Origin: a virus
Reading direction: 5' to 3' (one strand)
IMG/VR virus record: IMGVR_UViG_3300023174_000052
Span: 1 to 64,000 of that record
DNA: 64,000 nucleotides
Part shown: piece after piece, positions 1-64,000 of the stretch
Layout: each line of letters opens with the position of its first letter
How positions within the stretch are numbered: position 1 is the stretch's first letter
Position numbers and translations under genes: made by a program
The notes under the pieces: model-generated
Database searches by the model: none
Told to the model about the DNA's origin: nothing
What the model saw: only the letters and a program-made list of their open reading frames with translations

Positions 1-56
1 GATTCTAAGTGCTTGTGCGCGTCGAATCCCCCGAGAATCGCAGCGAAGTGGAGGTA

Positions 57-290
57 ATGATGCCTGATAAGATCGATAAAATATTTCCAGGTCAGTTAAG
101 GAATTGGGTATCTGGGTCAGACTGGGGCGGTGCAGGACCCTTCGTCATACTGGATTTAAAGGAACATGACTCTCCGGCGACCGACGAGGAACCTGATTTA
201 TGGGTTGAAGTTCTGGAACCTGACGGATATACTGATGAGTATCTCTTGGATGAAGTGATATTGGGGTCCGAGGGTGTCGACGAGGAATAA
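57..290 (+). CDS. small KOW/SH3-like protein (PGQLRxW subfamily)
   Basis: FPGQLRNW..GPFVIL..VEVL; GGAGG before ATG 57/60. Confidence 0.7.
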   Translation: MMPDKIDKIFPGQLRNWVSGSDWGGAGPFVILDLKEHDSPATDEEPDLWVEVLEPDGYTDEYLLDEVILGSEGVDEE

Positions 291-300
291 TTTTTTGTCC

Positions 301-340
301 CGCGGTGTTCAAATCGAGGGAGTGCGTTAGAGTATAGTTA
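301..340 (+). promoter_or_regulatory. putative promoter (degenerate class A GTGTT-N18-TAGAGT, overlapping class B ATAGTTA 334-340)
   Basis: intergenic; resembles both recurring motifs. Confidence 0.4.
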
Positions 341-372
341 TTAGAGTAACCCAAGAGAGAGGTGATTGACAA

Positions 373-576
373 ATGAGCATGCGAGTATATGACGTCGAGT
401 CTGGACAGTTGAGGAAGTGGAAGGGAACCGTTGATGATACTTTCGTCGTGGCCCGGATTTTCGTAGACAGTTCAGGACCCAAACCCTCGATGTGTGGAGA
501 GTTCGTCGGTGAGAACGGTGAAACGAAGACCATGACGCTGAAGGAAATCTGGGAGAAATCTATCGTCGCAACTTGA
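373..576 (+). CDS. small KOW/SH3-like protein (GQLRxW)
   Basis: ESGQLRKW..FVV; SD GAGGTG. Confidence 0.7.
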   Translation: MSMRVYDVESGQLRKWKGTVDDTFVVARIFVDSSGPKPSMCGEFVGENGETKTMTLKEIWEKSIVAT

Positions 577-584
577 TCGCTTGC

Positions 585-983
585 TTATCCTACTCCCTCG
601 TACCCGTTCGAACCAGTTATGACTGTGGATTGTGACGAGGGAATATTTGTTAGACCCGCGATAATCTGGTACTGGACGTTTGTTCCTGCAGAGCAGCTAA
701 TGAATAGTTTGGTGCATCGTATTTCGCCAGAGTATGGTGTGCTCGGTCCTACCGTGAAATAGTTTCCGACTGTTGCACCGAGGCCTCGTTGTGTAAAAGC
801 GATGGCGATTCTATCAGTAGAAGTTGAGGAAACGTTTCGTATCTCGAAGAACCTTGTGACTTGTGGAAACGTGATGACCTGGACACCACCAAGGCTTATG
901 AGAGATGATGTGACGTATGGAACGGCCGATGCCTGGTAAGCAGGGACGTATCCTTCATGCATGTATGGATTGTTTAATGACAT
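585..983 (-). CDS. hypothetical beta-rich protein, possibly virion-associated
   Basis: 132 aa ORF with SD AGGAG and upstream ATATTTA motif; S/T/G rich. Confidence 0.55.
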   Translation of the reverse strand: MSLNNPYMHEGYVPAYQASAVPYVTSSLISLGGVQVITFPQVTRFFEIRNVSSTSTDRIAIAFTQRGLGATVGNYFTVGPSTPYSGEIRCTKLFISCSAGTNVQYQIIAGLTNIPSSQSTVITGSNGYEGVG

Positions 984-1084
984 TCAATTCTCCTAACAAA
1001 TGTAAATATATGTCCGACTGTGAATGCAGTAACTTAATTTATCATGCCCGGTTCAATTTAAGTTGCAAATAATTTTACAATTCT

Positions 1085-1118
1085 GTCTGTGTATTCTTCA
1101 CACCCGCCGTGTTAATGT
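1085..1118 (+). promoter_or_regulatory. class A promoter GTCTGTGTA-N16-TGTTAATGT
   Basis: near match to copies at 7544, 36348 and 40052; intergenic. Confidence 0.55.
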
Positions 1119-1153
1119 TATGACATGAAGACGCTCAATCTTTGGGGGATGAG

Positions 1154-1378
1154 ATGCTGAGGGTGCTGGGTAAGAACGTCGAAGTGCCACCTGTGAAACC
1201 AGGCCAGCTCAGAAAGTGGTTTGCGCCTGGCGAACAATTCATCATTGTCCTTTCTATTGACGACGACACAGGCCGGTGCATGATTAAAAACATGACGCGA
1301 GGTCACTCCGAATCTTTCAAGATTGAATTCGTTAAAAACGTATCGACGCTGGTCGCCGATGTTGAGACGAAGGAATGA
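1154..1378 (+). CDS. small KOW/SH3-like protein (PGQLRxW)
   Basis: VKPGQLRKW..FIIV. Confidence 0.7.
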   Translation: MLRVLGKNVEVPPVKPGQLRKWFAPGEQFIIVLSIDDDTGRCMIKNMTRGHSESFKIEFVKNVSTLVADVETKE

Positions 1379-1572
1379 AACCTGGCGAATTGAGGGAATG
1401 GTTAGAAACAACCGGTATAGACAGTGACGACGCTCAATCTCCATTTTTAATCGTTCGATGCGCCGGAAGTGACGAGATGCAAATCCTCGATAGTCGAGGA
1501 AAGTTATTCTACTACTATGCAGAATACGTTGAGCGCCTTACAAAACCTGTTGGCAAAAATGAAGGTGGGTGA
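1375..1572 (+). CDS. small KOW/SH3-like protein (PGELRxW)
   Basis: MKPGELREW..PFLIV; ATGA overlap. Confidence 0.75.
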   Translation: MKPGELREWLETTGIDSDDAQSPFLIVRCAGSDEMQILDSRGKLFYYYAEYVERLTKPVGKNEGG

Positions 1573-1759
1573 AATTTGGACCTGGGTAGAAGACATCGTC
1601 TTGGGGCACTGCGACGTCCGAGGCCCGTTCATCGTCGTGCAAAAAACCTTGAAACGGGTGATGGTGATGGACTCGTCGGGAAAGACGGAGTGGTATTACA
1701 GGTCGACGATGCGAAGAACGGCGAAGAGGGTTACACTTTCTCAAGAGGTGACATCTTGA
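1559..1759 (+). CDS. small KOW/SH3-like protein
   Basis: MKVGEIWTW..GPFIVV..MDSSGK, similar to the preceding gene. Confidence 0.7.
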   Translation: MKVGEIWTWVEDIVLGHCDVRGPFIVVQKTLKRVMVMDSSGKTEWYYRSTMRRTAKRVTLSQEVTS

Positions 1760-1908
1760 AACCGAAGTTCGAGAGGGAAGACTCGAAGATGTGGATGGTC
1801 CTCGAGAATTACACGTCAGTCCGTGACATGAAATGTGTGAAGTGCATCGACACAGTGTCTGGTGACATGGGATATTTTATCGAAGTCGAGATGGTGAGGG
1901 TCGCATGA
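1690..1908 (+). CDS. small KOW/SH3-like protein (start uncertain)
   Basis: FSRGDILKP..WMVL; stop overlaps next start. Confidence 0.55.
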   Translation: MVLQVDDAKNGEEGYTFSRGDILKPKFEREDSKMWMVLENYTSVRDMKCVKCIDTVSGDMGYFIEVEMVRVA

Positions 1909-2156
1909 GCCCAGGAGATTTGGTCGAACTTGTGTGTGAAAACAATATGGTGATGTGGCGATTGCCTGAGGATGGATATACTGGTGATAAGGGCGTCGAG
2001 CATGTAATGTTAAAAGAAGCGAGGGTCGTATACGTCGGTGCCGGAAAAGGATTGACACAGGGATATCCCACATCGAAAGTCTTTTACGACGGCAATGTAT
2101 GGAATTGTTACACGTTAGACATCACTCGATTCAAAAAAATGATGCAAAGGATTTAA
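1905..2156 (+). CDS. small KOW/SH3-like protein
   Basis: MSPGDLVELV; ATGA overlap. Confidence 0.75.
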   Translation: MSPGDLVELVCENNMVMWRLPEDGYTGDKGVEHVMLKEARVVYVGAGKGLTQGYPTSKVFYDGNVWNCYTLDITRFKKMMQRI

Positions 2157-2195
2157 GGAACTCTACTTCATATTTAGAAATTGAAGGGGTTTGAA

Positions 2196-2516
2196 ATGAA
2201 TAATATCAAACAGGAGATCTCAGACGAACAAATCCAGAAAATAGCTACCGTCGCAGTAGAGTCATACATCAGGGCTCTTGACGGTGAAGGTTTGCTGAAC
2301 GAGAGTGCAGACTATATCCTAACTTATTATTCTATCGTCTCGTATAAAAAGGGATTCTGGGGCTCGTTGGTCGAAAAGTTGTTTAAGATCGACAATGATG
2401 CCTCGCTCTACTTCAGGACAGTGAAACACATTATCCATACCAAAGAGACGCCCAGAAAAGATGGAAGCGACCCGGGAAGATTAGGTCAGGTTATCTCGTT
2501 GCGAGGTGACAAATGA
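2196..2516 (+). CDS. hypothetical protein (not KOW-like)
   Basis: ORF with SD-like GAAGGGG, coupled to next gene. Confidence 0.65.
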   Translation: MNNIKQEISDEQIQKIATVAVESYIRALDGEGLLNESADYILTYYSIVSYKKGFWGSLVEKLFKIDNDASLYFRTVKHIIHTKETPRKDGSDPGRLGQVISLRGDK

Positions 2517-2803
2517 AATCTGGTGATATCGTGTGGGTTGGTCCACCTCGAGATTTAATGTATGCCTGGTTTTATCAACACGCCGAAGATAGAAAAGATG
2601 ATATCATGATACCTACGGGCACTCCTCTTATTTACATGAGAAAAATTGAATACCATGAAATGACAGATTGGATGAAGAAACAACTTTCCATCGACGATAA
2701 AAACTGGGGGTGGGTGTTAATATTCTATAATGGTAAGGAATATTACGCACACACAGCTGACATCTCGACGAAGCCTGTGGAGATGCGAACGGACAAACGA
2801 TGA
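2513..2803 (+). CDS. small KOW/SH3-like protein
   Basis: MKSGDIVWV..LIFYNG. Confidence 0.7.
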   Translation: MKSGDIVWVGPPRDLMYAWFYQHAEDRKDDIMIPTGTPLIYMRKIEYHEMTDWMKKQLSIDDKNWGWVLIFYNGKEYYAHTADISTKPVEMRTDKR

Positions 2804-3012
2804 GGGATAACTCTTACGAAGTTGGTGATATTGCGACCATAGCTTATGTAAAAGGATTCGAGAACGTTTTAATCCTCGAGTCAGACGTAGATTTAGACCA
2901 ATTCGATGGAAAGACATTGCTATGGTCATATAAAGTATCTCTTAGTAATGGAAGGACAATGTGGGTTGATGAACGAGATTTATCGAAAATTGACAAGACA
3001 GGAGGACGTTAG
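2800..3012 (+). CDS. small KOW/SH3-like protein
   Basis: YEVGDIATI..YKV..WVDERDL. Confidence 0.75.
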   Translation: MRDNSYEVGDIATIAYVKGFENVLILESDVDLDQFDGKTLLWSYKVSLSNGRTMWVDERDLSKIDKTGGR

Positions 3013-3013
3013 G

Positions 3014-3226
3014 TTGTTTGGTGAAGTGATACCTGGACAGCTTCGAAAGTGGACGGGAGATTCGGGAAACTCAGGAGCAATTATGATTCTCGGAGTTAAG
3101 GAATATCCAGCCGACGACTGCGCATCTAATTTATTACTCGTAGAATACCTAAACGAAAATGGAATCCGAGGAGAAATCGAATCTTTCTTCTTTAAACTCT
3201 GGACCAGCCCGATGGATGGGCAGTAA
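3014..3226 (+). CDS. small KOW/SH3-like protein (PGQLRxW)
   Basis: IPGQLRKW; GGAGG before TTG 3014. Confidence 0.65.
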   Translation: MFGEVIPGQLRKWTGDSGNSGAIMILGVKEYPADDCASNLLLVEYLNENGIRGEIESFFFKLWTSPMDGQ

Positions 3227-3443
3227 AGTGAACTTCGAAACGCAAATGCCCGACTATGAACCTGGCGAGCTCGTCATGATCAAAGCTGGTTATACGCGTG
3301 CTGGCGTTGCAGGTCCTGGTATGGTCGTAAAGAGGAGAAAAGGTGGAGAATCCCACTCACCAGAGTTTTTGAAGTATGACGTGTTGTTCGAGGACGAGGT
3401 CATCATGATGTATGAATATGAATTCACAAAATTTAAGTCATGA
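3216..3443 (+). CDS. small KOW/SH3-like protein
   Basis: YEPGELVMI..GMVV..YDVLF..YEYEF. Confidence 0.7.
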   Translation: MGSKVNFETQMPDYEPGELVMIKAGYTRAGVAGPGMVVKRRKGGESHSPEFLKYDVLFEDEVIMMYEYEFTKFKS

Positions 3444-3646
3444 CAGAAATAAAACCGTCCCAGCTATGGAAGAGTAAAAGACCAATTTGGGTAAGTCCGT
3501 CGGTGACAAACGAATGCGTCATGATAAAATCCACTTCTCAATTTGAAGAATTATACACTGTTGTTACTTTTTTTAGTTTTGCGTCGAAAACAGACTTTCA
3601 CATGGAACTCGAAGAATTTAGAGAGTCGTATGAAATAGTGAAGTAA
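3440..3646 (+). CDS. small KOW/SH3-like protein
   Basis: IKPSQLWKS; ATGA overlap. Confidence 0.6.
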   Translation: MTEIKPSQLWKSKRPIWVSPSVTNECVMIKSTSQFEELYTVVTFFSFASKTDFHMELEEFRESYEIVK

Positions 3647-3888
3647 TGCGACCACCATACCCAAAAATCAGTGTTGGTTCCATCGTTAAGGTCATAGTAG
3701 CACCAGACCAGAGCAAGTACGTTATGCAAAGACTCTGGGGTAAATATGGCGTCGTGCTCCAGAACGTCATCACAACTTCATCACCGTCACTGTACGAAGT
3801 CTACCTCGAAGATGGAAGCACCTGGACTCTTCACTATCTCGATTTAGAAGTGGTCTCCGAGAAAAATAGTTCACTCTCGCTATGTTAA
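3646..3888 (+). CDS. small KOW/SH3-like protein
   Basis: ISVGSIVKV..GKYGVV..YEVYL..DLEV. Confidence 0.75.
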   Translation: MRPPYPKISVGSIVKVIVAPDQSKYVMQRLWGKYGVVLQNVITTSSPSLYEVYLEDGSTWTLHYLDLEVVSEKNSSLSLC

Positions 3889-3943
3889 TTTTCAGCGACA
3901 TGTATTATGTTATGGATAGAAATGTAACCACACGAGGCATATA

Positions 3944-4099
3944 ATGGACAAAGTATTGACCAATGAATACTTCGAGAAGAGAAAACTGGAGCTCAAACAT
4001 TGTATTGAGAATGGTCTCGTCTTTTATTACACAACCCAGGACGACAGGGAATATATCAAGCTCCTCGAACAGGAAATCAAACGGTTGAAGAATGACTGA
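3944..4099 (+). CDS. 51-aa hypothetical protein (not in the ORF track)
   Basis: manually translated MDKVLTNEYFEKRKLELK..KRLKND; SD GAGG; overlaps next start. Confidence 0.55.
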   Translation: MDKVLTNEYFEKRKLELKHCIENGLVFYYTTQDDREYIKLLEQEIKRLKND

Positions 4100-4382
4100 T
4101 AATAACACCTGTTATAGGTTTAAACCTGGCGACCTCGTGAAGGTAAACAAAACCAGGTTCGATAATACGACAATCGATAAGAACTATACCCTTTTACGAA
4201 GCTCGAACCTGGATGGTGACGAAAATAGGGTAACGACGACTGTAAGAGTGCCACGTGGCGAGCCTGTTTTCATCGTCGATTACTTTAATAAAGAAAATCC
4301 GGGATTACATGTCAAATGGTACGTCATGTATCAAGAAAAAATCTGGTGGGTCTATGAAAGTGAACTCGAAGCGACAGTGTGA
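4092..4382 (+). CDS. small KOW/SH3-like protein
   Basis: FKPGDLVKV..WVYESELE. Confidence 0.75.
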   Translation: MTDNNTCYRFKPGDLVKVNKTRFDNTTIDKNYTLLRSSNLDGDENRVTTTVRVPRGEPVFIVDYFNKENPGLHVKWYVMYQEKIWWVYESELEATV

Positions 4383-4617
4383 CTTTAACTTTAATGTCGG
4401 AGACCTCGTCATCGTAGAGACAACGGATTTCCCGTCTAAAACAGGAGTCATCACTCGTGTACGATGGTGGGACAGGTTCGATTATCCTGATGATTCTGTC
4501 GAAATCGACGTTTTTATAGATGGTCGAATCCGAGGTCCTTTCATGTTCGCCGACCTTAAAAAGGTGGGTGATTCTAAAAACTGTTCCACGAGTTACGAAC
4601 CATGCAAAATGAAGTGA
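4354..4617 (+). CDS. small KOW/SH3-like protein
   Basis: FNVGDLVIV..TGVI..VFIDG..DLKKV. Confidence 0.7.
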   Translation: MKVNSKRQCDFNFNVGDLVIVETTDFPSKTGVITRVRWWDRFDYPDDSVEIDVFIDGRIRGPFMFADLKKVGDSKNCSTSYEPCKMK

Positions 4618-4805
4618 CATTTTCACCCGGCGAATTGGTTGAAGTCGTCTTTTCTCGTAACGAAATTCACCATGCTGTCTACCTCAGGCGAGCACATGTG
4701 AAATATACAAAATTTCAAATACCACATGAAGTCTTTTTTAACGGTGATGTATTCCATGTATACGATGGAACCATAAGAAAAATTAAGGGAGATAAAGATG
4801 AATAA
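4602..4805 (+). CDS. small KOW/SH3-like protein
   Basis: FSPGELVEV..EVFFNG. Confidence 0.7.
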   Translation: MQNEVTFSPGELVEVVFSRNEIHHAVYLRRAHVKYTKFQIPHEVFFNGDVFHVYDGTIRKIKGDKDE

Positions 4806-5118
4806 GACACAGAAAAAGACGGTGACTTTCTCGTTGACAAAGAACGAATTGCTCGAAGCAATCAGCGATTACATTCTCCTCGAGACCGGTGAATTGCACA
4901 CCGACCTTTCATATGTCTGTATGAACAGTGACGGCACTGTCGTAGTGAGCAAGACCTACAACGAGGAAGAGAAAAAGAAAGAAATGGAAAGTAGCGTGGA
5001 ATTCATCGAGGACTCCGACGAAAATCATGAAAGTCCCTTCGAAAACGACACGATGAATAACTGTGGCGTGACCCCCGGAGTCATGTCATACATCAAGAAA
5101 CACATCACCTCGCGATAG
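4798..5118 (+). CDS. hypothetical acidic protein
   Basis: ORF with SD GGAG, coupled to upstream gene. Confidence 0.65.
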   Translation: MNKTQKKTVTFSLTKNELLEAISDYILLETGELHTDLSYVCMNSDGTVVVSKTYNEEEKKKEMESSVEFIEDSDENHESPFENDTMNNCGVTPGVMSYIKKHITSR

Positions 5119-5122
5119 AGAT

Positions 5123-5332
5123 ATGCAAACTGGCGTTAAACAGGGTCAACTAAGGGTCTGGTCAAATCCACAGTGGGGTGATTGTGGTTCTACGTTCTTC
5201 GTAGTTGGTCAAGTAGTTTCTGGTCCTGACTCTGACATGCTTCGAGTTCAATGGTATATTCACAGTGCTGAAGAAGGGGTGTCCACCGTTCCAGAGAGTG
5301 ATATCATCAAAGACTCGAAGGTGTTACGGTGA
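5123..5332 (+). CDS. small KOW/SH3-like protein (GQLRxW)
   Basis: VKQGQLRVW..FFVV..WYI. Confidence 0.75.
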   Translation: MQTGVKQGQLRVWSNPQWGDCGSTFFVVGQVVSGPDSDMLRVQWYIHSAEEGVSTVPESDIIKDSKVLR

Positions 5333-5526
5333 AAATTGAACCAGGTCAATTGAGGGTGTGGTGTGAAAAAGACGGGGAACATTGGGCTAATCGGTATGGT
5401 CGTACTTTTTTAATCGTCTGTAGACAAAAAAATCCCATGTCACCGAACTGGTACGTATACACGAAGGTGGGAATAAGACTTCTTTACGAGAGATACATCA
5501 GTGAATCCTCTGAGTTGCTAAAATGA
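5329..5526 (+). CDS. small KOW/SH3-like protein (PGQLRxW)
   Basis: IEPGQLRVW..FLIV..WYV; GTGA overlap. Confidence 0.75.
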   Translation: MKIEPGQLRVWCEKDGEHWANRYGRTFLIVCRQKNPMSPNWYVYTKVGIRLLYERYISESSELLK

Positions 5527-5732
5527 GACACTATAGGGACGGCGAGTTAGTGGTTATAAAAGACGACTACTATCCATCAATATTCCGTAATGAAAAGGCG
5601 ATTGTCATGTTTTCTAAACAAGTCTTCAAGGATGAAAACAGTTATCGAGACTATAAAGTCTTCGTCTTTAAGAATGGGCACACAATGTTAATTTCAGGAC
5701 GTGACATCGAATCCATCGAGGGGGATGAATGA
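5523..5732 (+). CDS. small KOW/SH3-like protein
   Basis: YRDGELVVI..YKVF..DIE. Confidence 0.7.
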   Translation: MRHYRDGELVVIKDDYYPSIFRNEKAIVMFSKQVFKDENSYRDYKVFVFKNGHTMLISGRDIESIEGDE

Positions 5733-5989
5733 AAGACGAACGACAACCAATCTTCTATACAACTGAACCAATTTTCGGTTGTTCACAACCCGTCAGAAAG
5801 GGAGACATCCTCAAGATTAGACAGTGCGGGAGCGCGTTCCTCGTCACGGGCGACAAGACGTTCTATCCACTCGAGTTTCTGGACGAGGACGCCGATTTTG
5901 ACCCTCCACCATTCATCGAAGGATTAGTAGATGGAGAAATCCAACGAGTGTGCATAGCGGACCTCGAGGCGTTGGTCGATGAATACTGA
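5729..5989 (+). CDS. small KOW/SH3-like protein
   Basis: VRKGDILKI..LVDG..DLE. Confidence 0.65.
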   Translation: MKDERQPIFYTTEPIFGCSQPVRKGDILKIRQCGSAFLVTGDKTFYPLEFLDEDADFDPPPFIEGLVDGEIQRVCIADLEALVDEY

Positions 5990-6254
5990 ACCTGAAGAAT
6001 TGGGATTTGATAAGAACGGAATCCCGAGTTCTCAGCCCCTCTATAAAACTCGTCCACACCGAGGACGTCGCCACCCTGAGAAGAAAGGGAAGTGGGTCTA
6101 CATGGCGTGTTATTATTGGGATGATAGGGGGAACGCACGAGGAGTCAATTATAATTGGGCGACGAGACTCATAAAATTGGGTCACCGTGTTGGAAAATTG
6201 TCCTGGGAAGCAACAACTGAATACTATTTCTTTGTGAGTGATGACAAGAAATGA
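5979..6254 (+). CDS. hypothetical basic protein
   Basis: overlaps both neighbours within the array. Confidence 0.6.
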   Translation: MNTEPEELGFDKNGIPSSQPLYKTRPHRGRRHPEKKGKWVYMACYYWDDRGNARGVNYNWATRLIKLGHRVGKLSWEATTEYYFFVSDDKK

Positions 6255-6460
6255 AACCCGGTGACCTCGTACGGTATAAGAAGAGATACGAATGGCGATC
6301 AGAGTTCCAGTCTGATGGTGTACTCACCGGACTCTTGATTAGGGACGTCACACAGGAATATGGATCTAACAATAATCGAAATGACGAGATGTTCGAAGTC
6401 CTGTTTGGAGAAGAATCGGTAGTCATGTACAAGTACGAGATTGAACTGGTGACCGAATGA
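6251..6460 (+). CDS. small KOW/SH3-like protein
   Basis: MKPGDLVRY..TGLLI..FEVLF..YEIELV. Confidence 0.8.
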   Translation: MKPGDLVRYKKRYEWRSEFQSDGVLTGLLIRDVTQEYGSNNNRNDEMFEVLFGEESVVMYKYEIELVTE

Positions 6461-6702
6461 AACCAGGCGACCTCGCTCGGTTCGTTCGAGAAAACACAGA
6501 ATCAGACCACGTGATGGTCATCAGCGTCAATGACATTGGTTCGGACGAATACGTGCCCGTCGGTGAGTTAGTCGTCTTTCTGGGTGTCAGTAATGAAGCC
6601 GACAGGGTGTTTGGAAGAACACCTCATGAAACATGGGTGAAGATTTTTTGGAGAGAATCCACGTGGTACGCCTACGCCTCAGACCTTGAGGAAGTATCAT
6701 GA
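6457..6702 (+). CDS. small KOW/SH3-like protein
   Basis: MKPGDLARF..SDLEEV. Confidence 0.75.
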   Translation: MKPGDLARFVRENTESDHVMVISVNDIGSDEYVPVGELVVFLGVSNEADRVFGRTPHETWVKIFWRESTWYAYASDLEEVS

Positions 6703-6923
6703 AACCCGGTGACCTCGTGAGAGTCCTCAATTGTGACAATGAGTATGAACACGATGAATACTCAGGTCAGGTCGGAGTCTTAGTCGACATCGACACACAC
6801 AATAATATACGCCAGTTATTGGGGGCCGTCAATGTCTACGTCGTTATGTTAAATGGTTATGAACCCGCCTACTTCTACGAACATGAAATAGAATTAGTCA
6901 GTGAGTGTGTCAAAGATGCGTGA
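6699..6923 (+). CDS. small KOW/SH3-like protein
   Basis: MKPGDLVRV..GQVGVLV..YVV..EIELV (canonical KOW pattern). Confidence 0.8.
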   Translation: MKPGDLVRVLNCDNEYEHDEYSGQVGVLVDIDTHNNIRQLLGAVNVYVVMLNGYEPAYFYEHEIELVSECVKDA

Positions 6924-7146
6924 CTGTCTCGGATTCGAAAAGAACATCGGGAAACTCGTACGTGTTCCCGATTGTCGACCAAACGATTTGTCAGAGCATC
7001 CAGGAATCATCATCGATGTGTCAATAGACGACGACCACGACACATACCTTGGAATTGACATCGAGTCTTTTGTGAGATACACAGTCATGTTTCCTACAGG
7101 TCTTGAAATAATTTTTGGGGATGAAATTGAAATTCAAGAAGGGTGA
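6916..7146 (+). CDS. small KOW/SH3-like protein
   Basis: IGKLVRV..GIII..YTVMF..DEIEI. Confidence 0.7.
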   Translation: MRDCLGFEKNIGKLVRVPDCRPNDLSEHPGIIIDVSIDDDHDTYLGIDIESFVRYTVMFPTGLEIIFGDEIEIQEG

Positions 7147-7294
7147 CCTCGTTACGACATTCACAGACTTTCGAAGACTAAAAGGAATCGTGATGGACGT
7201 AACCGTGGGTGGTGAGTACAAGGTCTGGTGGTACGACTTGAACGACTGGGACATCTTCGGAGGGTCTGAGATGGAACACTTTACAGATGGATGA
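7121..7294 (+). CDS. 57-aa KOW/SH3-like protein (not in the ORF track)
   Basis: manually translated MKLKFKKGDLVTT..KGIVMD..YKVWW. Confidence 0.7.
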   Translation: MKLKFKKGDLVTTFTDFRRLKGIVMDVTVGGEYKVWWYDLNDWDIFGGSEMEHFTDG

Positions 7295-7529
7295 AACGAA
7301 GTTCGAAATCGGAGAACTCGTGTGGTATCCTGTATTTGATTCCAATGATACGGCGTCACTATGCCCAGGCGTCATCATCGAACTGGACGAGGACAAAGAC
7401 GCCATCTACGCCGATGAGAGGTTATCGGCTCGCCGGTTATATCGAATAATGGGGGAACACACCGAAGAAGAATCATGGTTCTATTCCTGGGAGATTATGA
7501 AGTTCAATCCGAGTAACACACCAGAATAA
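7287..7529 (+). CDS. small KOW/SH3-like protein
   Basis: FEIGELVWY..GVII..YRI..WEI. Confidence 0.75.
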   Translation: MDETKFEIGELVWYPVFDSNDTASLCPGVIIELDEDKDAIYADERLSARRLYRIMGEHTEEESWFYSWEIMKFNPSNTPE

Positions 7530-7543
7530 AATATTTTCAATAT

Positions 7544-7576
7544 GTCTGTGTTAAAAAACGGGATATGTGTTATATT
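7544..7576 (+). promoter_or_regulatory. class A promoter GTCTGTGTT-N15-TGTTATATT
   Basis: intergenic; extended -10 (TGnTATATT); same 9-mer at 36348 and 40052. Confidence 0.65.
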
Positions 7577-7592
7577 GATTTAGGAGATTGAG

Positions 7593-7769
7593 ATGTCCCT
7601 TTTCAAGGTGGGTGACCTCGCACAGGGCATGTCAGACGATGGTCCAGTCATCGTGATTATCACAGGTTCTAAACGAAAAGAATTTTGGAAAGAAACTTTT
7701 TACGATGTGTTTTGGAAAGGTAATACCTACGAACTCGCCGAGTGTTATCTAAAACGTTTAACTGATTAG
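7593..7769 (+). CDS. 58-aa KOW/SH3-like protein (not in the ORF track)
   Basis: manually translated MSLFKVGDLAQG..YDVFW; SD AGGAG. Confidence 0.75.
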   Translation: MSLFKVGDLAQGMSDDGPVIVIITGSKRKEFWKETFYDVFWKGNTYELAECYLKRLTD

Positions 7770-7778
7770 GAGTCCAAG

Positions 7779-7952
7779 ATGTCTCGGTATAAAGAAGGCG
7801 ACCTCGTGAGGGTGATTTTGAACGATTGTGGATTACCCATGGTCGTCACACGTTCAATCTGGAACCTTGAATATCGTGAGATGCACTATGAAGTCTATCG
7901 TGATGGAAAGACCTACACTCTCTCCGAGAACTGGTTAACGAGGGTAACTTGA
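7779..7952 (+). CDS. 57-aa KOW/SH3-like protein (not in the ORF track)
   Basis: manually translated MSRYKEGDLVRV..YEVY; SD AGGAG. Confidence 0.75.
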   Translation: MSRYKEGDLVRVILNDCGLPMVVTRSIWNLEYREMHYEVYRDGKTYTLSENWLTRVT

Positions 7953-8161
7953 CGTTCCAGAAGGGGGAACTCGTCATGGTCAAAGAGAGAAATGGTTACG
8001 GATACTCATGGGCATTGACGAAATTCGTCGGTCGGGCGGGTATCGTGACGATGACTCTTCTCGATAAGAACGAGCGAAAACCCGACAGTCAAATCATGGT
8101 CTATTTCCCAGATGGAAAAGAATTTTTCTTCTTCGAAGAAGAACTGGTCAGACTACGATGA
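7949..8161 (+). CDS. small KOW/SH3-like protein
   Basis: FQKGELVMV..GRAGIV..VYFPDG..EEL. Confidence 0.8.
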   Translation: MTFQKGELVMVKERNGYGYSWALTKFVGRAGIVTMTLLDKNERKPDSQIMVYFPDGKEFFFFEEELVRLR

Positions 8162-8391
8162 AAACGATAGGAAAAATAGAATCGCTCAAACTCGTCAGGA
8201 TTAAAAAGTCTGTCAGTATCACTCACAGTCTCCCGACGAGTATTGGTGTCTGTGTCCGTCCACTCACCCAACAAGAGATTACGGACGAGGGATACGACCC
8301 GAAAGGTGTCACCGACCCACCATGGTTCGTCCATTTCAAAGAGACAGGTCCCGTCATCGTATTCCAGGACGAACTCGAGGAAGTTCGATGA
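8158..8391 (+). CDS. small KOW/SH3-like protein
   Basis: KLVRI..IGVCV..WFVHF..DELEEV. Confidence 0.65.
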   Translation: MKTIGKIESLKLVRIKKSVSITHSLPTSIGVCVRPLTQQEITDEGYDPKGVTDPPWFVHFKETGPVIVFQDELEEVR

Positions 8392-8630
8392 AAACCGATA
8401 TAAAGGTGGGTGACCTTGTATGGGTTGACCGGTCGACGTTCGATTCCAGGACCGAAGATACTCCCGGCGTCGTCGTGGGAATCGAGTGCGAGTGGGACGA
8501 CGGTGAACCCCCAGGTATGTTTTTGACGACGTGGATTGAGATACTATTCGGAGACGGGACTGTAGAGACCTGGGACTCAGACATCGTGAATCACCTGGGA
8601 AATTACACTGGTGAATGGACTGGGGAATAG
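8388..8630 (+). CDS. small KOW/SH3-like protein
   Basis: IKVGDLVWV..GVVV..ILFGDG. Confidence 0.75.
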   Translation: MKTDIKVGDLVWVDRSTFDSRTEDTPGVVVGIECEWDDGEPPGMFLTTWIEILFGDGTVETWDSDIVNHLGNYTGEWTGE

Positions 8631-8631
8631 A

Positions 8632-9000
8632 ATGTGGGAATACATGTTATTTAAAGACATGATAGCGTTAACCATCTCATCCTTTGTCTTCCTGTTCACT
8701 GTCCTATTCATTATGAAGGTTTTAAACATTTACCATGTGCATACCAAGGTTGGGCGTCCGAACCCTCCAAAGCCTCATAATGTAACGGAATGGGACCCGA
8801 TTCCACAAGGTTCTCTGGTGAAGGTAAAGACGCCGGATGACCCGATGTTCAGGTCTCGCTGGGATGGTCTGACTGGGTTCGTCACAGGAGTCAGCGAGGA
8901 TGGAATTTGGTATAACGTCATGTTCGTATCGAAAGAGAGCATAATGACCTACCAAGTTTTCAAGAGGTCTGACCTCGAATACATCAGGGATGTAAATTGA
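8632..9000 (+). CDS. membrane-anchored KOW/SH3-like protein
   Basis: N-terminal hydrophobic helix, then PQGSLVKV..GLTGFV..YNVMF..DLEYI. Confidence 0.7.
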   Translation: MWEYMLFKDMIALTISSFVFLFTVLFIMKVLNIYHVHTKVGRPNPPKPHNVTEWDPIPQGSLVKVKTPDDPMFRSRWDGLTGFVTGVSEDGIWYNVMFVSKESIMTYQVFKRSDLEYIRDVN

Positions 9001-9233
9001 AGGGCCGAACAAAAATTAAAAAGGCGAAACCAGGTCAGGTGAGAGAGTGGAGGTACAGGCACGATGACATCCCATTTGACCCGAATCTGGATATATTTTT
9101 TGTCGTCGAAGAGTGCTCGATAGTGCATGGTCCGAATAGTTCATCTGAAGGGGTCAGGGTGATGTATCCGGATGGGTTCATAACAGAACACCATAAACGA
9201 GAACTCGAGCGTGATTCCATCGTGATTGTATGA
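8997..9233 (+). CDS. small KOW/SH3-like protein (PGQVRxW)
   Basis: KPGQVREW..FFVV..VRVMYPDG. Confidence 0.75.
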   Translation: MKGRTKIKKAKPGQVREWRYRHDDIPFDPNLDIFFVVEECSIVHGPNSSSEGVRVMYPDGFITEHHKRELERDSIVIV

Positions 9234-9469
9234 AACCCGTAGAACCAGGACAGTTACGCAAGTGGATTCCTGAATGTGATGTTGGATTTGGACCGTTCGT
9301 AGTCCTCGACGTCATGAGAAAAATCGACGGAATGAAAGAGTTTTTGTGCCTCGACGAAATGGTAGTCCGTGTAATGTATGGAGACGGTCGAGTGATAAAC
9401 CACGGATTCCTGGGGATGGACGAGGATTCTTTTTTATTGGATGACGAGAACCACGATGTTTCGATTTAA
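9230..9469 (+). CDS. small KOW/SH3-like protein (PGQLRxW)
   Basis: EPGQLRKW..GPFVVL..VRVMYGDG. Confidence 0.75.
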   Translation: MKPVEPGQLRKWIPECDVGFGPFVVLDVMRKIDGMKEFLCLDEMVVRVMYGDGRVINHGFLGMDEDSFLLDDENHDVSI

Positions 9470-9686
9470 ACCCGGCGACCTCGTGAAGGTAAAGGGCGAC
9501 GTCATGATAGAGAGGATAAACTTATCCGGTTCTTCGGCGTTAGTCACCGGGTTCGAACATGATAACATGACCAAAGATTTACACGAAGTGTTAAATCGAG
9601 AGATTCCTTATATTATTATCTGTGGGGGCATAGAGACATATGCCTGGGACGAAGAGTTAGAAGAATTTCCAGTGGAGGATGATTGA
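9456..9686 (+). CDS. small KOW/SH3-like protein
   Basis: FKPGDLVKV..EELEE. Confidence 0.75.
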   Translation: MFRFKPGDLVKVKGDVMIERINLSGSSALVTGFEHDNMTKDLHEVLNREIPYIIICGGIETYAWDEELEEFPVEDD

Positions 9687-9817
9687 GTTTTCCGATGCCG
9701 TGGGCGGATTTTTTTAGTCTGGTGGGGCAGTTCCTAATCGGTTCTCTTGCCATTATTATCGTAATTGCCATAATCACCTGGTTAATGGGTGTTTTTTTCG
9801 TCGGGTACAAAAAGTGA
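9683..9817 (+). CDS. small membrane peptide (not in the ORF track)
   Basis: TTG 9683 or ATG 9695 with GGAGG; single hydrophobic helix ending GYKK. Confidence 0.55.
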   Translation: MSFPMPWADFFSLVGQFLIGSLAIIIVIAIITWLMGVFFVGYKK

Positions 9818-9823
9818 CTGGGG

Positions 9824-10114
9824 TTGAGAGTGCCAATAATAGAATGGAAAGGTGAACCGTTCCCGACAAACGGTGAATTTTATTATGAATCTCCGTTAGA
9901 ATTAGGCTCGCTTGTCCAGACGACAAAGGACGTGTTCGTGTGGACGGGTACCAGTGTGTATTCTGCCGTTTCGTCTCCTGTCAACGTAGAGATGGGAACG
10001 AAAGGTGTCGTATTAGAAAAGGACCAGCACAATACTTCGTTCCTGAATCATGAACGTGTCATGTTTGAGGGAGTAATCGGATATGTGCCCAGGAGATTTT
10101 TAGTTCTCCTTTAA
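9824..10114 (+). CDS. small KOW/SH3-like protein
   Basis: LELGSLVQT..KGVVL..VMFEG. Confidence 0.65.
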   Translation: MRVPIIEWKGEPFPTNGEFYYESPLELGSLVQTTKDVFVWTGTSVYSAVSSPVNVEMGTKGVVLEKDQHNTSFLNHERVMFEGVIGYVPRRFLVLL

Positions 10115-10128
10115 ATTATTTCTCCATT

Positions 10129-10162
10129 TTCTATGTCCACTGACGGTGAAACATGTTATTTT
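10129..10162 (+). promoter_or_regulatory. degenerate class A promoter
   Basis: TTCTATGTC-N16-TGTTATTTT, intergenic. Confidence 0.4.
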
Positions 10163-10179
10163 ATCTCTGTGAGGTATAG

Positions 10180-10410
10180 ATGTGGTTCCCGATAGCATGG
10201 TTAAGTCTCGGGTTTGCACTGAAGTGGATTCGTGAAGCTTTCGAAAATTTTGATAAAAAATGGGGAGATAAAATGCTCAATGTTCTCTTGATTGTCCTGT
10301 CTTTTGCACTCATCGTTACGCTCGTCGGTGCGCTCAAAGTGACGTGGGGGATTCTCTCCATCTGTTTCCTGTTCTGGTTTTTAATTTGCCTCATGATTAA
10401 GGCGAACTGA
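10180..10410 (+). CDS. small multi-pass membrane protein
   Basis: 2-3 hydrophobic segments; SD GAGGT. Confidence 0.65.
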   Translation: MWFPIAWLSLGFALKWIREAFENFDKKWGDKMLNVLLIVLSFALIVTLVGALKVTWGILSICFLFWFLICLMIKAN

Positions 10411-10613
10411 TGTTTAAGCCTGGCGACCTTGTGAAGGTAAGAAAAATGACTCGATACTCTCCCAACTCTAAAGACCCTCGTGAAATCGGCGGAGTGGGTG
10501 TAGTTGTCAACGTGAGTGTAGAATCTGGTAGTTTGATTCATTGGTATGATGTATATGTTAATGGACTAATTGTCAATGATATCATTGATGATAGGGTCAG
10601 TGAATATGTTTAA
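10410..10613 (+). CDS. small KOW/SH3-like protein
   Basis: MFKPGDLVKV..VGVVV..YDVYVNG. Confidence 0.8.
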   Translation: MFKPGDLVKVRKMTRYSPNSKDPREIGGVGVVVNVSVESGSLIHWYDVYVNGLIVNDIIDDRVSEYV

Positions 10614-10622
10614 TGGTTGAAA

Positions 10623-10868
10623 ATGAAAAATAAAAGAATTAATCACGATGACGATTTAGAACCTGGGACTCTTGTACAGGTCATCGAAGATTACGACGGC
10701 GAAAACATCGTGAAAAAATCTGGAGTCGTTGTATCTCTTGAACACAGGACGTTTAATAAACTCTCAGGCGTTGCGTATGATGCGAAATACAAAATCATGA
10801 CTGCTGATGGTGTTAAAGAATACTTTTGGATTGACCTTTCAACTTTAGATGGGGAAGAAGATGTTTGA
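10623..10868 (+). CDS. small KOW/SH3-like protein
   Basis: LEPGTLVQV..GVVV..YKI..DG. Confidence 0.75.
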   Translation: MKNKRINHDDDLEPGTLVQVIEDYDGENIVKKSGVVVSLEHRTFNKLSGVAYDAKYKIMTADGVKEYFWIDLSTLDGEEDV

Positions 10869-11043
10869 GAATGGTGACCTTGTTAAGGTTGTAAAGATGG
10901 AACACTCTCGATTTGGTCATACGGGAGTCTTCTTGCATGAATATACTGTTCCGAATATAAAATTAGAAAAACCCCTCTTTAAAGTCCTTATCGATGGAGA
11001 GATTAGACTCATGCTCCTTAACGAGTTGGAACGGATTAAGTAA
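10861..11043 (+). CDS. small KOW/SH3-like protein
   Basis: MFENGDLVKV..GHTGV..FKVLIDG..ELERI. Confidence 0.8.
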   Translation: MFENGDLVKVVKMEHSRFGHTGVFLHEYTVPNIKLEKPLFKVLIDGEIRLMLLNELERIK

Positions 11044-11112
11044 AGTTTTACAACTTGAAATGAACCTTCGGTCTGGTCATTGATAATTAAAGACCAGTAA
11101 GGAGGTGATTTC

Positions 11113-11325
11113 ATGGATAAGAAGAAAGTCGGCGCTATTGTTGCCGCACTCATCGCTGCTCTAACAGCGTTCTGGTATACCTACAGCTCCGAGGTTGAGA
11201 AGGAAGAGGTCGTGGCTCCTGTAGTCGAGGCACCTGTCGCTCCAGCCGTTGAGCCCGCTCCTGTTGCGCCTGTCGCTCCGGTTGAGGCCCCTGTCGCCCC
11301 TGCGGCGCCTGTCGAGGTTAAGTAA
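11113..11325 (+). CDS. membrane-anchored Pro/Ala/Val/Glu-repeat protein
   Basis: strong SD AAGGAGGTG; N-terminal TM helix; (VAP/VEAP)n tail. Confidence 0.75.
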   Translation: MDKKKVGAIVAALIAALTAFWYTYSSEVEKEEVVAPVVEAPVAPAVEPAPVAPVAPVEAPVAPAAPVEVK

Positions 11326-11678
11326 TGTTTCGAGGGGGACTCCCGGTATTCTTTGAGTACTCGTGGGTCCCCCGTTTTCTTTCCCATCTTTCGCCCATTG
11401 AAATTGGAGCGATAACGCTGGGACCATTCGTGTTCGCTAGGTCTGCGATTTCTGAAAAGACCAGACGACATGAATCCATTCACTGGGAACAATATAAAGA
11501 GACGGGTGTTATCCTGTTTCCAATATTATATTTCGCTTTTTGGTTATTCAATCTCTTGAAGTATAGAGACGGTGCGAAGGCTTATAGAGAGATTCCATTT
11601 GAACGTGAAGCGTATGGAAACGAAAGAGACATAGGGTATCTCTTTAGAAGAAAACGATACGCGTGGACGAAATCTTAG
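11325..11678 (+). CDS. zincin-like HExxH protein
   Basis: AITLGP..RHESIHWEQ..YREIPFEREAY. Confidence 0.6.
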   Translation: MFRGGLPVFFEYSWVPRFLSHLSPIEIGAITLGPFVFARSAISEKTRRHESIHWEQYKETGVILFPILYFAFWLFNLLKYRDGAKAYREIPFEREAYGNERDIGYLFRRKRYAWTKS

Positions 11679-11696
11679 AATATCGAAGCGAATGTA

Positions 11697-12662
11697 TTAG
11701 AAGTTCTCGTCTTCGTACTTCTTTCTGAATATCGTATCGTATTCTATACCGATGACCTTTCTCGCCATGTCTACGATCTCTTTTCCACCATGTTTTTCAA
11801 GTATCTCGAAGTGTCTCTTACCCCTCTCCTGCATTGCCAATATGTCGGACGGTATAGAACCTTTGAGATTATAAGAAGCGTTCAGAACCGGCATATCCGG
11901 GTGCAGATCACAGTCATCTTCGGGTGGCGGCGTCTGTGGATTTTTAACATCGTCGTATGGATGCGCGTCGACATATCCTGCGTCGACGATTCTTTGCCAC
12001 GCTTTTATAGCACCAGGCTTTACGATGTCTCGGTCCGGACCTAATTCACCTGCCGCGGCAAGTGCGGCGAGGTACGCCTTACGACCCCAGTCCTTAAACT
12101 CAGTCACAGACCTTCTCACGACGTAAGCGTAGTTGCATGGACCACCTTCGCCGTTCGGTTTACCCCACTGAACGCCCGATATGACGAGGTCATCAGGATT
12201 CGGTTTCGGTACCTTCGTTCCGAATAATCGTGACAACGACCAGTCCAACGCGGGAATGGAATAGATGACAGTAAGCTTTGAGTGAAAGCTATATTTAAAA
12301 GTAACGATGCCTAAACTTTCTGTCGGAGGTGGATCGTTTGACTCATTTATCATTTCACTGACTAACTTCCTAACAAGACTCTCACCCGCTATTTCTTTTT
12401 CCATCTTTCTTTTTTTATTAGCAAGTTGTAACCCGACAGGATCGTCGTTGTTCATTTCGAACTCTTCGCCAGGATCTTCATAGGGATTTTTAAAGTAAGT
12501 CGATCTCAATGAATAGGTCACCTCGCGGAGACCCATCGTCTTAAAGTACTTTGAAACCTTTTTTCTTACGTCTGGTTCTACGATCATGCCGTCTCTATCA
12601 AGCATGTCATCACCGGTGTCTTTGAAAGGAATAGATTTCGATTTTTTGTTCTTGGGTTTCAC
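11697..12662 (-). CDS. hypothetical protein with possible GNAT-like C-terminal domain
   Basis: WGRKAYLAAL..LGPDR..V..GAIKAW resembles phage GNAT-like domains. Confidence 0.45.
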   Translation of the reverse strand: MKPKNKKSKSIPFKDTGDDMLDRDGMIVEPDVRKKVSKYFKTMGLREVTYSLRSTYFKNPYEDPGEEFEMNNDDPVGLQLANKKRKMEKEIAGESLVRKLVSEMINESNDPPPTESLGIVTFKYSFHSKLTVIYSIPALDWSLSRLFGTKVPKPNPDDLVISGVQWGKPNGEGGPCNYAYVVRRSVTEFKDWGRKAYLAALAAAGELGPDRDIVKPGAIKAWQRIVDAGYVDAHPYDDVKNPQTPPPEDDCDLHPDMPVLNASYNLKGSIPSDILAMQERGKRHFEILEKHGGKEIVDMARKVIGIEYDTIFRKKYEDENF

Positions 12663-12681
12663 TTACATAACTATCAAGAAA

Positions 12682-12879
12682 TCAGTGCTCATACCCGCTT
12701 GTGTCTTCGAAAGTTGCGAGGACTGATAATAAGAAATTCTTATATATGATTTCTTCTTCGTTATCAGGATCTTTGAGGTTGTCTAATTCTTTAATCATCT
12801 GGTACTGTGAAGCAGCACTGATGAGATTGTCAGCCAGCTCTTCGATTCTATACATTTGTTCTTCCTGTAAATCTTTCAC
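12682..12879 (-). CDS. hypothetical protein
   Basis: coupled ORF (GTGA overlap). Confidence 0.55.
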   Translation of the reverse strand: MKDLQEEQMYRIEELADNLISAASQYQMIKELDNLKDPDNEEEIIYKNFLLSVLATFEDTSGYEH

Positions 12880-13670
12880 CTGATGATTCCTGCTTGTTCT
12901 AAAGATCTCGTCCAGCCTGACACTCGCTTACGACGCACTCTCGCAGCATCCACGACAGAAGACGGCGATCCCCACCCATCTCCTATTTCGCGAGAATCGA
13001 TACAGTGAATTCGCTGATCAATGGCGCCCACTGACGAGAGATTTAATACATCATCGTCATAAAAAATAACGCAATCCGGAGAATACTTTTCGATGAAACC
13101 AGATCTCATCGCTTGCGCTTTATTATATGGGACACCACCTGGTAAACTACCGACGCAGTGTATGTCTTCTAAAGCTATCGGAACGCCGTGTTTTGACATG
13201 AATCTACGAATATTCGTGGCGTTCGTAATTTTAATTTCATTACCCTCAATATCTGTCATCGATTCACCACCCGTCCTGCCAGTGATAACTCCGATAATAT
13301 CACCTCGAGCGAATGCCTGCTTCGCGACTGCTATGGTCGAATCAATCACTTTCGGACGTCGAATCTTAGCAGTCATACTAAAATCAACAACATCGGTTGG
13401 TACGAATCGAACAAAACCCCCACACTCTTGTCGTCGCAGTTCGCCTGCAGAAATTAACTCGTCAGTTGCTTTTGTGTATTCCCTAAAACTACCAGTAGTA
13501 ATTTCTACTGAACCTAAAGGTCCAGGTTTGCCAGTTATTCCGAATTGCTCGAGCCACGCCAAGGTATCTTTGGGTTCGCCATTTTCATAATGTAAAATTC
13601 TGATAGTACCATCGGTATGAGCGAGAGTATCATCAAAATCAAAAACACGTACGATTACAGTTTCTCGCAC
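12876..13670 (-). CDS. HAD-superfamily hydrolase
   Basis: VFDFDDTL (motif I), ITGR (II), K (III), FYDDD (IV). Confidence 0.8.
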   Translation of the reverse strand: MRETVIVRVFDFDDTLAHTDGTIRILHYENGEPKDTLAWLEQFGITGKPGPLGSVEITTGSFREYTKATDELISAGELRRQECGGFVRFVPTDVVDFSMTAKIRRPKVIDSTIAVAKQAFARGDIIGVITGRTGGESMTDIEGNEIKITNATNIRRFMSKHGVPIALEDIHCVGSLPGGVPYNKAQAMRSGFIEKYSPDCVIFYDDDVLNLSSVGAIDQRIHCIDSREIGDGWGSPSSVVDAARVRRKRVSGWTRSLEQAGIIR

Positions 13671-13942
13671 CAGCTATTCTCCAACGCCCGGGCTCGCTTG
13701 ATAAGTTGTTCTTGATAACGTTCCAATACTGGATATTCTAATTCGTTAATCGTTAGTTTATCATTACACCTGGTAATGTGTGTCAAATAATATTTACCGT
13801 ACCCGGGCTTTACGACATGAATTGCTTCCTCGAGGTCTCTTACATCTCGAGGACTATGGTGTGGTGGCGTGCCAGAGAGCGCTGGATACCAACCATCCGC
13901 AGTTACAATCATTAAACAAAATTTTACACAATTTTCTTTCAT
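13655..13942 (-). CDS. hypothetical protein
   Basis: ORF within - strand operon. Confidence 0.55.
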   Translation of the reverse strand: MKENCVKFCLMIVTADGWYPALSGTPPHHSPRDVRDLEEAIHVVKPGYGKYYLTHITRCNDKLTINELEYPVLERYQEQLIKRARALENSWCEKL

Positions 13943-13943
13943 T

Positions 13944-14138
13944 TCACTCGGCCTTTAATACATCTTCCTTACGCATCTTAATTATCCTCCCGTCGTCCAA
14001 ACGAACAAGAAGAATAATTTCTTGTTGAGCTGTTCCACCTTCTAAGTGCACTTGTGCACCCTCGAACATTATATTTAATACTGTCCCGACGTTCTTCATG
14101 TCGAGAAAGTGGTATACCCTATCGCCCACCCGTACCAT
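13944..14138 (-). CDS. small KOW/SH3-like protein
   Basis: VRVGDRVYH..VGTV..VRLDDG; SD GGAG. Confidence 0.7.
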   Translation of the reverse strand: MVRVGDRVYHFLDMKNVGTVLNIMFEGAQVHLEGGTAQQEIILLVRLDDGRIIKMRKEDVLKAE

Positions 14139-14192
14139 GTTGTGTCTCCATTGTAAAGTCAATATAATTGTAATTAATCAGAAGGAAGTAAA

Positions 14193-14510
14193 ATGACTCC
14201 TGAATCTTACGTCACAATAATCGTTACGGCAATCTCAGTCCTCGGTTCATCCGCGGCCATAAATTTTTATAATAGTCGTCTGAGACGACGTGACCACGAA
14301 GAAGAAGAGCATAGACGTCACGCTATGCAAATCAATGGAGACCTCAGAGAAAGGGTCGCCGTGTTAGAATCGAAATTAGAAAGAGCTGAAAGAGAAAAAG
14401 ATGAGCTGCAACAAGAAATGTTTAAACTCATTGAATCTCTCGCTGCAATAAAAGTCGAAGTTGAGTTCCTACGGAAAGAAAACGCTTACCTAAAATCTTT
14501 AAAAAACTAA
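14193..14510 (+). CDS. TM plus coiled-coil protein (holin-like architecture)
   Basis: N-terminal TM helix followed by heptad repeats. Confidence 0.55.
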   Translation: MTPESYVTIIVTAISVLGSSAAINFYNSRLRRRDHEEEEHRRHAMQINGDLRERVAVLESKLERAEREKDELQQEMFKLIESLAAIKVEVEFLRKENAYLKSLKN

Positions 14511-14514
14511 AAGA

Positions 14515-14561
14515 ATAAAACAGGCACTTACCAAATTTTATGTAGTAAGTGCCTGTTTTAT
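14515..14561. terminator. bidirectional terminator
   Basis: 17-bp perfect inverted repeat ATAAAACAGGCACTTAC/GTAAGTGCCTGTTTTAT between convergent genes. Confidence 0.75.
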
Positions 14562-14571
14562 ATTTTGAAAG

Positions 14572-15090
14572 TTACTTTCTAAATTTAGAATATTCGTACT
14601 TAAGATAGTCACTTATTGTATCAATCATTTCATCTGCGACGGCTATCTTTTCCTGCACCCATTCCGGGAGTGTATCCATATCTCCGATCGTATCGTGAAG
14701 AGACTGGGCTTTTGATGCAATCGATTGCAGATTGGATTTAATCATACCCGCCTGTTCACCAGGACCAGTATTTTCAAAAGATATACCTTCTTCATCCGGC
14801 ATCATATCAGGAAGACCCGCCGCCTTACACATTTGATCGCACTCTACCAAAAAGCGCTTTTTAGATTCATCGAGTTTACTAAATCCAATTCTTTGGTGTC
14901 TCTTCTTTTCTAGAGTAAGAAAGTGGATGAATTGACGCGCTTCGATAAGATTGAAATCGCATTGCGCGATGAGATCTCCCATCGTAAATTCGCTCGCAAA
15001 CTCGACGTCTTCTACAACAAGATTACTTCTCTCGCACATCGCATCGTAAATTTCTCGAACCCTAACACAATCTTTTTCGCTATAAGCCAT
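14572..15090 (-). CDS. phage protein with LPEWVQxKI domain, probably virion-associated
   Basis: MIKSNL..LPEWVQEKIAVA..ISDYL; start moved to MAYS (SD GGAG). Confidence 0.6.
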   Translation of the reverse strand: MAYSEKDCVRVREIYDAMCERSNLVVEDVEFASEFTMGDLIAQCDFNLIEARQFIHFLTLEKKRHQRIGFSKLDESKKRFLVECDQMCKAAGLPDMMPDEEGISFENTGPGEQAGMIKSNLQSIASKAQSLHDTIGDMDTLPEWVQEKIAVADEMIDTISDYLKYEYSKFRK

Positions 15091-15124
15091 GGTATTATAT
15101 CTCCCAACTGATATACTTATCATC

Positions 15125-15601
15125 ATGCAGACCGAACTTCTAAACGAATTTATGATGAGCCATGCAGCTATACTTCAAGCCTTTAGAGCTTGGTTTCACG
15201 CTGCGCACCACGTCACTCGCGGAACTGGTTTCCACGCCGACCACGAACTATACGCAGAGATCTACGCAGCCGTAGAGGGATACTACGACGTCGTCATAGA
15301 GAAGTCGATAGGAATTCTCAAGTGCGAACATGTAGCTTCTCCTCACAAAGTAATGAAAGAAGCCTGTACAGTACTCGGAGCGTATCCTGATCCTGTGGGT
15401 ATGACTTCATTGGCCATCGCAACGTCTGCGCACAAGATAATGTCAGACTATTCAGACTTCTTGAATGAAATGAATAGAGGTCTTGAAGATATGGAATCAA
15501 TAACTCTTGGCCTCGATGATTTTCATGCCTCAACTGCGAACGCGGTCGAGACTTACATATATAAACTTGGTCAACGAATCAAGACAGAGCTACAAGACTA
15601 A
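15125..15601 (+). CDS. Dps/ferritin-like protein
   Basis: AHHVTRGTGFHADHELYAEIY..DVVIEK matches the Dps HW..G..F..H..Y..D..E pattern. Confidence 0.75.
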   Translation: MQTELLNEFMMSHAAILQAFRAWFHAAHHVTRGTGFHADHELYAEIYAAVEGYYDVVIEKSIGILKCEHVASPHKVMKEACTVLGAYPDPVGMTSLAIATSAHKIMSDYSDFLNEMNRGLEDMESITLGLDDFHASTANAVETYIYKLGQRIKTELQD

Positions 15602-15603
15602 AA

Positions 15604-15629
15604 AAAATGCGCCTTGATGGGCGCATTTT
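15604..15629. terminator. bidirectional terminator
   Basis: AAAATGCGCC-N6-GGCGCATTTT between convergent genes. Confidence 0.7.
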
Positions 15630-15657
15630 AAATTATTATCGATGTCTATCTTGTAAC

Positions 15658-15888
15658 TTAGTCGAGTTTACCATCGACCTCATCAAGGTAGCTATCGCAA
15701 TCTGCGACATCATCCCCGAGCTTCGCTCGAATCTTAGCGATTCGAATCGCAGCAAGGAGCGCCTTGGTGTTGATCCGATCCTTATACTCTTCGAGAAGCT
15801 CCTTACGATCATCCTTGAGAAGCTGGAGTTCGCTCTCGATCGAGGTGAGCTTTTCGATGAATTCAGCAACGGTGGTCTGCGCAGTCAT
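15658..15888 (-). CDS. GapR/T4 DsbA-like (DUF2312) dsDNA-binding protein
   Basis: FIEKL..IE.E..LKDD.KEL.EEYK...K.L..AIRI.K pattern, 76 aa. Confidence 0.65.
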   Translation of the reverse strand: MTAQTTVAEFIEKLTSIESELQLLKDDRKELLEEYKDRINTKALLAAIRIAKIRAKLGDDVADCDSYLDEVDGKLD

Positions 15889-16157
15889 TTCTTTTCTACT
15901 CCTTGGTTCTTTTTACTCTTCTTGGTCACAACTTCGTCGAAGACTTTCGTTTCGACTTTTTCTTCTACAACTTCAACTTGTTTTGTTTCTTTAGGAACTG
16001 GGAACAAACTTAGTAACTGTAAATCACTTGGTGGTTTAACGTTAAAGTTATTACACATGGCTACCAAATCTTCTTTGGTCTTAATTTTAAACTGTTCACA
16101 AAATTCAGAAAACTTTATAGATCTTCGAACTACGAAATCATCCCAAGCTATCATCAT
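15885..16157 (-). CDS. hypothetical protein
   Basis: coupled ORF in the sigma operon. Confidence 0.6.
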   Translation of the reverse strand: MMIAWDDFVVRRSIKFSEFCEQFKIKTKEDLVAMCNNFNVKPPSDLQLLSLFPVPKETKQVEVVEEKVETKVFDEVVTKKSKKNQGVEKK

Positions 16158-16411
16158 TGAATATCCTCATAATCTTCTTCAAATTGTTTCTCAAACCCAG
16201 AAGCGATTTGAAAAAAATCTAATAACAGTTTAGTAACATCTTTATTGTATTCATTTTCTAATGAATTTTTAAGTTCGGCCGTCGAAACATTAACTCCGTC
16301 ACTTGACAACTCTTTCGATAATTCGACAGTTCGTTTTAGAGCTTCCTCGACAGCTTCCTCATCCCAATCCAACATTTCAAAAAGCTGGGTATGGAGATGC
16401 AATAACGACAT
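16154..16411 (-). CDS. hypothetical acidic protein
   Basis: coupled ORF in the sigma operon. Confidence 0.6.
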   Translation of the reverse strand: MSLLHLHTQLFEMLDWDEEAVEEALKRTVELSKELSSDGVNVSTAELKNSLENEYNKDVTKLLLDFFQIASGFEKQFEEDYEDIQ

Positions 16412-16698
16412 TAGTCGGTCTCTTCATCGAGAAATTGAGCTACGGCCGCTTGAAATCGCGGATCGCATGCAGTCTTGATAGACTCTTCATCGAGTTGATC
16501 CTTGTGCACGCCATGCAACTGACACAACGGGGTCGAGATTTTCTTGAGAGCTCGCAACAATACGTTGCGCGCCGTGGCGTGATTCATCTTATCACCGCTC
16601 TTCGTCATGCGATCTGCGATGTCGTGGAATCCCATCCCGCCATCATTCGTAACGGTCGCGTAACCATACTTCGACTTGTGACCCTTAGGCATAGACAT
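16411..16698 (-). CDS. HTH protein resembling sigma70 region 4.2 (putative second subunit of a split sigma)
   Basis: MGFHDIADRM..MNHATARNVLLRALKKI aligns with TLEEVG..F..TRERIRQIE.KAL.KL; TGATG overlap with sigma. Confidence 0.6.
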   Translation of the reverse strand: MSMPKGHKSKYGYATVTNDGGMGFHDIADRMTKSGDKMNHATARNVLLRALKKISTPLCQLHGVHKDQLDEESIKTACDPRFQAAVAQFLDEETD

Positions 16699-17525
16699 CA
16701 AACACCCCCATTCGTAGCGCGAACATTAAGTACTTCGAGTTCATCTTCCGTAATTGGATAATCTTTGTGGTTGTCTTCTCGTTCAGAAAGTCCGAATCGA
16801 AGACGAATAACCTTTTCTTCTCGAGGCGTCAAGGTCTTAAGAGCCTTTCGAATAATCGAAATTACCTTCTCACGATCAAGAGCAGCATCGGGTTCTTCAG
16901 CATCAGTGTCGGCGATCGTATCTTTAAGAGAACGAGAGTCGCCAGAATCGTCTCCACCGACCTTCGCATCAAGAGACATGGGAACACGATACGTATTCAT
17001 CAAAGTACGGTAGGTGTCAATAGACACACCCATGAACGCCGCGACTTCTTCATCATTCGGAGGACAACCAAACTCCTCAGTGTATTCGCGAATCATCATC
17101 TTCGAACGGTAGTAGAATACGTTAGCAGAAGACGGCATGCGAATCGACGCAGACTGATCCGTTACGAGGCGACGGACAGACTGTTTAATCCACCAGGTCG
17201 CGTAAGTCGAGAATTTAACACCTCGGCGCCAATCGAAACGATCCACGGCTTGAATAAGACCGATGTTCGACTCTTGGATCAAATCTTCCATGTCGCAACC
17301 GCGAGAAGCATAACGCTTAGCGATGCTGATGGCGAGACGAAGATTGGATTGGATCATGCGCTCACGGGCCGACTTATCACCAGCCTCCATACGCTGCGCG
17401 AGAGATGCTTCGTCCTCTCGAGTCAGAAGAGTGTGTCGTCCGACATCTTTGAAGAACTGTGCATTCATTCCATTGTTCATTGAACCGCTCCGTTTGTTTT
17501 GTTCGTTCGCCATCAGTTCGCTCAC
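16698..17525 (-). CDS. sigma70-family RNA polymerase sigma factor (regions 1.2-4.1; lacks 1.1 and 4.2)
   Basis: LLTREDE, NLRLAISIAKRY, DLIQESNIGLIQAVDRFD, KFSTYATWWIKQ, SLD, LTPREEKVIRLRFGL. Confidence 0.92.
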   Translation of the reverse strand: MSELMANEQNKRSGSMNNGMNAQFFKDVGRHTLLTREDEASLAQRMEAGDKSARERMIQSNLRLAISIAKRYASRGCDMEDLIQESNIGLIQAVDRFDWRRGVKFSTYATWWIKQSVRRLVTDQSASIRMPSSANVFYYRSKMMIREYTEEFGCPPNDEEVAAFMGVSIDTYRTLMNTYRVPMSLDAKVGGDDSGDSRSLKDTIADTDAEEPDAALDREKVISIIRKALKTLTPREEKVIRLRFGLSEREDNHKDYPITEDELEVLNVRATNGGV

Positions 17526-17544
17526 TTAGATAATATAATACACT

Positions 17545-17787
17545 TTACTCTGGAAGGGAATAGTCAGAGCGAAGATTTTGTAAATATTTTTCGTGATTCT
17601 GCTTGACGAGAGTACGCCATTCAATTTCACGAGCAAAATAACATGCTTCGATCTCCAGGTCATTGTGACGTCGACCTCGACGCCATTCACGCTTTAGGTA
17701 ACCATCAAGCGTATGGTGTCGCGACTCAAGTTCTTCTTGAGACATGGTTAGTAGGTCATCGAGTCGAATCTTATTCATAGTAGTCAT
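17545..17787 (-). CDS. hypothetical protein
   Basis: coupled to the groEL stop codon. Confidence 0.6.
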   Translation of the reverse strand: MTTMNKIRLDDLLTMSQEELESRHHTLDGYLKREWRRGRRHNDLEIEACYFAREIEWRTLVKQNHEKYLQNLRSDYSLPE

Positions 17788-19403
17788 TATACTTCCTCAT
17801 CTTCTGACATGAATTGGTCAGTATCCTCGACCACCGAGGCACCAACCGATAGCAACATTAAAGCTGCAGACGCCGCGTGTTCCAACGACGAACAAACAAC
17901 CTTCGCAGGATCAATAACCCCACGCTCGAGCATGTCGCACCACTCGAGATTAGCAGCATCGTAACCGATTCCATAGTCTTCTCGAACAAGACGTTCGATA
18001 ATCCTTTCCGAAGATACCCCAGCGTTCTCAAGGATCTGTTCGATTGGAGATAAACAGGCCTTTCGAACAACGCGGACGCCCGCTCTGTAAGCTTCTGATT
18101 GTCCACGTTCTAAATTCTTTAGAGACTTGGTCGCCTGCGCCAATGCAGAACCACCACCAGGTAGTACACCAGATTCCATCGCAGCTCGAGTTGCGTGGAG
18201 AGCATCATCGACACGATCACGCCGCTCGCGAAGCTCCATCTCGGTAGCACCACCAACTCGAATTACAGCAACGGCACCAGATAAACGGGCGAGTCGTCGA
18301 TGATGAAACTTAATCATTTCATCAGATAGAGTCGGGTCGCTTAGCTTTTCTCGAACTGCCTTTACTCGGTTCTCAATAGATTCGCGACTGCCTTTAGGAC
18401 GAACGATAACAGTCCTGTTTCGATTGACGATCATACGATCGCAGCTACCTAAATCTGCAAGAGTAATCGTCGACAACTCCTCAGGACCTCCCAGAAATAG
18501 CTTGCAACCCAGTAAAGTAGCGAGATCTTCAAGGGCAGGGATTCTACCATCGCCGAATTCAGGGGCACGAAGGACGCATGTCTGAACAACACCCTTCGCC
18601 TTATTCATAACAAGACCTTGTAGAGCTTCACCTTCGACATCATCGGCGACGATGACGAGTGGTTTAGAAGCCGACAGGATCTTTTCAAGCAAAGGAACCA
18701 GCTCTCGCATATTAGAAATCTTGCGATTAGTAATAAGGATATATGGATCCTTTAGATCTGCGACCATCTTATCCTGGTCGGTGACGAAATAAGGAGAAGT
18801 ATAACCTCGATCTAATTCTGCACCTTCAGTAACATTTAACGTTGTTGAAAAGCCCTTCGCTTCCTCAACAGTTACTACGCCTTCGTTTCCTACGGCATCG
18901 AAAGCTTTGGCCAGCAGCTCTCCGATTTCTCGTTCACCATTAGCTGAAATGGTTCCTACAGAAACAATCGCATCGCTTCCTTCAATACGTTTCGATTTTG
19001 AATCAAGCTCTTGTAAAATAGCGTGTGTAGCTTCTTCGATTCCTTGGCGTAATTCAAGAGAAGAATACCCAGCATTTAGCAACCTTTGGCCTTCACTAAA
19101 GATCGCATGTGTTAATACAGTCGCTGTTGTAGTGCCATCTCCTGCTACATCACAGGCTCGGGATGCTGCTTCTTTTACAATTTGCGCGCCGAGATTCGCG
19201 TAACGATTCCTGAGATTGATCGCCTTCGCCACAGTTACACCATCCTTAGTAACAACGGGTGGTTGCCCTGGAACTTCAATGACGACATTATTTCCTCGAG
19301 GACCGAGTGTAACGCGTACGGCATCGGCAAGAGCTGCAACGCCTTCAAGAATATGGTCTCTTGCCTTTTGACCAAATTCAAGATGCTTTAATGAACCACT
19401 CAT
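17787..19403 (-). CDS. groEL: chaperonin GroEL
   Basis: TLGPRG, TKDGVTVAK, AGDGTTTATVL, VGGATE.E..ER.DR.DDA, G.IDP.KV. Confidence 0.97.
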   Translation of the reverse strand: MSGSLKHLEFGQKARDHILEGVAALADAVRVTLGPRGNNVVIEVPGQPPVVTKDGVTVAKAINLRNRYANLGAQIVKEAASRACDVAGDGTTTATVLTHAIFSEGQRLLNAGYSSLELRQGIEEATHAILQELDSKSKRIEGSDAIVSVGTISANGEREIGELLAKAFDAVGNEGVVTVEEAKGFSTTLNVTEGAELDRGYTSPYFVTDQDKMVADLKDPYILITNRKISNMRELVPLLEKILSASKPLVIVADDVEGEALQGLVMNKAKGVVQTCVLRAPEFGDGRIPALEDLATLLGCKLFLGGPEELSTITLADLGSCDRMIVNRNRTVIVRPKGSRESIENRVKAVREKLSDPTLSDEMIKFHHRRLARLSGAVAVIRVGGATEMELRERRDRVDDALHATRAAMESGVLPGGGSALAQATKSLKNLERGQSEAYRAGVRVVRKACLSPIEQILENAGVSSERIIERLVREDYGIGYDAANLEWCDMLERGVIDPAKVVCSSLEHAASAALMLLSVGASVVEDTDQFMSEDEEV

Positions 19404-19609
19404 CCCTTAAGAACCTGTCGGCCTTCACGAAGTAGAAAAGCTGCGCCATCTAATTGTCGACGCTCGCGTGTAACTACATTTTCTGCTACATACAAATCGC
19501 CATAACGAAACGCAATTTCGTTGGGTCCAATTACGTTATTCACTCGAAGCACGTCAAGTTCATTCGCAGATAGCGAACCATCTAATTGAGCAGCCATTCT
19601 AACCTCCAA
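19400..19609 (-). CDS. hypothetical protein
   Basis: coupled ORF between the exonuclease and groEL. Confidence 0.6.
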   Translation of the reverse strand: MEVRMAAQLDGSLSANELDVLRVNNVIGPNEIAFRYGDLYVAENVVTRERRQLDGAAFLLREGRQVLKG

Positions 19610-20384
19610 TAGTCGAAAAAGATTCTACAAACTTTGGCCAAGATTTATCACTAATAATAGAACTAAATCCAAAATGTTCTAAAGAACGCTTGAGAGCGTC
19701 CCAGTTTGTATTAGGCGTCGAGTGTTCAAGACCTCCGTCAATCTCTTCGAAACGGATGAGCGTCATGTTTCGTTCAAAGATTTGTTTGTTATCATCTTTC
19801 GACAAGAACTCTTCGAGAGATTCAGGATCGGTCATAAACTTCTCGGCTCGTTTCGGACCAACACCTTTAAACCCCGGGATATTATCCGAACCGTCACCGG
19901 TCAAAGATTTCCAGGCGACGTAATCGTAATCTGTCGGATCGATCCACTTTTCTTTGACTGGGTTGAAAAGAGTGACTCGACTATCGCCCTGTTCTAAGAG
20001 TTGGGTAAAGTCGGAGTCTGAAGAGATAATGATACACTGTTCGTCTTTCCTCATGACCTTGCAGATATGGGCGATCGTATCGTCGCATTCCCGTTCGGGG
20101 TGTCGAATGACGTGTACAGGCATGTGAGCAAGAAGTCCAAGGATTTCTGCATGCTGACGCCAGAAGTCATCACCAGCAGATTCGCGCTGTGCCTTGTACT
20201 CCGAGAAGAGTTCGCGGCGGGCACGCGCCTTGCCTTCTTTTACGATATAAACCCGATTGGGCTTGAACTGGTTCATCATTTTTCGTAGCATCAACATGAA
20301 AGTAAAAGTGATGCTGTGGTCGCCACGGTTAAACCCGGCGCGCGCTCGGTGCACCGTGTTATTGAAGTCGATAATGAGATTCAC
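19599..20384 (-). CDS. 5'-3' exonuclease / flap endonuclease (Pol I N-terminal or T4 RNase H-like)
   Basis: IID.NN, YKAQR, ECDDTIA, SSDSDF.QL, GDGSDNIPG..GVGPK.A. Confidence 0.92.
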   Translation of the reverse strand: MNLIIDFNNTVHRARAGFNRGDHSITFTFMLMLRKMMNQFKPNRVYIVKEGKARARRELFSEYKAQRESAGDDFWRQHAEILGLLAHMPVHVIRHPERECDDTIAHICKVMRKDEQCIIISSDSDFTQLLEQGDSRVTLFNPVKEKWIDPTDYDYVAWKSLTGDGSDNIPGFKGVGPKRAEKFMTDPESLEEFLSKDDNKQIFERNMTLIRFEEIDGGLEHSTPNTNWDALKRSLEHFGFSSIISDKSWPKFVESFSTIGG

Positions 20385-20386
20385 TA

Positions 20387-20800
20387 TTAGAACCCGGGTG
20401 GGAGGTTGAACTTAGCTTTCGTACCATCAGATAATAACATCTGATTGTATTCATGAACAGGTTGTTCGTGAACTTTTTCTTTCGACGCAGTAACATTCAT
20501 CTCGCCAAGAAGCTGATTTGATTTCTTTACTGCGTTTTCACAGAGAGAATTGATCGCCGCTGTTGCGTTTTGAATGAGATACTCCCTCGCAGTTTCAACA
20601 TCGTTGAATACGCGAAAGTTTGTATCTGATAGCATGAACCTCTTGCGAGTGCCACCCTGCGACAACGCTTCAACAGTGTGCGTTGTTTCTTCACCGGCGA
20701 GTGTCTTTCGCACGAGTTCTTCGACGATAAGGACTGGGACCAACGAAGTATCGTCGGTCTTCATTACATAAAGGATTTGACCTACTGTTCGATTGCTCAT
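20387..20800 (-). CDS. hypothetical protein
   Basis: 137 aa ORF in operon. Confidence 0.6.
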   Translation of the reverse strand: MSNRTVGQILYVMKTDDTSLVPVLIVEELVRKTLAGEETTHTVEALSQGGTRKRFMLSDTNFRVFNDVETAREYLIQNATAAINSLCENAVKKSNQLLGEMNVTASKEKVHEQPVHEYNQMLLSDGTKAKFNLPPGF

Positions 20801-20856
20801 ACTAATATCTTACTTGGGAGCGTAAGAATGTTTAAGCTCCCAGAGAAGAAATTAGC

Positions 20857-21195
20857 TTAGCGCTTGAATCCTACGCCGAGGAAGCCCATCGTGACGCCGT
20901 CTTTCTTAGCAGCGGTCTTTCCGAAGACTTCACCCGAAGCCCACATACGTTCGAGTTCAGAACGTACAGCGCGACGAACTTTTAGAGATTCCTTGATCTC
21001 ATCTGCTTCTTTTGAAACTTCGTCGGCTTCGTCGCATTCCTGCGCGTCTTCCTCTTCTTCGTCATCCTTTTTAGCAGTGACGCCATCGTTCGAGCTGAAC
21101 TCGTAGATAACTTCACGGGACTCTTTTAAAAGCTTCGACTCCCCTTCGACAGGGAGACCGGCAAGTTCAAGTAGACGCTTCGATTCTAAAATCAT
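20857..21195 (-). CDS. acidic putative head protein
   Basis: RLLELAGL and LLKE motifs; SD AGGAG. Confidence 0.55.
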   Translation of the reverse strand: MILESKRLLELAGLPVEGESKLLKESREVIYEFSSNDGVTAKKDDEEEEDAQECDEADEVSKEADEIKESLKVRRAVRSELERMWASGEVFGKTAAKKDGVTMGFLGVGFKR

Positions 21196-21237
21196 GATAT
21201 ACTCCTGCTTTTATATATCAAGTAGAAAGAGTATATC

Positions 21238-21585
21238 TTACTTTTTTCTGTCGCTTAGATTTGACGCGACCTTAGACATGATGTCCTTACCCTTGGACGT
21301 AGCTTCTTTAAGTGGAAGAAGACCAAGGACACCCCTTACTCGATCGTATTCACTCTCTGTAAGGTTTTCTTTAAGAATCTTAAGGTCTGCAAACTGGCGG
21401 AGATCCATCTCAACGACGGGCATTTCGTTGCCTTCGTCGTCGGGTTCTGTCTCGCCAGTCTCGCGGTTAACGAAGATGAAAAGAATGTGTGGGTCGGGTT
21501 GTTCCGATGGGACTTGTATGAAAGGGATCTGTGAATCCTCTTCGTACATGATTTCTGGTATCCAAGATTTGTGATTAGTTTTCAT
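21238..21585 (-). CDS. hypothetical protein
   Basis: 115 aa ORF. Confidence 0.6.
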   Translation of the reverse strand: MKTNHKSWIPEIMYEEDSQIPFIQVPSEQPDPHILFIFVNRETGETEPDDEGNEMPVVEMDLRQFADLKILKENLTESEYDRVRGVLGLLPLKEATSKGKDIMSKVASNLSDRKK

Positions 21586-21603
21586 AAAGAATAATCAATC
21601 AAA

Positions 21604-22947
21604 TCACTTTTTAAGTAAACCCGCATTTTTAATTTTTTCTACACCTGCTGCGATAAAGTCAGGAAACGTCGGGTCTATTTTTTTCATAGAACTTAATAAC
21701 TTGTCATCTAAACCGTCTGTGAAACTTTTAATAAATTCTTCGCGCGCAAGTTCCAAAGATTTTTGTACTTCTTCCCCAGACATGACTTCTTTGATTTGTT
21801 CTAATTGTTTCGCAGAAGTCATTTTCATTATAGCAGCCTTAACGAATTCTTCTTTTTGTTCGTCACTATATTGTTTTTTAGGATCGAATTTAATTTGTGC
21901 GCCTTTTATAAATGAATTTTTGACTTTTTCATCGTTTTTTATTTTTTGATATGTTTCATCAACTACAGCTTGCATTTTTTTTGTAGGGTCTGTATTGTCC
22001 AAACCATCGATCTTAAGTATACTATTTCCCAGAGTTTTATATGCTGCCGAAACTTCTTGTAGATCTTTCGCGTTTTCAATCATGCTTATAAATTGAAGAG
22101 GAGTATTAAGCGCATTGACATATGCATCGAGTTCTTCTTGTTTCGCTTTTAATATTTTTTTATTATCAATTTTCTTTCCAATTGCTTTCGCAAATTCATC
22201 GCTCTGAAATAGTCGTATGTATCCCTTAAGTAATTCATCACTTGGCGAACTGGATTCTTGCGTATCTTGATTATTCTTTTCTTGTAGTAATTTTTTTCTA
22301 ATAGCATGTACGCCAGCGTATTCACTAACTGTTGTATTTTCAATTTGCATAATCTTAGATATTTTTTTAAGGACAGACTGTAAAACTTCTTCTATTTCTG
22401 ATCTTTGAGAACCGCTAGTATTTCTACGAAGCATTAGTTGTTTAATGTACTCTGCATCATCAGGACTTTCGGGTGGATTGCCCAAAAATCTTTCTATTGT
22501 CTCCGACGGAATCCCAGCATTTTTACAAAATTGATGAAGTTCTATTAAGTTCGCTCTTCCATTTAACGCAATATGCGCTGCAAAATACGGTCCGGGGGCT
22601 GCTAACATCGCGAATGTAGCGAAATCTCCATTCGTTTCTACGATATCTCCCCAAAGTGATTTATATTCCGACGCTAATTTATTTAGCGTATCTTTTCTAT
22701 CTGTCTTGAGCTTTTTAATTTTTTCTTCGTCAGTTTCAACAGTAATATTATATGCGTACTTCAGCGCGCCCCAAAGATCTTTGACTCCGAGCTTAAAAGC
22801 TTTTTTTACATTTTCTAGACCTTTAGAAATAGGATTCCAAAGAATCGTATGCGAATAATGCTTGTACTCATTTAAATCACGTTGACTAGTCACGTCTTCA
22901 ATCCTGTTCGATAAGCGCAGGTGTTTGTCGTATATTAGCTCCATCAA
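21604..22947 (-). CDS. helical hypothetical protein, possible internal head protein
   Basis: 447 aa, Lys/Glu rich, AT-rich DNA. Confidence 0.6.
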   Translation of the reverse strand: MMELIYDKHLRLSNRIEDVTSQRDLNEYKHYSHTILWNPISKGLENVKKAFKLGVKDLWGALKYAYNITVETDEEKIKKLKTDRKDTLNKLASEYKSLWGDIVETNGDFATFAMLAAPGPYFAAHIALNGRANLIELHQFCKNAGIPSETIERFLGNPPESPDDAEYIKQLMLRRNTSGSQRSEIEEVLQSVLKKISKIMQIENTTVSEYAGVHAIRKKLLQEKNNQDTQESSSPSDELLKGYIRLFQSDEFAKAIGKKIDNKKILKAKQEELDAYVNALNTPLQFISMIENAKDLQEVSAAYKTLGNSILKIDGLDNTDPTKKMQAVVDETYQKIKNDEKVKNSFIKGAQIKFDPKKQYSDEQKEEFVKAAIMKMTSAKQLEQIKEVMSGEEVQKSLELAREEFIKSFTDGLDDKLLSSMKKIDPTFPDFIAAGVEKIKNAGLLKK

Positions 22948-23893
22948 TCGAAACCTTAGAACCCATATATTTTTTCGTTGCTAATGCCAATTGACCTTTT
23001 ATAGTTTTTATAGCTAAAGAAATAGACATATAGCTCTCAGACCCTCTTTCCTGACATGATCTAAAACGAAGCAAATCAGAAAGCATTCTTTCTAAATCAC
23101 GGATATGCGCGGTATGTCCAAATGGAACTGTCTTATTAGATTTTAGAACGAATGGAACCTCGGACAATTTCTTTTTAACTCCTTCTCCAAGAGAAGCGAC
23201 GGGCGCAACGATTGGTAAATTAGCACCAGGAGCTTGTTTTTTCTTTTCTACCTCTTTATTTTTTTCTGGGGCCTGTTTCGCTGTAGATTTTTTTTGCTTA
23301 CCAGGACCGGTCACAAGTGATGGTGTTAATACTTGTGCAGGATCAAGACCACCCAATATAATTCTTGCTAAAGAATCTAGATTGACCCATAAATCGTCTC
23401 GTTCATCAGTTGTAAGACTTTTAACGTAAGAAATAATTTTAGTCTGTATTTCTTTGTCGTTAAGTGAAGCACCTGCTCTTATTTTATTAATCTTATCTAC
23501 GAAATCATTCCCTTTTAACGTCTGTGGCAGTTCTTGTGGTGTATCGATAAGTTCATCTGCGCCCGCTAATTTTTTATCGCCAGTATCGTCTTCTTTATCT
23601 CCCGATGTATCTTCTGCACCCTTTGCGTCTTCCGCGTCGTCGGAATCGTCTCCGGAATCATCTGCACCCTTATCATCTCCCGCTGCATCGTCGCCTGGGT
23701 CGTCGGCAAATAAATCATCACCTTCATCGTCATCGGCGCCCTTTTCTTCATCGTCTTCTACAACGGGTTTAGGTTTATCTGCTTTGACCTTGCGACTTTT
23801 AATTCTACGCGTTAATTCTTTTTGAACTTTTGATTCATCTTCACGAAGCAAAACTAATGCCTCTAGGAGTTGTTTTGAAGTTGAGAGAGCCAT
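22898..23893 (-). CDS. hypothetical protein with long Asp-rich tract
   Basis: 331 aa; LLE/LLRE N-terminus, D/G/A low-complexity region. Confidence 0.65.
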   Translation of the reverse strand: MALSTSKQLLEALVLLREDESKVQKELTRRIKSRKVKADKPKPVVEDDEEKGADDDEGDDLFADDPGDDAAGDDKGADDSGDDSDDAEDAKGAEDTSGDKEDDTGDKKLAGADELIDTPQELPQTLKGNDFVDKINKIRAGASLNDKEIQTKIISYVKSLTTDERDDLWVNLDSLARIILGGLDPAQVLTPSLVTGPGKQKKSTAKQAPEKNKEVEKKKQAPGANLPIVAPVASLGEGVKKKLSEVPFVLKSNKTVPFGHTAHIRDLERMLSDLLRFRSCQERGSESYMSISLAIKTIKGQLALATKKYMGSKVSIDGANIRQTPALIEQD

Positions 23894-23894
23894 G

Positions 23895-24062
23895 TTATCG
23901 TCTCCAAGTCGTACGATTCTGTGGTAGCTCTCTATAGCGTCGAATATATTCCCTTTGTGGGGTTATATCTTGAACAGGTAATTCTTGCGGAACTGTTGTT
24001 TGTTCACGACGAGAAATATCATCAATAAACTTATCAAATTCAAAAACAATTTCTTCAGACAT
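23895..24062 (-). CDS. small hypothetical protein
   Basis: SD GGAG before ATG 24062. Confidence 0.55.
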   Translation of the reverse strand: MSEEIVFEFDKFIDDISRREQTTVPQELPVQDITPQREYIRRYRELPQNRTTWRR

Positions 24063-24081
24063 AAATTCTCCAACGCTCAAA

Positions 24082-24447
24082 TTAACTATTCGTTCTAGCA
24101 GCGCATATCTTAATTATTGAATCCTGTGTGAGTTCGATCGAAGTAACTATAGCTAGTCCTAAATTTGTCAAGATATTCGGTATAGAAAAATTTAAATCAA
24201 TACTATTATTCAGGATTTCAATACAATCGTTTTGTTCTAACACTGTAGTAATTTCTACCATATATTCACTTACTTTTATAGATTTTAAAGCGCACTTATA
24301 TTTTTTCGTGCCCAAAATCAAATCGGTAGATTTTAACTGATTTATCTTTGCGTTATCTTGTGAGGATTCGAGTAATTCCAGTAATTCTTTAGAAGCGATT
24401 ATTAATCCATCATCTGATATCATCGATATCCTCTTTAATTCGATCAA
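24082..24447 (-). CDS. hypothetical protein
   Basis: ORF in operon; start uncertain. Confidence 0.5.
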   Translation of the reverse strand: MIELKRISMISDDGLIIASKELLELLESSQDNAKINQLKSTDLILGTKKYKCALKSIKVSEYMVEITTVLEQNDCIEILNNSIDLNFSIPNILTNLGLAIVTSIELTQDSIIKICAARTNS

Positions 24448-24790
24448 TAGCTCTAAAGAACTTTTCGACTGCCTCTGGTATTCTTCGATTCGTTGATGCC
24501 TGTTCCTCTAATTTTACGTTAGTACCCTCTATCGTTATCTTAACGAAATGATGCATTCTATCTTCTAATTCTTGAACGGATGCTACGAAATCTTTAGATT
24601 TTTCCCGACTGCTAAAATCATAAGATGCAACAACAACGTCAGTTTCTTTTCTAGACCATGATGTTTTTTCGGGTTCAATAGGCAAACTACCGTTGGCTTG
24701 ACCCATGCTTTCGAGCAATCTTGAAGCATGAGAAGAGTATCCTCGACTCGTTGTCGATCGACTAGCTGCGAATTCACGCAAGTTACGCAA
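24410..24790 (-). CDS. pterin-4a-carbinolamine dehydratase-like protein
   Basis: W..YDF..FV..V..MHH..ITI..V pattern of the PCD fold. Confidence 0.55.
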   Translation of the reverse strand: MRNLREFAASRSTTSRGYSSHASRLLESMGQANGSLPIEPEKTSWSRKETDVVVASYDFSSREKSKDFVASVQELEDRMHHFVKITIEGTNVKLEEQASTNRRIPEAVEKFFRAIDRIKEDIDDIR

Positions 24791-25112
24791 GTTCTTCCCC
24801 AGTAAATTCAGTATATAATTTTATTACTTCTTTGTAAAATTCACCGACATGTTCATCTGATATCATCTCGCCCAATGCAGACAACGCACTCGATAGTTCA
24901 CGATTGTTTGCTGGTTCATAATCTGGGTCTTGAATAGGTGGTCGTTGTACAGACAATTGAACTGGCGACTCTAAGGAAGGACTAACTGGAACTGCTGCAC
25001 GTGGTACATCCCGTTGTTGTTTATCATCCTTTCCGCTGCGATTCGCAGTTGGATCAGCGGCTAGAGCTAATTCTAATAACATTTCTCGAAGAGCTGACTC
25101 TTTCGTTTTCAT
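24783..25112 (-). CDS. hypothetical protein
   Basis: LREMLLE N-terminus; coupled ORF. Confidence 0.6.
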   Translation of the reverse strand: MKTKESALREMLLELALAADPTANRSGKDDKQQRDVPRAAVPVSPSLESPVQLSVQRPPIQDPDYEPANNRELSSALSALGEMISDEHVGEFYKEVIKLYTEFTGEELA

Positions 25113-25504
25113 TTCATGCCTCCGAGCGCGTTAACTATAATGATTGATAAGCCAATGCCACTTACGAAACCAGCAGCTGCGACATATGGCTTCGCTGCAA
25201 CTACTCGATTATATTTTTTTGTCAAATCTATATTCTCTGTCTCTAATTTAGATAAAGAACTTTCACATGAAGTCAATTTTGAATCTACTATTTCTTTATC
25301 TCTCTCGAGAGTAGACGTCGCGGTCTTTACTTCAAGTATCGTTTTTATCTGACAACGTTTTTCTTCTGCACTTGAAGAAGAAAGAACGCCCGCGGTGGCC
25401 TCTGCATTGAACAACGTTCCTGAAAACGGGGCGACTTCTCCTTTGTTAACAGTAACAACCCTGGGATCTGCATACGCAAGAGAGATTAATAGGAACGCTA
25501 GCAT
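25109..25504 (-). CDS. signal peptide + coiled coil + C-terminal TM protein (spanin-like)
   Basis: AYA signal, APFSGTL motif, heptads, C-terminal hydrophobic helix. Confidence 0.5.
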   Translation of the reverse strand: MLAFLLISLAYADPRVVTVNKGEVAPFSGTLFNAEATAGVLSSSSAEEKRCQIKTILEVKTATSTLERDKEIVDSKLTSCESSLSKLETENIDLTKKYNRVVAAKPYVAAAGFVSGIGLSIIIVNALGGMK

Positions 25505-25505
25505 T

Positions 25506-25850
25506 TTATTTTGAATCCTCGTTTTTAAAATCGAATTTTTCTGAAATAAGACGAGTTAATTCTTTATTATCCTTCGAAGAAAGTTCTTTAATTTCTAATT
25601 CTGTTGCGTGCTTAACGTCGACAAACTTTTCATTCGCTTCTTTTAAAGCCTCGGATCGTCGATGTTCATCTTCAAGATTCGCTCGAACAGCATCATCAAT
25701 TCCAGAAACATATTCACGATGTAAATCTACGCTATCACTCTTTTTGAATTTTTTAATTCCAAATATAGCGCCGATAGAAACTATAAAAAGACCAAGAGCC
25801 CCCAGCACAATAACCCAATATTTTTTTATCGTCTTGAGAACTAGTTCCAT
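25506..25850 (-). CDS. N-terminal TM + coiled-coil protein (i-spanin-like)
   Basis: TM helix then helical charged domain. Confidence 0.5.
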   Translation of the reverse strand: MELVLKTIKKYWVIVLGALGLFIVSIGAIFGIKKFKKSDSVDLHREYVSGIDDAVRANLEDEHRRSEALKEANEKFVDVKHATELEIKELSSKDNKELTRLISEKFDFKNEDSK

Positions 25851-25861
25851 TACATCACTTC

Positions 25862-26092
25862 CTAATGATAAATATCATCTACTTTTTTATGCCTAATATT
25901 CTTGTTCGCTGATTTTATTGATTCAAGCAACTGTTTAAAGTCGTCAGTGATAATAACAATAGCTCTAGAATGATTTCTAACCGCTTCGACCATCGCAACT
26001 AAAAGTTGATCTTGTGCATCTACTTTCGCTTCGAGTTGATTGATTTTTTCTTGCAACTCGTCGATTCCTAAGACACCCTGTAAAATCTTCAT
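25862..26092 (-). CDS. coiled-coil hypothetical protein
   Basis: heptad pattern; coupled ORF. Confidence 0.55.
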   Translation of the reverse strand: MKILQGVLGIDELQEKINQLEAKVDAQDQLLVAMVEAVRNHSRAIVIITDDFKQLLESIKSANKNIRHKKVDDIYH

Positions 26093-26349
26093 GTCTTTTC
26101 ACCTGCAAGAATTTTATCGAATAAATCATCGGTCTCGATCCTAGAAATTTTATTAATCTTTTTATTTCTTTTTAAATCTATGAACTCTTCGAAATGTGCA
26201 ACCATTTCTGGACGACCATCGACGAGACCATTGACGAAGTGTTCGACAATCTCCTGCATTGTAATTCGTTCATCGATACACATCCTCCTAAATTCTACGT
26301 GAACATCTTTTGATAAGTGCACATGAATCGGTCGACGTTCAATTATCAA
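26089..26349 (-). CDS. ribbon-helix-helix DNA-binding protein
   Basis: IHVHLSKDVHVEFRRMC..ITMQEIVEHFV. Confidence 0.65.
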   Translation of the reverse strand: MIIERRPIHVHLSKDVHVEFRRMCIDERITMQEIVEHFVNGLVDGRPEMVAHFEEFIDLKRNKKINKISRIETDDLFDKILAGEKT

Positions 26350-26849
26350 GCTCCGCCTCCGCCGCTGGCCATAGCACCGACAGCTAATGGAGCCTCTACC
26401 GGACCAGATGGATGATCTACGTCGGGTGACTTAATCATTTTAGAAGCAGTAGAATCATTCTTCAATTCTTCAATAAACTGATTCGAGATATCTTCACCGT
26501 ATTTTGTTTTAAGAAATTCACTCGCTCTATTAACGATAACGCCTGGGATATCGATAATATCGGGAATATCCATGACTTTTTCGTACATCATTAAGCATCG
26601 TATGATTTCATTCGTAAACGAACCTATATCTATCGAGGGTGGTTTCGCAGCTTCACCAGCTTCAGCATCTTCAAATAAGAAATTCATTTTTAATCTAGAC
26701 ACTGATTCCTCTACTTCGCCTGCACCATTCTTCATAGCAACTTGTACAGCGACGCGTTCAGCACGATGAATCATATCATCGATTTGTTGATCTACAGAGT
26801 TCTCGCTGCGAGAAAAAGTTACATCTTCAAGTAACATTCGAAGTTTCAT
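26346..26849 (-). CDS. hypothetical protein, possible head protein
   Basis: MKLRMLLE, SVDQQID, FLFE, PLAVGA C-terminus. Confidence 0.6.
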   Translation of the reverse strand: MKLRMLLEDVTFSRSENSVDQQIDDMIHRAERVAVQVAMKNGAGEVEESVSRLKMNFLFEDAEAGEAAKPPSIDIGSFTNEIIRCLMMYEKVMDIPDIIDIPGVIVNRASEFLKTKYGEDISNQFIEELKNDSTASKMIKSPDVDHPSGPVEAPLAVGAMASGGGGA

Positions 26850-27550
26850 TTTAATATCCTACCGATTTGCTCGGATTGCTCGATTCTTTCTTCGATCTTG
26901 TCCCATCGTAATTCTCTCATCATCGCAAAGATATAAGACTTTCTATCCTTAAAATAATCAGAGTAATAACTGTGCTCCCAACAATCCACGACGACCACTG
27001 GTATACAACCGAATGGAATGTCCTGGGAATGTAGATTGACTACGACATTGATGTATCTCTTTAAGAACGTATTGTAACATGTAACTGCCCAACCATTTCT
27101 GGCGGCCAACGCGCATGCGATAAAATCTTTTTGCCACTTATCGAAAGAACCCCAGTCTCTTTCAAGTCGCATAAAAGTGAGGGAGTCTGTTGTTAGCTTA
27201 GAATTAGCGTCTCCGATATTTTCGAAGAATAGACCATGTAAGAACGCTGCGTTCAAATTATAAGCTTCGTCGATCTTCAGAGATCTAAAATCGCATCCAT
27301 TAGGAGATACTGAGTCTCTATCAACAGAATCAAGCTTGGCAGATATTTCGTTTAAAGATTTAACGTAACCATCAAGTAATTCTTGGTGATTCTTCTTATT
27401 CTTTTCAGATAAACTCTCCGTCTTACTATCTGCGTGGCGAGCCTGTACAACGTAAGCTTCATTTTTGATAGAGGTCGAAGTTATTTTTTGACCGACGTCC
27501 TTAACGACATCGTCTACTAATCCATTCAACCAATCATTTTTTCGAGCCAT
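26846..27550 (-). CDS. sod: Fe/Mn superoxide dismutase-like protein
   Basis: H..YV..LN, LHGLFFENI, WGSFDKW, GWAV, DCWEHSYY..R..Y..W; all four metal ligands present. Confidence 0.8.
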   Translation of the reverse strand: MARKNDWLNGLVDDVVKDVGQKITSTSIKNEAYVVQARHADSKTESLSEKNKKNHQELLDGYVKSLNEISAKLDSVDRDSVSPNGCDFRSLKIDEAYNLNAAFLHGLFFENIGDANSKLTTDSLTFMRLERDWGSFDKWQKDFIACALAARNGWAVTCYNTFLKRYINVVVNLHSQDIPFGCIPVVVVDCWEHSYYSDYFKDRKSYIFAMMRELRWDKIEERIEQSEQIGRILK

Positions 27551-28075
27551 TTAGGCCTCCCTATAATGTTTTTCAAACTCTTTCTGGTTAATGACGAAGA
27601 CGGTGTCATCATCTCCACCATCACCCGCAGGTTGACTCTGCATCTTTGGATACGCTGAGATGCCGTAGTCCTTCTTGTCTTCTTCTTCATCGTTAGAAGA
27701 CGGAGATAGACTGTCTTCATTATCATCAGATACAGGTTCTTCGCCTGACATACTATCGACATCGTCTTCGGCTACGAACTGTTCGCCAGGCGGGACTGCC
27801 TTTCCTGCAAAATCAGGGTGCAAAGCAGTGGGGTCGACCGCGGTCTTTCTTGGCTGCTCAGGAGTCCTGAGAGTTATCTTAGCCGCACCAGGATTTCCTT
27901 CAACACCAACTACCGTGTATTCAAGACCTGACGGTTCATGAACGACCTTAAGGTCAGAACCTATAATGAGTTCGCCTCTGCTATCGAATACGTTCAATTC
28001 GTTTAAGATTTTATTTAAATGTCTTTCGTATTCTTCGCGCATTAACGCGACCATCTTACTTTTATTTTTTGCCAT
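27551..28075 (-). CDS. hypothetical acidic protein
   Basis: LKVVHEPSGLEYTV domain plus acidic tail. Confidence 0.6.
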   Translation of the reverse strand: MAKNKSKMVALMREEYERHLNKILNELNVFDSRGELIIGSDLKVVHEPSGLEYTVVGVEGNPGAAKITLRTPEQPRKTAVDPTALHPDFAGKAVPPGEQFVAEDDVDSMSGEEPVSDDNEDSLSPSSNDEEEDKKDYGISAYPKMQSQPAGDGGDDDTVFVINQKEFEKHYREA

Positions 28076-28135
28076 TTTATTCTCATACGTGTCGGATAAA
28101 TCGACACTTCAATATAACTATGTACGTGCACGACT

Positions 28136-28585
28136 CTAAAACTGAGAACAGCGCACACCTGCTCGCTTAAATATTTCGTCCGTCCCATCACCCATACCGC
28201 AATAATCATTAACGTATAAGACACGTCTGATGTCTGAATTTGCGATCCTCTTTGCGCACATGGGACACGGCTTATGTGTACAAATCATGATTAGTCGGGA
28301 ACGAGTTTCGTAGGGTTTCGACAGATGGAGGAGACAGTTTTCTTCGGCGTGAAGGTAGCCAGACATACCAGTCTCCATCGAGTCCCTTTCGTTAGGGCCA
28401 CCCTTATAATTTCCATTGTAACCTATAGCACAAACTTCTCGAAAATCATCAGTAATGATAATCGAGCCGACCTTCATTTTTGGATCATGTGATAGTTTCG
28501 AAAGTTCAATACACATAGATTTAAAGACTTCGAACTTAATAGATTGTCTCTCGGAAATTTCTCCAACGACATCTTGGATATTCAC
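28136..28585 (-). CDS. dCMP deaminase
   Basis: KVG, GYNG, HAEEN, PCPMC zinc motifs. Confidence 0.9.
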   Translation of the reverse strand: MNIQDVVGEISERQSIKFEVFKSMCIELSKLSHDPKMKVGSIIITDDFREVCAIGYNGNYKGGPNERDSMETGMSGYLHAEENCLLHLSKPYETRSRLIMICTHKPCPMCAKRIANSDIRRVLYVNDYCGMGDGTDEIFKRAGVRCSQF

Positions 28586-28642
28586 TTTAAACCCCCAAAC
28601 ATTTCACTCTTTGGTACGCAGAGCGAGTCGATTAACGTTGGT

Positions 28643-29518
28643 CTAATAGTTTGTATTGACCTTTGAACCGTCACGCTCTGCCTTATCGAAAATCGTTTCA
28701 ATGCTAACTCCTGGAGGGAGTGAAAACCCTGCTGCCTTTCGATGTCCACCACCGCCAAACTTCTTCGCAACTTCGCTGACGTCTTCGTCTTCGTGGTGAG
28801 CCCGTAAGGATACGCGGCACTGCATCTTCTCGTGATCCCAGCACCAGATAATAGCGTAATCACACTTTGGACCCAAGCTATTTCCAATCTCACTCATCCA
28901 ATGAGATGAGTTAACTACGAGAACATCTTTTCCATCGAGCTTACGACGTGAGGCGTTCTTCACGATCTTAGAGATTACTGTCTTTGAATACGCAAGAATA
29001 TAAGCGCCGCGTTCTTTTGCGTCATCTACAGCAGAATCGTCGAGGAACTTATCGTACTCTTCGAAGTCCCAGGGAACCATGTCGAATGCTGCGGAGAATT
29101 CCTTACTGTAAGGAAGTTCCCACTTCCACAAGTCCCTATCCTCGATGAGCTTAATGAGTTGCGGAGCTTCTTTACCTGGGTGGAAGAAGTTCCAAGACAT
29201 CATGGCACCCGATCGTGTCATATCGAAGATGGCGCAATTAACATCGTGGAGTTCGACCATCGCTGATTTATGATGGTCGATGACAACAAGCGCCTCTGCA
29301 TCTTTTACCATCTGTTTGATGGTTGAATTATTGTAAGAGAAGTCGAGAATAGCAACTCGACGTCCCTTTACATCTGGCGGTTGCTCACCGTGGTTGGCAG
29401 CGTGATACTCGGCTCTATCTCCGAGTAATTTCCACGCTGCCCAAGCCGCTCCTGTTCCATCGCTACAATTAGCGTGATAGATTACGAGGTCGATCGAAGT
29501 TGGTTCAACTATTGACAT
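28643..29518 (-). CDS. DHH/DHHA1 phosphoesterase
   Basis: YH.NC.DG, LDFS, IDHH, EDRDLW, VSLR, GGGGH..AAGF. Confidence 0.9.
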   Translation of the reverse strand: MSIVEPTSIDLVIYHANCSDGTGAAWAAWKLLGDRAEYHAANHGEQPPDVKGRRVAILDFSYNNSTIKQMVKDAEALVVIDHHKSAMVELHDVNCAIFDMTRSGAMMSWNFFHPGKEAPQLIKLIEDRDLWKWELPYSKEFSAAFDMVPWDFEEYDKFLDDSAVDDAKERGAYILAYSKTVISKIVKNASRRKLDGKDVLVVNSSHWMSEIGNSLGPKCDYAIIWCWDHEKMQCRVSLRAHHEDEDVSEVAKKFGGGGHRKAAGFSLPPGVSIETIFDKAERDGSKVNTNY

Positions 29519-30083
29519 CCCTATTTCCTGTTAGCGGGTGACAACTCCAGCATAACGGTTCATAAGTATCCGCCCCACCTACCGAAATTTCTTCGAGGGC
29601 GGGCACCTTACGTCGAGTTGTGCGAGCGTCGTCTCCACATTCTACACAGACAGCAGCGCATTTTTCAATCTTCGTAGCGAATGGCATCATCCTCTCGACC
29701 TCAGAGAAAGATTTGAGATTAGAAGACAGTTCAATAGATGAGACGTAGACTGAAACACCTCGTTGAAATACTTCGACGAGAGCGTCTGCGCATCCATCGA
29801 TCATAAACGCTTCGTCGACGGCTACGACTTCGGGTTTAAGTTTATCAACGATTCTCAGAATTTGATCGCCGCTGGAGACAGGAGTCGCCTCCATTTTTCC
29901 ACCTGCATGGGTTACGACAGCATACTCTGAATATCGACCATCGATGATGGGTTTAAAACAGACAACTTTCGAACCTCTAATTTGATGTCGTTCGACGGCT
30001 GAAATTAATCGTGAACTCTTACCAGAGAACATCGCGCCAACAAACAATACAAATTCCCAAATGGGCTTTCTTTGTTTTTGCAT
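29505..30083 (-). CDS. tdk: thymidine kinase (type II)
   Basis: GAMFSGKS, FKP.ID.RY, VDEA, CVECG..VGG...YEPLC..C. Confidence 0.92.
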   Translation of the reverse strand: MQKQRKPIWEFVLFVGAMFSGKSSRLISAVERHQIRGSKVVCFKPIIDGRYSEYAVVTHAGGKMEATPVSSGDQILRIVDKLKPEVVAVDEAFMIDGCADALVEVFQRGVSVYVSSIELSSNLKSFSEVERMMPFATKIEKCAAVCVECGDDARTTRRKVPALEEISVGGADTYEPLCWSCHPLTGNRDVNS

Positions 30084-30091
30084 GTTCTATT

Positions 30092-31111
30092 CTACTCTGT
30101 AACCGTAGAAGTGTTTAAGCCCCACCATTCCCATGTTCGCTCAAGTCCTTCCTCAAAAGAAACTTGTGGAGTCCAACCCAACAAATCTTCAGCGAATCGA
30201 TAGTCGGCTTGTGTATCTCTAACATCGTAAGGACGTGTGGGTACTTTCTTAATTTCAATATCTCGAAACTTATTTTTAAATAAAGACAGAATGTAATTGT
30301 TTGAAATGTTACGACCAGTCCCGATATTAAACGATTCGCCTTCAAACGACTCTGTTCGAGTAGCAGCGAGTACATTCGCTCTTACGACGTCTTCGACATA
30401 TACGAAATCTCGAGTCTGATCGCCGTCTCCATCTAATCGAAGTGGACGTCCATCCCTTACACTATTACACCATGCAGCTACAACGGCAGAATGATAGGAA
30501 TCAATACCAAGTTGATTTGGTCCATAAACACTAAAATATCGAAGGCTTACAGCGTCGGTCCCGTATAACTTCGAAGACATTTTAAGAAATTCTTCGACCA
30601 TCAACTTTTGAAGACCATGTGGCTTCGTTGGCGCACATTCATGATACTCAACGGTAGGCCCGAGTGCATCGCCATACACAGCGCTGGTCGACGAAAAAAT
30701 AAATCGAGGACTGTTCGGAGCACGATCCATAGCCTCTAAAAGACTAATAGTCCTTGTCACATTAATGTCTGTTGTTTGCGCAGGTCGATCTACGGAATAA
30801 AGTTCTCGAGAACTTGCAGCAAGATGAAACACCCTGTCGTAATACCCACGTTCTACTCTCGACAATACATTTGGATGTTCAAAATCGGCTTCGAAAAATA
30901 GAACTTGATTTTTCTCTCGAGTATTCTCATACTCCTCTTCGAACTTCTTGGACATAAAAACGGGAACCGATCGCATTCTCAAGTCTGATAGAGATTCCAG
31001 TTGACCACTTGAAAGATCGTCAACGACATCAACTTGCCAGCCGATATTAACAAGAGCTCGAACTAAATTCGAGCCAATAAATCCTGCGCCGCCCGTAACA
31101 AGAACTCGCAT
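30092..31111 (-). CDS. NAD-dependent nucleotide-sugar epimerase/dehydratase (extended SDR)
   Basis: TGGAGFIG, HLAA, FSSTSAVYG, LRYF.VYGP, GDG.QTRDF.YV.D; the YxxxK motif reads HGLQK. Confidence 0.9.
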   Translation of the reverse strand: MRVLVTGGAGFIGSNLVRALVNIGWQVDVVDDLSSGQLESLSDLRMRSVPVFMSKKFEEEYENTREKNQVLFFEADFEHPNVLSRVERGYYDRVFHLAASSRELYSVDRPAQTTDINVTRTISLLEAMDRAPNSPRFIFSSTSAVYGDALGPTVEYHECAPTKPHGLQKLMVEEFLKMSSKLYGTDAVSLRYFSVYGPNQLGIDSYHSAVVAAWCNSVRDGRPLRLDGDGDQTRDFVYVEDVVRANVLAATRTESFEGESFNIGTGRNISNNYILSLFKNKFRDIEIKKVPTRPYDVRDTQADYRFAEDLLGWTPQVSFEEGLERTWEWWGLNTSTVTE

Positions 31112-31122
31112 GCTTTCTCCTT

Positions 31123-32103
31123 TTATCGATTAAAAAATTTATAGCAGTGATCGTTAGTATGCGTTAACGCAAATTCTGCCATTTCATTCTCATGTAATTT
31201 CCGCAACCGTCGAGACAACAAGACTCGAAACCAGTCATGAACGAGATCGAGATTGGATGCATCCAAATCTTTCGTAAATGGTGGAGATACGAACAACGCA
31301 CCAGTTAGTAGTTGTCCATTAGTTGCTGTAGACACTGCATCTTCCATCATTGACATTTCCCTCGTTGGGAATGAACCTGATAACTTACGCATTGGTTCGA
31401 TGTATGTTACTTCGCTATTCGCGATAGCATCGAGCATTTCAAAATCCCTCTGATAACAGTGAAGAGAATTTGAGGTGTGTACGTATTCTCCAAGTTCGAC
31501 GCCCAGCTCGTTTGCCATTACTTCCTGCATAATAGTAAAAGCGGGAACGTCATAAGCCAGTCCGAGAATGATATCGCTCGAACGCATGCTTACATGTAAG
31601 TGTAAAGCATTACCTCGAATGAAGAACTGGAGAGATAGGGTACAGGGGACATCCTTAGATTCATGTAAAGAATCATGAGCAGAACGAATGTGAATGACAG
31701 CTCGGCGAGAATCAGGATCTCGACGGAGTTCTTCCTTTACGTAATCCCACTGGATAATCTTTTCTGATGCTCGTTCGTGTGGCTTAAAGATCCTCGCGCC
31801 GTAAGCAGAATTCGCTGTAGAGCCATCATCTGTAATGTTCCGCCAAAATGGAGCATACCTCGAAATCCATTCCGTGGAGTTATTTCCACTCATGTACCAA
31901 ATCGTTTCTGCAACGAGGTAAGACATGGAAAACTTTCGAGCCTCAACGTATGGTAGACGATTACGGGCATCCTTAATCCTAAATTGGACACCGAGACTTT
32001 CCTTAATCATCTGCCCGCGAGGACTTGAAACCCACTCATGCTCATCTCGAAGTTGACGAGCCAGATCGATGTAAGCTTCAGTAAAGTTATCATACCTCTT
32101 CAT
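31123..32103 (-). CDS. thymidylate-synthase-fold dCMP hydroxymethylase
   Basis: SAYG.R, DSRRAVI, DVPC, MRSSDIILGLAYD (Asp at the dUMP/dCMP discriminator), SLH.Y. Confidence 0.85.
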   Translation of the reverse strand: MKRYDNFTEAYIDLARQLRDEHEWVSSPRGQMIKESLGVQFRIKDARNRLPYVEARKFSMSYLVAETIWYMSGNNSTEWISRYAPFWRNITDDGSTANSAYGARIFKPHERASEKIIQWDYVKEELRRDPDSRRAVIHIRSAHDSLHESKDVPCTLSLQFFIRGNALHLHVSMRSSDIILGLAYDVPAFTIMQEVMANELGVELGEYVHTSNSLHCYQRDFEMLDAIANSEVTYIEPMRKLSGSFPTREMSMMEDAVSTATNGQLLTGALFVSPPFTKDLDASNLDLVHDWFRVLLSRRLRKLHENEMAEFALTHTNDHCYKFFNR

Positions 32104-32746
32104 TTAGATTCTCCAACTCCTGTAACAATGAAACTGTATCAGACCAACCCGAAGTGTTTTGAGCCGATGAAGAATAAATTGAAATTTGATACTCTTTGTC
32201 ACCGTATACAGGTTTCAAAAAGTATTCATTGATTGTTAAGATGTCTGGGACTAATTCATTAGTAACGTCTGACGCTCGAAATACTAAGCGAGGTCCTTCA
32301 GGCGAATAATGAATAAAGCTAAGACAGGTTATGTCCTGAGATGCTAAAAGTTCGCTGGCTGCGTAAGTCGAGAAGTCATGTGCGAACCGAACAAGACACC
32401 GTCGAGTGTTAGGTCGAAACCGTAGGTGTTCTTTCACACCGATGATTAGCGCGTCGTATACGGTATTGTTTTGCTTACCAGCAGCGACCGTATAAATCGT
32501 AGAATCCAATTCCTTCAGTTCCATCAAAGACCTGAGGCTCGGTCGATCATCAACGAAAGAAGTAAAGTTCTCAGGTCTTGTATCTCGATTTTCAAAAGCC
32601 TGTCGCTTAACATCGTAGTACGCAGCCAACGTCCTGTCGCTACGATATAGAGTCGTAACGACATGGTCAATATTAGAAAGATTCTTTGATGAAACTTTAA
32701 TTAGATAATCATCATTTTCAAAATCTGGATTCTTTTGAACTAACAT
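32090..32746 (-). CDS. second, divergent thymidylate-synthase-fold protein
   Basis: NTRRCLV, DITCLSF, FRASDVTNELVPD and SSAQ parallel the RR, PC, RSxD..D and SLH motifs. Confidence 0.7.
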   Translation of the reverse strand: MLVQKNPDFENDDYLIKVSSKNLSNIDHVVTTLYRSDRTLAAYYDVKRQAFENRDTRPENFTSFVDDRPSLRSLMELKELDSTIYTVAAGKQNNTVYDALIIGVKEHLRFRPNTRRCLVRFAHDFSTYAASELLASQDITCLSFIHYSPEGPRLVFRASDVTNELVPDILTINEYFLKPVYGDKEYQISIYSSSAQNTSGWSDTVSLLQELENLNEEV

Positions 32747-32749
32747 GTT

Positions 32750-34513
32750 TCACCCGTCGAAATCGCACAGGAATAATAGCGGTCGCTTATGTCCTAACTC
32801 GATTGATTTATCGAATTCAAACTTGAAGCTATCGAATACGCTATCGAAAGAGTAAACGATAGGACGACCATGCGCATTGAAACTCGTGTTAATGAGAACA
32901 CGGTGCTTCGAATCGATCGAATTCAAAAGATTAAACATGAATGTATCACTATAATTGACAAGTTGTGGTCGACCCGACCAGACTTCTCGATCTGGGTATT
33001 TATGAGCAACGCCACCATAAGCCTCGAGGTTCGGCTTCGAGTAATCGTAAGTTAGAATCATGAACCTGTCTGAGCCTACAGTTTTAGCAAAACTTGGTGC
33101 GCTAAAATAATCTGCGACTTCGTGTGCCAACATGACAGGAGCCATGGGCATCACTGTATCGCGATCATTCAGGTCGTTGATGATTTCAACATTAGATTTC
33201 GTAGGATTCGCGAGCGTCGTAGTGCTACAGAGCGCTCGAGGCCCAAACTCCATCCTGGACTTAACGACGTTAACCAACTCGTCTTTTCGCAAAGCATTCG
33301 TCGTTTCAACGAGAGCTTCTACCCTCTGATCTTGACTAAAGTATTTAATGTACGGACCGTACTTTTCATAGTCTTCGTTGCTCAAAGTAAGTTGCCAGTC
33401 CCTAAAGCTTGGACGTTGACCCCACTTTAGATCTCCCCACTTAAAACCACCGACGTGTGCTTCGTACATTCCTACTCCACACCCCTGATCGCCCGCCAGT
33501 GGGACGACAGTAAAGAGACCAGGAACTTCGGAGAAGATTCGATTATTCAACTTAACGTTATAGAAAATACCGCCAGACAACGCGACATTAGACACATCGT
33601 AATGAGAAAGCATCTTCAACATTACACCTTCAATCAATTCCTGAATGTAGTGTCCGATGATGATTCGAACGTGTCGATTTGGAATGTCGGTAGAGGCAAC
33701 GTGTGTAATTACATCAGTAAAAACATTGCGCCAGTTAGTGCGGGTAGTACCCAGTAGATCGATATTAACTAATCGAGAATTCGAACGCCAATAACTTGGT
33801 CGAGAATCAGGACGTGCGTTCATCTCATCGAACATCTTGTCAGCCTGTTCAGCTGCGAGTCGACGAAGTTCAACAACATCTTTTTCACCGAGGACATCGT
33901 TGATGTAAGTTTCGTAACCAAGGAACTTATATTCGTCCTGATTTTCTTTCATTCCACAGAAAGATGTAGCGTATTGATACATGAGACCGAGAGAGTACCC
34001 GTAACCATAATAACGATTAAGCAGAACAGGTCGCGAGTCTTTGTCAGCCAATGAATATACGCTGAAGACTTCTTGATTCGTACCATAACCATCGGCTGCG
34101 ATGACGTGAATGGGACGATTATGCTTCTTCAAGATTTCGCCATGCTCACCCTGAAATTGGTCACGCAAGAAAGAAACGACAGACCAAGCGTGTGCATCGT
34201 GGTGTGTAAACTTCTCGCTTAGAAAGACGGGTTCGAGAGAATACTTCTGGACAAGAGCGTCGAAGTGTTCCTTATCGAAATACTTGTTCGATTCTTTATG
34301 AAAGTCGAGCTTATCGAACCAATGCGAGACGAATACCTTGCTTCCTTTTTCGATGTTCGCTCGTTTTTCGATTTCAGCAATCGACAACACAGGATAAGCG
34401 CTAGTCGACTTGACTCGATTCAATCGTTCTTCTTCATAGCCGAGCGCTTTTTCTCCGTCGAAGTACACAGCCGATGCGTGGTGACCAAGAGTTAACATAA
34501 GAGCAGAATTCAA
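32750..34513 (-). CDS. O-carbamoyltransferase (NodU/CmcH/TobZ family)
   Basis: EEERLNRVK, HHDAHA, DGYG, SLG..Y, LSGG...N...N, GDQG, EFGPRAL, NTSFN.HG.PIV; GGAGG before TTG start. Confidence 0.93.
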   Translation of the reverse strand: MNSALMLTLGHHASAVYFDGEKALGYEEERLNRVKSTSAYPVLSIAEIEKRANIEKGSKVFVSHWFDKLDFHKESNKYFDKEHFDALVQKYSLEPVFLSEKFTHHDAHAWSVVSFLRDQFQGEHGEILKKHNRPIHVIAADGYGTNQEVFSVYSLADKDSRPVLLNRYYGYGYSLGLMYQYATSFCGMKENQDEYKFLGYETYINDVLGEKDVVELRRLAAEQADKMFDEMNARPDSRPSYWRSNSRLVNIDLLGTTRTNWRNVFTDVITHVASTDIPNRHVRIIIGHYIQELIEGVMLKMLSHYDVSNVALSGGIFYNVKLNNRIFSEVPGLFTVVPLAGDQGCGVGMYEAHVGGFKWGDLKWGQRPSFRDWQLTLSNEDYEKYGPYIKYFSQDQRVEALVETTNALRKDELVNVVKSRMEFGPRALCSTTTLANPTKSNVEIINDLNDRDTVMPMAPVMLAHEVADYFSAPSFAKTVGSDRFMILTYDYSKPNLEAYGGVAHKYPDREVWSGRPQLVNYSDTFMFNLLNSIDSKHRVLINTSFNAHGRPIVYSFDSVFDSFKFEFDKSIELGHKRPLLFLCDFDG

Positions 34514-34545
34514 TTTTCCTCCGTTGTCTAATTGTTTTGATGTTC

Positions 34546-35817
34546 TTAGGAATTTTCAACGATTTCTTGCAATTCACAAGGCATTACAGCGTCTGTATCG
34601 ACTGGTATACCATACGGTTTGCCCATGATCAACTTGTCGTACTTAACACCCCAGTCTGCGAGTTGATTGACCGTCAATTGGTACAGATTATTATAAACCA
34701 TTCCTACATCATTGTTGAATCGTTTCATTCCTCGAGCTGTGTGTAATACGATTTCATCGCCTCGATTAAACAAAGCGTTCAGGACTCGAATGGAACTGGG
34801 AATAGCTTTAGCTTCTGCGTAATTACCACCTGTCTCAGTACAAATAGTCCCGTCGATATCCCATACCCAAGTCTTTCGACCGACCTGAAGAGTATTCATG
34901 TGTCGGGCAGTAGAATGTTCGGAACCGGGTCGACCTAAAACGATGTGACTAGAATCGAAACCAGAGAAAACGTATTTGATGTAATCCTTTCTAGAGTTCT
35001 TCGTAATGCAAAAACTTCCGCTGATTCGACAATTGATTTCAAGGAGTCGAGGAGAGCCTGCATCGTTGTACTTGAACTGCGCGAACCAGAAATAAGGAAG
35101 CTTTAATCTTCCTGCAATAATCTTTACGTATTCTCCGAGTTCTGCCCATCGTTCTGGCGAAGACTTTCCATAAGCTGTAATACCGTCCCTTACTCGTGTT
35201 CGCTCTCGTACGTTCCAATCGACCAGTTCTCCCTCATCGTTAGAAACGCAATCGACTGTATATTCATCTCCTGGCAGATACTCGGTTACGACATCGTCAT
35301 CAGTAACAGAACACCAGAAGTTCAAAGAATTCGTTCCTTTACGACCACCCTCACCTGAAGAACCATGCTTAGGCTTCGCGAATAAAGGAAGTTCCCAAGC
35401 AATATCTTCGATATCATCTTTAGTGTATACCTTGGGAGACACCTCGGGAATCAATTTGTATAGTTCATCCTTGAACAAACACGGCTTGAGACCTGTTTCG
35501 TCTGCCATCATGTATCGATCGACGTTTCGTAAGCTACTGTAATTGTCATAGAGGAACTTAAGCATCTTACAATTCGTAACGCACACGTTATCGATGGCGT
35601 TAGAATCGATAAAGTCATTCACCCAATTCAAAAACGCCTGCGAATCCTTGAATGGATTCGGGCATTCAAAAACATAGTTCTTGTTTAGATAAGCTCGACC
35701 TGGATTGAGGGTGTCGTAGTGGCAACCGTAGATTACCCAAGAATTTAGTTCTGCGACGCTCTTAACGATTTCGATAGAGCTTTCATTTCCAAATGTAAGT
35801 AACAGTAACTTCTTCAT
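34546..35817 (-). CDS. ATP-grasp ligase (CPS-like) fused to a C-terminal HAD phosphatase (EcbF/BcbF-like)
   Basis: PLFAKP..GS.G, EYLPG.EYTVD, LLEINCR; then WDIDGTIC, HTARGM, L..WGVKYD.L.MGKP. Confidence 0.85.
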   Translation of the reverse strand: MKKLLLLTFGNESSIEIVKSVAELNSWVIYGCHYDTLNPGRAYLNKNYVFECPNPFKDSQAFLNWVNDFIDSNAIDNVCVTNCKMLKFLYDNYSSLRNVDRYMMADETGLKPCLFKDELYKLIPEVSPKVYTKDDIEDIAWELPLFAKPKHGSSGEGGRKGTNSLNFWCSVTDDDVVTEYLPGDEYTVDCVSNDEGELVDWNVRERTRVRDGITAYGKSSPERWAELGEYVKIIAGRLKLPYFWFAQFKYNDAGSPRLLEINCRISGSFCITKNSRKDYIKYVFSGFDSSHIVLGRPGSEHSTARHMNTLQVGRKTWVWDIDGTICTETGGNYAEAKAIPSSIRVLNALFNRGDEIVLHTARGMKRFNNDVGMVYNNLYQLTVNQLADWGVKYDKLIMGKPYGIPVDTDAVMPCELQEIVENS

Positions 35818-36311
35818 CGACGGCTCCTGAATTGATTGACCACGAATTCTAATCCTTCGTCATCTGGTTTTATTACGAACTTATCGATTTTAAGAGTAGG
35901 ATACACTTCTCGATAGAGTTCTTTAACCTTCTCGTTCTGTTCCTTTGTCACCGTCTCTTCTCGTTCAATCCACGGGCGATTTAATTCCAGGATGATAGCG
36001 AAATAACCAAGTTCATTGAATCGATTTTCAATCTTCGTTTGAATTTCTTCTGTGATGTTATTCCTATTGAACAACCGACCGTAAACTAATTCTGAAATGT
36101 AAGACCGGTCGTATAGAAAAGGACCGGGTCGTCGGTCAATGTCATAGAAGTATCCGGAGAAGTAATCGAACCTTCCATTGACGAACCCGTAACCCTTATG
36201 CATGTGGATTACTTCGACGCCCAGCATTTTGTTTAATCGTTCACAAAACGTCGACTTACCCTGTTGTTCTGCGCCTTCTATGATGATACCACCAGTCTTT
36301 AACATTTCCAT
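35814..36311 (-). CDS. P-loop nucleotide monophosphate kinase (dTMP kinase-like)
   Basis: IIIEG....GKST, YDRS..SE.VYG. Confidence 0.85.
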   Translation of the reverse strand: MEMLKTGGIIIEGAEQQGKSTFCERLNKMLGVEVIHMHKGYGFVNGRFDYFSGYFYDIDRRPGPFLYDRSYISELVYGRLFNRNNITEEIQTKIENRFNELGYFAIILELNRPWIEREETVTKEQNEKVKELYREVYPTLKIDKFVIKPDDEGLEFVVNQFRSRR

Positions 36312-36322
36312 CTCCTGCTGTC

Positions 36323-36356
36323 TTTATACCACGTTGTTTCTATTTTGAACACAGAC
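36323..36356 (-). promoter_or_regulatory. class A promoter GTCTGTGTT-N16-TGGTATAAA driving the nucleotide operon
   Basis: intergenic, just upstream of SD AGGAG. Confidence 0.65.
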
Positions 36357-36366
36357 TTTTTGTTTT

Positions 36367-39300
36367 TTACGCGAGGATTTTTAACGCTCGCCACCTCGTC
36401 GAACAACCGAAGTCAGACGGTTCAAGTTCGGCGACGCAGAAAGAATATCGAGCCAATTCAGTGCCAGGCCAGTTCCAGCAATACATCTTCTTCGTCGTGC
36501 CAGATTCGCCCATAGCGTTAATGAGCAAGTATTCTTTTCCACCCTTCGTTTTCTTGGGTGTCGCATTCTCTACGATGAACCAATACAGATCAGCTCCGGA
36601 TTCTGCCAACGCATCGATTGAGCCTACGCCCTTCTCTGCGAGTTTGCGAGTAGTATCCTGGGATACAATGATCGACGGGTCGAAAGAACCGAGAAGCTCG
36701 AGACTATTCTGGACCAATTGCTGCGATGACCATTCAGGAGTCCCGACTGATTCCAGAGCCATTTCCTTGAGTCGACGAGGACCACGGTTGGGATCGGTCT
36801 TCAACTTTTTCTTTAGATCGTCCCAATTATTGACGACGACATCTAACATCGCCTGATAACTCGGGAACAACCTGCCGGGACCGACACAATCCATAGATTC
36901 AAATGCTCGAATCTTGACAAGACTTTCCATTGCCCGTTTATTGAATTTAGACCAACGCCATTCTCCGTTGTCGTCCCACAGGAACGATTCGATATTATTG
37001 AACGGACGCTTTGAGATGAGTTCATTAACTGCGATTTCACCGACACCCTTACAGGATAGGAAAGACGGCATAAACTTCTTTCCAGGCAAAATCGTCCAGG
37101 ACGACGTAGCCTGATTCACATCGATGGGAACAATAGAGTATCCAAGTCCCTTGATTTCATTAGCAGCCTTCGCTCGGTCCTTCGGGTCACCAGACATCGA
37201 CTCGAGGTAAGCGCAGAGCCATTCCTCTTCGAAGTAAGTAAGTAGCCAAGCACACTGATAAGAAACCATGGAGTAAGCTACTGCATGTGATGCGTTGAAC
37301 CCGTAACCACTGAAGAATAGAATCTTTTCGAAGAGTTCATCTGCGACTCGAGCTGGTACTCCGTTGTTAACAGAACCATCTACGAATTGCTTCTTGAGCG
37401 CGATAGCTTCGGCCTTTTGAGCCTCTGCCTTTGCTGCCGTTCGCTTTAGTAGAGCTCGACGAATCTGGTCACACTCTCGCTGCGGGAATCCTGCGACTAC
37501 GTTACAAAGCTGCATGATCTGTTCCTGGAAAACGATCGCACCGAAAGTAGGTTCCAGGACTTGTTTGATGAGCGGATGATGATAGTTTACGGCCTCTGGA
37601 TTAGACTTCGCTTCGTTATAGATTTTATCTACACCTGCCGCCAAAGGTCCAGGTCGATAGATAGAAGTAAGAGCTGCAAGGTCGACGACGCTCTTCGGCT
37701 TACACTTCGTGAATAGTCGTTGAGCACCAGCGTTAACGACCTGGAAGATACCACAATACCTGCCTTCGTGATAAACGTATTCATACACGTGTTGATCTTC
37801 GGTATCGATGACGTCTGGCGCCATGTGATTAGTATACCATTCGCTGACCTGTTCGAACGATGGATTCTCGATACCCTCACGACGTTTGAGGATTAGTTCA
37901 ATTGAACGCTGGATGATTCGAAGAGTCTCGAGACCGAGAAGGTCAAACTTAATCCATCCGAATTCTTCCAAGTGTTTGAAGTTCATGCCTTCGACCCATG
38001 GAGTCTGTTGTTCTCCTCGAGCCATGATAAGTGGCATGCGTGCATCTACATTCTCTGATACGATGACACCACCAGCATGTCGACCAAGAGACTTGTTCTG
38101 TTTGAAGAGAACGTCAATTGGTTCAACAAGTTCAGGATGCCGTTCCATGAATTCCCTGAATGGTTGGCAGTGTTCGAGCGCATCTTCATAACGGAGAACG
38201 AACATGTTTTTATCGTCGCCCTGTTTATGAATCGCTCGCATTACATCTTTCTCTACAGACTTTAGACCTTCGTTAACTTCGTCAAGTGGAATCCCATAGA
38301 ATCGTCCGACGTCTCGAATAAGAGTCTTCAATTTGAATGTGTTATAGTTCGAGATGGGAACGATGTTATCGTCTCCGAATGTTTCCCGTAGCATACCAAG
38401 AAGCATTTCGCGGTCGCCGATATCGACGTCGATGTCAGGATATCCTTCTCGGAACTCAGACAAGAATCGAGCGAAAAGCAGGTTATATTTGATCGGGTCG
38501 ATATCGGTAATATTCAGGACGTAATTAACAAGAGAACCACCACCAGATCCTCGACCCGGGCCGATGAACATGCGAGTACGAGCGACGTCGAGAATAGCCT
38601 TCATCGTCAAGAAGTATTCGCAGAAGTTCTTGTTCTTGATGACTTGGAGTTCTTCCTTGAGTCGTTCGACATATTCTGGCTTATCTGCGAGTCCACGAGC
38701 AATCAAACCTTTCTTGCACTCATCGACCAGCGCCTTGACTGCTGTCTTCCCCTCGGGAATGACATAACTCGGAAGCTTCATCGTCCGGTCAGGTTTGATT
38801 TCTCCAATGAGATTGTGAGCGATGTCGTGTGGTCGTTCGATTGCGTCTCGAACCACTTCGATGTTTTCAAGGTAGAAAGGATGAATTTGAGCAGACTTTT
38901 CTACTTCTTCCCAAACTTGGTCGGCGTTCTTCGGGTATAGTTCACACTTCAGCTCGTCGACAGACTTAGGAAGAGAGTCAGGATTGATTTCTTCGTAGTT
39001 CAACCACCCCAGCTTCTTATAGAGTTCGCGTTGTTTCCATTGAGCAGGCCGAGGATAGTGCGAATCGCAAGTAACAACCATCTTATCGGTCAGGCCAGAT
39101 TTCTTGGCGAACTCGATGAGAGCACGATTCGTTAGGTGCTGTGCGCCGAGTTTATTAAACTGTAGTTCCAAGTAAGCGTTTCCACGACCGACAGCCCATT
39201 CAAGCTTGTCCCATACGTTTCCAATACGAGCCATGACTCGGGAGAGAACACCCGGGTCGTCGAGTAGTTGTGGACCCAACTCATCGAATGCGAGTTGCTG

Positions 39301-40002
39301 GACTTCCTGGAAGATTTCGAAACTCAACATGCCACCGATACAGGCAGTGCTCACAACGAAGTGCTTTTGCTCGCTGTGTTCATGCAACATGTTGAAGTCG
39401 ATTCGAGGGAAACCATAGAATCCCTCTTTATAGCTTCGAGAAACCATGTGAAACAGTCGAGGAAGAGCCTCTGAATTTTTGGGAAGGACGACGAGGTGAT
39501 GCCGTCGTTTGAGAGGATTGAAATACTTCGTCGACTTCGTCTCGTCCTCGTTTTCGATAGTGAACGATGCGTCCTCAGCGTCTACAACGCCCAACCCGAC
39601 AGTCTCGTCGTCTTTATCGGTCTGCGCAACGATGAGTCGCTTGTTCTTTTCCTTCGCCTCTTTAGCAAGTTTCTTCTCTAACTTGCGAGCCTCGGCCTTA
39701 TCTTTGTGTTCGGCGTACTCTTCCTGCCAAGAGTTAAGATCAGGGTGGAGGTATACCTCACAACCAGGAATGAATCGAAAGTTCTTACCAGATTTCTTAA
39801 GCTTTTCAGCATAAACCTGTGCATGCCCGAAAGCATTCATGTGTCCGTGATCGGTGAGAGCCCAACCATCGACACCATTCTCAATACAAAAGTCCATGTG
39901 TTCATTCGGATACCCGAGTCCATCAAATGTACTAAATCCCGAGTGATTATGTAGGGACAAGAACCGTTTTGGTGAAGTGATGCCTTTTAGAATTTCGGAC
40001 AA
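36367..40002 (-). CDS. dnaE: DNA polymerase III alpha subunit (family C) with intact PHP domain
   Basis: HNHS, TDHG, GCE, DSHY, GPGRGS, PDIDVD, RHAGG, KFDLLGL, YRPGP, FQEQ.M, GYGFN.SHA. Confidence 0.97.
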   Translation of the reverse strand: MSEILKGITSPKRFLSLHNHSGFSTFDGLGYPNEHMDFCIENGVDGWALTDHGHMNAFGHAQVYAEKLKKSGKNFRFIPGCEVYLHPDLNSWQEEYAEHKDKAEARKLEKKLAKEAKEKNKRLIVAQTDKDDETVGLGVVDAEDASFTIENEDETKSTKYFNPLKRRHHLVVLPKNSEALPRLFHMVSRSYKEGFYGFPRIDFNMLHEHSEQKHFVVSTACIGGMLSFEIFQEVQQLAFDELGPQLLDDPGVLSRVMARIGNVWDKLEWAVGRGNAYLELQFNKLGAQHLTNRALIEFAKKSGLTDKMVVTCDSHYPRPAQWKQRELYKKLGWLNYEEINPDSLPKSVDELKCELYPKNADQVWEEVEKSAQIHPFYLENIEVVRDAIERPHDIAHNLIGEIKPDRTMKLPSYVIPEGKTAVKALVDECKKGLIARGLADKPEYVERLKEELQVIKNKNFCEYFLTMKAILDVARTRMFIGPGRGSGGGSLVNYVLNITDIDPIKYNLLFARFLSEFREGYPDIDVDIGDREMLLGMLRETFGDDNIVPISNYNTFKLKTLIRDVGRFYGIPLDEVNEGLKSVEKDVMRAIHKQGDDKNMFVLRYEDALEHCQPFREFMERHPELVEPIDVLFKQNKSLGRHAGGVIVSENVDARMPLIMARGEQQTPWVEGMNFKHLEEFGWIKFDLLGLETLRIIQRSIELILKRREGIENPSFEQVSEWYTNHMAPDVIDTEDQHVYEYVYHEGRYCGIFQVVNAGAQRLFTKCKPKSVVDLAALTSIYRPGPLAAGVDKIYNEAKSNPEAVNYHHPLIKQVLEPTFGAIVFQEQIMQLCNVVAGFPQRECDQIRRALLKRTAAKAEAQKAEAIALKKQFVDGSVNNGVPARVADELFEKILFFSGYGFNASHAVAYSMVSYQCAWLLTYFEEEWLCAYLESMSGDPKDRAKAANEIKGLGYSIVPIDVNQATSSWTILPGKKFMPSFLSCKGVGEIAVNELISKRPFNNIESFLWDDNGEWRWSKFNKRAMESLVKIRAFESMDCVGPGRLFPSYQAMLDVVVNNWDDLKKKLKTDPNRGPRRLKEMALESVGTPEWSSQQLVQNSLELLGSFDPSIIVSQDTTRKLAEKGVGSIDALAESGADLYWFIVENATPKKTKGGKEYLLINAMGESGTTKKMYCWNWPGTELARYSFCVAELEPSDFGCSTRWRALKILA

Positions 40003-40026
40003 AAGTGTCTCCCTTGCTCTAAGAAC

Positions 40027-40060
40027 AATGTAACATGGTATCTCGTTTTATAACACAGAC
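40027..40060 (-). promoter_or_regulatory. class A promoter GTCTGTGTT-N16-TGTTACATT upstream of dnaE
   Basis: intergenic; extended -10. Confidence 0.65.
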
Positions 40061-40070
40061 AAAGTGAAAT

Positions 40071-40277
40071 TTATTTCCACTTTTCCACTTCTTCGATTGG
40101 CACGCCCCGAACTATTCGATTGTCGATAAACAAATCGACGACAATCTTTATTTCGTTCCACGGGGGTTTCTCGAAGTATCCTTCTCTCGGGCCTCTAACT
40201 ATAACGCAAGGCTCATTACACGCCCCAATTTCTTCGAGGCGTGTCCACTTAACCAAATCTCCTGGCTTTAGGCTCAC
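40071..40277 (-). CDS. small KOW/SH3-like protein
   Basis: LKPGDLVKW. Confidence 0.7.
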   Translation of the reverse strand: MSLKPGDLVKWTRLEEIGACNEPCVIVRGPREGYFEKPPWNEIKIVVDLFIDNRIVRGVPIEEVEKWK

Positions 40278-40480
40278 CGAGCCTTACGAAGCGACCAATA
40301 AAAAGCTTCGAGGTATACTGTATCGCCCTTGTCGTCTACCTGTACAGCGTGATGTAACTTTGATCTGTCTGCTACCCCGACGCTAAGAGCTGGATGGCCC
40401 GTACCCAGATAAATTCCAGAGTACTTTACATTACCGGAGTCATCGATCGCGTCTACTTTGTCACCTGGTTTAACATTCAT
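40274..40480 (-). CDS. small KOW/SH3-like protein
   Basis: MNVKPGDKVDA..GIYLG. Confidence 0.65.
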   Translation of the reverse strand: MNVKPGDKVDAIDDSGNVKYSGIYLGTGHPALSVGVADRSKLHHAVQVDDKGDTVYLEAFYWSLRKAR

Positions 40481-40482
40481 TT

Positions 40483-40692
40483 TTATTCCTGTAGTAATAA
40501 TTCTATAGCAACGCGAACCGTGGGTATATCTGATTCTTCGCATTCACCATAAGATTTATTCAAGACTTCTCTGACTCTATCCCAAACCCTATATTTCGAT
40601 TCGTCGTAAGTATACCCGCGTCTTAGTAGTTCATCAACAGCGGTTTTAACGTGCTCTTTGATAACCAGAACATTTGGATTCACGGATTCCAT
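40483..40692 (-). CDS. hypothetical protein
   Basis: SD GAGG. Confidence 0.6.
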   Translation of the reverse strand: MESVNPNVLVIKEHVKTAVDELLRRGYTYDESKYRVWDRVREVLNKSYGECEESDIPTVRVAIELLLQE

Positions 40693-40752
40693 ATAGTTGT
40701 ATCCTCGTCTTTTAGATGAGTGCTAATGATTCACTATGCACACTTGAGAGTA

Positions 40753-40986
40753 TCAGCTTGGGTTGTCCCTATACCATTTAATGATATCGAGTATACCCTC
40801 CACTTGGTCGTCGTCGCAGTCTTTGTATGACATGCCTCCCAAGTGATAGCGAAGTCGTTCCCATAAGTGTGCGTGTGAATTTCTAATGGGACGACCTGGT
40901 AAGGATGGTAATTTATCGCTTAAATAATCGCCGGCTTCTTTTATCGATTCCCTGACACGAGTTATCGATTCATCAGATAACGCCAA
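40753..40986 (-). CDS. hypothetical protein
   Basis: RN.HAH.W..SYKDC.D; SD GGAG. Confidence 0.6.
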   Translation of the reverse strand: MALSDESITRVRESIKEAGDYLSDKLPSLPGRPIRNSHAHLWERLRYHLGGMSYKDCDDDQVEGILDIIKWYRDNPS

Positions 40987-40996
40987 TTAAATTCTC

Positions 40997-41812
40997 CTAC
41001 CTCAGTTTTTTCTGAGGTCTTGAACCTATCTTTCGTCTCGTCGCTTCGACTTTTAATCTCTTGACATGCCCTAACTTATTAACGATGTCGAACTCAAGAT
41101 TTTCCTCGAGTTCTTTAACGATTTCTTCCAAAGCTAATTTGGGCGGCGGTACTACATTCATGATTTGACAACATCTGATTAGAATATTAACCCTCTTGTC
41201 CATATCACCGAATGAGTTGCCCCATGCCCAAGCTATTGAACCATGCGTCTTTGATATCGATTCTGTCAATTCTTTTATTTTAGAAGCGAAAGCCTCTTCC
41301 ATCATCTCTGGGTCTGCATCAACGTCAATGTCTAACTCTGCGGCGACTTCTAAAAGCTCAGACCACTTACCCGTCTTAAAAGAATCGGTAGCTTCTATGT
41401 AAAGTGAAGCCAATCTATCCCTTTGAGCGTCAGAAAGTTCTTCGTTTCTATTTAATTTGTCTGGGTGTGTTAACTGGACAACTTGACGATAAGCTTTCTT
41501 GGCCCAAGGAGGAGCCTCGGGTCTCTGTGGGTCAGCTTCTTTCTCAGCCTCTTCAACTATTTTATCTGCATCTTGAGGTGGTGGTTCTGATTGCGGGGGT
41601 GGTGGAGCTTCGTCTTCTTGTTCTTTTTTAGCCGGCGTCGGTCTATGGGCTTCTACTCTTTCTTTTTCTTTGCCATACGATAACAATGCGCTACAAGCTC
41701 GATTAACGTCATGTGCGTAGACAGCCTTACGCTCAAGAACATCGATGTGTTCATCTTTTAAATCCCGTAAACGACGGGCAAGATTACGAGCTCGGCCTGA
41801 CAATCTTACCAA
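40997..41812 (-). CDS. J-domain (DnaJ-like) protein
   Basis: KKAYRQVVQLTHPDK. Confidence 0.75.
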   Translation of the reverse strand: MVRLSGRARNLARRLRDLKDEHIDVLERKAVYAHDVNRACSALLSYGKEKERVEAHRPTPAKKEQEDEAPPPPQSEPPPQDADKIVEEAEKEADPQRPEAPPWAKKAYRQVVQLTHPDKLNRNEELSDAQRDRLASLYIEATDSFKTGKWSELLEVAAELDIDVDADPEMMEEAFASKIKELTESISKTHGSIAWAWGNSFGDMDKRVNILIRCCQIMNVVPPPKLALEEIVKELEENLEFDIVNKLGHVKRLKVEATRRKIGSRPQKKLR

Positions 41813-42039
41813 CCACGCTTATATAATTGCCACAACTCGACTGGCCAAACAAAAGACCAAGGAAGTTCTTTCTTGACTTTCACTCGAATTTCTTTGACTT
41901 CACGCTTCGTTTCGCGAGAACGAGATATGTCTTCGTATCGAACAGAAAATCGATAAGCCGATAATTTTTCAATGACCGATGCCAATATACCAACACCGTA
42001 CAAGCCTGAAACTATGACAACGTAATCTAAAGGTTGCAT
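41806..42039 (-). CDS. small membrane protein
   Basis: N-terminal TM helix; SD GGAGG. Confidence 0.6.
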   Translation of the reverse strand: MQPLDYVVIVSGLYGVGILASVIEKLSAYRFSVRYEDISRSRETKREVKEIRVKVKKELPWSFVWPVELWQLYKRGW

Positions 42040-42079
42040 AAAATATACCTCCACGAATTAAGTATAACGTGATAAGGTA

Positions 42080-42553
42080 TTATTCGTCGTCGCCTGAATC
42101 TTCTAACAATTCTTGGGCAGCTCGTCGAACCGATAGTTTCTCTGGGTGTTTCTTATCTCGATTAGGGTCGGCAGCTCGTTCAATCGCAGCGATTCTCGCT
42201 TTATGGGAACTACCCCTTTCTCCCAACCAATTTGTAATAGACTGGAGTGCGGTGACTCGTTCCTGTAATACTTGGGGTCGTGTTCGCATGCGTTCACCCT
42301 CAGCCTGGGACCAACCGACGAGCCTCTTAAGTACCTCTTCGAAAGCCTTCGCCCGATCTTCTTCTTCAATTTTAAGAAGATTTTCCAAGGATGCTCGTGC
42401 GAAGTTCGATACTTCATTTAGAATTCGTGAAGCTTCGTCTTTTACTACTTCTGCTCGTTTAACTTCGTCAAGTGCAACTTGCAAAGTTTTTTCGATAGTC
42501 GTAGATACCTCTTCAACCTCTGACAGCCTGTTTTCTAATTCGTTCTTTTTCAT
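42080..42553 (-). CDS. coiled-coil protein
   Basis: 157 aa, heptad rich. Confidence 0.65.
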   Translation of the reverse strand: MKKNELENRLSEVEEVSTTIEKTLQVALDEVKRAEVVKDEASRILNEVSNFARASLENLLKIEEEDRAKAFEEVLKRLVGWSQAEGERMRTRPQVLQERVTALQSITNWLGERGSSHKARIAAIERAADPNRDKKHPEKLSVRRAAQELLEDSGDDE

Positions 42554-42597
42554 GAAAAAAATCTAATCGCTACGTTTCAAGTGTTTAATGATTAGAC

Positions 42598-42647
42598 AAA
42601 AAAAGGGCCGGTCACTAAGACCGGCCCAAGGGGGACCCGAAGGTCCC
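42598..42647 (-). terminator. tandem hairpins ending in a rho-independent terminator
   Basis: GGGACC-TTCG-GGTCCC (cUUCGg) then GGGCCGGTC-N5-GACCGGCCC-T7 after the 836-aa gene. Confidence 0.85.
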
Positions 42648-42653
42648 GTTAAA

Positions 42654-45164
42654 TTAGCGAACGACCAACACGATAACGTCGTCGGCGACGAGCGGGAACG
42701 CGAAGGTGATGTTGCCACTGGCTGAGGCGATGTCATAGTCCATTCCTGAACCACCGACCATCAACTGACCGTTGACGTAGACATCGACTTTCGACATCTT
42801 CTTCGCGAGGGTGGCACCAACGAGTTGGGTCCACTTGGTTCCGAAGTCGGCGCTTTCGCCGTCGAAGTGTACGAAGTCAGAAGCGGTGATAGCAGAGCCA
42901 GAAGCGATAGTCGTGCTGACTTCCTTCTTGTACTTGCCACCGGCACCACCAGCGACGAGAGCACCGATGATGGAGACTTCAGCGCCACCGAACGCGGTGG
43001 TTAACTGGGTCCATTCTTCAGCGCTTGACGCGAGCTTGATACCAGCGGTCGGCCATGAAGAACCATCGCGGTAGGAATCCGCGAAGACCATCGCGCCACC
43101 AGCAGACATGCTGAGGTGTGAGGAAGCGGAGACGAATAGAGCGCCACCGGTCTTGAGGAGTGACTGCGCGCCAGCCTTGTCGAGGGTCATGTCGGCGGCG
43201 AAGTATGAAGCGCCGGCAACATCGAGCTGCGCGTCGAGAGTGACATTGCCAACCGCGTGAACGGTCGAAAGCATGTCGACGGAGCCAGTGACGAGCATGG
43301 AGGACTTGAAGTCCGCCGCGCCATCGATGCGGAGGGTGCTGTAGGCGTGGACCGCACCATGTAGGTCGGAAGCGCCCGCGACATCCATCGCGTCGTTGAA
43401 GTCAACCGCACCGTCAGCGCGGAGGGTTGAGTACGCGTAGACTGCGCCATGGAGGTCAGAAGCTAACGCGACGTCTAACGCACCGTTAAGGTCTGCATCA
43501 GAAGCAACCGCGAGGGTTGACTTGAGGTCAGCAGCGCCAGAAACTTCGAGCTGTGCAGCAACGAGGAGCTTGGACTGGTCGAAGGTTAACTTCGCTTCAT
43601 CCTTGATTGAACCATCTTCGTCGACGATGTAGAGGCGTTTTGCAACGTCGCCGTCGATCTTGATGAGTGATGCAGAAACACCAGCGTTCGCGTCAACGAT
43701 ACCATTGAACGCAACGGCACCGGCAACAGTTAGACCAGCCTGGAGGTTGAGGTCGCCCTGGATATCCGCGGCGCCATTGACGTCGAGGTCACCACCGACC
43801 ATCGCGTCGCCAGAGAGGTATAGGTCCTTCCACTGAACCGCAGATGAACCGAGGTCCTTAGAAGCATCGGCTGAAGCGAGGAGGTTCTCAGAGAATACCC
43901 AAGCGTCCTTCGCGTTGTCCCACATGATGGTGTGGTCGGTTGTGCCCTTAAGGGTGATACCACCGCCGTCAGCGGTCGCGTCAGAAGGAGCAGAACCTGA
44001 GATCGCACCGAGCTCGATGTTCTTGTCTTCGACGATGACGGTCTGAACGTTCGCGATGATTTGATCGCCTTGAACGACTAAGTCGCCGGCGATTGAAACG
44101 TTTCCAGAGAACGTGCCATCAACTGCAGATAGGTCACCAGCAGCGGTGACGTCGCCAGTCGCAGCGTCAACAACGAACTTGGTGGTCGCAACCTTGAAGT
44201 CACCACCGACGTCAGCGGCGCCGGACACATCGAGTGTGCCATCGACAGCAAGTTGGTCAGCAGCAAAGGTTAGCTTCGCAGAGTCAACGAGTGCGCCACC
44301 GGTTCCGACGTAAACAACGCGGGTCGCGGTGAGGTCTTCGACGATCGCGGAAGCGAGGGTCGCTTCGCCATCGACTTCGAGAGTGCCGTACGCGTGAACC
44401 GCGCCGTGGAGGTCAGAAGAACCAGAGACGTCTAACGCAGCGTTGAAGTCAACGGCGCCGGCGACTGTGAGGGTGTCCTGAAGGTTGAGAGCGCCTTGGA
44501 TATCAGCCGCGCCATTGACATCGAGGTCGCTAGCAACGTTGAGGTAACCATCGACGTCGAGGGTCATTGAAGAAGAGGTGAACGCGAAACCAGTGATGGT
44601 CTTGAGTTTGCCGTTCTCGTCCGTGAAGACAACTTCCTGAGCGCCGAGCTGGCCGAGGTCGATACCTGCTGAAACGGAGAGAGCGCCGTCAACAGAGAGG
44701 GTCGTGCCGTCCCAGGTAATCTTCGAATCGTTCTTTAGACGACCGATTGAATCGTTGAATACGAGACCGCCTTCAACCGTGAGGTCTTCAACCTTCGCTG
44801 AATCGAGGGTAGCGAGAGCGTCAACTTCGAGGGTCGAGTAAGCGTGGACTGCACCGTGGAGGTCAGACGTTCCCGCGACATCGGCATTGCGATCGATATC
44901 GAGGTCACGGCCACCCTTGATGTCGGATGAAGCAGAGAGAACGCCGATGAACTGCGCAGTATCGTGCACGAACTTACCAGCATCCTGGTTGGTGAACGCT
45001 GCATCACCGTGGATACGCTTGATAGCGCCGGCGAATTGACCGAGGACGCCTTCTAGGTCGATGGCGCTGATATCTGCGGGGGCTGCTTTTGAAGAAGCAA
45101 CGCCGTCAATGGCTGAAAGACTTCCAGTAATAGCGTGAAGTCTCATCTGAGTACGCTGTGCCAT
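42654..45164 (-). CDS. virion fibre-like protein with GDLxVxG/GAxDL repeats
   Basis: 836 aa; VEDKNIELG..GGGI.LKG domain, DLGSS..WKDLYLSG, C-terminal VYVNGQL..DY domain; strongly biased codons. Confidence 0.7.
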   Translation of the reverse strand: MAQRTQMRLHAITGSLSAIDGVASSKAAPADISAIDLEGVLGQFAGAIKRIHGDAAFTNQDAGKFVHDTAQFIGVLSASSDIKGGRDLDIDRNADVAGTSDLHGAVHAYSTLEVDALATLDSAKVEDLTVEGGLVFNDSIGRLKNDSKITWDGTTLSVDGALSVSAGIDLGQLGAQEVVFTDENGKLKTITGFAFTSSSMTLDVDGYLNVASDLDVNGAADIQGALNLQDTLTVAGAVDFNAALDVSGSSDLHGAVHAYGTLEVDGEATLASAIVEDLTATRVVYVGTGGALVDSAKLTFAADQLAVDGTLDVSGAADVGGDFKVATTKFVVDAATGDVTAAGDLSAVDGTFSGNVSIAGDLVVQGDQIIANVQTVIVEDKNIELGAISGSAPSDATADGGGITLKGTTDHTIMWDNAKDAWVFSENLLASADASKDLGSSAVQWKDLYLSGDAMVGGDLDVNGAADIQGDLNLQAGLTVAGAVAFNGIVDANAGVSASLIKIDGDVAKRLYIVDEDGSIKDEAKLTFDQSKLLVAAQLEVSGAADLKSTLAVASDADLNGALDVALASDLHGAVYAYSTLRADGAVDFNDAMDVAGASDLHGAVHAYSTLRIDGAADFKSSMLVTGSVDMLSTVHAVGNVTLDAQLDVAGASYFAADMTLDKAGAQSLLKTGGALFVSASSHLSMSAGGAMVFADSYRDGSSWPTAGIKLASSAEEWTQLTTAFGGAEVSIIGALVAGGAGGKYKKEVSTTIASGSAITASDFVHFDGESADFGTKWTQLVGATLAKKMSKVDVYVNGQLMVGGSGMDYDIASASGNITFAFPLVADDVIVLVVR
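43811..43901. repeat. direct repeat shared with 50301-50391
   Basis: 82/91 nt identical by manual comparison. Confidence 0.85.
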
Positions 45165-45392
45165 GTTTAAATTCCTTTATAACTGTTCAGAAATTTTTCC
45201 CGAAATCACATGATTCGGGGGACTTTGACAAGACGTTCGGCGTACAATGCGCTGAACAGTTTGACTCGTGGGAATACACCCAAGATTCGCTCAACTAATA
45301 ATATCTATAACGAAATGAAGTCTCATTCAAAAGTTATTACACTTTTACAAATTATTACTATTGTTACTTTTTAAATATTATTTTGTCTCTCG

Positions 45393-48300
45393 TTATCCTA
45401 TCGTGAGTGTGCCGCCTGCAAATGTGAGAGTTGAATTGACTTTAAGGACCTTAGTATCAGAATAATTAGTCGCTTTTAAGTGTCCATTCTGCGTAATAGT
45501 GATTGAACCTGAAGCTATGGTATCGATGACTGGAATTTCGAGAACGCCTTCGTTGACAGAGACGCCACCCGTTAGCGTGTTTAGACCAGATAGCGTAACG
45601 GTTCCTGCTCCGTTCTTATTAAATAGACCAGAACCTGCCATGATGCCACCGTACGTTAATGTCTTTCCATTCTCAATATCGAAAGTAGAACTACCGTCTA
45701 CTCTTATTCCTCTGTTAGAGCTAATCTGGAACGATGCAGAAGCTACGAAACGACTTCCACCAGCGAATAGTAACTTATTCGCAGTCGCAGTTCCTGGCGT
45801 CGAACCAAAGACAGTATCACTCGAGATGCCTGAAGCTACAGTTAACGTACCGGTTACGAAAGTTGAACCTGCGTAGGTATTCGACGCGCCTAACGTGAGT
45901 CGACCTTGCGAACCAGAAACCATTATGGAGCCCGCTCCGGAGATTACACCGTTCTGTACCCAGTCACCTGGTCCCGAGAATCTAATCGCATCGCTATGAG
46001 CAGAACCCGTAATTCCCATAAGACCAGATACAGTCGTAGTTTGACCCGCTGGGGTTACGAGATTTCTTCCGATGCCGACTATTTCGATGTTGTTTGGAAT
46101 GCTGATGGACCCGCTGAACGTTACGCTATTTTGTTCATATGTAGAAGTCTGCCATCTTAGACCGGTAGAGGTCTTCGGTAATGAATTCTGGCCATTGAAA
46201 ATGTAAGAACCGTTATATGCGCCACCCATCATGATGTATAACGCGTCTAATCCCTGGTTATTACCGGCGTATTCTATGGTGTTAAGTTCGCGACCATCCC
46301 AACTTCTGGCAATGAAGTATTCGTTCGTGATAGAACCAGAGATATTTCCCGCGATTGTTAGTTTATTATAAACACCATATCCTGCGTCGTCCTTTTTGAA
46401 TAGTCTCTTTCTGCCTGTATTTGGAACGAGTATGATATTATTCGTTAAAGTTTCATTATTAGAATTTTCTATTATAATGTCAGAGTTTAACGAACCAGAA
46501 TAGACGATTGGTCCTGAACCAAAGGCATTGACTGAGTTGACGTATATTTTTGCTAACGCGACGTTCGCGTTGTGTATTACGCCGCCTGTGTGAGTATTTG
46601 TACCGCTTAGATACGTGTTATAAGCACCGTAAGACTTCTTCACAGGAGCCGTACCCGATAGGTTCGCAGCGATTGAAGCGTATAGATAATTATCTAATAT
46701 CGAAGTATCTAATGCGCTATCAGAGCTTAGCACCGTGGTCGTCGGAGTCGTCGAAAGGTTATGCATTACCTTCACACCCGACGCGCCACCTGCGGAATTT
46801 GTGTTACCAAGGTGTAGAGTACCCGCTGAGTGTGTCACTGGTAGGGTGAAAGTATTATTACCACCCAAAACCAATCGGCCCGTCCCAATCTTCGTAATGC
46901 CGCCGGAGCCTGTGATATTGAGCATCAAAGAACCAGTTAAACCCGCTGCGAGTCCTGAAATCTTCGATATATCGACTGGATAATTCGATGTGAACGTAGC
47001 ACCCTCTAACTGAAGCGTAACTCCCCGAGGTACTATTGGGTCTAATGTAGACGCGTTAATAACTGCCCCTGCAGTTCCACCTATCCTGGAGCTTGAAGGC
47101 GCCGCAAAAATGAGAGAACCGCTGAATCCTGGGCCGTATACTATACCGGAGCTTGCAGCTATGTCTGTAGTTCCTGAGTTAGTAAACGTTCCTGCGCCAG
47201 TGACGTATAGAACGCCTGTGACTTCTAAACGACCCGTGTGTACGACCGCCTTTCCTGATGGTACATCGATACCTCTATCGTATGCGCCAACCATCCATAA
47301 CTTTTGTGGTATGGTCATGTTAGCAGATAGTTTTAGGAGGTTATCTCTTGATGAACTACCTGGCCACGTCGTTATCATGGGAACGTTAGATAACGCGGGT
47401 ATAGAATTAGCAGATGCTATTTCGTATGCGTTAGTTACGTTATATCCTAATAATAAACTTGAAGCCGTAACTTGCTGTAAATTCGCAGAGACAACGTGTC
47501 GAGTATTTAGATTAGCGTTGGGTGATAGTAATAGAATCGTTTGACCTGGCCCACCGCCCGTCCAATTTCCAGTGTACGTAATTGAATGAAATGGTGCTCC
47601 ACCGTTTTGGAATGAAAACGCGTTTGTACCGTTAGTTACCCAAGTAGAGTTTCCAAAATCGACGTCTTGGGAAACTGTCCAAGATGTAGGATTCGTCGCT
47701 GGACCAATGTTATATGTGTTTATTCTATAGCTCTGTTGCTGGTTGAAATATAATCTGCCATTCCCCATTGCCTCAGCATTCAGGAACTGCACATTAGTAC
47801 CAGGAGACGCAGAGTTTCTGGAAGTTAATTTAAAACCACCGGTGCTTATATTATTTCCGCTGACGATAAGATTCGCGTTTGTTTCCGTTCCAGGGTCGAC
47901 TTCTAATATCTCTGAGCCGCTTAGGTTAGAACTGATGGCACCGTATAAAGCTTTATCGAACCAAGAAGTATCTAAATATTGACTCGCGCTCAATGCCGAA
48001 TTGTTCTTTATCTTAATAGTCTTCGTAGAACCGAGCTTGCCACCGTCTATGATGTCGAGCGTACCACCAGATACTTCGACGCCACCCGAGAATGTATTTG
48101 TTCCGCTTAATATTAATTTAGCAGCACCGACTTTCTTGAGTGGTCCTGCTCCTGTTATGTTTACTGATATCGTAGACGTCGCGTTCGTAACTGAAACTTC
48201 GCCGCCACCTGATGGCATGTTCCAAGCAGATGAACCATCAACAGTCCAAGAGTAATAAGGTGATGTCGAATCTCCGAGAGACATAGACGCAACCTGCGTG

Positions 48301-48452
48301 TCTCCACCTGAGATGGTAACAACACCAGCGGCATTCGAAGCGATATCGGTGCCGAGTACAGCGTTGTCACCTGATGAAGGAACTCCAGCGTCCCAATTAC
48401 CTGAACTGTTCCAAGAGCCCGCAGTCGTCTGTGTCCAATTTTTAGTAGCCAT
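45393..48452 (-). CDS. beta-helix protein with autotransporter-associated (PATR) repeats, putative receptor-binding protein
   Basis: K.G.G.L.L.G.NT..GG repeats; W..G.WN...NW N-terminus; no signal peptide or beta-barrel. Confidence 0.75.
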   Translation of the reverse strand: MATKNWTQTTAGSWNSSGNWDAGVPSSGDNAVLGTDIASNAAGVVTISGGDTQVASMSLGDSTSPYYSWTVDGSSAWNMPSGGGEVSVTNATSTISVNITGAGPLKKVGAAKLILSGTNTFSGGVEVSGGTLDIIDGGKLGSTKTIKIKNNSALSASQYLDTSWFDKALYGAISSNLSGSEILEVDPGTETNANLIVSGNNISTGGFKLTSRNSASPGTNVQFLNAEAMGNGRLYFNQQQSYRINTYNIGPATNPTSWTVSQDVDFGNSTWVTNGTNAFSFQNGGAPFHSITYTGNWTGGGPGQTILLLSPNANLNTRHVVSANLQQVTASSLLLGYNVTNAYEIASANSIPALSNVPMITTWPGSSSRDNLLKLSANMTIPQKLWMVGAYDRGIDVPSGKAVVHTGRLEVTGVLYVTGAGTFTNSGTTDIAASSGIVYGPGFSGSLIFAAPSSSRIGGTAGAVINASTLDPIVPRGVTLQLEGATFTSNYPVDISKISGLAAGLTGSLMLNITGSGGITKIGTGRLVLGGNNTFTLPVTHSAGTLHLGNTNSAGGASGVKVMHNLSTTPTTTVLSSDSALDTSILDNYLYASIAANLSGTAPVKKSYGAYNTYLSGTNTHTGGVIHNANVALAKIYVNSVNAFGSGPIVYSGSLNSDIIIENSNNETLTNNIILVPNTGRKRLFKKDDAGYGVYNKLTIAGNISGSITNEYFIARSWDGRELNTIEYAGNNQGLDALYIMMGGAYNGSYIFNGQNSLPKTSTGLRWQTSTYEQNSVTFSGSISIPNNIEIVGIGRNLVTPAGQTTTVSGLMGITGSAHSDAIRFSGPGDWVQNGVISGAGSIMVSGSQGRLTLGASNTYAGSTFVTGTLTVASGISSDTVFGSTPGTATANKLLFAGGSRFVASASFQISSNRGIRVDGSSTFDIENGKTLTYGGIMAGSGLFNKNGAGTVTLSGLNTLTGGVSVNEGVLEIPVIDTIASGSITITQNGHLKATNYSDTKVLKVNSTLTFAGGTLTIG

Positions 48453-48503
48453 AGTCCCTTCCTATTTTCTGTTCGAGTTAATGATTTAGATCACATTACT
48501 CTA

Positions 48504-48827
48504 TTAGAGTACGTTAGCCTTACGAACGACGACTTTGACTTTTAATCCTGTTGAATCGACGTAGGTAGCCTGGACTGCATAGCCTGCGGGTACTTTTATA
48601 TCGATCTTATCATTAAGATTAGCGAGCGCGGGAAGGACAGAACCTCCCCACTTTATTCCTGAACCGGTATCGAATATAGTATATGTCCCAGGTTGTGTAA
48701 TTATCGTCGACTGTAAATTCACAACCGGAGGAGCCGATCCGAGGTCGAGGAAGGAGGCGACCTCGACGGTGCCTCCTGATACTGGCGTAGAATTGGTCTT
48801 ATGTAAAGACCTTCTTATGAGAAGCAT
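48504..48827 (-). CDS. small adaptor protein (YTIFDT domain)
   Basis: clear paralog of the N-terminus of 59381-60961. Confidence 0.7.
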   Translation of the reverse strand: MLLIRRSLHKTNSTPVSGGTVEVASFLDLGSAPPVVNLQSTIITQPGTYTIFDTGSGIKWGGSVLPALANLNDKIDIKVPAGYAVQATYVDSTGLKVKVVVRKANVL

Positions 48828-48828
48828 A

Positions 48829-51297
48829 TTAAGCCTCGTTTCCAGATAGCGTGAATGATATGTCAGCTAATGTGGAATCAGCAGATGATGGCGCGACGAC
48901 TCGGACGATGTTGCCCGCGGCGTAAGATACCGAACCACCAGAGTAGGAGACTGCTCCGACGCTTGAACCAGCTGAGTAGACGATTGTTCCGACATTCGAG
49001 TACGAAATCGTTCCAGCCGTATTAACACCCTTCTGGATGTTGAAGGTCGCAGTCGCTGTCGCAGCAGTATCACAGTAAGCGTATCCGCCGTCGAGTGTAA
49101 CCGCGACGCTGACAGGAGCTCTGAAGATGACCTCGCCAGCTGCAGGCTTACCTGAGACATCACCACCGATATCGACAACTGATGAACCACCACCAGCGCC
49201 ACCACCGCCAGTTGTGTAACCGACGAGAGAAGCTAACGTGACTGGTAAGAAGGCAACAACGAAGTCGTCTTTCTGTAGCGCGAAGTTAAATGAAACCGAT
49301 GTACCGTCAGAAGCGATGTCGTAATCGTAGTTCGACGCGTCGAAAGACTTCGAAACGAGGAGTTGACCGTTTAGGTACAACTTGACGTTCTCGTCGCGAG
49401 CATCTGTGGGAACAGATGTGTAAGAACCAGAGAAGTGCGTTCCGTTGATTTTCTTGAGATCGCTGCCCAAGATCGAAGCGGGTGCTGAGACTGCGCTGTC
49501 GATCTTAAACATGAAGCGTGAATCGCCTGGGAGAGCAGCGGCTGTCGAGATGGCAGATAGTATTGAAACTTCGCCGAAGACAGTCTTAAAACGGTCCCAT
49601 TCTGCTGAGGCATCTGAGAGTTTGATACCGTCGGCATCTGACCAACCTGGAGATTTATTAGAATCCAAGAATTTTAGATCGGCGCCAGCTGCGATATGAA
49701 CGTCAGAAGAAGCAGAAGCGAAGAGCACACCATCGGCCGCTCTTAAATCTACGTTATCTGCATCGAGTGCGAAGTTTCCACCGACGTTGACATCCATGAC
49801 AGAAGCTACGCTAATTAAGAAATCGTCACCAACTTCGGCGACGAGGTCGCGAGCGGCTTCAACAATGATATCAGACGCAGCAGACATGCTAAGGTGCGAC
49901 GATGCAGAGACGAGTAAGTCTCCGCCGGTCTTTCCTACAACCTGCTTGCCTGATTTGTCGAGCGTAACGTCATCTCCGAAAGTAGAAGTGCTGTCGACGT
50001 CGAAAGTCGAAGCGAAGTGCGCCGCGGCCGAAACATCTAATCCACCTGTGACGTAGAGCTTCGAATCGTGGAACATGAGGTTCGCTTCGTCCTTAATCGA
50101 ACCGTCTGTATCGACGACGTAGAGACGCGTCGCAGTGTCGCCGTCAATCTTAACTGAATTTACAGTGATACCAGAGTTAAAGTCAGCAGCTCCATTGAAA
50201 GTAGATGCGCTGGCGACCGTTAGTGTACTCTGGAGGTTTAGAGCTCCTTGAACGTCTGCGGCGCCGTTAACGTCTAACGCTCCATTAACGTTTGCATCCC
50301 CAGAGAGGTATAGGTTCTTCCACTTAACCGAAGAAGAACCGAGGTCTTTAGAAGCGTCGGCTGAAGCGAGAAGGTTCTCTGAGAACACCCACGAATCCGT
50401 GGCATTATCCCACACTATCGTGTGATCTGTATTACCTTTGAGGATGATACCACCGCCGTTCGCAGACACGTCAGAGGGCGATGCAGTCGCGCCTAATTCG
50501 ATGTTTATGTCGTCTACAGTGACGACAGTCGAGTTAACAGTCGTTGTAGTTCCGTTAACGACAAGGTCACCGCCGACTGTTAATTTACCAGTAAACGTAC
50601 CGCTTACTGCAGATATATCTCTCGTTACTGTGAGGTCACGAGCGATAGTAACATCTTTTGAGAACGTCGAACCAGAGACGGTGAGTGTACCAGCAGAGTG
50701 AGAAATTTCTGCATCGACAGCGAGTCGCTTTCCCGTTCCGACGAGAGCTACTTTGCCAGCCGTGAGGTCTTCAACGATCGCAGAAGCTAATGTCGCATCA
50801 CCATCGACATCGAGAGTGCCCTTTGACGCTACATTACCTGTACCGACCGCTACAGTGAATTTGTCTGTACCGACAGTCAGGTCAGCACCGGTGACATCCA
50901 AACCAGCAAGAGCGTCGACGTTACCGACGAGTGTAGAGCCGAGAGCAACGGTTAAAGCACCACCAGCCTGAAGTGATGAAGAACCAGATATAACGCCAGC
51001 GTTTGTAATAGAAACTTTTTGAACGCCTGAACCGTCTTTTAAACTTAAAGAGCCCGAGAATACGGAAGTCGCATTCGAGAAGACACCAGCCTGAGCGTTT
51101 GTGAAGTCGCCCACACCGTGAATTCTTGAGATTGAACCTGCCATCGCAGCCAAGATGTCTTGGAGCGTCGAAGCATTGATACTATTCGAAGCTAATGGGC
51201 TCGAATAATCGCTAACTGCCATGTCAGAGATAGAAGCTATGGAGCCAGAAACAGACTTTAATCTAATTTGACTGCGTGGTGTAATTGCGGTAGCCAT
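48829..51297 (-). CDS. virion fibre-like protein
   Basis: 822 aa; paralog of the 836-aa gene plus C-terminal GKPA..VVAPSS domain. Confidence 0.7.
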   Translation of the reverse strand: MATAITPRSQIRLKSVSGSIASISDMAVSDYSSPLASNSINASTLQDILAAMAGSISRIHGVGDFTNAQAGVFSNATSVFSGSLSLKDGSGVQKVSITNAGVISGSSSLQAGGALTVALGSTLVGNVDALAGLDVTGADLTVGTDKFTVAVGTGNVASKGTLDVDGDATLASAIVEDLTAGKVALVGTGKRLAVDAEISHSAGTLTVSGSTFSKDVTIARDLTVTRDISAVSGTFTGKLTVGGDLVVNGTTTTVNSTVVTVDDINIELGATASPSDVSANGGGIILKGNTDHTIVWDNATDSWVFSENLLASADASKDLGSSSVKWKNLYLSGDANVNGALDVNGAADVQGALNLQSTLTVASASTFNGAADFNSGITVNSVKIDGDTATRLYVVDTDGSIKDEANLMFHDSKLYVTGGLDVSAAAHFASTFDVDSTSTFGDDVTLDKSGKQVVGKTGGDLLVSASSHLSMSAASDIIVEAARDLVAEVGDDFLISVASVMDVNVGGNFALDADNVDLRAADGVLFASASSDVHIAAGADLKFLDSNKSPGWSDADGIKLSDASAEWDRFKTVFGEVSILSAISTAAALPGDSRFMFKIDSAVSAPASILGSDLKKINGTHFSGSYTSVPTDARDENVKLYLNGQLLVSKSFDASNYDYDIASDGTSVSFNFALQKDDFVVAFLPVTLASLVGYTTGGGGAGGGSSVVDIGGDVSGKPAAGEVIFRAPVSVAVTLDGGYAYCDTAATATATFNIQKGVNTAGTISYSNVGTIVYSAGSSVGAVSYSGGSVSYAAGNIVRVVAPSSADSTLADISFTLSGNEA
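50301..50391. repeat. direct repeat shared with 43811-43901
   Basis: 82/91 nt identical. Confidence 0.85.
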
Positions 51298-51407
51298 GTA
51301 AGAACCCCTTATGTCTTTGAGTTAATATTCAATCAGACTGCGACTGGAATCGAGGTTCCAAATTTCCATTGCATGCAAACGCTAGCAATTTATACGTAAA
51401 TATCATC

Positions 51408-51467
51408 ACTAAATTTTACAATCCTAAGTTTTTAGTTTTTACTAACGAAAGAATTGTAAAATTTAGT
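51408..51467. repeat. 15-bp AT-rich inverted repeat with 30-nt spacer
   Basis: ACTAAATTTTACAAT / ATTGTAAAATTTAGT, intergenic. Confidence 0.6.
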
Positions 51468-51487
51468 AATATCACTATCTAATAAAA

Positions 51488-51763
51488 TCAGACGTCTTCT
51501 GCGTCGGAAAGCTCTGGTAGTAATTTCGCAGCTTCATAACTTTGTTTCCATAAATTGTCGCTCGAAGATAGGTCGTACACGAAATTACAGTCGTAGAAAC
51601 AAATAACGCGATCGTCGCCTTTCATTTCGCGAGCGAAAAGAACAGCTCTCACGTTTCTATTTCCCGTGTCCTCTACCTTTCCTTCGAAAAGCATGTGCTC
51701 GAAAGAAATGTAGCAACCCTTGTATTCCTGATCATTAAGAGTGATGTCTTTTTTAAGTGCCAT
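51488..51763 (-). CDS. small tail-fibre-associated protein
   Basis: MAL.K..Y..N..KQ.YE..K.LPE..DAEDV pattern typical of fibre-linked phage ORFs; SD AGGAG. Confidence 0.55.
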   Translation of the reverse strand: MALKKDITLNDQEYKGCYISFEHMLFEGKVEDTGNRNVRAVLFAREMKGDDRVICFYDCNFVYDLSSSDNLWKQSYEAAKLLPELSDAEDV

Positions 51764-51784
51764 TTTTGCTCCTTTATTGTGAAA

Positions 51785-54700
51785 TTAGATGAAAGATACG
51801 TTACCACCTGATAGAATCAGGTTTAAATTGCCGGTGCCAAATTTATTTACAGAACTTGGAAGAATTACGCTTCCACTGTTTTGAACTGTTATAGAACCCG
51901 ATGGGATAGCGAATGTATTTTCAAATCTTACGGTTCCAGTCAAAACGTTAACAGATCCAGTCACGTTAGTTGATCCGGATAAGATCAATAAGCCACCACC
52001 CTTCATAGTAATATTCGCAGTTCCTGCGACTTGCGAAGGAATAATGAATGTCTTACCGCTTTGGACGTCGAATGTAACGCTACCAGTCAATCCGACGTTT
52101 CTCGTCGTGCTCAATGTCAACGATGCCGAAGACGCTAACGTCGCATTTTGTAAGAACAATCTTGCCTGTGCCGTACCAGGAGTCGCGCCGAAAGAGTTGT
52201 CACTACCATTCGCTGCGATTGTCAAAACTGAGTTAGACGCTGTTATAAATCCTGTGAACAAATTCGAGTTATTAGCGATAGTAAGGCGAGAACTTGGTTC
52301 GATAACGACTGAACCGGCGCCTGCAAGCGTGCCCGACTGGATCCACTCGCCAGGTCCGACGAATGAAGTCGCTGACCACGCTAATGCTGTTCCTGCTCCA
52401 TAACGAGTCAAAGAACCCGTAAGACCATGACGACCCGTATGGATTACAGTATTTCCAGTTGGGACATTTAGCTTGGCGCCGATACCAACTGTTGATCCGT
52501 AGTAAGAAGATTCTAACGAATTAGGAACAGTCATAGAGCCAGAGAAGATCCAGTTCGCAGCGCTTGATGCGGTCGTGTAAGTAGAATAATGATATCCACG
52601 TAGCTGAGAGCCCGAGTTTGGTAGAGACTGTGACCCGACGAAAGTCATGGCAGCGTTATAATAATACGCGGGATAAATGAAACCGTAAAGATTAGAATTA
52701 TTACCCGTGAATTTAATATTAAAAGTACTCAATCCCGAGTTGACCGCGGTCGAGGAATAACCGATGTACGTCGTGTTTATACTTCCTGACTGCGAAGATA
52801 AACGACCGGAGTATATATGTGTCTGTGGTTGTGTGAACGTACCGTTTAGATAGGACAAATATCTAACACCTGTGCCCTTCGCTCCTGTCCAGCTAATATC
52901 ACCAGACATCGTATGAACTTGTACACCTGGCGTTATCATGAAGTATAGATAATTACCCGCTCCTGCGCTATAAGTACCTTTGTTCCTAAATTCTATCGAA
53001 GCAGAACCTATAGTTCTTGAACCCGATACGTAGAGGTAACCAACATTTGTACTATCGATTCTGATGCCTCTTGTGTTATTGATACCTGAGTTTGTCCCTG
53101 TGAGATAGACATACGTGCTAATTGCCGTCGCTGACCCAGAAGCAATATAGTTATCGAATATAAGCTGTCCCGTTCCCGTAACTGGAGAAAGCATGTGATA
53201 CGTAGGCGCTGCGGTATAAGAAGATGAGAAGATACCTGCACCTGATAGGTAGATTCCTCGAGTAGCCGGAATAACGTGAGATGTAGCGTTAGGATAGATC
53301 AACGTCGCAGAGTTATTTAGAGTGATGCTTGCTGTCGAAAGAGTCGCAGGTACTGGGCCCGCAGAAGTCTCTGCCGCAAGGACAACAGACCCTGAAGAAA
53401 CTGTAAATAGGCCCTTGAAATTTGTCGTAGAAAGATCGGGTAAGTAAACTCGACCGCCACCCGTTTTTGTGAATGAAGCAGAAGCTATCGAAGAACTTAC
53501 TGACGAGCTGACATATAAGAACGCGCCAACCGAAGTATCGACGTTCAAGTTACCGTCAGTTTGCAAGCGTCTGTTGACGCTCAAGAAAGTTGTTCCAGAT
53601 ACTACCAAGTTCGAACCGGTTAATTGAATCGATCGAACCGCGGTAGCTTGATCCGCGCTTGTGTCTACACCCGATAGAATGAGCGACCCACTCGTTGAAT
53701 AAATCGAATTTTGTGTAGAGAGACCCACTAACGAGAGATTACCACCTCCCGTCTTTACGAGCGCAGATGTTCCTGTGACAGGTGCGAGGATAGATAACGT
53801 CTTATTCTGATCTACTGATATAGTCGAGTCAGCGTTAAGAACGATGCCTCTATTTTGGTTTATCGAGAACGTATCTGTAATTCTCCACGAAGAACCACTT
53901 AACACGAAGTAAATCGGATTTAATACTGACGGTGTGGCACCAAAACTGCTATCAGCAGAGGCCGTGACGATGTTCGAAGAACCTGATTTCACGTCGACGG
54001 TACCTTCTAATACGTTGAAAGTTACGCCGGATGAAGTTACATATTCGAACGTACCAGGTCCACGTTTATTAATCGTGGCAGATGTTCCCGCTACGTAAGA
54101 ACCAAGCGCTAATGAAACTATAGAACCAGACGAAATGTTTAGGTTTATAGTTCCCGTCATGTAGAGTTTGGAAGGATTCAATATTAAACTTGAAGAAATA
54201 TTTAGAGTGCTACCATCGACTAAGTTTATTTGTCCTGTGCCAAGAGTACCTGATGTGAGTCCGGCACCGATTGTCAAAGTTCCTGAGTTGATTAGTCCAC
54301 CTGCGAAGGTATTCGAAGCATTCGCGAAGGTCACACAAGCACCAGGTTCAATGACCAAACCACCTGCACCAGCTAAAGTGCCGGACTGGATCCATTCGCC
54401 TGGACCAACGAACGAAGTCGCTGACCACGCGAAATTAGCGCCAGAGCCTTGTCTGGTCAATGAACCTGTGAGACCGTGGCGACCTGTGTGGATTACAGTA
54501 TTTCCAGACGGGACATTTAATTTAGCGCCGACCGTGCCGTTGTTCGATGATTCTATAAGGTTCGGTACTGTCATTGAACCGGAGAAAATCCAGTTTGCAG
54601 AGTTTGAAGCCGTCGTGTAAGTATTAACATGAACGGCTCTTAGCATAGCGCTTGGGTGTGGAAGCGACTGTGAACCCACGAACGTTACGGATATGTTACC

Positions 54701-57700
54701 TGAATCACCGACCCAAATCGGACCATATAGACCAGAGTTATTACCAGTTAATACTACGTTGATTAATCGATCGAAACCAGAAGTTAGACCGCCGATAGAA
54801 CCAAGCGAGAAATTTGATGTACTATCTACTTGATTCGTTAATCGTCCTGAGAATATATATGTCTGTGGTGTCGTTAACGCGCCGCGCATATAAGCGATGT
54901 GTTTATGGCTTGTTGCGCCACCGGATGGACCCGTAAACTTGATGTCGTTTATGATTGTATCTGTTGTTTTTGCAGGATCCTGGAAGAATCCTAAATACGA
55001 CGTTCCAACTAATCCTGACGCCAAGCCCTTATTTCTGAATTCGACCGTACCAGAACCCATCGTTCTGGAGCCCGATGTTGTTAACGTCGCGAAACCTGTC
55101 GCATCGATTCTTATACCACCGGCATTATTAAGCGCAGAATTTGCTCCTATGAGATAGACAGCCGTGTCAACAACGGTTGCAGAACCAGACGCTACACCGT
55201 TATTAAAGATAATTTGTCCTGAGCCCGTAACCGTGCTGTCGACGTAATAATTCGGAGCTGGCGCCGCGGCGATCGAAGACGAGAAAATACCATCGCCCTG
55301 TAAATTGATTCCTCGAGTACCAGAAATTATAAATGTCTGGACGTTATTGGTGTAAATATCGGAAATACCGAGCGGGAACGTAATGTTCGAGGGATCGACA
55401 GACGCGGGAAGAGCTCCGAAGTCTGCGTCGCCATAGACAGCTCTCGAAGTCCAACCAGCTACGGAACCAGTGTTGAGATAAGGTACACGTGGTGTAGTTA
55501 ATGTACCACCACCGATTATTCTCAAGCTCGCTCCAGTCCATCCCAAATCCAATCCTTGCGGGACTGTTAACGTCATTCCCGTCGGGATGTCGAAAGTAGC
55601 AACGCCAGCGTCAATTTGTAGTCTGCGAGTGTTACCGAAGGAGAACGAAGATGAAACTGCCAACGTCGCGTTGTTTAGATAGAGCGATGTTGTTGGAGAT
55701 CCTGGCGTCGCACCGAAAGAGTTCGTTCCACCGTTCGCTGCGATAGTAACGACAGAGTTAGACGCCGATATAGGACCTGTTGATATATTAGAGTTATTCG
55801 CTAACGTGAGTCTTGAGCCAGGTTCGACGACCAACGCACCAGCACCAGCTAACGTACCAGATTGAATCCATTCACCTGTACCGACGAACGAAGTCGCGTT
55901 CCATGCGATGACAGGCGACGTACCTTGACGTATTAGAGTACCTGTGAGACCGTGTCGACCCGTTGCTATAATGGTTGAACCAGCGGCGACGTTCATCTTC
56001 GCGCCAACACCATTGGCGCCATAATTCGAAGACTCTATTTGGTTAGCGACAGTCATAGAACCGGAGAAGATCCAGTTTGCAGAATTCGACGCAGTCGTAT
56101 AAGCGCTAGCATAATATCCAATCATTTGCGCTATTGAATTCGGAAGAGACGACGACCCAATAAAATGAATAGAATTATTACCACCGTAACTCGGAAATAT
56201 TTGACCATATAATCCGCTATTATCACCTGTTAACTTTACAGTCAAAAGTCTATCTAAACCGGTCGAAGCATTATTATAACCTAAATACACAATAGATGTA
56301 TTGCCAGGTTGCGTAATCAAGCGACCTGAGTAGATGTGCGTCTGAGGTTGCGTGACGTTGCCGATCATGCGAGAGATTGACTTGGCACCTGTACCTGTCG
56401 CACCTGTCCAGCTAACGTCACCAGACATCGTGTGAATCTGCGTCGACGGATCCTGAAGGAAATAAAAATCACTACCCCCCGCACCGACGTATATTCCTTT
56501 ATTTCGAAATTCTATTGAAGCAGAACCGATGTTGCGAGAACCAGAAGAGTAAAGATAACCATAGCTCGTACTATCGATTCTGATTCCACCAGAATTGCTT
56601 AAATAAGAGTAGGTTCCAGTGAGGTAAACGAAGGTGCTAACTGCCGTCACCGACCCAGACGAGATATAGTTATCGAATACGATCTGTCCCGTTCCCATAA
56701 CTGGCGAGTTAACATAGAAAGTAGGAGATCCTATATAAGAACTCGAGATAACGCCAGATCCAGAAAGGTATATACCGCGGTTAGCAGGGATAGCGTGCCC
56801 CCCTAAAATCGGGTTAGTATAGATCAACGTCGCAGAGTTATTTAGAACAATGCTAGCTGTCGAAAGAGTCGCGGGTACAGGACCTGTAGAAGTCTCTGTA
56901 GTGAGGACGACAGACCCTGATGAAACGGTGAACGAGCGATTAAAATTCGTCGTAGAAAGATCAGGTAAGTAAACTCGACCGGCGCCCGTTTTTATGAATG
57001 AAGCAGAAGCTATCGACGAGCTTAAAGAAGAACTAACATATAAGAACGCGCCCGCGTCGACGTCGATGCTCAAATCGCCATTCGTTGTTATGTCTCTATT
57101 CGATCCGATGAAAGTCGTTCCGGATATTATTAGATTTGAACCCGACAATTCGAACGATCTGCGAACACCAACGTCTGAAGCCGTGGCTCCCGATAAAATA
57201 AGATTTCCACTTGTGTGTTTTATCGCAGTAATAAAGCTATTATTGAGTTGTAAATTACCACTTCCAGTTTTGATGACTGGATACGTTCCATTGACGGGTG
57301 CTCCAATAGCGAAAGTCGTAGAACTGTTTATAGCGATATTCCAATCTTTTAATAGTAAAAACCCTCTGTTCGCGTTCGAAGTAAACGAATTCGTGATCAA
57401 CCAATTCGAACCACTTAGAGGGAAGAAAAGAGAATCGTAAGAAGCAGGAATAGAACCGAAGTCAGAATCTGCCGAAGCAGTTAGTACAGACGTTAACGCA
57501 GAAACTCCTGTCGCGACACCAGCTACTTGATTAACGTTAACGTTTGGAGAGACTACATATCTAAACGTACCTAAACCGATCTTATTAATCGTTGTAGCAT
57601 TGCCCTGCGCCTGGACTAAAGCAGTTAGCGTCGTCGCATTTAAAACGTCAACCGTAACAGTTCCAGTAGATACGAGTGTATTCGAAATATTCGCGACGCT

Positions 57701-59353
57701 CGCAGAAGACGCAAGCGTACTACCTGCGGCTAACACTACAGTACCGAATCCGAGCGCCTGCGTTGCTGTACCGCTTCCTGTTCCGATTGTCAAAGTACCA
57801 GAGTTTACCAATCCACCTGCAAATGTGTTAGAATTATTTGCGATTGTAAGTCTGGCGATGGGCTCGACGACTAACGCACCGGCACCCGTTAACGTACCAG
57901 ATTGAACCCATTCGCCAGGACCGACGATTGAAGTTGCCGACCACGCAAGATTCGCACCATTGATCCAGCGATATAGAGGACCCGAAAGTGTGTGTATACC
58001 TGTAGCCGTGACTATACTACCAGACGAAACGTTTAATTTCGTGCCGATGCCGGAGGAGCTGGCGAGATATGCAGTATTAAGCGCGTTTGGAACTGTCATA
58101 GAACCAGAAAAGATCCAGTTCGCAGAGTTTGAAGCTGTTGCATAAGTAGAGGGGTAATATCCAATCATTTGCGCATTCGAGTTCGGAAGAGAAGACGACC
58201 CGATGAAATGAATAGAAGCGTTGGAATAATAACCAGGATATATCACGCCATATAAAGAGTTGTTATTACCAGATAGTTTAACTGTCAAAAGTCTATCGAA
58301 GCCACTGGCTGCATTATAACCCAAATACACAGGAGACGTATTACCAGGTTGCGTAATCAAGCGACCTGTATAGACATGCGTCTGTGGTTGGGTAATTGTT
58401 CCCGCGAGACTAGAGATGATTTTCGCGCCTGTACCTGCCGTGCCTGTCCAACTAACGTCTCCAGACATCGTGTGAATCTGCGTCGACGAATCCTGGAGGA
58501 AATATAAATAGCTGCCCGCTCCTCCGGTGCTAGTACCTTTGTTCCTAAATTCTATTGAAGCAGAACCTATGTTTCTGGACCCTGAAGTATAGAGATAGTT
58601 ATAAAATGTCGAATCTAATCGTATACCACCTGAATTGCTTAAATAAGAGTAGGTTCCAGTGAGGTAGACGACTGTGTTAAGCCCCGAAGCTGACCCAGAC
58701 GCGATATAGTTATCAAATATAATCTGTCCTGTTCCCGTAACTGGCGAGTGAACATAGAACGTAGGCGCGCCAGCGTAAGAAGACGAGATAACGCCAGAGC
58801 CAGAAAGGTATATACCACGATTAGCAGGAATAACGTGAGATATAACGTTAGGATAGATTAGCGTCGCCAAGTTATTGAAGATGATATTCGACGCGCTAAG
58901 ACTTGTTGGGACTGCGCCCAAAGACGTATCAGCAGCGATTCTCAAAGCACCGCTTAGGATTGCAGTACCACCTGTGTACGTGTTAGCAGTACCACTCAGG
59001 GCCAAGTAGTTACTATAAGAAGACGCCGTGACTATTAAAGCAGAGTTTCCTGAGATCGTGTTCCAAATGAACGACGGCGCGTAATCGACGTATACTGACG
59101 TACCCGTACCGAAGGTGACGATATTCGCAGAACCAGTAAGCTGCCAGGGATAAAAAGTCGCTGTGGGATCGGCGAATTTAATCGCACCCGGTTGCGCGTT
59201 TGTAGTCGATAACGTGACTACACCAGCGGCGTCAGAGGCAATATTCGTATTAAAATAGACATCATCACCTGCTACTGGAAGTGTTGATAAGTTCCAGTTA
59301 GTCGTAGTATTCCACGCACCTGCTACTGTTGGTACCCAAGTCTTAGTCGCCAT
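51785..59353 (-). CDS. giant (2522 aa) beta-helix protein with PATR repeats and four internal repeats
   Basis: paralog of the 1019-aa gene (MATK.W..G.WN...NW); repeated NRGI.L.G and GEW.QSGTL.G. Confidence 0.8.
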   Translation of the reverse strand: MATKTWVPTVAGAWNTTTNWNLSTLPVAGDDVYFNTNIASDAAGVVTLSTTNAQPGAIKFADPTATFYPWQLTGSANIVTFGTGTSVYVDYAPSFIWNTISGNSALIVTASSYSNYLALSGTANTYTGGTAILSGALRIAADTSLGAVPTSLSASNIIFNNLATLIYPNVISHVIPANRGIYLSGSGVISSSYAGAPTFYVHSPVTGTGQIIFDNYIASGSASGLNTVVYLTGTYSYLSNSGGIRLDSTFYNYLYTSGSRNIGSASIEFRNKGTSTGGAGSYLYFLQDSSTQIHTMSGDVSWTGTAGTGAKIISSLAGTITQPQTHVYTGRLITQPGNTSPVYLGYNAASGFDRLLTVKLSGNNNSLYGVIYPGYYSNASIHFIGSSSLPNSNAQMIGYYPSTYATASNSANWIFSGSMTVPNALNTAYLASSSGIGTKLNVSSGSIVTATGIHTLSGPLYRWINGANLAWSATSIVGPGEWVQSGTLTGAGALVVEPIARLTIANNSNTFAGGLVNSGTLTIGTGSGTATQALGFGTVVLAAGSTLASSASVANISNTLVSTGTVTVDVLNATTLTALVQAQGNATTINKIGLGTFRYVVSPNVNVNQVAGVATGVSALTSVLTASADSDFGSIPASYDSLFFPLSGSNWLITNSFTSNANRGFLLLKDWNIAINSSTTFAIGAPVNGTYPVIKTGSGNLQLNNSFITAIKHTSGNLILSGATASDVGVRRSFELSGSNLIISGTTFIGSNRDITTNGDLSIDVDAGAFLYVSSSLSSSIASASFIKTGAGRVYLPDLSTTNFNRSFTVSSGSVVLTTETSTGPVPATLSTASIVLNNSATLIYTNPILGGHAIPANRGIYLSGSGVISSSYIGSPTFYVNSPVMGTGQIVFDNYISSGSVTAVSTFVYLTGTYSYLSNSGGIRIDSTSYGYLYSSGSRNIGSASIEFRNKGIYVGAGGSDFYFLQDPSTQIHTMSGDVSWTGATGTGAKSISRMIGNVTQPQTHIYSGRLITQPGNTSIVYLGYNNASTGLDRLLTVKLTGDNSGLYGQIFPSYGGNNSIHFIGSSSLPNSIAQMIGYYASAYTTASNSANWIFSGSMTVANQIESSNYGANGVGAKMNVAAGSTIIATGRHGLTGTLIRQGTSPVIAWNATSFVGTGEWIQSGTLAGAGALVVEPGSRLTLANNSNISTGPISASNSVVTIAANGGTNSFGATPGSPTTSLYLNNATLAVSSSFSFGNTRRLQIDAGVATFDIPTGMTLTVPQGLDLGWTGASLRIIGGGTLTTPRVPYLNTGSVAGWTSRAVYGDADFGALPASVDPSNITFPLGISDIYTNNVQTFIISGTRGINLQGDGIFSSSIAAAPAPNYYVDSTVTGSGQIIFNNGVASGSATVVDTAVYLIGANSALNNAGGIRIDATGFATLTTSGSRTMGSGTVEFRNKGLASGLVGTSYLGFFQDPAKTTDTIINDIKFTGPSGGATSHKHIAYMRGALTTPQTYIFSGRLTNQVDSTSNFSLGSIGGLTSGFDRLINVVLTGNNSGLYGPIWVGDSGNISVTFVGSQSLPHPSAMLRAVHVNTYTTASNSANWIFSGSMTVPNLIESSNNGTVGAKLNVPSGNTVIHTGRHGLTGSLTRQGSGANFAWSATSFVGPGEWIQSGTLAGAGGLVIEPGACVTFANASNTFAGGLINSGTLTIGAGLTSGTLGTGQINLVDGSTLNISSSLILNPSKLYMTGTINLNISSGSIVSLALGSYVAGTSATINKRGPGTFEYVTSSGVTFNVLEGTVDVKSGSSNIVTASADSSFGATPSVLNPIYFVLSGSSWRITDTFSINQNRGIVLNADSTISVDQNKTLSILAPVTGTSALVKTGGGNLSLVGLSTQNSIYSTSGSLILSGVDTSADQATAVRSIQLTGSNLVVSGTTFLSVNRRLQTDGNLNVDTSVGAFLYVSSSVSSSIASASFTKTGGGRVYLPDLSTTNFKGLFTVSSGSVVLAAETSAGPVPATLSTASITLNNSATLIYPNATSHVIPATRGIYLSGAGIFSSSYTAAPTYHMLSPVTGTGQLIFDNYIASGSATAISTYVYLTGTNSGINNTRGIRIDSTNVGYLYVSGSRTIGSASIEFRNKGTYSAGAGNYLYFMITPGVQVHTMSGDISWTGAKGTGVRYLSYLNGTFTQPQTHIYSGRLSSQSGSINTTYIGYSSTAVNSGLSTFNIKFTGNNSNLYGFIYPAYYYNAAMTFVGSQSLPNSGSQLRGYHYSTYTTASSAANWIFSGSMTVPNSLESSYYGSTVGIGAKLNVPTGNTVIHTGRHGLTGSLTRYGAGTALAWSATSFVGPGEWIQSGTLAGAGSVVIEPSSRLTIANNSNLFTGFITASNSVLTIAANGSDNSFGATPGTAQARLFLQNATLASSASLTLSTTRNVGLTGSVTFDVQSGKTFIIPSQVAGTANITMKGGGLLILSGSTNVTGSVNVLTGTVRFENTFAIPSGSITVQNSGSVILPSSVNKFGTGNLNLILSGGNVSFI

Positions 59354-59380
59354 GTTTTCCCCAAAAAAATGTTATTATAA

Positions 59381-60961
59381 CTATCTAGCTACGATGAATC
59401 CAATTTTAGGACGATAGGTAACAGTCCCAGTCCCTGCTGTCGCTAGTGTATATCCTGATGTATCGGCTCTTGCATAATACATATTTCCATTCAAAGAATA
59501 TTCAAGAGACGCGCCTCCTGAAACGAATGCCGTATTCGAGAAGACCACTTTCGTCAATAGATTAGAAGTTCCGTCCCAAGTAAAAGAATTCGTAAAATTA
59601 AATTTTGGAGTTATTAACGAGGTGTAAGTTGCGACGTCTGGTACGAAGGGGCCAACTCTTTCGTAAACCGATGTGTACCCAGATGTGACAGACGATGTCA
59701 TCGTACTACCTTGCGAAGTATGTTGCATTCCGATTACGAAGTTTTTCCATCCACCCGACAAAGAAGAGACCCATGGCGAAGCGGCGTTTAAACAGATGTA
59801 CATACCTGTTATTCTATCGTTGGCATTAATGCCAGCTGCCGATAATTCCGCTGCCGTGAATACGAACTCGGTTGCACATGACCAATAGTATGAATCAAGC
59901 GGCCCAACGTCGGTCGAGGAACCAGCTACGGTTACAGTATTAACTGGTACTGCAGCAACTATGTCATTTATGTAAATCGTAGTACTCGCGAGAGTGTCAC
60001 CAGTATAAGAGCCTTGTTTTAAACTAAGTCTAAAACTTTCCTGACCCTCTGTCGCACCGTCAAAATTGATAGACTTTTCTAAATAGCCTAATTTAGTAGT
60101 AGCGTTTACGGCTATAGTTCCAGACAATTGATTATCAACGAAATCAGCTGCTGTGATACTTCCTGTTAAGCTTTCAATTACGTAATAATAATTCGCGTCG
60201 AGTGTTCCGAGTCCCATGTTGACGAACGACGCGGTTAAATATAGCGTGTTACCTTCTGATATGTTAGAAGAATTGACTGTTATAACAGGAGATTTTGAAA
60301 CGTCTTGAACAGTGATTACAGGAGTCGAACCTACTATTTTATTAAAAGAACTATCGTTGCTAATTTTAAACTGAAATAACTCGTCGCCTTCTGTGTTTAG
60401 GTCCAATCTAAACTTTTTAGAGAATGAACCTGTTCCATTGACGAGTAAAAAGCTACCCGTCGACGTGCGATCTTCGAAATCTGCGCCATTTAATACAGAC
60501 GCCGAATAATAAAGCGTCCTAGCCTGTAATTCGGTAGACGCGTCGTAGATTATAATCGTATTTCCTTCTCTTGTAGTATTTCCAGCAGAAGACATTACGC
60601 TGTCAAACGTTAATGTATGCGAATCTTCGGTCTCGGTAGCTTTTCTAAGTCCTACTTTAACTTTTTTACCAGTAGAATCTACATACGGTTCGGTTATGAC
60701 AGCGTATCCTGAGTTTGGTACGATGATCAATTTATTTGTCAGAGCGCTTCCAGCAGGTAAGTACGAACCGTTCCAAGTTATTCCAAGTGTAGTATCAAAT
60801 ATTGTATAAATTCCCTCCTGACTCGCGAAATCCCTGGGGAGATTGACGCGTGTCAAAGCGTTGTTTAACGCAAGAGCGCCAGTGACTTGAAAAACGCTAC
60901 TTGATATTTCGTTTTGATAATTTGAAACGGTACTGTAAATACCTTTGAAAACGCTCTGCAT
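59381..60961 (-). CDS. adaptor (YTIFDT domain) with Ig/Calx-beta-like domains and a C-terminal FTWDGTSNL domain
   Basis: start moved to ATG 60961; TEG.E.F motif occurs twice. Confidence 0.65.
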   Translation of the reverse strand: MQSVFKGIYSTVSNYQNEISSSVFQVTGALALNNALTRVNLPRDFASQEGIYTIFDTTLGITWNGSYLPAGSALTNKLIIVPNSGYAVITEPYVDSTGKKVKVGLRKATETEDSHTLTFDSVMSSAGNTTREGNTIIIYDASTELQARTLYYSASVLNGADFEDRTSTGSFLLVNGTGSFSKKFRLDLNTEGDELFQFKISNDSSFNKIVGSTPVITVQDVSKSPVITVNSSNISEGNTLYLTASFVNMGLGTLDANYYYVIESLTGSITAADFVDNQLSGTIAVNATTKLGYLEKSINFDGATEGQESFRLSLKQGSYTGDTLASTTIYINDIVAAVPVNTVTVAGSSTDVGPLDSYYWSCATEFVFTAAELSAAGINANDRITGMYICLNAASPWVSSLSGGWKNFVIGMQHTSQGSTMTSSVTSGYTSVYERVGPFVPDVATYTSLITPKFNFTNSFTWDGTSNLLTKVVFSNTAFVSGGASLEYSLNGNMYYARADTSGYTLATAGTGTVTYRPKIGFIVAR

Positions 60962-60962
60962 A

Positions 60963-63900
60963 TTATGACTCCAAACCGATGAGTGTAAACGCTGGGCTGC
61001 TAAACGTCGCATCGACGCTGGACGGTGCGACGACTCTTAAAACGTCTCCACGAGATACGTTCTGTGAACCGCCTGTCCACGCGACCGTGCCGCTTGCAGC
61101 TCCTGCAGCGTATGTAATCGTTCCGATATCACTATAAGTGATTGAACCAGCAGAATAAACGCCTTTTTGTATCTTCAATACGACCTGTGATGTCGCAGCG
61201 ATATCTACGTAAGCGTATCCACCATTAAACATCGCCGTTCTCGGCATGATTAACTTGAATACAACTTCACTTGAAGCTGGTTTACCATTGACGGTCGCGC
61301 ATAGATCGTAACCAATCGTCGCGATATAGTTATCGGTCGAAGCAACTGACAACGGAGTGATTGCTGAAATCGTATCATCTACGTCGAAGTTAAACTTAAA
61401 CGTGATCGTTGAACCATCCCATGCAACATCGTAATCGTAATCTGTCGCGTCGAAAGACTTCGAAACGAGAAGCTGACCGTTTAGATACATTCTAATATTT
61501 TCATTTCTTGAGCTGCCTGGCGTCGCCAAGAATGAATTCGTGAACGTCGTACCACCTGGTCTCGTGAGAGAACTACCATTTATCGTTACTGGTCCTGTGA
61601 CTGGCGAAGCGACCTTGTAGAGATGTAATCCGTCGCCGAATCCACTCGCACCAGCGGAAATCGCAGAAATAATCGATCTTTGACCGAACGTATTAACGTA
61701 ACTCTGCCATTCAGCTGAGCTATCTGCTAACGATATTCCCGCGTCAGACCATGTTCCTGCCATGTACTGATCTGAGAATTCGAGGGTCGATCCTGACATT
61801 CTAACTGCGACCGAACCATATGAACCGGTTAAGTTGCCGCCGCGTAACGTTAATATTCCACCCGTGAGTAGATCAACGCTCGCATCAGCATTAGCGCCCG
61901 ATCCAACGAAAGCCATCGTAGAACCACTAATGTTAACGCTTCCAGAAGTTATAACGTTTCTGTTAGATAGCGTTATCGTTGTAAGGCCATCAGACGCTCT
62001 TATTTTATTTCCATCGAGTTCTAAATCGCCGGCTAAAATAGTGCGCTTTTGTCCGTCACCAGAAAGAGTAATAACTGTGTCGTTGTTAGAATCTCTTATG
62101 TCGTTACCCATGACTCTAAGATCGGCCGCAACCTTGAGAGAAGCGGTAAGCGTAGGAGCATAGGCAGTGACGGTTATAGATCCATTTGTGAATGATCCAC
62201 CATTCGCATCACTTATCGTTATCGTGCCAGATACGCCTGGTGCAACCGTGATCGTAGAACCACCGCTATACGTTTGATTATCCCACGAAGTAACTGCTAC
62301 TAAAGCATTAGATAGTGAAGATAAAACGCTCGGTAATACGAACGAACGTTGCGTTGAAGTCGAAGCGAGCGTAATAACTTCCGTTATCCAAGAAGCAGGG
62401 AAAGTGATAGTTCCTTGATCGCCCGAATATGTTTGCGTATCACCATCGATAGCGAACGTGAGATTCTGAGTCGAATAAACAGGAACACCATCATCGAATG
62501 TAATTCTTGTAACGCTTGCTGAATCTTTGATATCGTTGCCAGAAACAATTAAGTCGCCGGCGACGGTTACAGTTCCCGCATTATTACCGATCACTACTGC
62601 GGTTGAAGCGGTTACGAAGTTAAACGAAGCCTGTGTCGTTGTAATGTCGCCACCGTTAATAGCAACGTCATTATAGAAGAGCGCGTTTGAACCAGTAATG
62701 TTTCCACCGATCTGAAGATCGGACGAACCCGAGATAATTCCGAGCGTTGTTAATGTACCAGAAACTATCTCATTACCAGAGACAGTTATGCTTGAACCAG
62801 TCAACTGGATAGCGACTGCGCCTGTCGAACTTTGAATATCATTACCAGCGACCTGTAGATCGCCAGCCAATGTGACAAGCCCCGTTGATGCTCCGATACT
62901 AACTGCCGTAGCAGCTCCTGCCATATTAACGGTCGTCGCAACAGTATTAAATAACGTCGCTGTAGTTTGCGATGTTATAACGTCTCCGCCATTGACTGCA
63001 ACGTCTCCTGCAACGATAACGTCGCGACCTGACATCGTAATTGTGACCGAACCGTCAGAGGCTTTAATATCATTACCCGCGATTTTTAAATCGCCGGCGA
63101 CGACGACGTCAGACGCTGCATTACCGATATTAACGCCTGAAGTTGCTCCACCCGCGATATTGACAGACGTTGCGTTTGCATTAAACACAGTAGCTGTCGT
63201 TTGAGTCGTCGTGATATCGCCGCCATTAAGCGCAAGATCACCATACAACATCATGTTTGAACCAGTGATATTTCCACCGATCTGTAATCCACCGGATCCT
63301 GATATCGCGCCAGCTGCAGTGACTTCAAAATATTTCGTAGAAGTATTATAGTCACCAACCAAAATGCTATACGGCGTAGCTAGACCTCTTTCTGCCCCTA
63401 ATCTAAGCTGTCGACCGATTTCGGTACCACCGTTACCGAATCCACCGTTAGCTGAAACTGACTGCATAGAGAATATGCCACCGTCTGCATTAATAGCGCC
63501 GTCGTTATAGATAGTAACACCAGACGACCCGAATCCCCCGCCGATCTTCGCATTATCAGCATCGATCATACCAGAGATCTTGATATCTCCTGAACCTGAA
63601 ATGTGGCTTCCCACCAACAGTCTTGAAGAGCCTGAAATAACTCCTATTGCCGTTAATGTGCCCGAAATGATTTCATTTCCAGAAACAGTGACGCTTGAAC
63701 CAGTTAACTGGATAGCAACTGCTCCTGTCGAACTCTTGATATCATTACCGGATACCTGCAAATCACCCGCGATTGTTACATCACGAGCAGACATGGTAAT
63801 TGTTGCTGTGCCGTCGGAAGCCTTGATATCGTTACCAGTAACCTGTAAATCTCCCTTGACTTCGACGTCTGCACCCAGAAGCTCTAGAGCGTCGGCCGTA

Positions 63901-64000
63901 GAAGATTTAATCGTATTGCCAGTTACTTTAATATCGCCAGCGAGCGTTGTAAGTTTGTTACCGTCGCCAGACATCGTGATGACAATGTCACCGTTTCCGT
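60963..64000 (-). CDS. virion fibre-like protein (5' end outside the window)
   Basis: frame open to the window edge; GDL.V.GNDI repeats; C-terminal domains paralogous to the 822-aa gene. Confidence 0.7.
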   Translation of the reverse strand, partial: GNGDIVITMSGDGNKLTTLAGDIKVTGNTIKSSTADALELLGADVEVKGDLQVTGNDIKASDGTATITMSARDVTIAGDLQVSGNDIKSSTGAVAIQLTGSSVTVSGNEIISGTLTAIGVISGSSRLLVGSHISGSGDIKISGMIDADNAKIGGGFGSSGVTIYNDGAINADGGIFSMQSVSANGGFGNGGTEIGRQLRLGAERGLATPYSILVGDYNTSTKYFEVTAAGAISGSGGLQIGGNITGSNMMLYGDLALNGGDITTTQTTATVFNANATSVNIAGGATSGVNIGNAASDVVVAGDLKIAGNDIKASDGSVTITMSGRDVIVAGDVAVNGGDVITSQTTATLFNTVATTVNMAGAATAVSIGASTGLVTLAGDLQVAGNDIQSSTGAVAIQLTGSSITVSGNEIVSGTLTTLGIISGSSDLQIGGNITGSNALFYNDVAINGGDITTTQASFNFVTASTAVVIGNNAGTVTVAGDLIVSGNDIKDSASVTRITFDDGVPVYSTQNLTFAIDGDTQTYSGDQGTITFPASWITEVITLASTSTQRSFVLPSVLSSLSNALVAVTSWDNQTYSGGSTITVAPGVSGTITISDANGGSFTNGSITVTAYAPTLTASLKVAADLRVMGNDIRDSNNDTVITLSGDGQKRTILAGDLELDGNKIRASDGLTTITLSNRNVITSGSVNISGSTMAFVGSGANADASVDLLTGGILTLRGGNLTGSYGSVAVRMSGSTLEFSDQYMAGTWSDAGISLADSSAEWQSYVNTFGQRSIISAISAGASGFGDGLHLYKVASPVTGPVTINGSSLTRPGGTTFTNSFLATPGSSRNENIRMYLNGQLLVSKSFDATDYDYDVAWDGSTITFKFNFDVDDTISAITPLSVASTDNYIATIGYDLCATVNGKPASSEVVFKLIMPRTAMFNGGYAYVDIAATSQVVLKIQKGVYSAGSITYSDIGTITYAAGAASGTVAWTGGSQNVSRGDVLRVVAPSSVDATFSSPAFTLIGLES

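What the first reader, a model, noticed from the sequence alone, without database searches (positions are those of the whole stretch)
45393..64000. Duplicated three-gene appendage module in which the beta-helix cap seems to be a separate upstream protein
Seen: the order [fibre ending in the GKPA..VVAPSS domain] > [YTIFDT adaptor] > [MATK.W beta-helix protein] occurs twice (64000-51785 and 51297-45393). Both beta-helix proteins have autotransporter-type PATR repeats but no signal peptide or barrel, and stop abruptly at a L-x-x-x-GG-x-h-x-h rung (LTFAGGTLTIG, LILSGGNVSFI). Both adaptors begin with V-x-x-x-L-x-L..VNL..G-x-Y-T-I, which resembles the segment that follows that rung and caps the helix in cellular passenger-like proteins. 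Inference: the phage captured a bacterial adhesin and split off its C-terminal cap as a docking adaptor, allowing plug-in receptor-binding subunits by strand complementation.
Basis: partly seen in the sequence, partly recalled or inferred. Interest (0 to 1): 0.7.

Follow-up and report, generated by a model that had tools for sequence, protein, structure and literature searches.

The report
Phage beta-helix with separately encoded cap
An uncultured giant phage carries two copies of a fibre gene cassette in which a bacterial-adhesin-type beta-helix lacks its usual end-cap, and the cap is made as a separate small protein that is predicted to snap onto the open end of the helix, a natural split not described before but so far supported only by computation.

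Summary
On the minus strand, the order fibre, YTIFDT protein, MATK.W beta-helix occurs twice, and each pair is homologous (BLASTP E 1e-73, 1e-19, 1e-34). A third copy lies on a metagenome contig.

Corrections:
- Cassette 1 runs past the window end.
- Its "adaptor" is a 526-aa multidomain protein; only its first ~110 residues are the shared domain.
- Only helix 2 passes Pfam's PATR cut-off.

The main interpretation is supported in silico.
- **Sequence:** its profile aligns colinearly with a "GYDQL...GNDVVLT" module that ends beta-helix units in bacterial adhesins (P 0.003; 0 of 150 shuffles reach it).
- **Binding:** a controlled complex prediction stacks its residues 17-42 in parallel on the last 18 residues of the helix (ipSAE 0.86; best of 3 controls 0.00).

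New here: bacterial units are tandem, start-helix-cap. The phage cap-to-helix gene junction matches the bacterial cap(n)-to-start(n+1) junction, so the pair looks like an out-of-register excerpt cut at an inter-unit linker.

Docking of the cap to the fibre knob was not tested, and that knob occurs in other phages without caps. New variant of a known kind; interest 0.6.

The parts
60963..64000 (-). Fibre 1. The window holds the C-terminal 1011 aa. The whole gene runs to genome position 64367 (1134 aa, P0005).
   Evidence: ORF list and translation. The N-terminus is shared with fibres 2 and 3. The C-terminal 286 aa are 45% identical to fibre 2.
60966..61334 (-). C-terminal knob of fibre 1 (GKPA...VVAPSS domain, about 120 aa).
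   Evidence: profile hit at residues 1025-1147 of the open frame.
59381..60961 (-). Cap protein 1 (526 aa). It starts 1 nt after the fibre 1 stop codon.
   Evidence: The start MQSVFKG is shared with P0127, P0129 and P0131.
60626..60961 (-). Cap (YTIFDT, autochaperone-like) domain of cap protein 1, residues 1-112.
   Evidence: 48% identity to the 107-aa protein, E 1e-19. In the otherwise poor full-length model this part has pLDDT about 70-80 and the same strand pattern.
59384..59944 (-). C-terminal domain of cap protein 1 (residues 340-526). It is probably a beta-sandwich. This is a lead only.
   Evidence: The ESM Atlas model has TM 0.82 to a domain of GEVED/PKD surface proteins, and the nearest feature clusters are viral. 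My own AF2 model of this part is of low confidence.
51785..59353 (-). Helix 1 (2522 aa): beta-helix protein made of four tandem segments, with no internal or terminal cap.
   Evidence: Segments 141-830, 831-1385, 1309-2005 and 1994-2453 are 51-56% identical to each other. No cap-profile hit was found in this frame.
51488..51763 (-). 91-aa ORF between the cassettes, function unknown.
   Evidence: only faint PHROG hits.
48829..51297 (-). Fibre 2 (822 aa).
   Evidence: PHROG virion structural and tail fibre families match.
48832..49200 (-). C-terminal knob of fibre 2 (GKPA...VVAPSS domain).
   Evidence: phrog_7049 tail fiber protein and two unnamed PHROGs match residues 707-819. Relatives occur in five IMG/VR contigs.
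48504..48827 (-). Cap protein 2 (107 aa, cap domain only). It starts 1 nt after the fibre 2 stop codon.
   Evidence: AF2 model pLDDT 79. The fold search points to the autochaperone ends of autotransporter passengers.
48702..48779 (-). Residues 17-42 of cap protein 2: the predicted rung(s) that stack on the helix end.
   Evidence: Interface list of the complex prediction.
45393..48452 (-). Helix 2 (1019 aa): PATR beta-helix without signal peptide, barrel or cap.
   Evidence: PF12951 52.9 bits and TIGR02601 57.7 bits. 180 cellular relatives were found.
45396..45449 (-). Last 18 residues of helix 2 (1002-1019): the open terminal rung predicted to receive the cap.
   Evidence: Interface residues 222-239 of the 239-aa chain. 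This end is conserved in position with the end of helix 1.
42654..45164 (-). Fibre 3 (836 aa): a paralogue with the same N-terminus but no knob, and not followed by cap or helix genes.
   Evidence: no knob-profile hit.

Best explanation
The phage is an uncultured giant phage. The record is 175.6 kb and CheckV estimates it as about 52% complete. It carries two paralogous cassettes, and each encodes three proteins:

1. A long fibre with a shared N-terminal region and a knob of about 120 aa at the C-terminus.
2. A protein whose first 105 or so residues fold like the autochaperone or cap that normally closes the C-terminal end of a single-chain beta-helix.
3. A cytoplasmically made PATR beta-helix of bacterial adhesin type that ends on an open rung.

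The cap protein adds its own N-terminal rung(s), residues about 17-42, in parallel onto the last rung of the helix. The hairpins that follow close the end of the helix. The cap therefore acts in trans as folding template and permanent end-piece.

In cassette 1 the same cap domain carries about 400 further residues: Ig-like repeats and a terminal beta-sandwich. In that cassette the cap also works as a docking plug that places a distal domain on the helix tip.

The gene pair probably arose from a tandem-unit bacterial adhesin, (start-helix-cap)n. The excerpt was taken one cap out of register and cut at the short inter-unit linker.

Status of each step:
- Shown: the gene order, the pairwise homologies, PATR membership of helix 2, and the absence of a cis cap.
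- Predicted: the cap fold and cap-helix stacking.
- Inferred: the virion location, the origin, and any receptor-binding role.
For: Duplication and homology:
- A third cassette with the same order lies on contig Ga0247723_1018377.

Cap fold:
- The AF2 model has pLDDT 79.

Sequence:
- The adaptor profile against 250 copies of the bacterial GYDQL...GNDVVLT module gives hhalign score 20.6, P 0.0033, over 77 colinear columns.
- Column-shuffled controls give 11.0 +/- 2.3 with a maximum of 18.3; 0 of 150 reach the real score.
- Helix C-terminus plus cap, joined only inside a script, aligns through the junction to the bacterial unit profile: score 76.6, E 3.8e-11.
- The controls for that test were: helix alone 57.8; helix plus shuffled caps 63.5 +/- 2.1, with 0 of 40 reaching 76.6.

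Gene-order colinearity:
- 201 of 372 bacterial cap modules are followed within 40 aa by the W..W..NW start motif, which is the N-terminus of the phage helices.
- Cap plus helix N-terminus aligns continuously across that junction, E 7.9e-8.

Binding:
- Complex prediction ipSAE was 0.86, 0.88 and 0.86; the best of 3 controls was 0.00.
- In the tool's calibration the pass mark was reached by 58 of 80 solved complexes and 2 of 110 mismatched pairs. These counts hold only roughly because I supplied my own alignments.
- The runs share at least 96% of their contacts, and the partner pLDDT is at least 87.
- The interface is helix residues 222-239 of 239 with cap residues 17-42, in parallel register.

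Other points:
- The cap is an N-terminal module on proteins of 101 to 1980 aa.
- Autochaperones supplied in trans rescue BrkA, Ssp, EspP and Pet (PMC5767081).
Against: - No HMMER-level similarity links the cap to any cellular protein. The exhaustive profile search of 1.8 billion representatives gave only about 9 true hits, all of the phage type. No Pfam, NCBIfam or PHROG family matched.
- The complex prediction may pass by likeness to solved single-chain passengers, as the tool warns for halves of a split gene. The helix alignment had only 2 rows.
- Nothing shows that any of these proteins is in the virion, or how the helix would be attached to it.
- The cap gene is translationally coupled to the fibre gene (1-2 nt spacing), not to the helix gene (27-115 nt spacing).
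Confidence: 0.62

Rival explanations
1. The small protein is a bridge. Its cap half plugs into the helix end, and its other face binds the fibre's C-terminal knob. In this way the helix hangs as a side branch or tip on the fibre and serves as a swappable receptor-binding subunit.
For: - In this lineage the knob, the cap gene and the helix gene always travel together: 3 of 3 cassettes.
- The knob-less paralogue fibre 3 has neither cap nor helix after it.
- Fibre and cap genes are separated by only 1-2 nt in all three cassettes.
- The helix N-terminus is the ordinary start motif of cellular units, not a phage-specific docking domain. The cap protein is therefore the only obvious phage-specific connector.
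Against: - The knob family occurs in 243-aa fibre proteins of five other viral contigs with no cap gene within 6 kb. The knob therefore does not need a cap protein.
- No fibre-cap interaction was computed, because only one complex job was available.
- In cassette 1 the cap protein continues into 400 aa of its own distal domains, which fits a tip piece better than a bridge.
Confidence: 0.25
2. The small protein is a fibre assembly or tip protein for the upstream fibre, in the manner of T4 gp38 or the Tfa proteins of lambda and Mu. It has nothing to do with the helix. Its likeness to a helix cap is a general beta-rich pattern, and the complex prediction is a false pass.
For: - Its position immediately after a fibre gene with 1-2 nt spacing is the classical place for such genes.
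- Sequence similarity to cellular caps is weak: P 0.003, and none by HMMER.
Against: - No match to any PHROG or Pfam tail fibre assembly family.
- The fold hits are specifically the C-terminal ends of passengers.
- Both artificial concatenations align through the junctions, better than all shuffled controls.
- The two unrelated partners and the one unrelated helix substitute all scored 0.00 against 0.86.
- The helices end at the same open rung and have no cap of their own.
Confidence: 0.1
3. The cap acts only transiently, as a trans autochaperone that nucleates folding of the helix from its C-terminal end in the cytoplasm and then leaves. It is not a subunit of the finished appendage.
For: - Autochaperones template folding and can work in trans (PMC5767081).
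- Cleaved or separate folding helpers are common for phage fibres and spikes (PMC3357383, found; abstract only read).
Against: - In cassette 1 and in P0127, P0129 and P0131 the cap domain is fused to large Ig-like and beta-sandwich regions, up to 1980 aa. This makes sense for a structural piece, not for a released helper.
- An uncapped beta-helix end would be aggregation-prone (general knowledge, not tested here).
Confidence: 0.15

Closest known systems
Autochaperone (AC) domain at the C-terminal end of type Va autotransporter passengers (IcsA AC, PDB 3ML3; BrkA junction region; Pfam AC_1 PF18883, Pertactin PF03212)
   Same: - All-beta unit that continues and closes the C-terminal end of a single-chain right-handed beta-helix.
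- The model of the 107-aa protein superposes on these regions of IcsA, Ssp, pertactin, Hap, Hbp, Ag43, IgA1 protease and VacA.
- AC domains can work in trans in engineered constructs (PMC5767081).
   Different: - Here the cap is a separate gene product by nature, not by engineering.
- It is made in the cytoplasm of a phage-infected cell.
- There is no signal peptide, barrel or outer-membrane step.
- There is no sequence match to PF18883 or PF03212 at E <= 0.1.
Tandem-unit PATR/TIGR02601 surface adhesins of bacteria: 'autotransporter-associated beta strand repeat' proteins (examples named come from Gemmata, Isosphaeraceae, Verrucomicrobia and Pyrinomonadaceae) whose units end in a GYDQL...GNDVVLT module
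   Same: - The helices share PATR repeats (up to 43% identity over part of the C-terminal 320 aa).
- They share the start motif (A)TKTW..G..W...NW...P..GD.
- The cap aligns colinearly with the end module.
- The phage gene junction equals the bacterial inter-unit junction.
   Different: - The bacterial proteins are single polypeptides with signal peptides and sorting signals, and they have a cap after every unit.
- The phage has one polypeptide per part, and no cap after any of the four repeated segments of helix 1.
- The bacterial end module has no Pfam or NCBIfam model in the scans done.
Phage fibre and tailspike folding helpers: C-terminal intramolecular chaperone domains (K1F endosialidase, phi29 gp12; P22 tailspike discussion in PMC3357383) and separately encoded assembly or tip proteins (T4 gp38, Tfa)
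   Same: A C-terminal element is needed for folding of an elongated beta-rich adhesin, and a helper gene sits next to a fibre gene.
   Different: - Those systems serve trimeric fibres or trimeric beta-helices, and the families are unrelated in sequence (no PHROG or Pfam match).
- Here the client is a monomer-type single-chain PATR helix, and the helper is predicted to add a rung.
Branched receptor-binding complexes of large phages, in which N-terminal docking domains attach several spikes to each other (CBA120 TSP1-4, phiKp24, RaK2; PMC9700779 and PMC10253068 found, abstracts only)
   Same: A conserved N-terminal docking module carries variable distal parts, and there are several paralogous appendage genes in a row.
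   Different: - The docking principle proposed here is completion of a beta-helix by a cap, not the XD-type domains of those spikes.

Membership tests
PATR / TIGR02601 beta-strand-repeat proteins | Repeats matching PF12951 or TIGR02601 above the curated cut-off | tested here: met
   Helix 2 scores PF12951 52.9 bits (cut-off 27) and TIGR02601 57.7 bits (cut-off 19.85). Helix 1 alone scores 19.4 bits, below the cut-off, but is homologous to helix 2 (E 1e-34).
Classical (type Va) autotransporter | N-terminal Sec signal peptide | tested here: not met
   Both helices start MATK(N/T)W, which aligns to the residues just after the signal peptide of bacterial relatives. No dedicated signal-peptide predictor was run.
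Classical (type Va) autotransporter | C-terminal beta-barrel translocator (PF03797) | tested here: not met
   No PF03797 hit in either helix, in either cap protein or in the fibres at E <= 0.1.
Classical (type Va) autotransporter | Autochaperone in cis at the end of the passenger | tested here: not met
   Both helices stop on a rung at the same alignment column. Neither the cap profile nor the adaptor profile hits the helix frames.
Autochaperone domain of beta-helical passengers (fold of IcsA AC, 3ML3) | Fold similarity to solved AC regions | tested here: inconclusive
Autochaperone domain of beta-helical passengers | Sequence match to Pfam AC_1 (PF18883) or Pertactin (PF03212) | tested here: not met
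   No Pfam family at E <= 0.1 for either cap protein.
Autochaperone domain of beta-helical passengers | Sits on and continues the C-terminal rung of the helix | tested here: inconclusive
   Predicted only. ipSAE was 0.86 against a best control of 0.00. Helix residues 222-239 contact cap residues 17-42 in parallel register. The pass may reflect likeness to solved single-chain passengers.
Bacterial GYDQL...GNDVVLT unit-end module (no database family found) | Profile-level sequence similarity over the whole module | tested here: inconclusive
   - hhalign P 0.0033 over 77 columns; 0 of 150 column shuffles reach the score.
- HMMER finds nothing significant, although the two cap frames rank 2nd and 5th of 736 frames in the phage genome.
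Bacterial GYDQL...GNDVVLT unit-end module | Position: after the last PATR-type rungs and directly before the next W..W..NW start motif | tested here: met
   Both junctions are reproduced by the phage parts. Helix C-terminus plus cap scores 76.6 (E 3.8e-11), and cap plus helix N-terminus scores 55.5 (E 7.9e-8). Both alignments run through the junction. The first junction is in trans and the second lies across an intergenic gap.
Phage tail fibre assembly or tip proteins (Tfa, gp38 type) | Match to a known family of such proteins | tested here: not met
   No PHROG family at E <= 0.01 and no Pfam family at E <= 0.1 for either cap protein.

The most novel reading that the evidence does not exclude
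The cap domain is a general, exchangeable connector: a natural two-piece beta-helix in which any protein carrying the 105-residue cap at its N-terminus can be plugged onto an open helix end. Phages of this lineage would use it to swap distal host-recognition modules. Cap proteins of 101 to 1980 aa already exist. The same principle would explain how out-of-register excerpts of tandem adhesins can be domesticated. If a cap and a helix were kept in one chain in the gene order seen here, the cap could only close another molecule's helix, which would give head-to-tail chains.
Probability: 0.3. Interest if true: 0.75.

Novelty: new variant of a known kind. Interest (0 to 1): 0.6.

Why it matters
**Folding question.** Single-chain beta-helices of autotransporter type are thought to fold from a C-terminal autochaperone that is part of the same chain. 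Trans action has been shown only with engineered fragments. A natural system in which helix and cap are separate genes would be a clean model for template-driven beta-helix folding without a membrane or secretion step.

**Phage biology.**
- It would add a new docking principle to the known ways in which large phages build modular host-recognition organelles.
- PATR-type helices appear absent from cultured phages: there was no match in 50,697 GenBank phage records.

**Evolution.** The out-of-register colinearity with tandem bacterial adhesins gives a concrete, testable route by which a phage can turn an internal piece of a host surface protein into a two-subunit appendage.

**Possible use.** A self-assembling cap and helix pair could also serve as a protein-joining tool.

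All of this rests on predictions and needs bench confirmation.

Tried and rejected
**Searches that found nothing**
- Megablast of cassette 2 against GenBank phages gave no match.
- tblastn of helix 2 against the same collection gave no match.
- Pattern scans for the cap protein found none in IMG/VR viral contigs and none in one genome per prokaryote species. The metagenome scan gave one contig.
- A direct HMMER search of the adaptor profile against 120 cellular PATR proteins found nothing. The similarity is visible only at profile-profile level.
- A profile search of PDB sequences with the cap alignment gave only chance hits with E >= 0.9.
- A PDB sequence search with the fibre C-terminus gave nothing useful.
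- The promoter and terminator scan of 44900-64000 gave counts equal to the shuffled expectation, so no operon boundaries could be drawn from it.
- No cis cap, no further cap genes and no further PATR genes were found in the 175.6-kb record.

**Approaches that failed**
- I tried to locate where the helix C-terminus aligns in bacterial relatives by BLAST. This was uninformative, because PATR periodicity lets it align anywhere.
- The full-length model of cap protein 1 was too poor to search with (pLDDT 45.7). Its C-terminal domain assignment rests only on the ESM Atlas lead.

**Hits rejected as artefacts**
- The multi-stretch hits P0132 to P0139 of the exhaustive search are repeat proteins: LRR, Ig-like and others.
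- P0004 looks like a chimera of an RmlD-like N-terminus and the cap C-terminal half, from a 738-bp contig. I left it out of the alignments.

**Tool availability**
The context of P0008 (80% identical helix on a 290-kb contig) and of the other cap homologues could not be read.

**Idea considered and dropped**
- Programmed frameshifting from fibre into cap protein. The cap frames are open only 13 and 25 codons upstream of their ATG, and all homologues start at the same methionine.

Full report
**Context**

The window is the first 64 kb of a 175,594-bp viral record that CheckV rates about 52% complete. It encodes:
- a DnaE-type polymerase, a GroEL, and thymidylate-synthase-like and carbamoyltransferase genes;
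- a run of fibre-like genes on the minus strand.

Its polymerase is under 31% identical to that of any GenBank phage. This is an uncultured, distant giant phage.

**The observation**

Reading the minus strand from high to low coordinates:
1. a 1167-aa fibre-like protein outside the window (genome 64846-68349);
2. fibre 1 (60963-64367, 1134 aa);
3. cap protein 1 (59381-60961, 526 aa);
4. helix 1 (51785-59353, 2522 aa);
5. a 91-aa ORF;
6. fibre 2 (48829-51297, 822 aa);
7. cap protein 2 (48504-48827, 107 aa);
8. helix 2 (45393-48452, 1019 aa);
9. fibre 3 (42654-45164, 836 aa).

The three gene pairs are homologous:
- Fibres: 45% identity over their last 286 aa, E 1e-73.
- Cap domains: 48% over 91 aa, E 1e-19.
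- Helices: 38% at the N-terminus and 37% over the last 291 aa, E 1e-34.

Further details:
- The helix C-termini align to the last residue and stop at the same column, on LTFAGGTLTIG and LILSGGNVSFI.
- Helix 2 is a PATR/TIGR02601 protein by curated cut-offs. Helix 1 is below Pfam's cut-off but is clearly its paralogue. It is built of four tandem segments that are 51-56% identical.
- Neither helix has a barrel domain or a leader peptide.
- In both cassettes the cap gene starts 1 nt after the fibre stop codon. The helix gene follows after 27 or 51 nt.
- A 2.4-kb metagenome contig shows the same order. It has a fibre C-terminus with a collagen-like Gly-X-Y stretch and the same knob, then after 2 nt a 107-aa cap protein (56% identical), then after 115 nt a protein starting MATKTW.

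The main correction is that the cassette-1 "adaptor" is a 526-aa protein.

**How rare the cap protein is**

A word-indexed search found four near-length relatives. An exhaustive HMMER profile search of 1.8 billion representatives gave 14 hits, and about nine of them are real:
- stand-alone proteins of 101-107 aa;
- three proteins of 430, 532 and 1980 aa that carry the domain at residues 1-109, followed by repeated Ig-like segments and a conserved C-terminal domain.

The remaining hits are repeat-protein artefacts. No cellular PATR protein was hit. No Pfam, PHROG or NCBIfam family matches.

The cap domain is thus an N-terminal module on proteins of very different length, not merely a small adaptor.

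**Is it a helix cap? Fold evidence**

The AF2 model of the 107-aa protein has pLDDT 79 and nine strands. Foldseek against the PDB gave nothing significant, although pertactin, a metagenomic beta-helix domain and IcsA were among the first hits.

| Rank | Hit | Region or score |
|---|---|---|
| 3-11 | Ssp | 534-642 |
| | VacA p55 | C-terminal end |
| | IgA1 protease | 893-989 |
| | pertactin | 470-572 |
| | Ag43 | 417-562 |
| | Hap | 876-976 |
| | Hbp | 971-1077 |

**Is it a helix cap? Sequence evidence**

Bacterial relatives of the helix often contain a module with consensus GYDQL.V.G.V.L.GA.L...P..G..F.II.NDG.D.V.G.F.GLPEG...F.ISY.GG.GNDVVLT. A search with that module from P0012 returned 901 proteins. 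In the 120 listed plus the earlier set, I found 372 near-complete copies in 122 proteins, at all relative positions.

Test 1, adaptor alignment (12 rows) against 250 non-redundant copies:
- hhalign score 20.6, P 0.0033, over 77 colinear columns that cover nearly the whole of both domains.
- Column-shuffled versions of the bacterial alignment scored 11.0 +/- 2.3 with a maximum of 18.3. None of 150 reached the real score.
- The reversed alignment scored 12.3.

Test 2, the cap's place in the bacterial unit:
- 201 of the 372 bacterial modules are followed within 40 residues by a W..W..NW motif.
- That motif is the very N-terminus of the phage helices. MATKNWTQTTAGSWNSSGNWDAGVPSSGD aligns to ATKTWNGTVNNLWSNAGNWSGGVPVAGD and similar sequences, either right after bacterial signal peptides or at internal unit starts.
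- Bacterial proteins are therefore tandem arrays of start-helix-cap units.

Test 3, concatenations made only inside a script and aligned to a profile of 120 bacterial unit ends:

| Query | Score | Result |
|---|---|---|
| Helix C-terminus + cap | 76.6 (E 3.8e-11) | aligns through the junction, query 25-219 |
| Helix part alone | 57.8 | alignment stops at residue 88 |
| Helix + reversed cap | 63.1 | no gain from the cap part |
| Helix + column-shuffled caps | 63.5 +/- 2.1, max 72.4 | 0 of 40 reach 76.6 |
| Cap + helix N-terminus (gene order) | 55.5 (E 7.9e-8) | aligns continuously across the junction |

Two conclusions follow:
- The helix ends exactly where the bacterial cap module would begin.
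- The order cap gene then helix gene is what one gets by excerpting a tandem array one cap out of register and cutting at the inter-unit linker. No permutation is needed.

**Do they bind?**

The single complex job used the last 239 residues of helix 2 (aligned with helix 1) and the cap alignment.
- ipSAE was 0.86, 0.88 and 0.86. The three controls all scored 0.00: two unrelated partners and one unrelated substitute for the helix.
- By the tool's calibration the pass mark is reached by 58 of 80 solved complexes and 2 of 110 mismatched pairs. These counts hold only roughly here, because my own alignments were used.
- The runs share at least 96% of their contacts, and the partner pLDDT is at least 87.
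- The confident contacts join helix residues 222-239 (the last 18) to cap residues 17-42, 51-52 and 56. The residue offset is constant at about 201-202. That is parallel stacking, as for the next rung of the same helix.
- The tool cautions that such a pass may come from likeness to solved single-chain structures. It shows that the two pieces look like one beta-helix with its cap, not that they bind in a cell.

**Other parts**

- The record holds PATR repeats only in the two helix genes and the cap domain only twice. With the bacterial cap HMM nothing is significant, but the two cap frames rank 2nd and 5th of 736 frames.
- The C-terminal 187 residues of cap protein 1 resemble, in the ESM Atlas model, a beta-sandwich domain of GEVED/PKD surface proteins (TM 0.82). 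They also resemble stand-alone viral proteins. My own model of the full protein was poor.
- The fibre knob matches PHROG tail-fibre families and viral clusters. It recurs at the C-terminus of 243-aa proteins next to a host-specificity-type tail protein in five IMG/VR contigs that have no cap gene.
- Fibre 3 shares the N-terminus with fibres 1 and 2 but has no knob and no cap or helix genes after it.

**Mechanism**

Best reading, at about 0.6: cap and helix form a two-piece beta-helix. The cap serves as trans template and end-piece. In cassette 1 it also serves as the plug that carries distal domains. This agrees with published trans-rescue by autochaperones (PMC5767081).

Three questions remain open:
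- Does the cap leave after folding?
- Is the cap really a helper for the fibre?

Virion location, the attachment point and any receptor are inferred only.

**Novelty**

- Nothing on PATR proteins or autochaperone-like caps in phages turned up in four literature searches.
- No GenBank phage record has a relative of helix 2.
- The components belong to known kinds: PATR helices, autochaperone-type caps and modular phage fibres. The natural split, the cytoplasmic setting and the out-of-register origin are new. I rate it a new variant of a known kind, interest 0.6.
The scan has not reported it on other DNA.

Noticed in passing
window 45165-45392 and 51298-51487; L004 4368-4845 (genome 64368-64845): The leaders upstream of fibre 1 and fibre 2 share short conserved blocks: AGTCG(A/C)AGTCT, and GGGGTTCT just before the start codon. 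The leader of fibre 3 shares little with them. I only aligned the three regions.
   Followed up: partly
window 42654-45164: Fibre 3 passes Pfam's cut-off for Bactofilin (PF04519, 35.6 bits against a cut-off of 27.9). Its shaft is therefore probably a bactofilin-like beta-helix. It shares the N-terminal ~100 aa with fibres 1 and 2.
   Followed up: no
L006 2-871 (contig Ga0247723_1018377): The fibre of the third cassette has a collagen-like Gly-X-Y run (about 25 residues) just before the knob. This suggests that these fibres are trimers.
   Followed up: no
protein P0129 (1980 aa, from the representative search): This is a giant relative of cap protein 1. It has the same N-terminal cap and the same C-terminal domain, with many inserted repeats of an Ig-like segment and a second repeated segment of about 150 aa between them. 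The cap-bearing protein can therefore grow to fibre length.
   Followed up: partly
protein P0004 (102 aa, 738-bp ENA contig): It has an RmlD-like N-terminal half joined to the C-terminal half of the cap protein (77% identity over half of the query). It is probably an assembly chimera, but possibly a recombinant.
   Followed up: no
L012 8001-12578 (IMGVR_UViG_3300015615_000629, 572-kb viral contig) and L013 8001-9515: Other large viral contigs encode beta-helix-like proteins that begin with the same W..W..NW..P..GD start motif: MPTKTWASASNSTWNSSGNW and MATTTTISAGAWNTAGNW. In L012 every ORF called upstream is on the opposite strand, and no cap-profile hit was found in either locus. The start motif is therefore more widespread in phages than the cap.
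   Followed up: partly
L004 4846-8349 (genome 64846-68349): Just beyond the window lies a fourth fibre-like gene (1167 aa). It has many repeats of about 60 aa (LTGSLT.L.DGS.YL.AG..I.LSTGS.GSITI) and three C-terminal NGQLL...DY domains. It matches no Pfam family.
   Followed up: no
window 51488-51763: A 91-aa ORF of unknown function lies between helix 1 and fibre 2. It has only faint PHROG hits.
   Followed up: no
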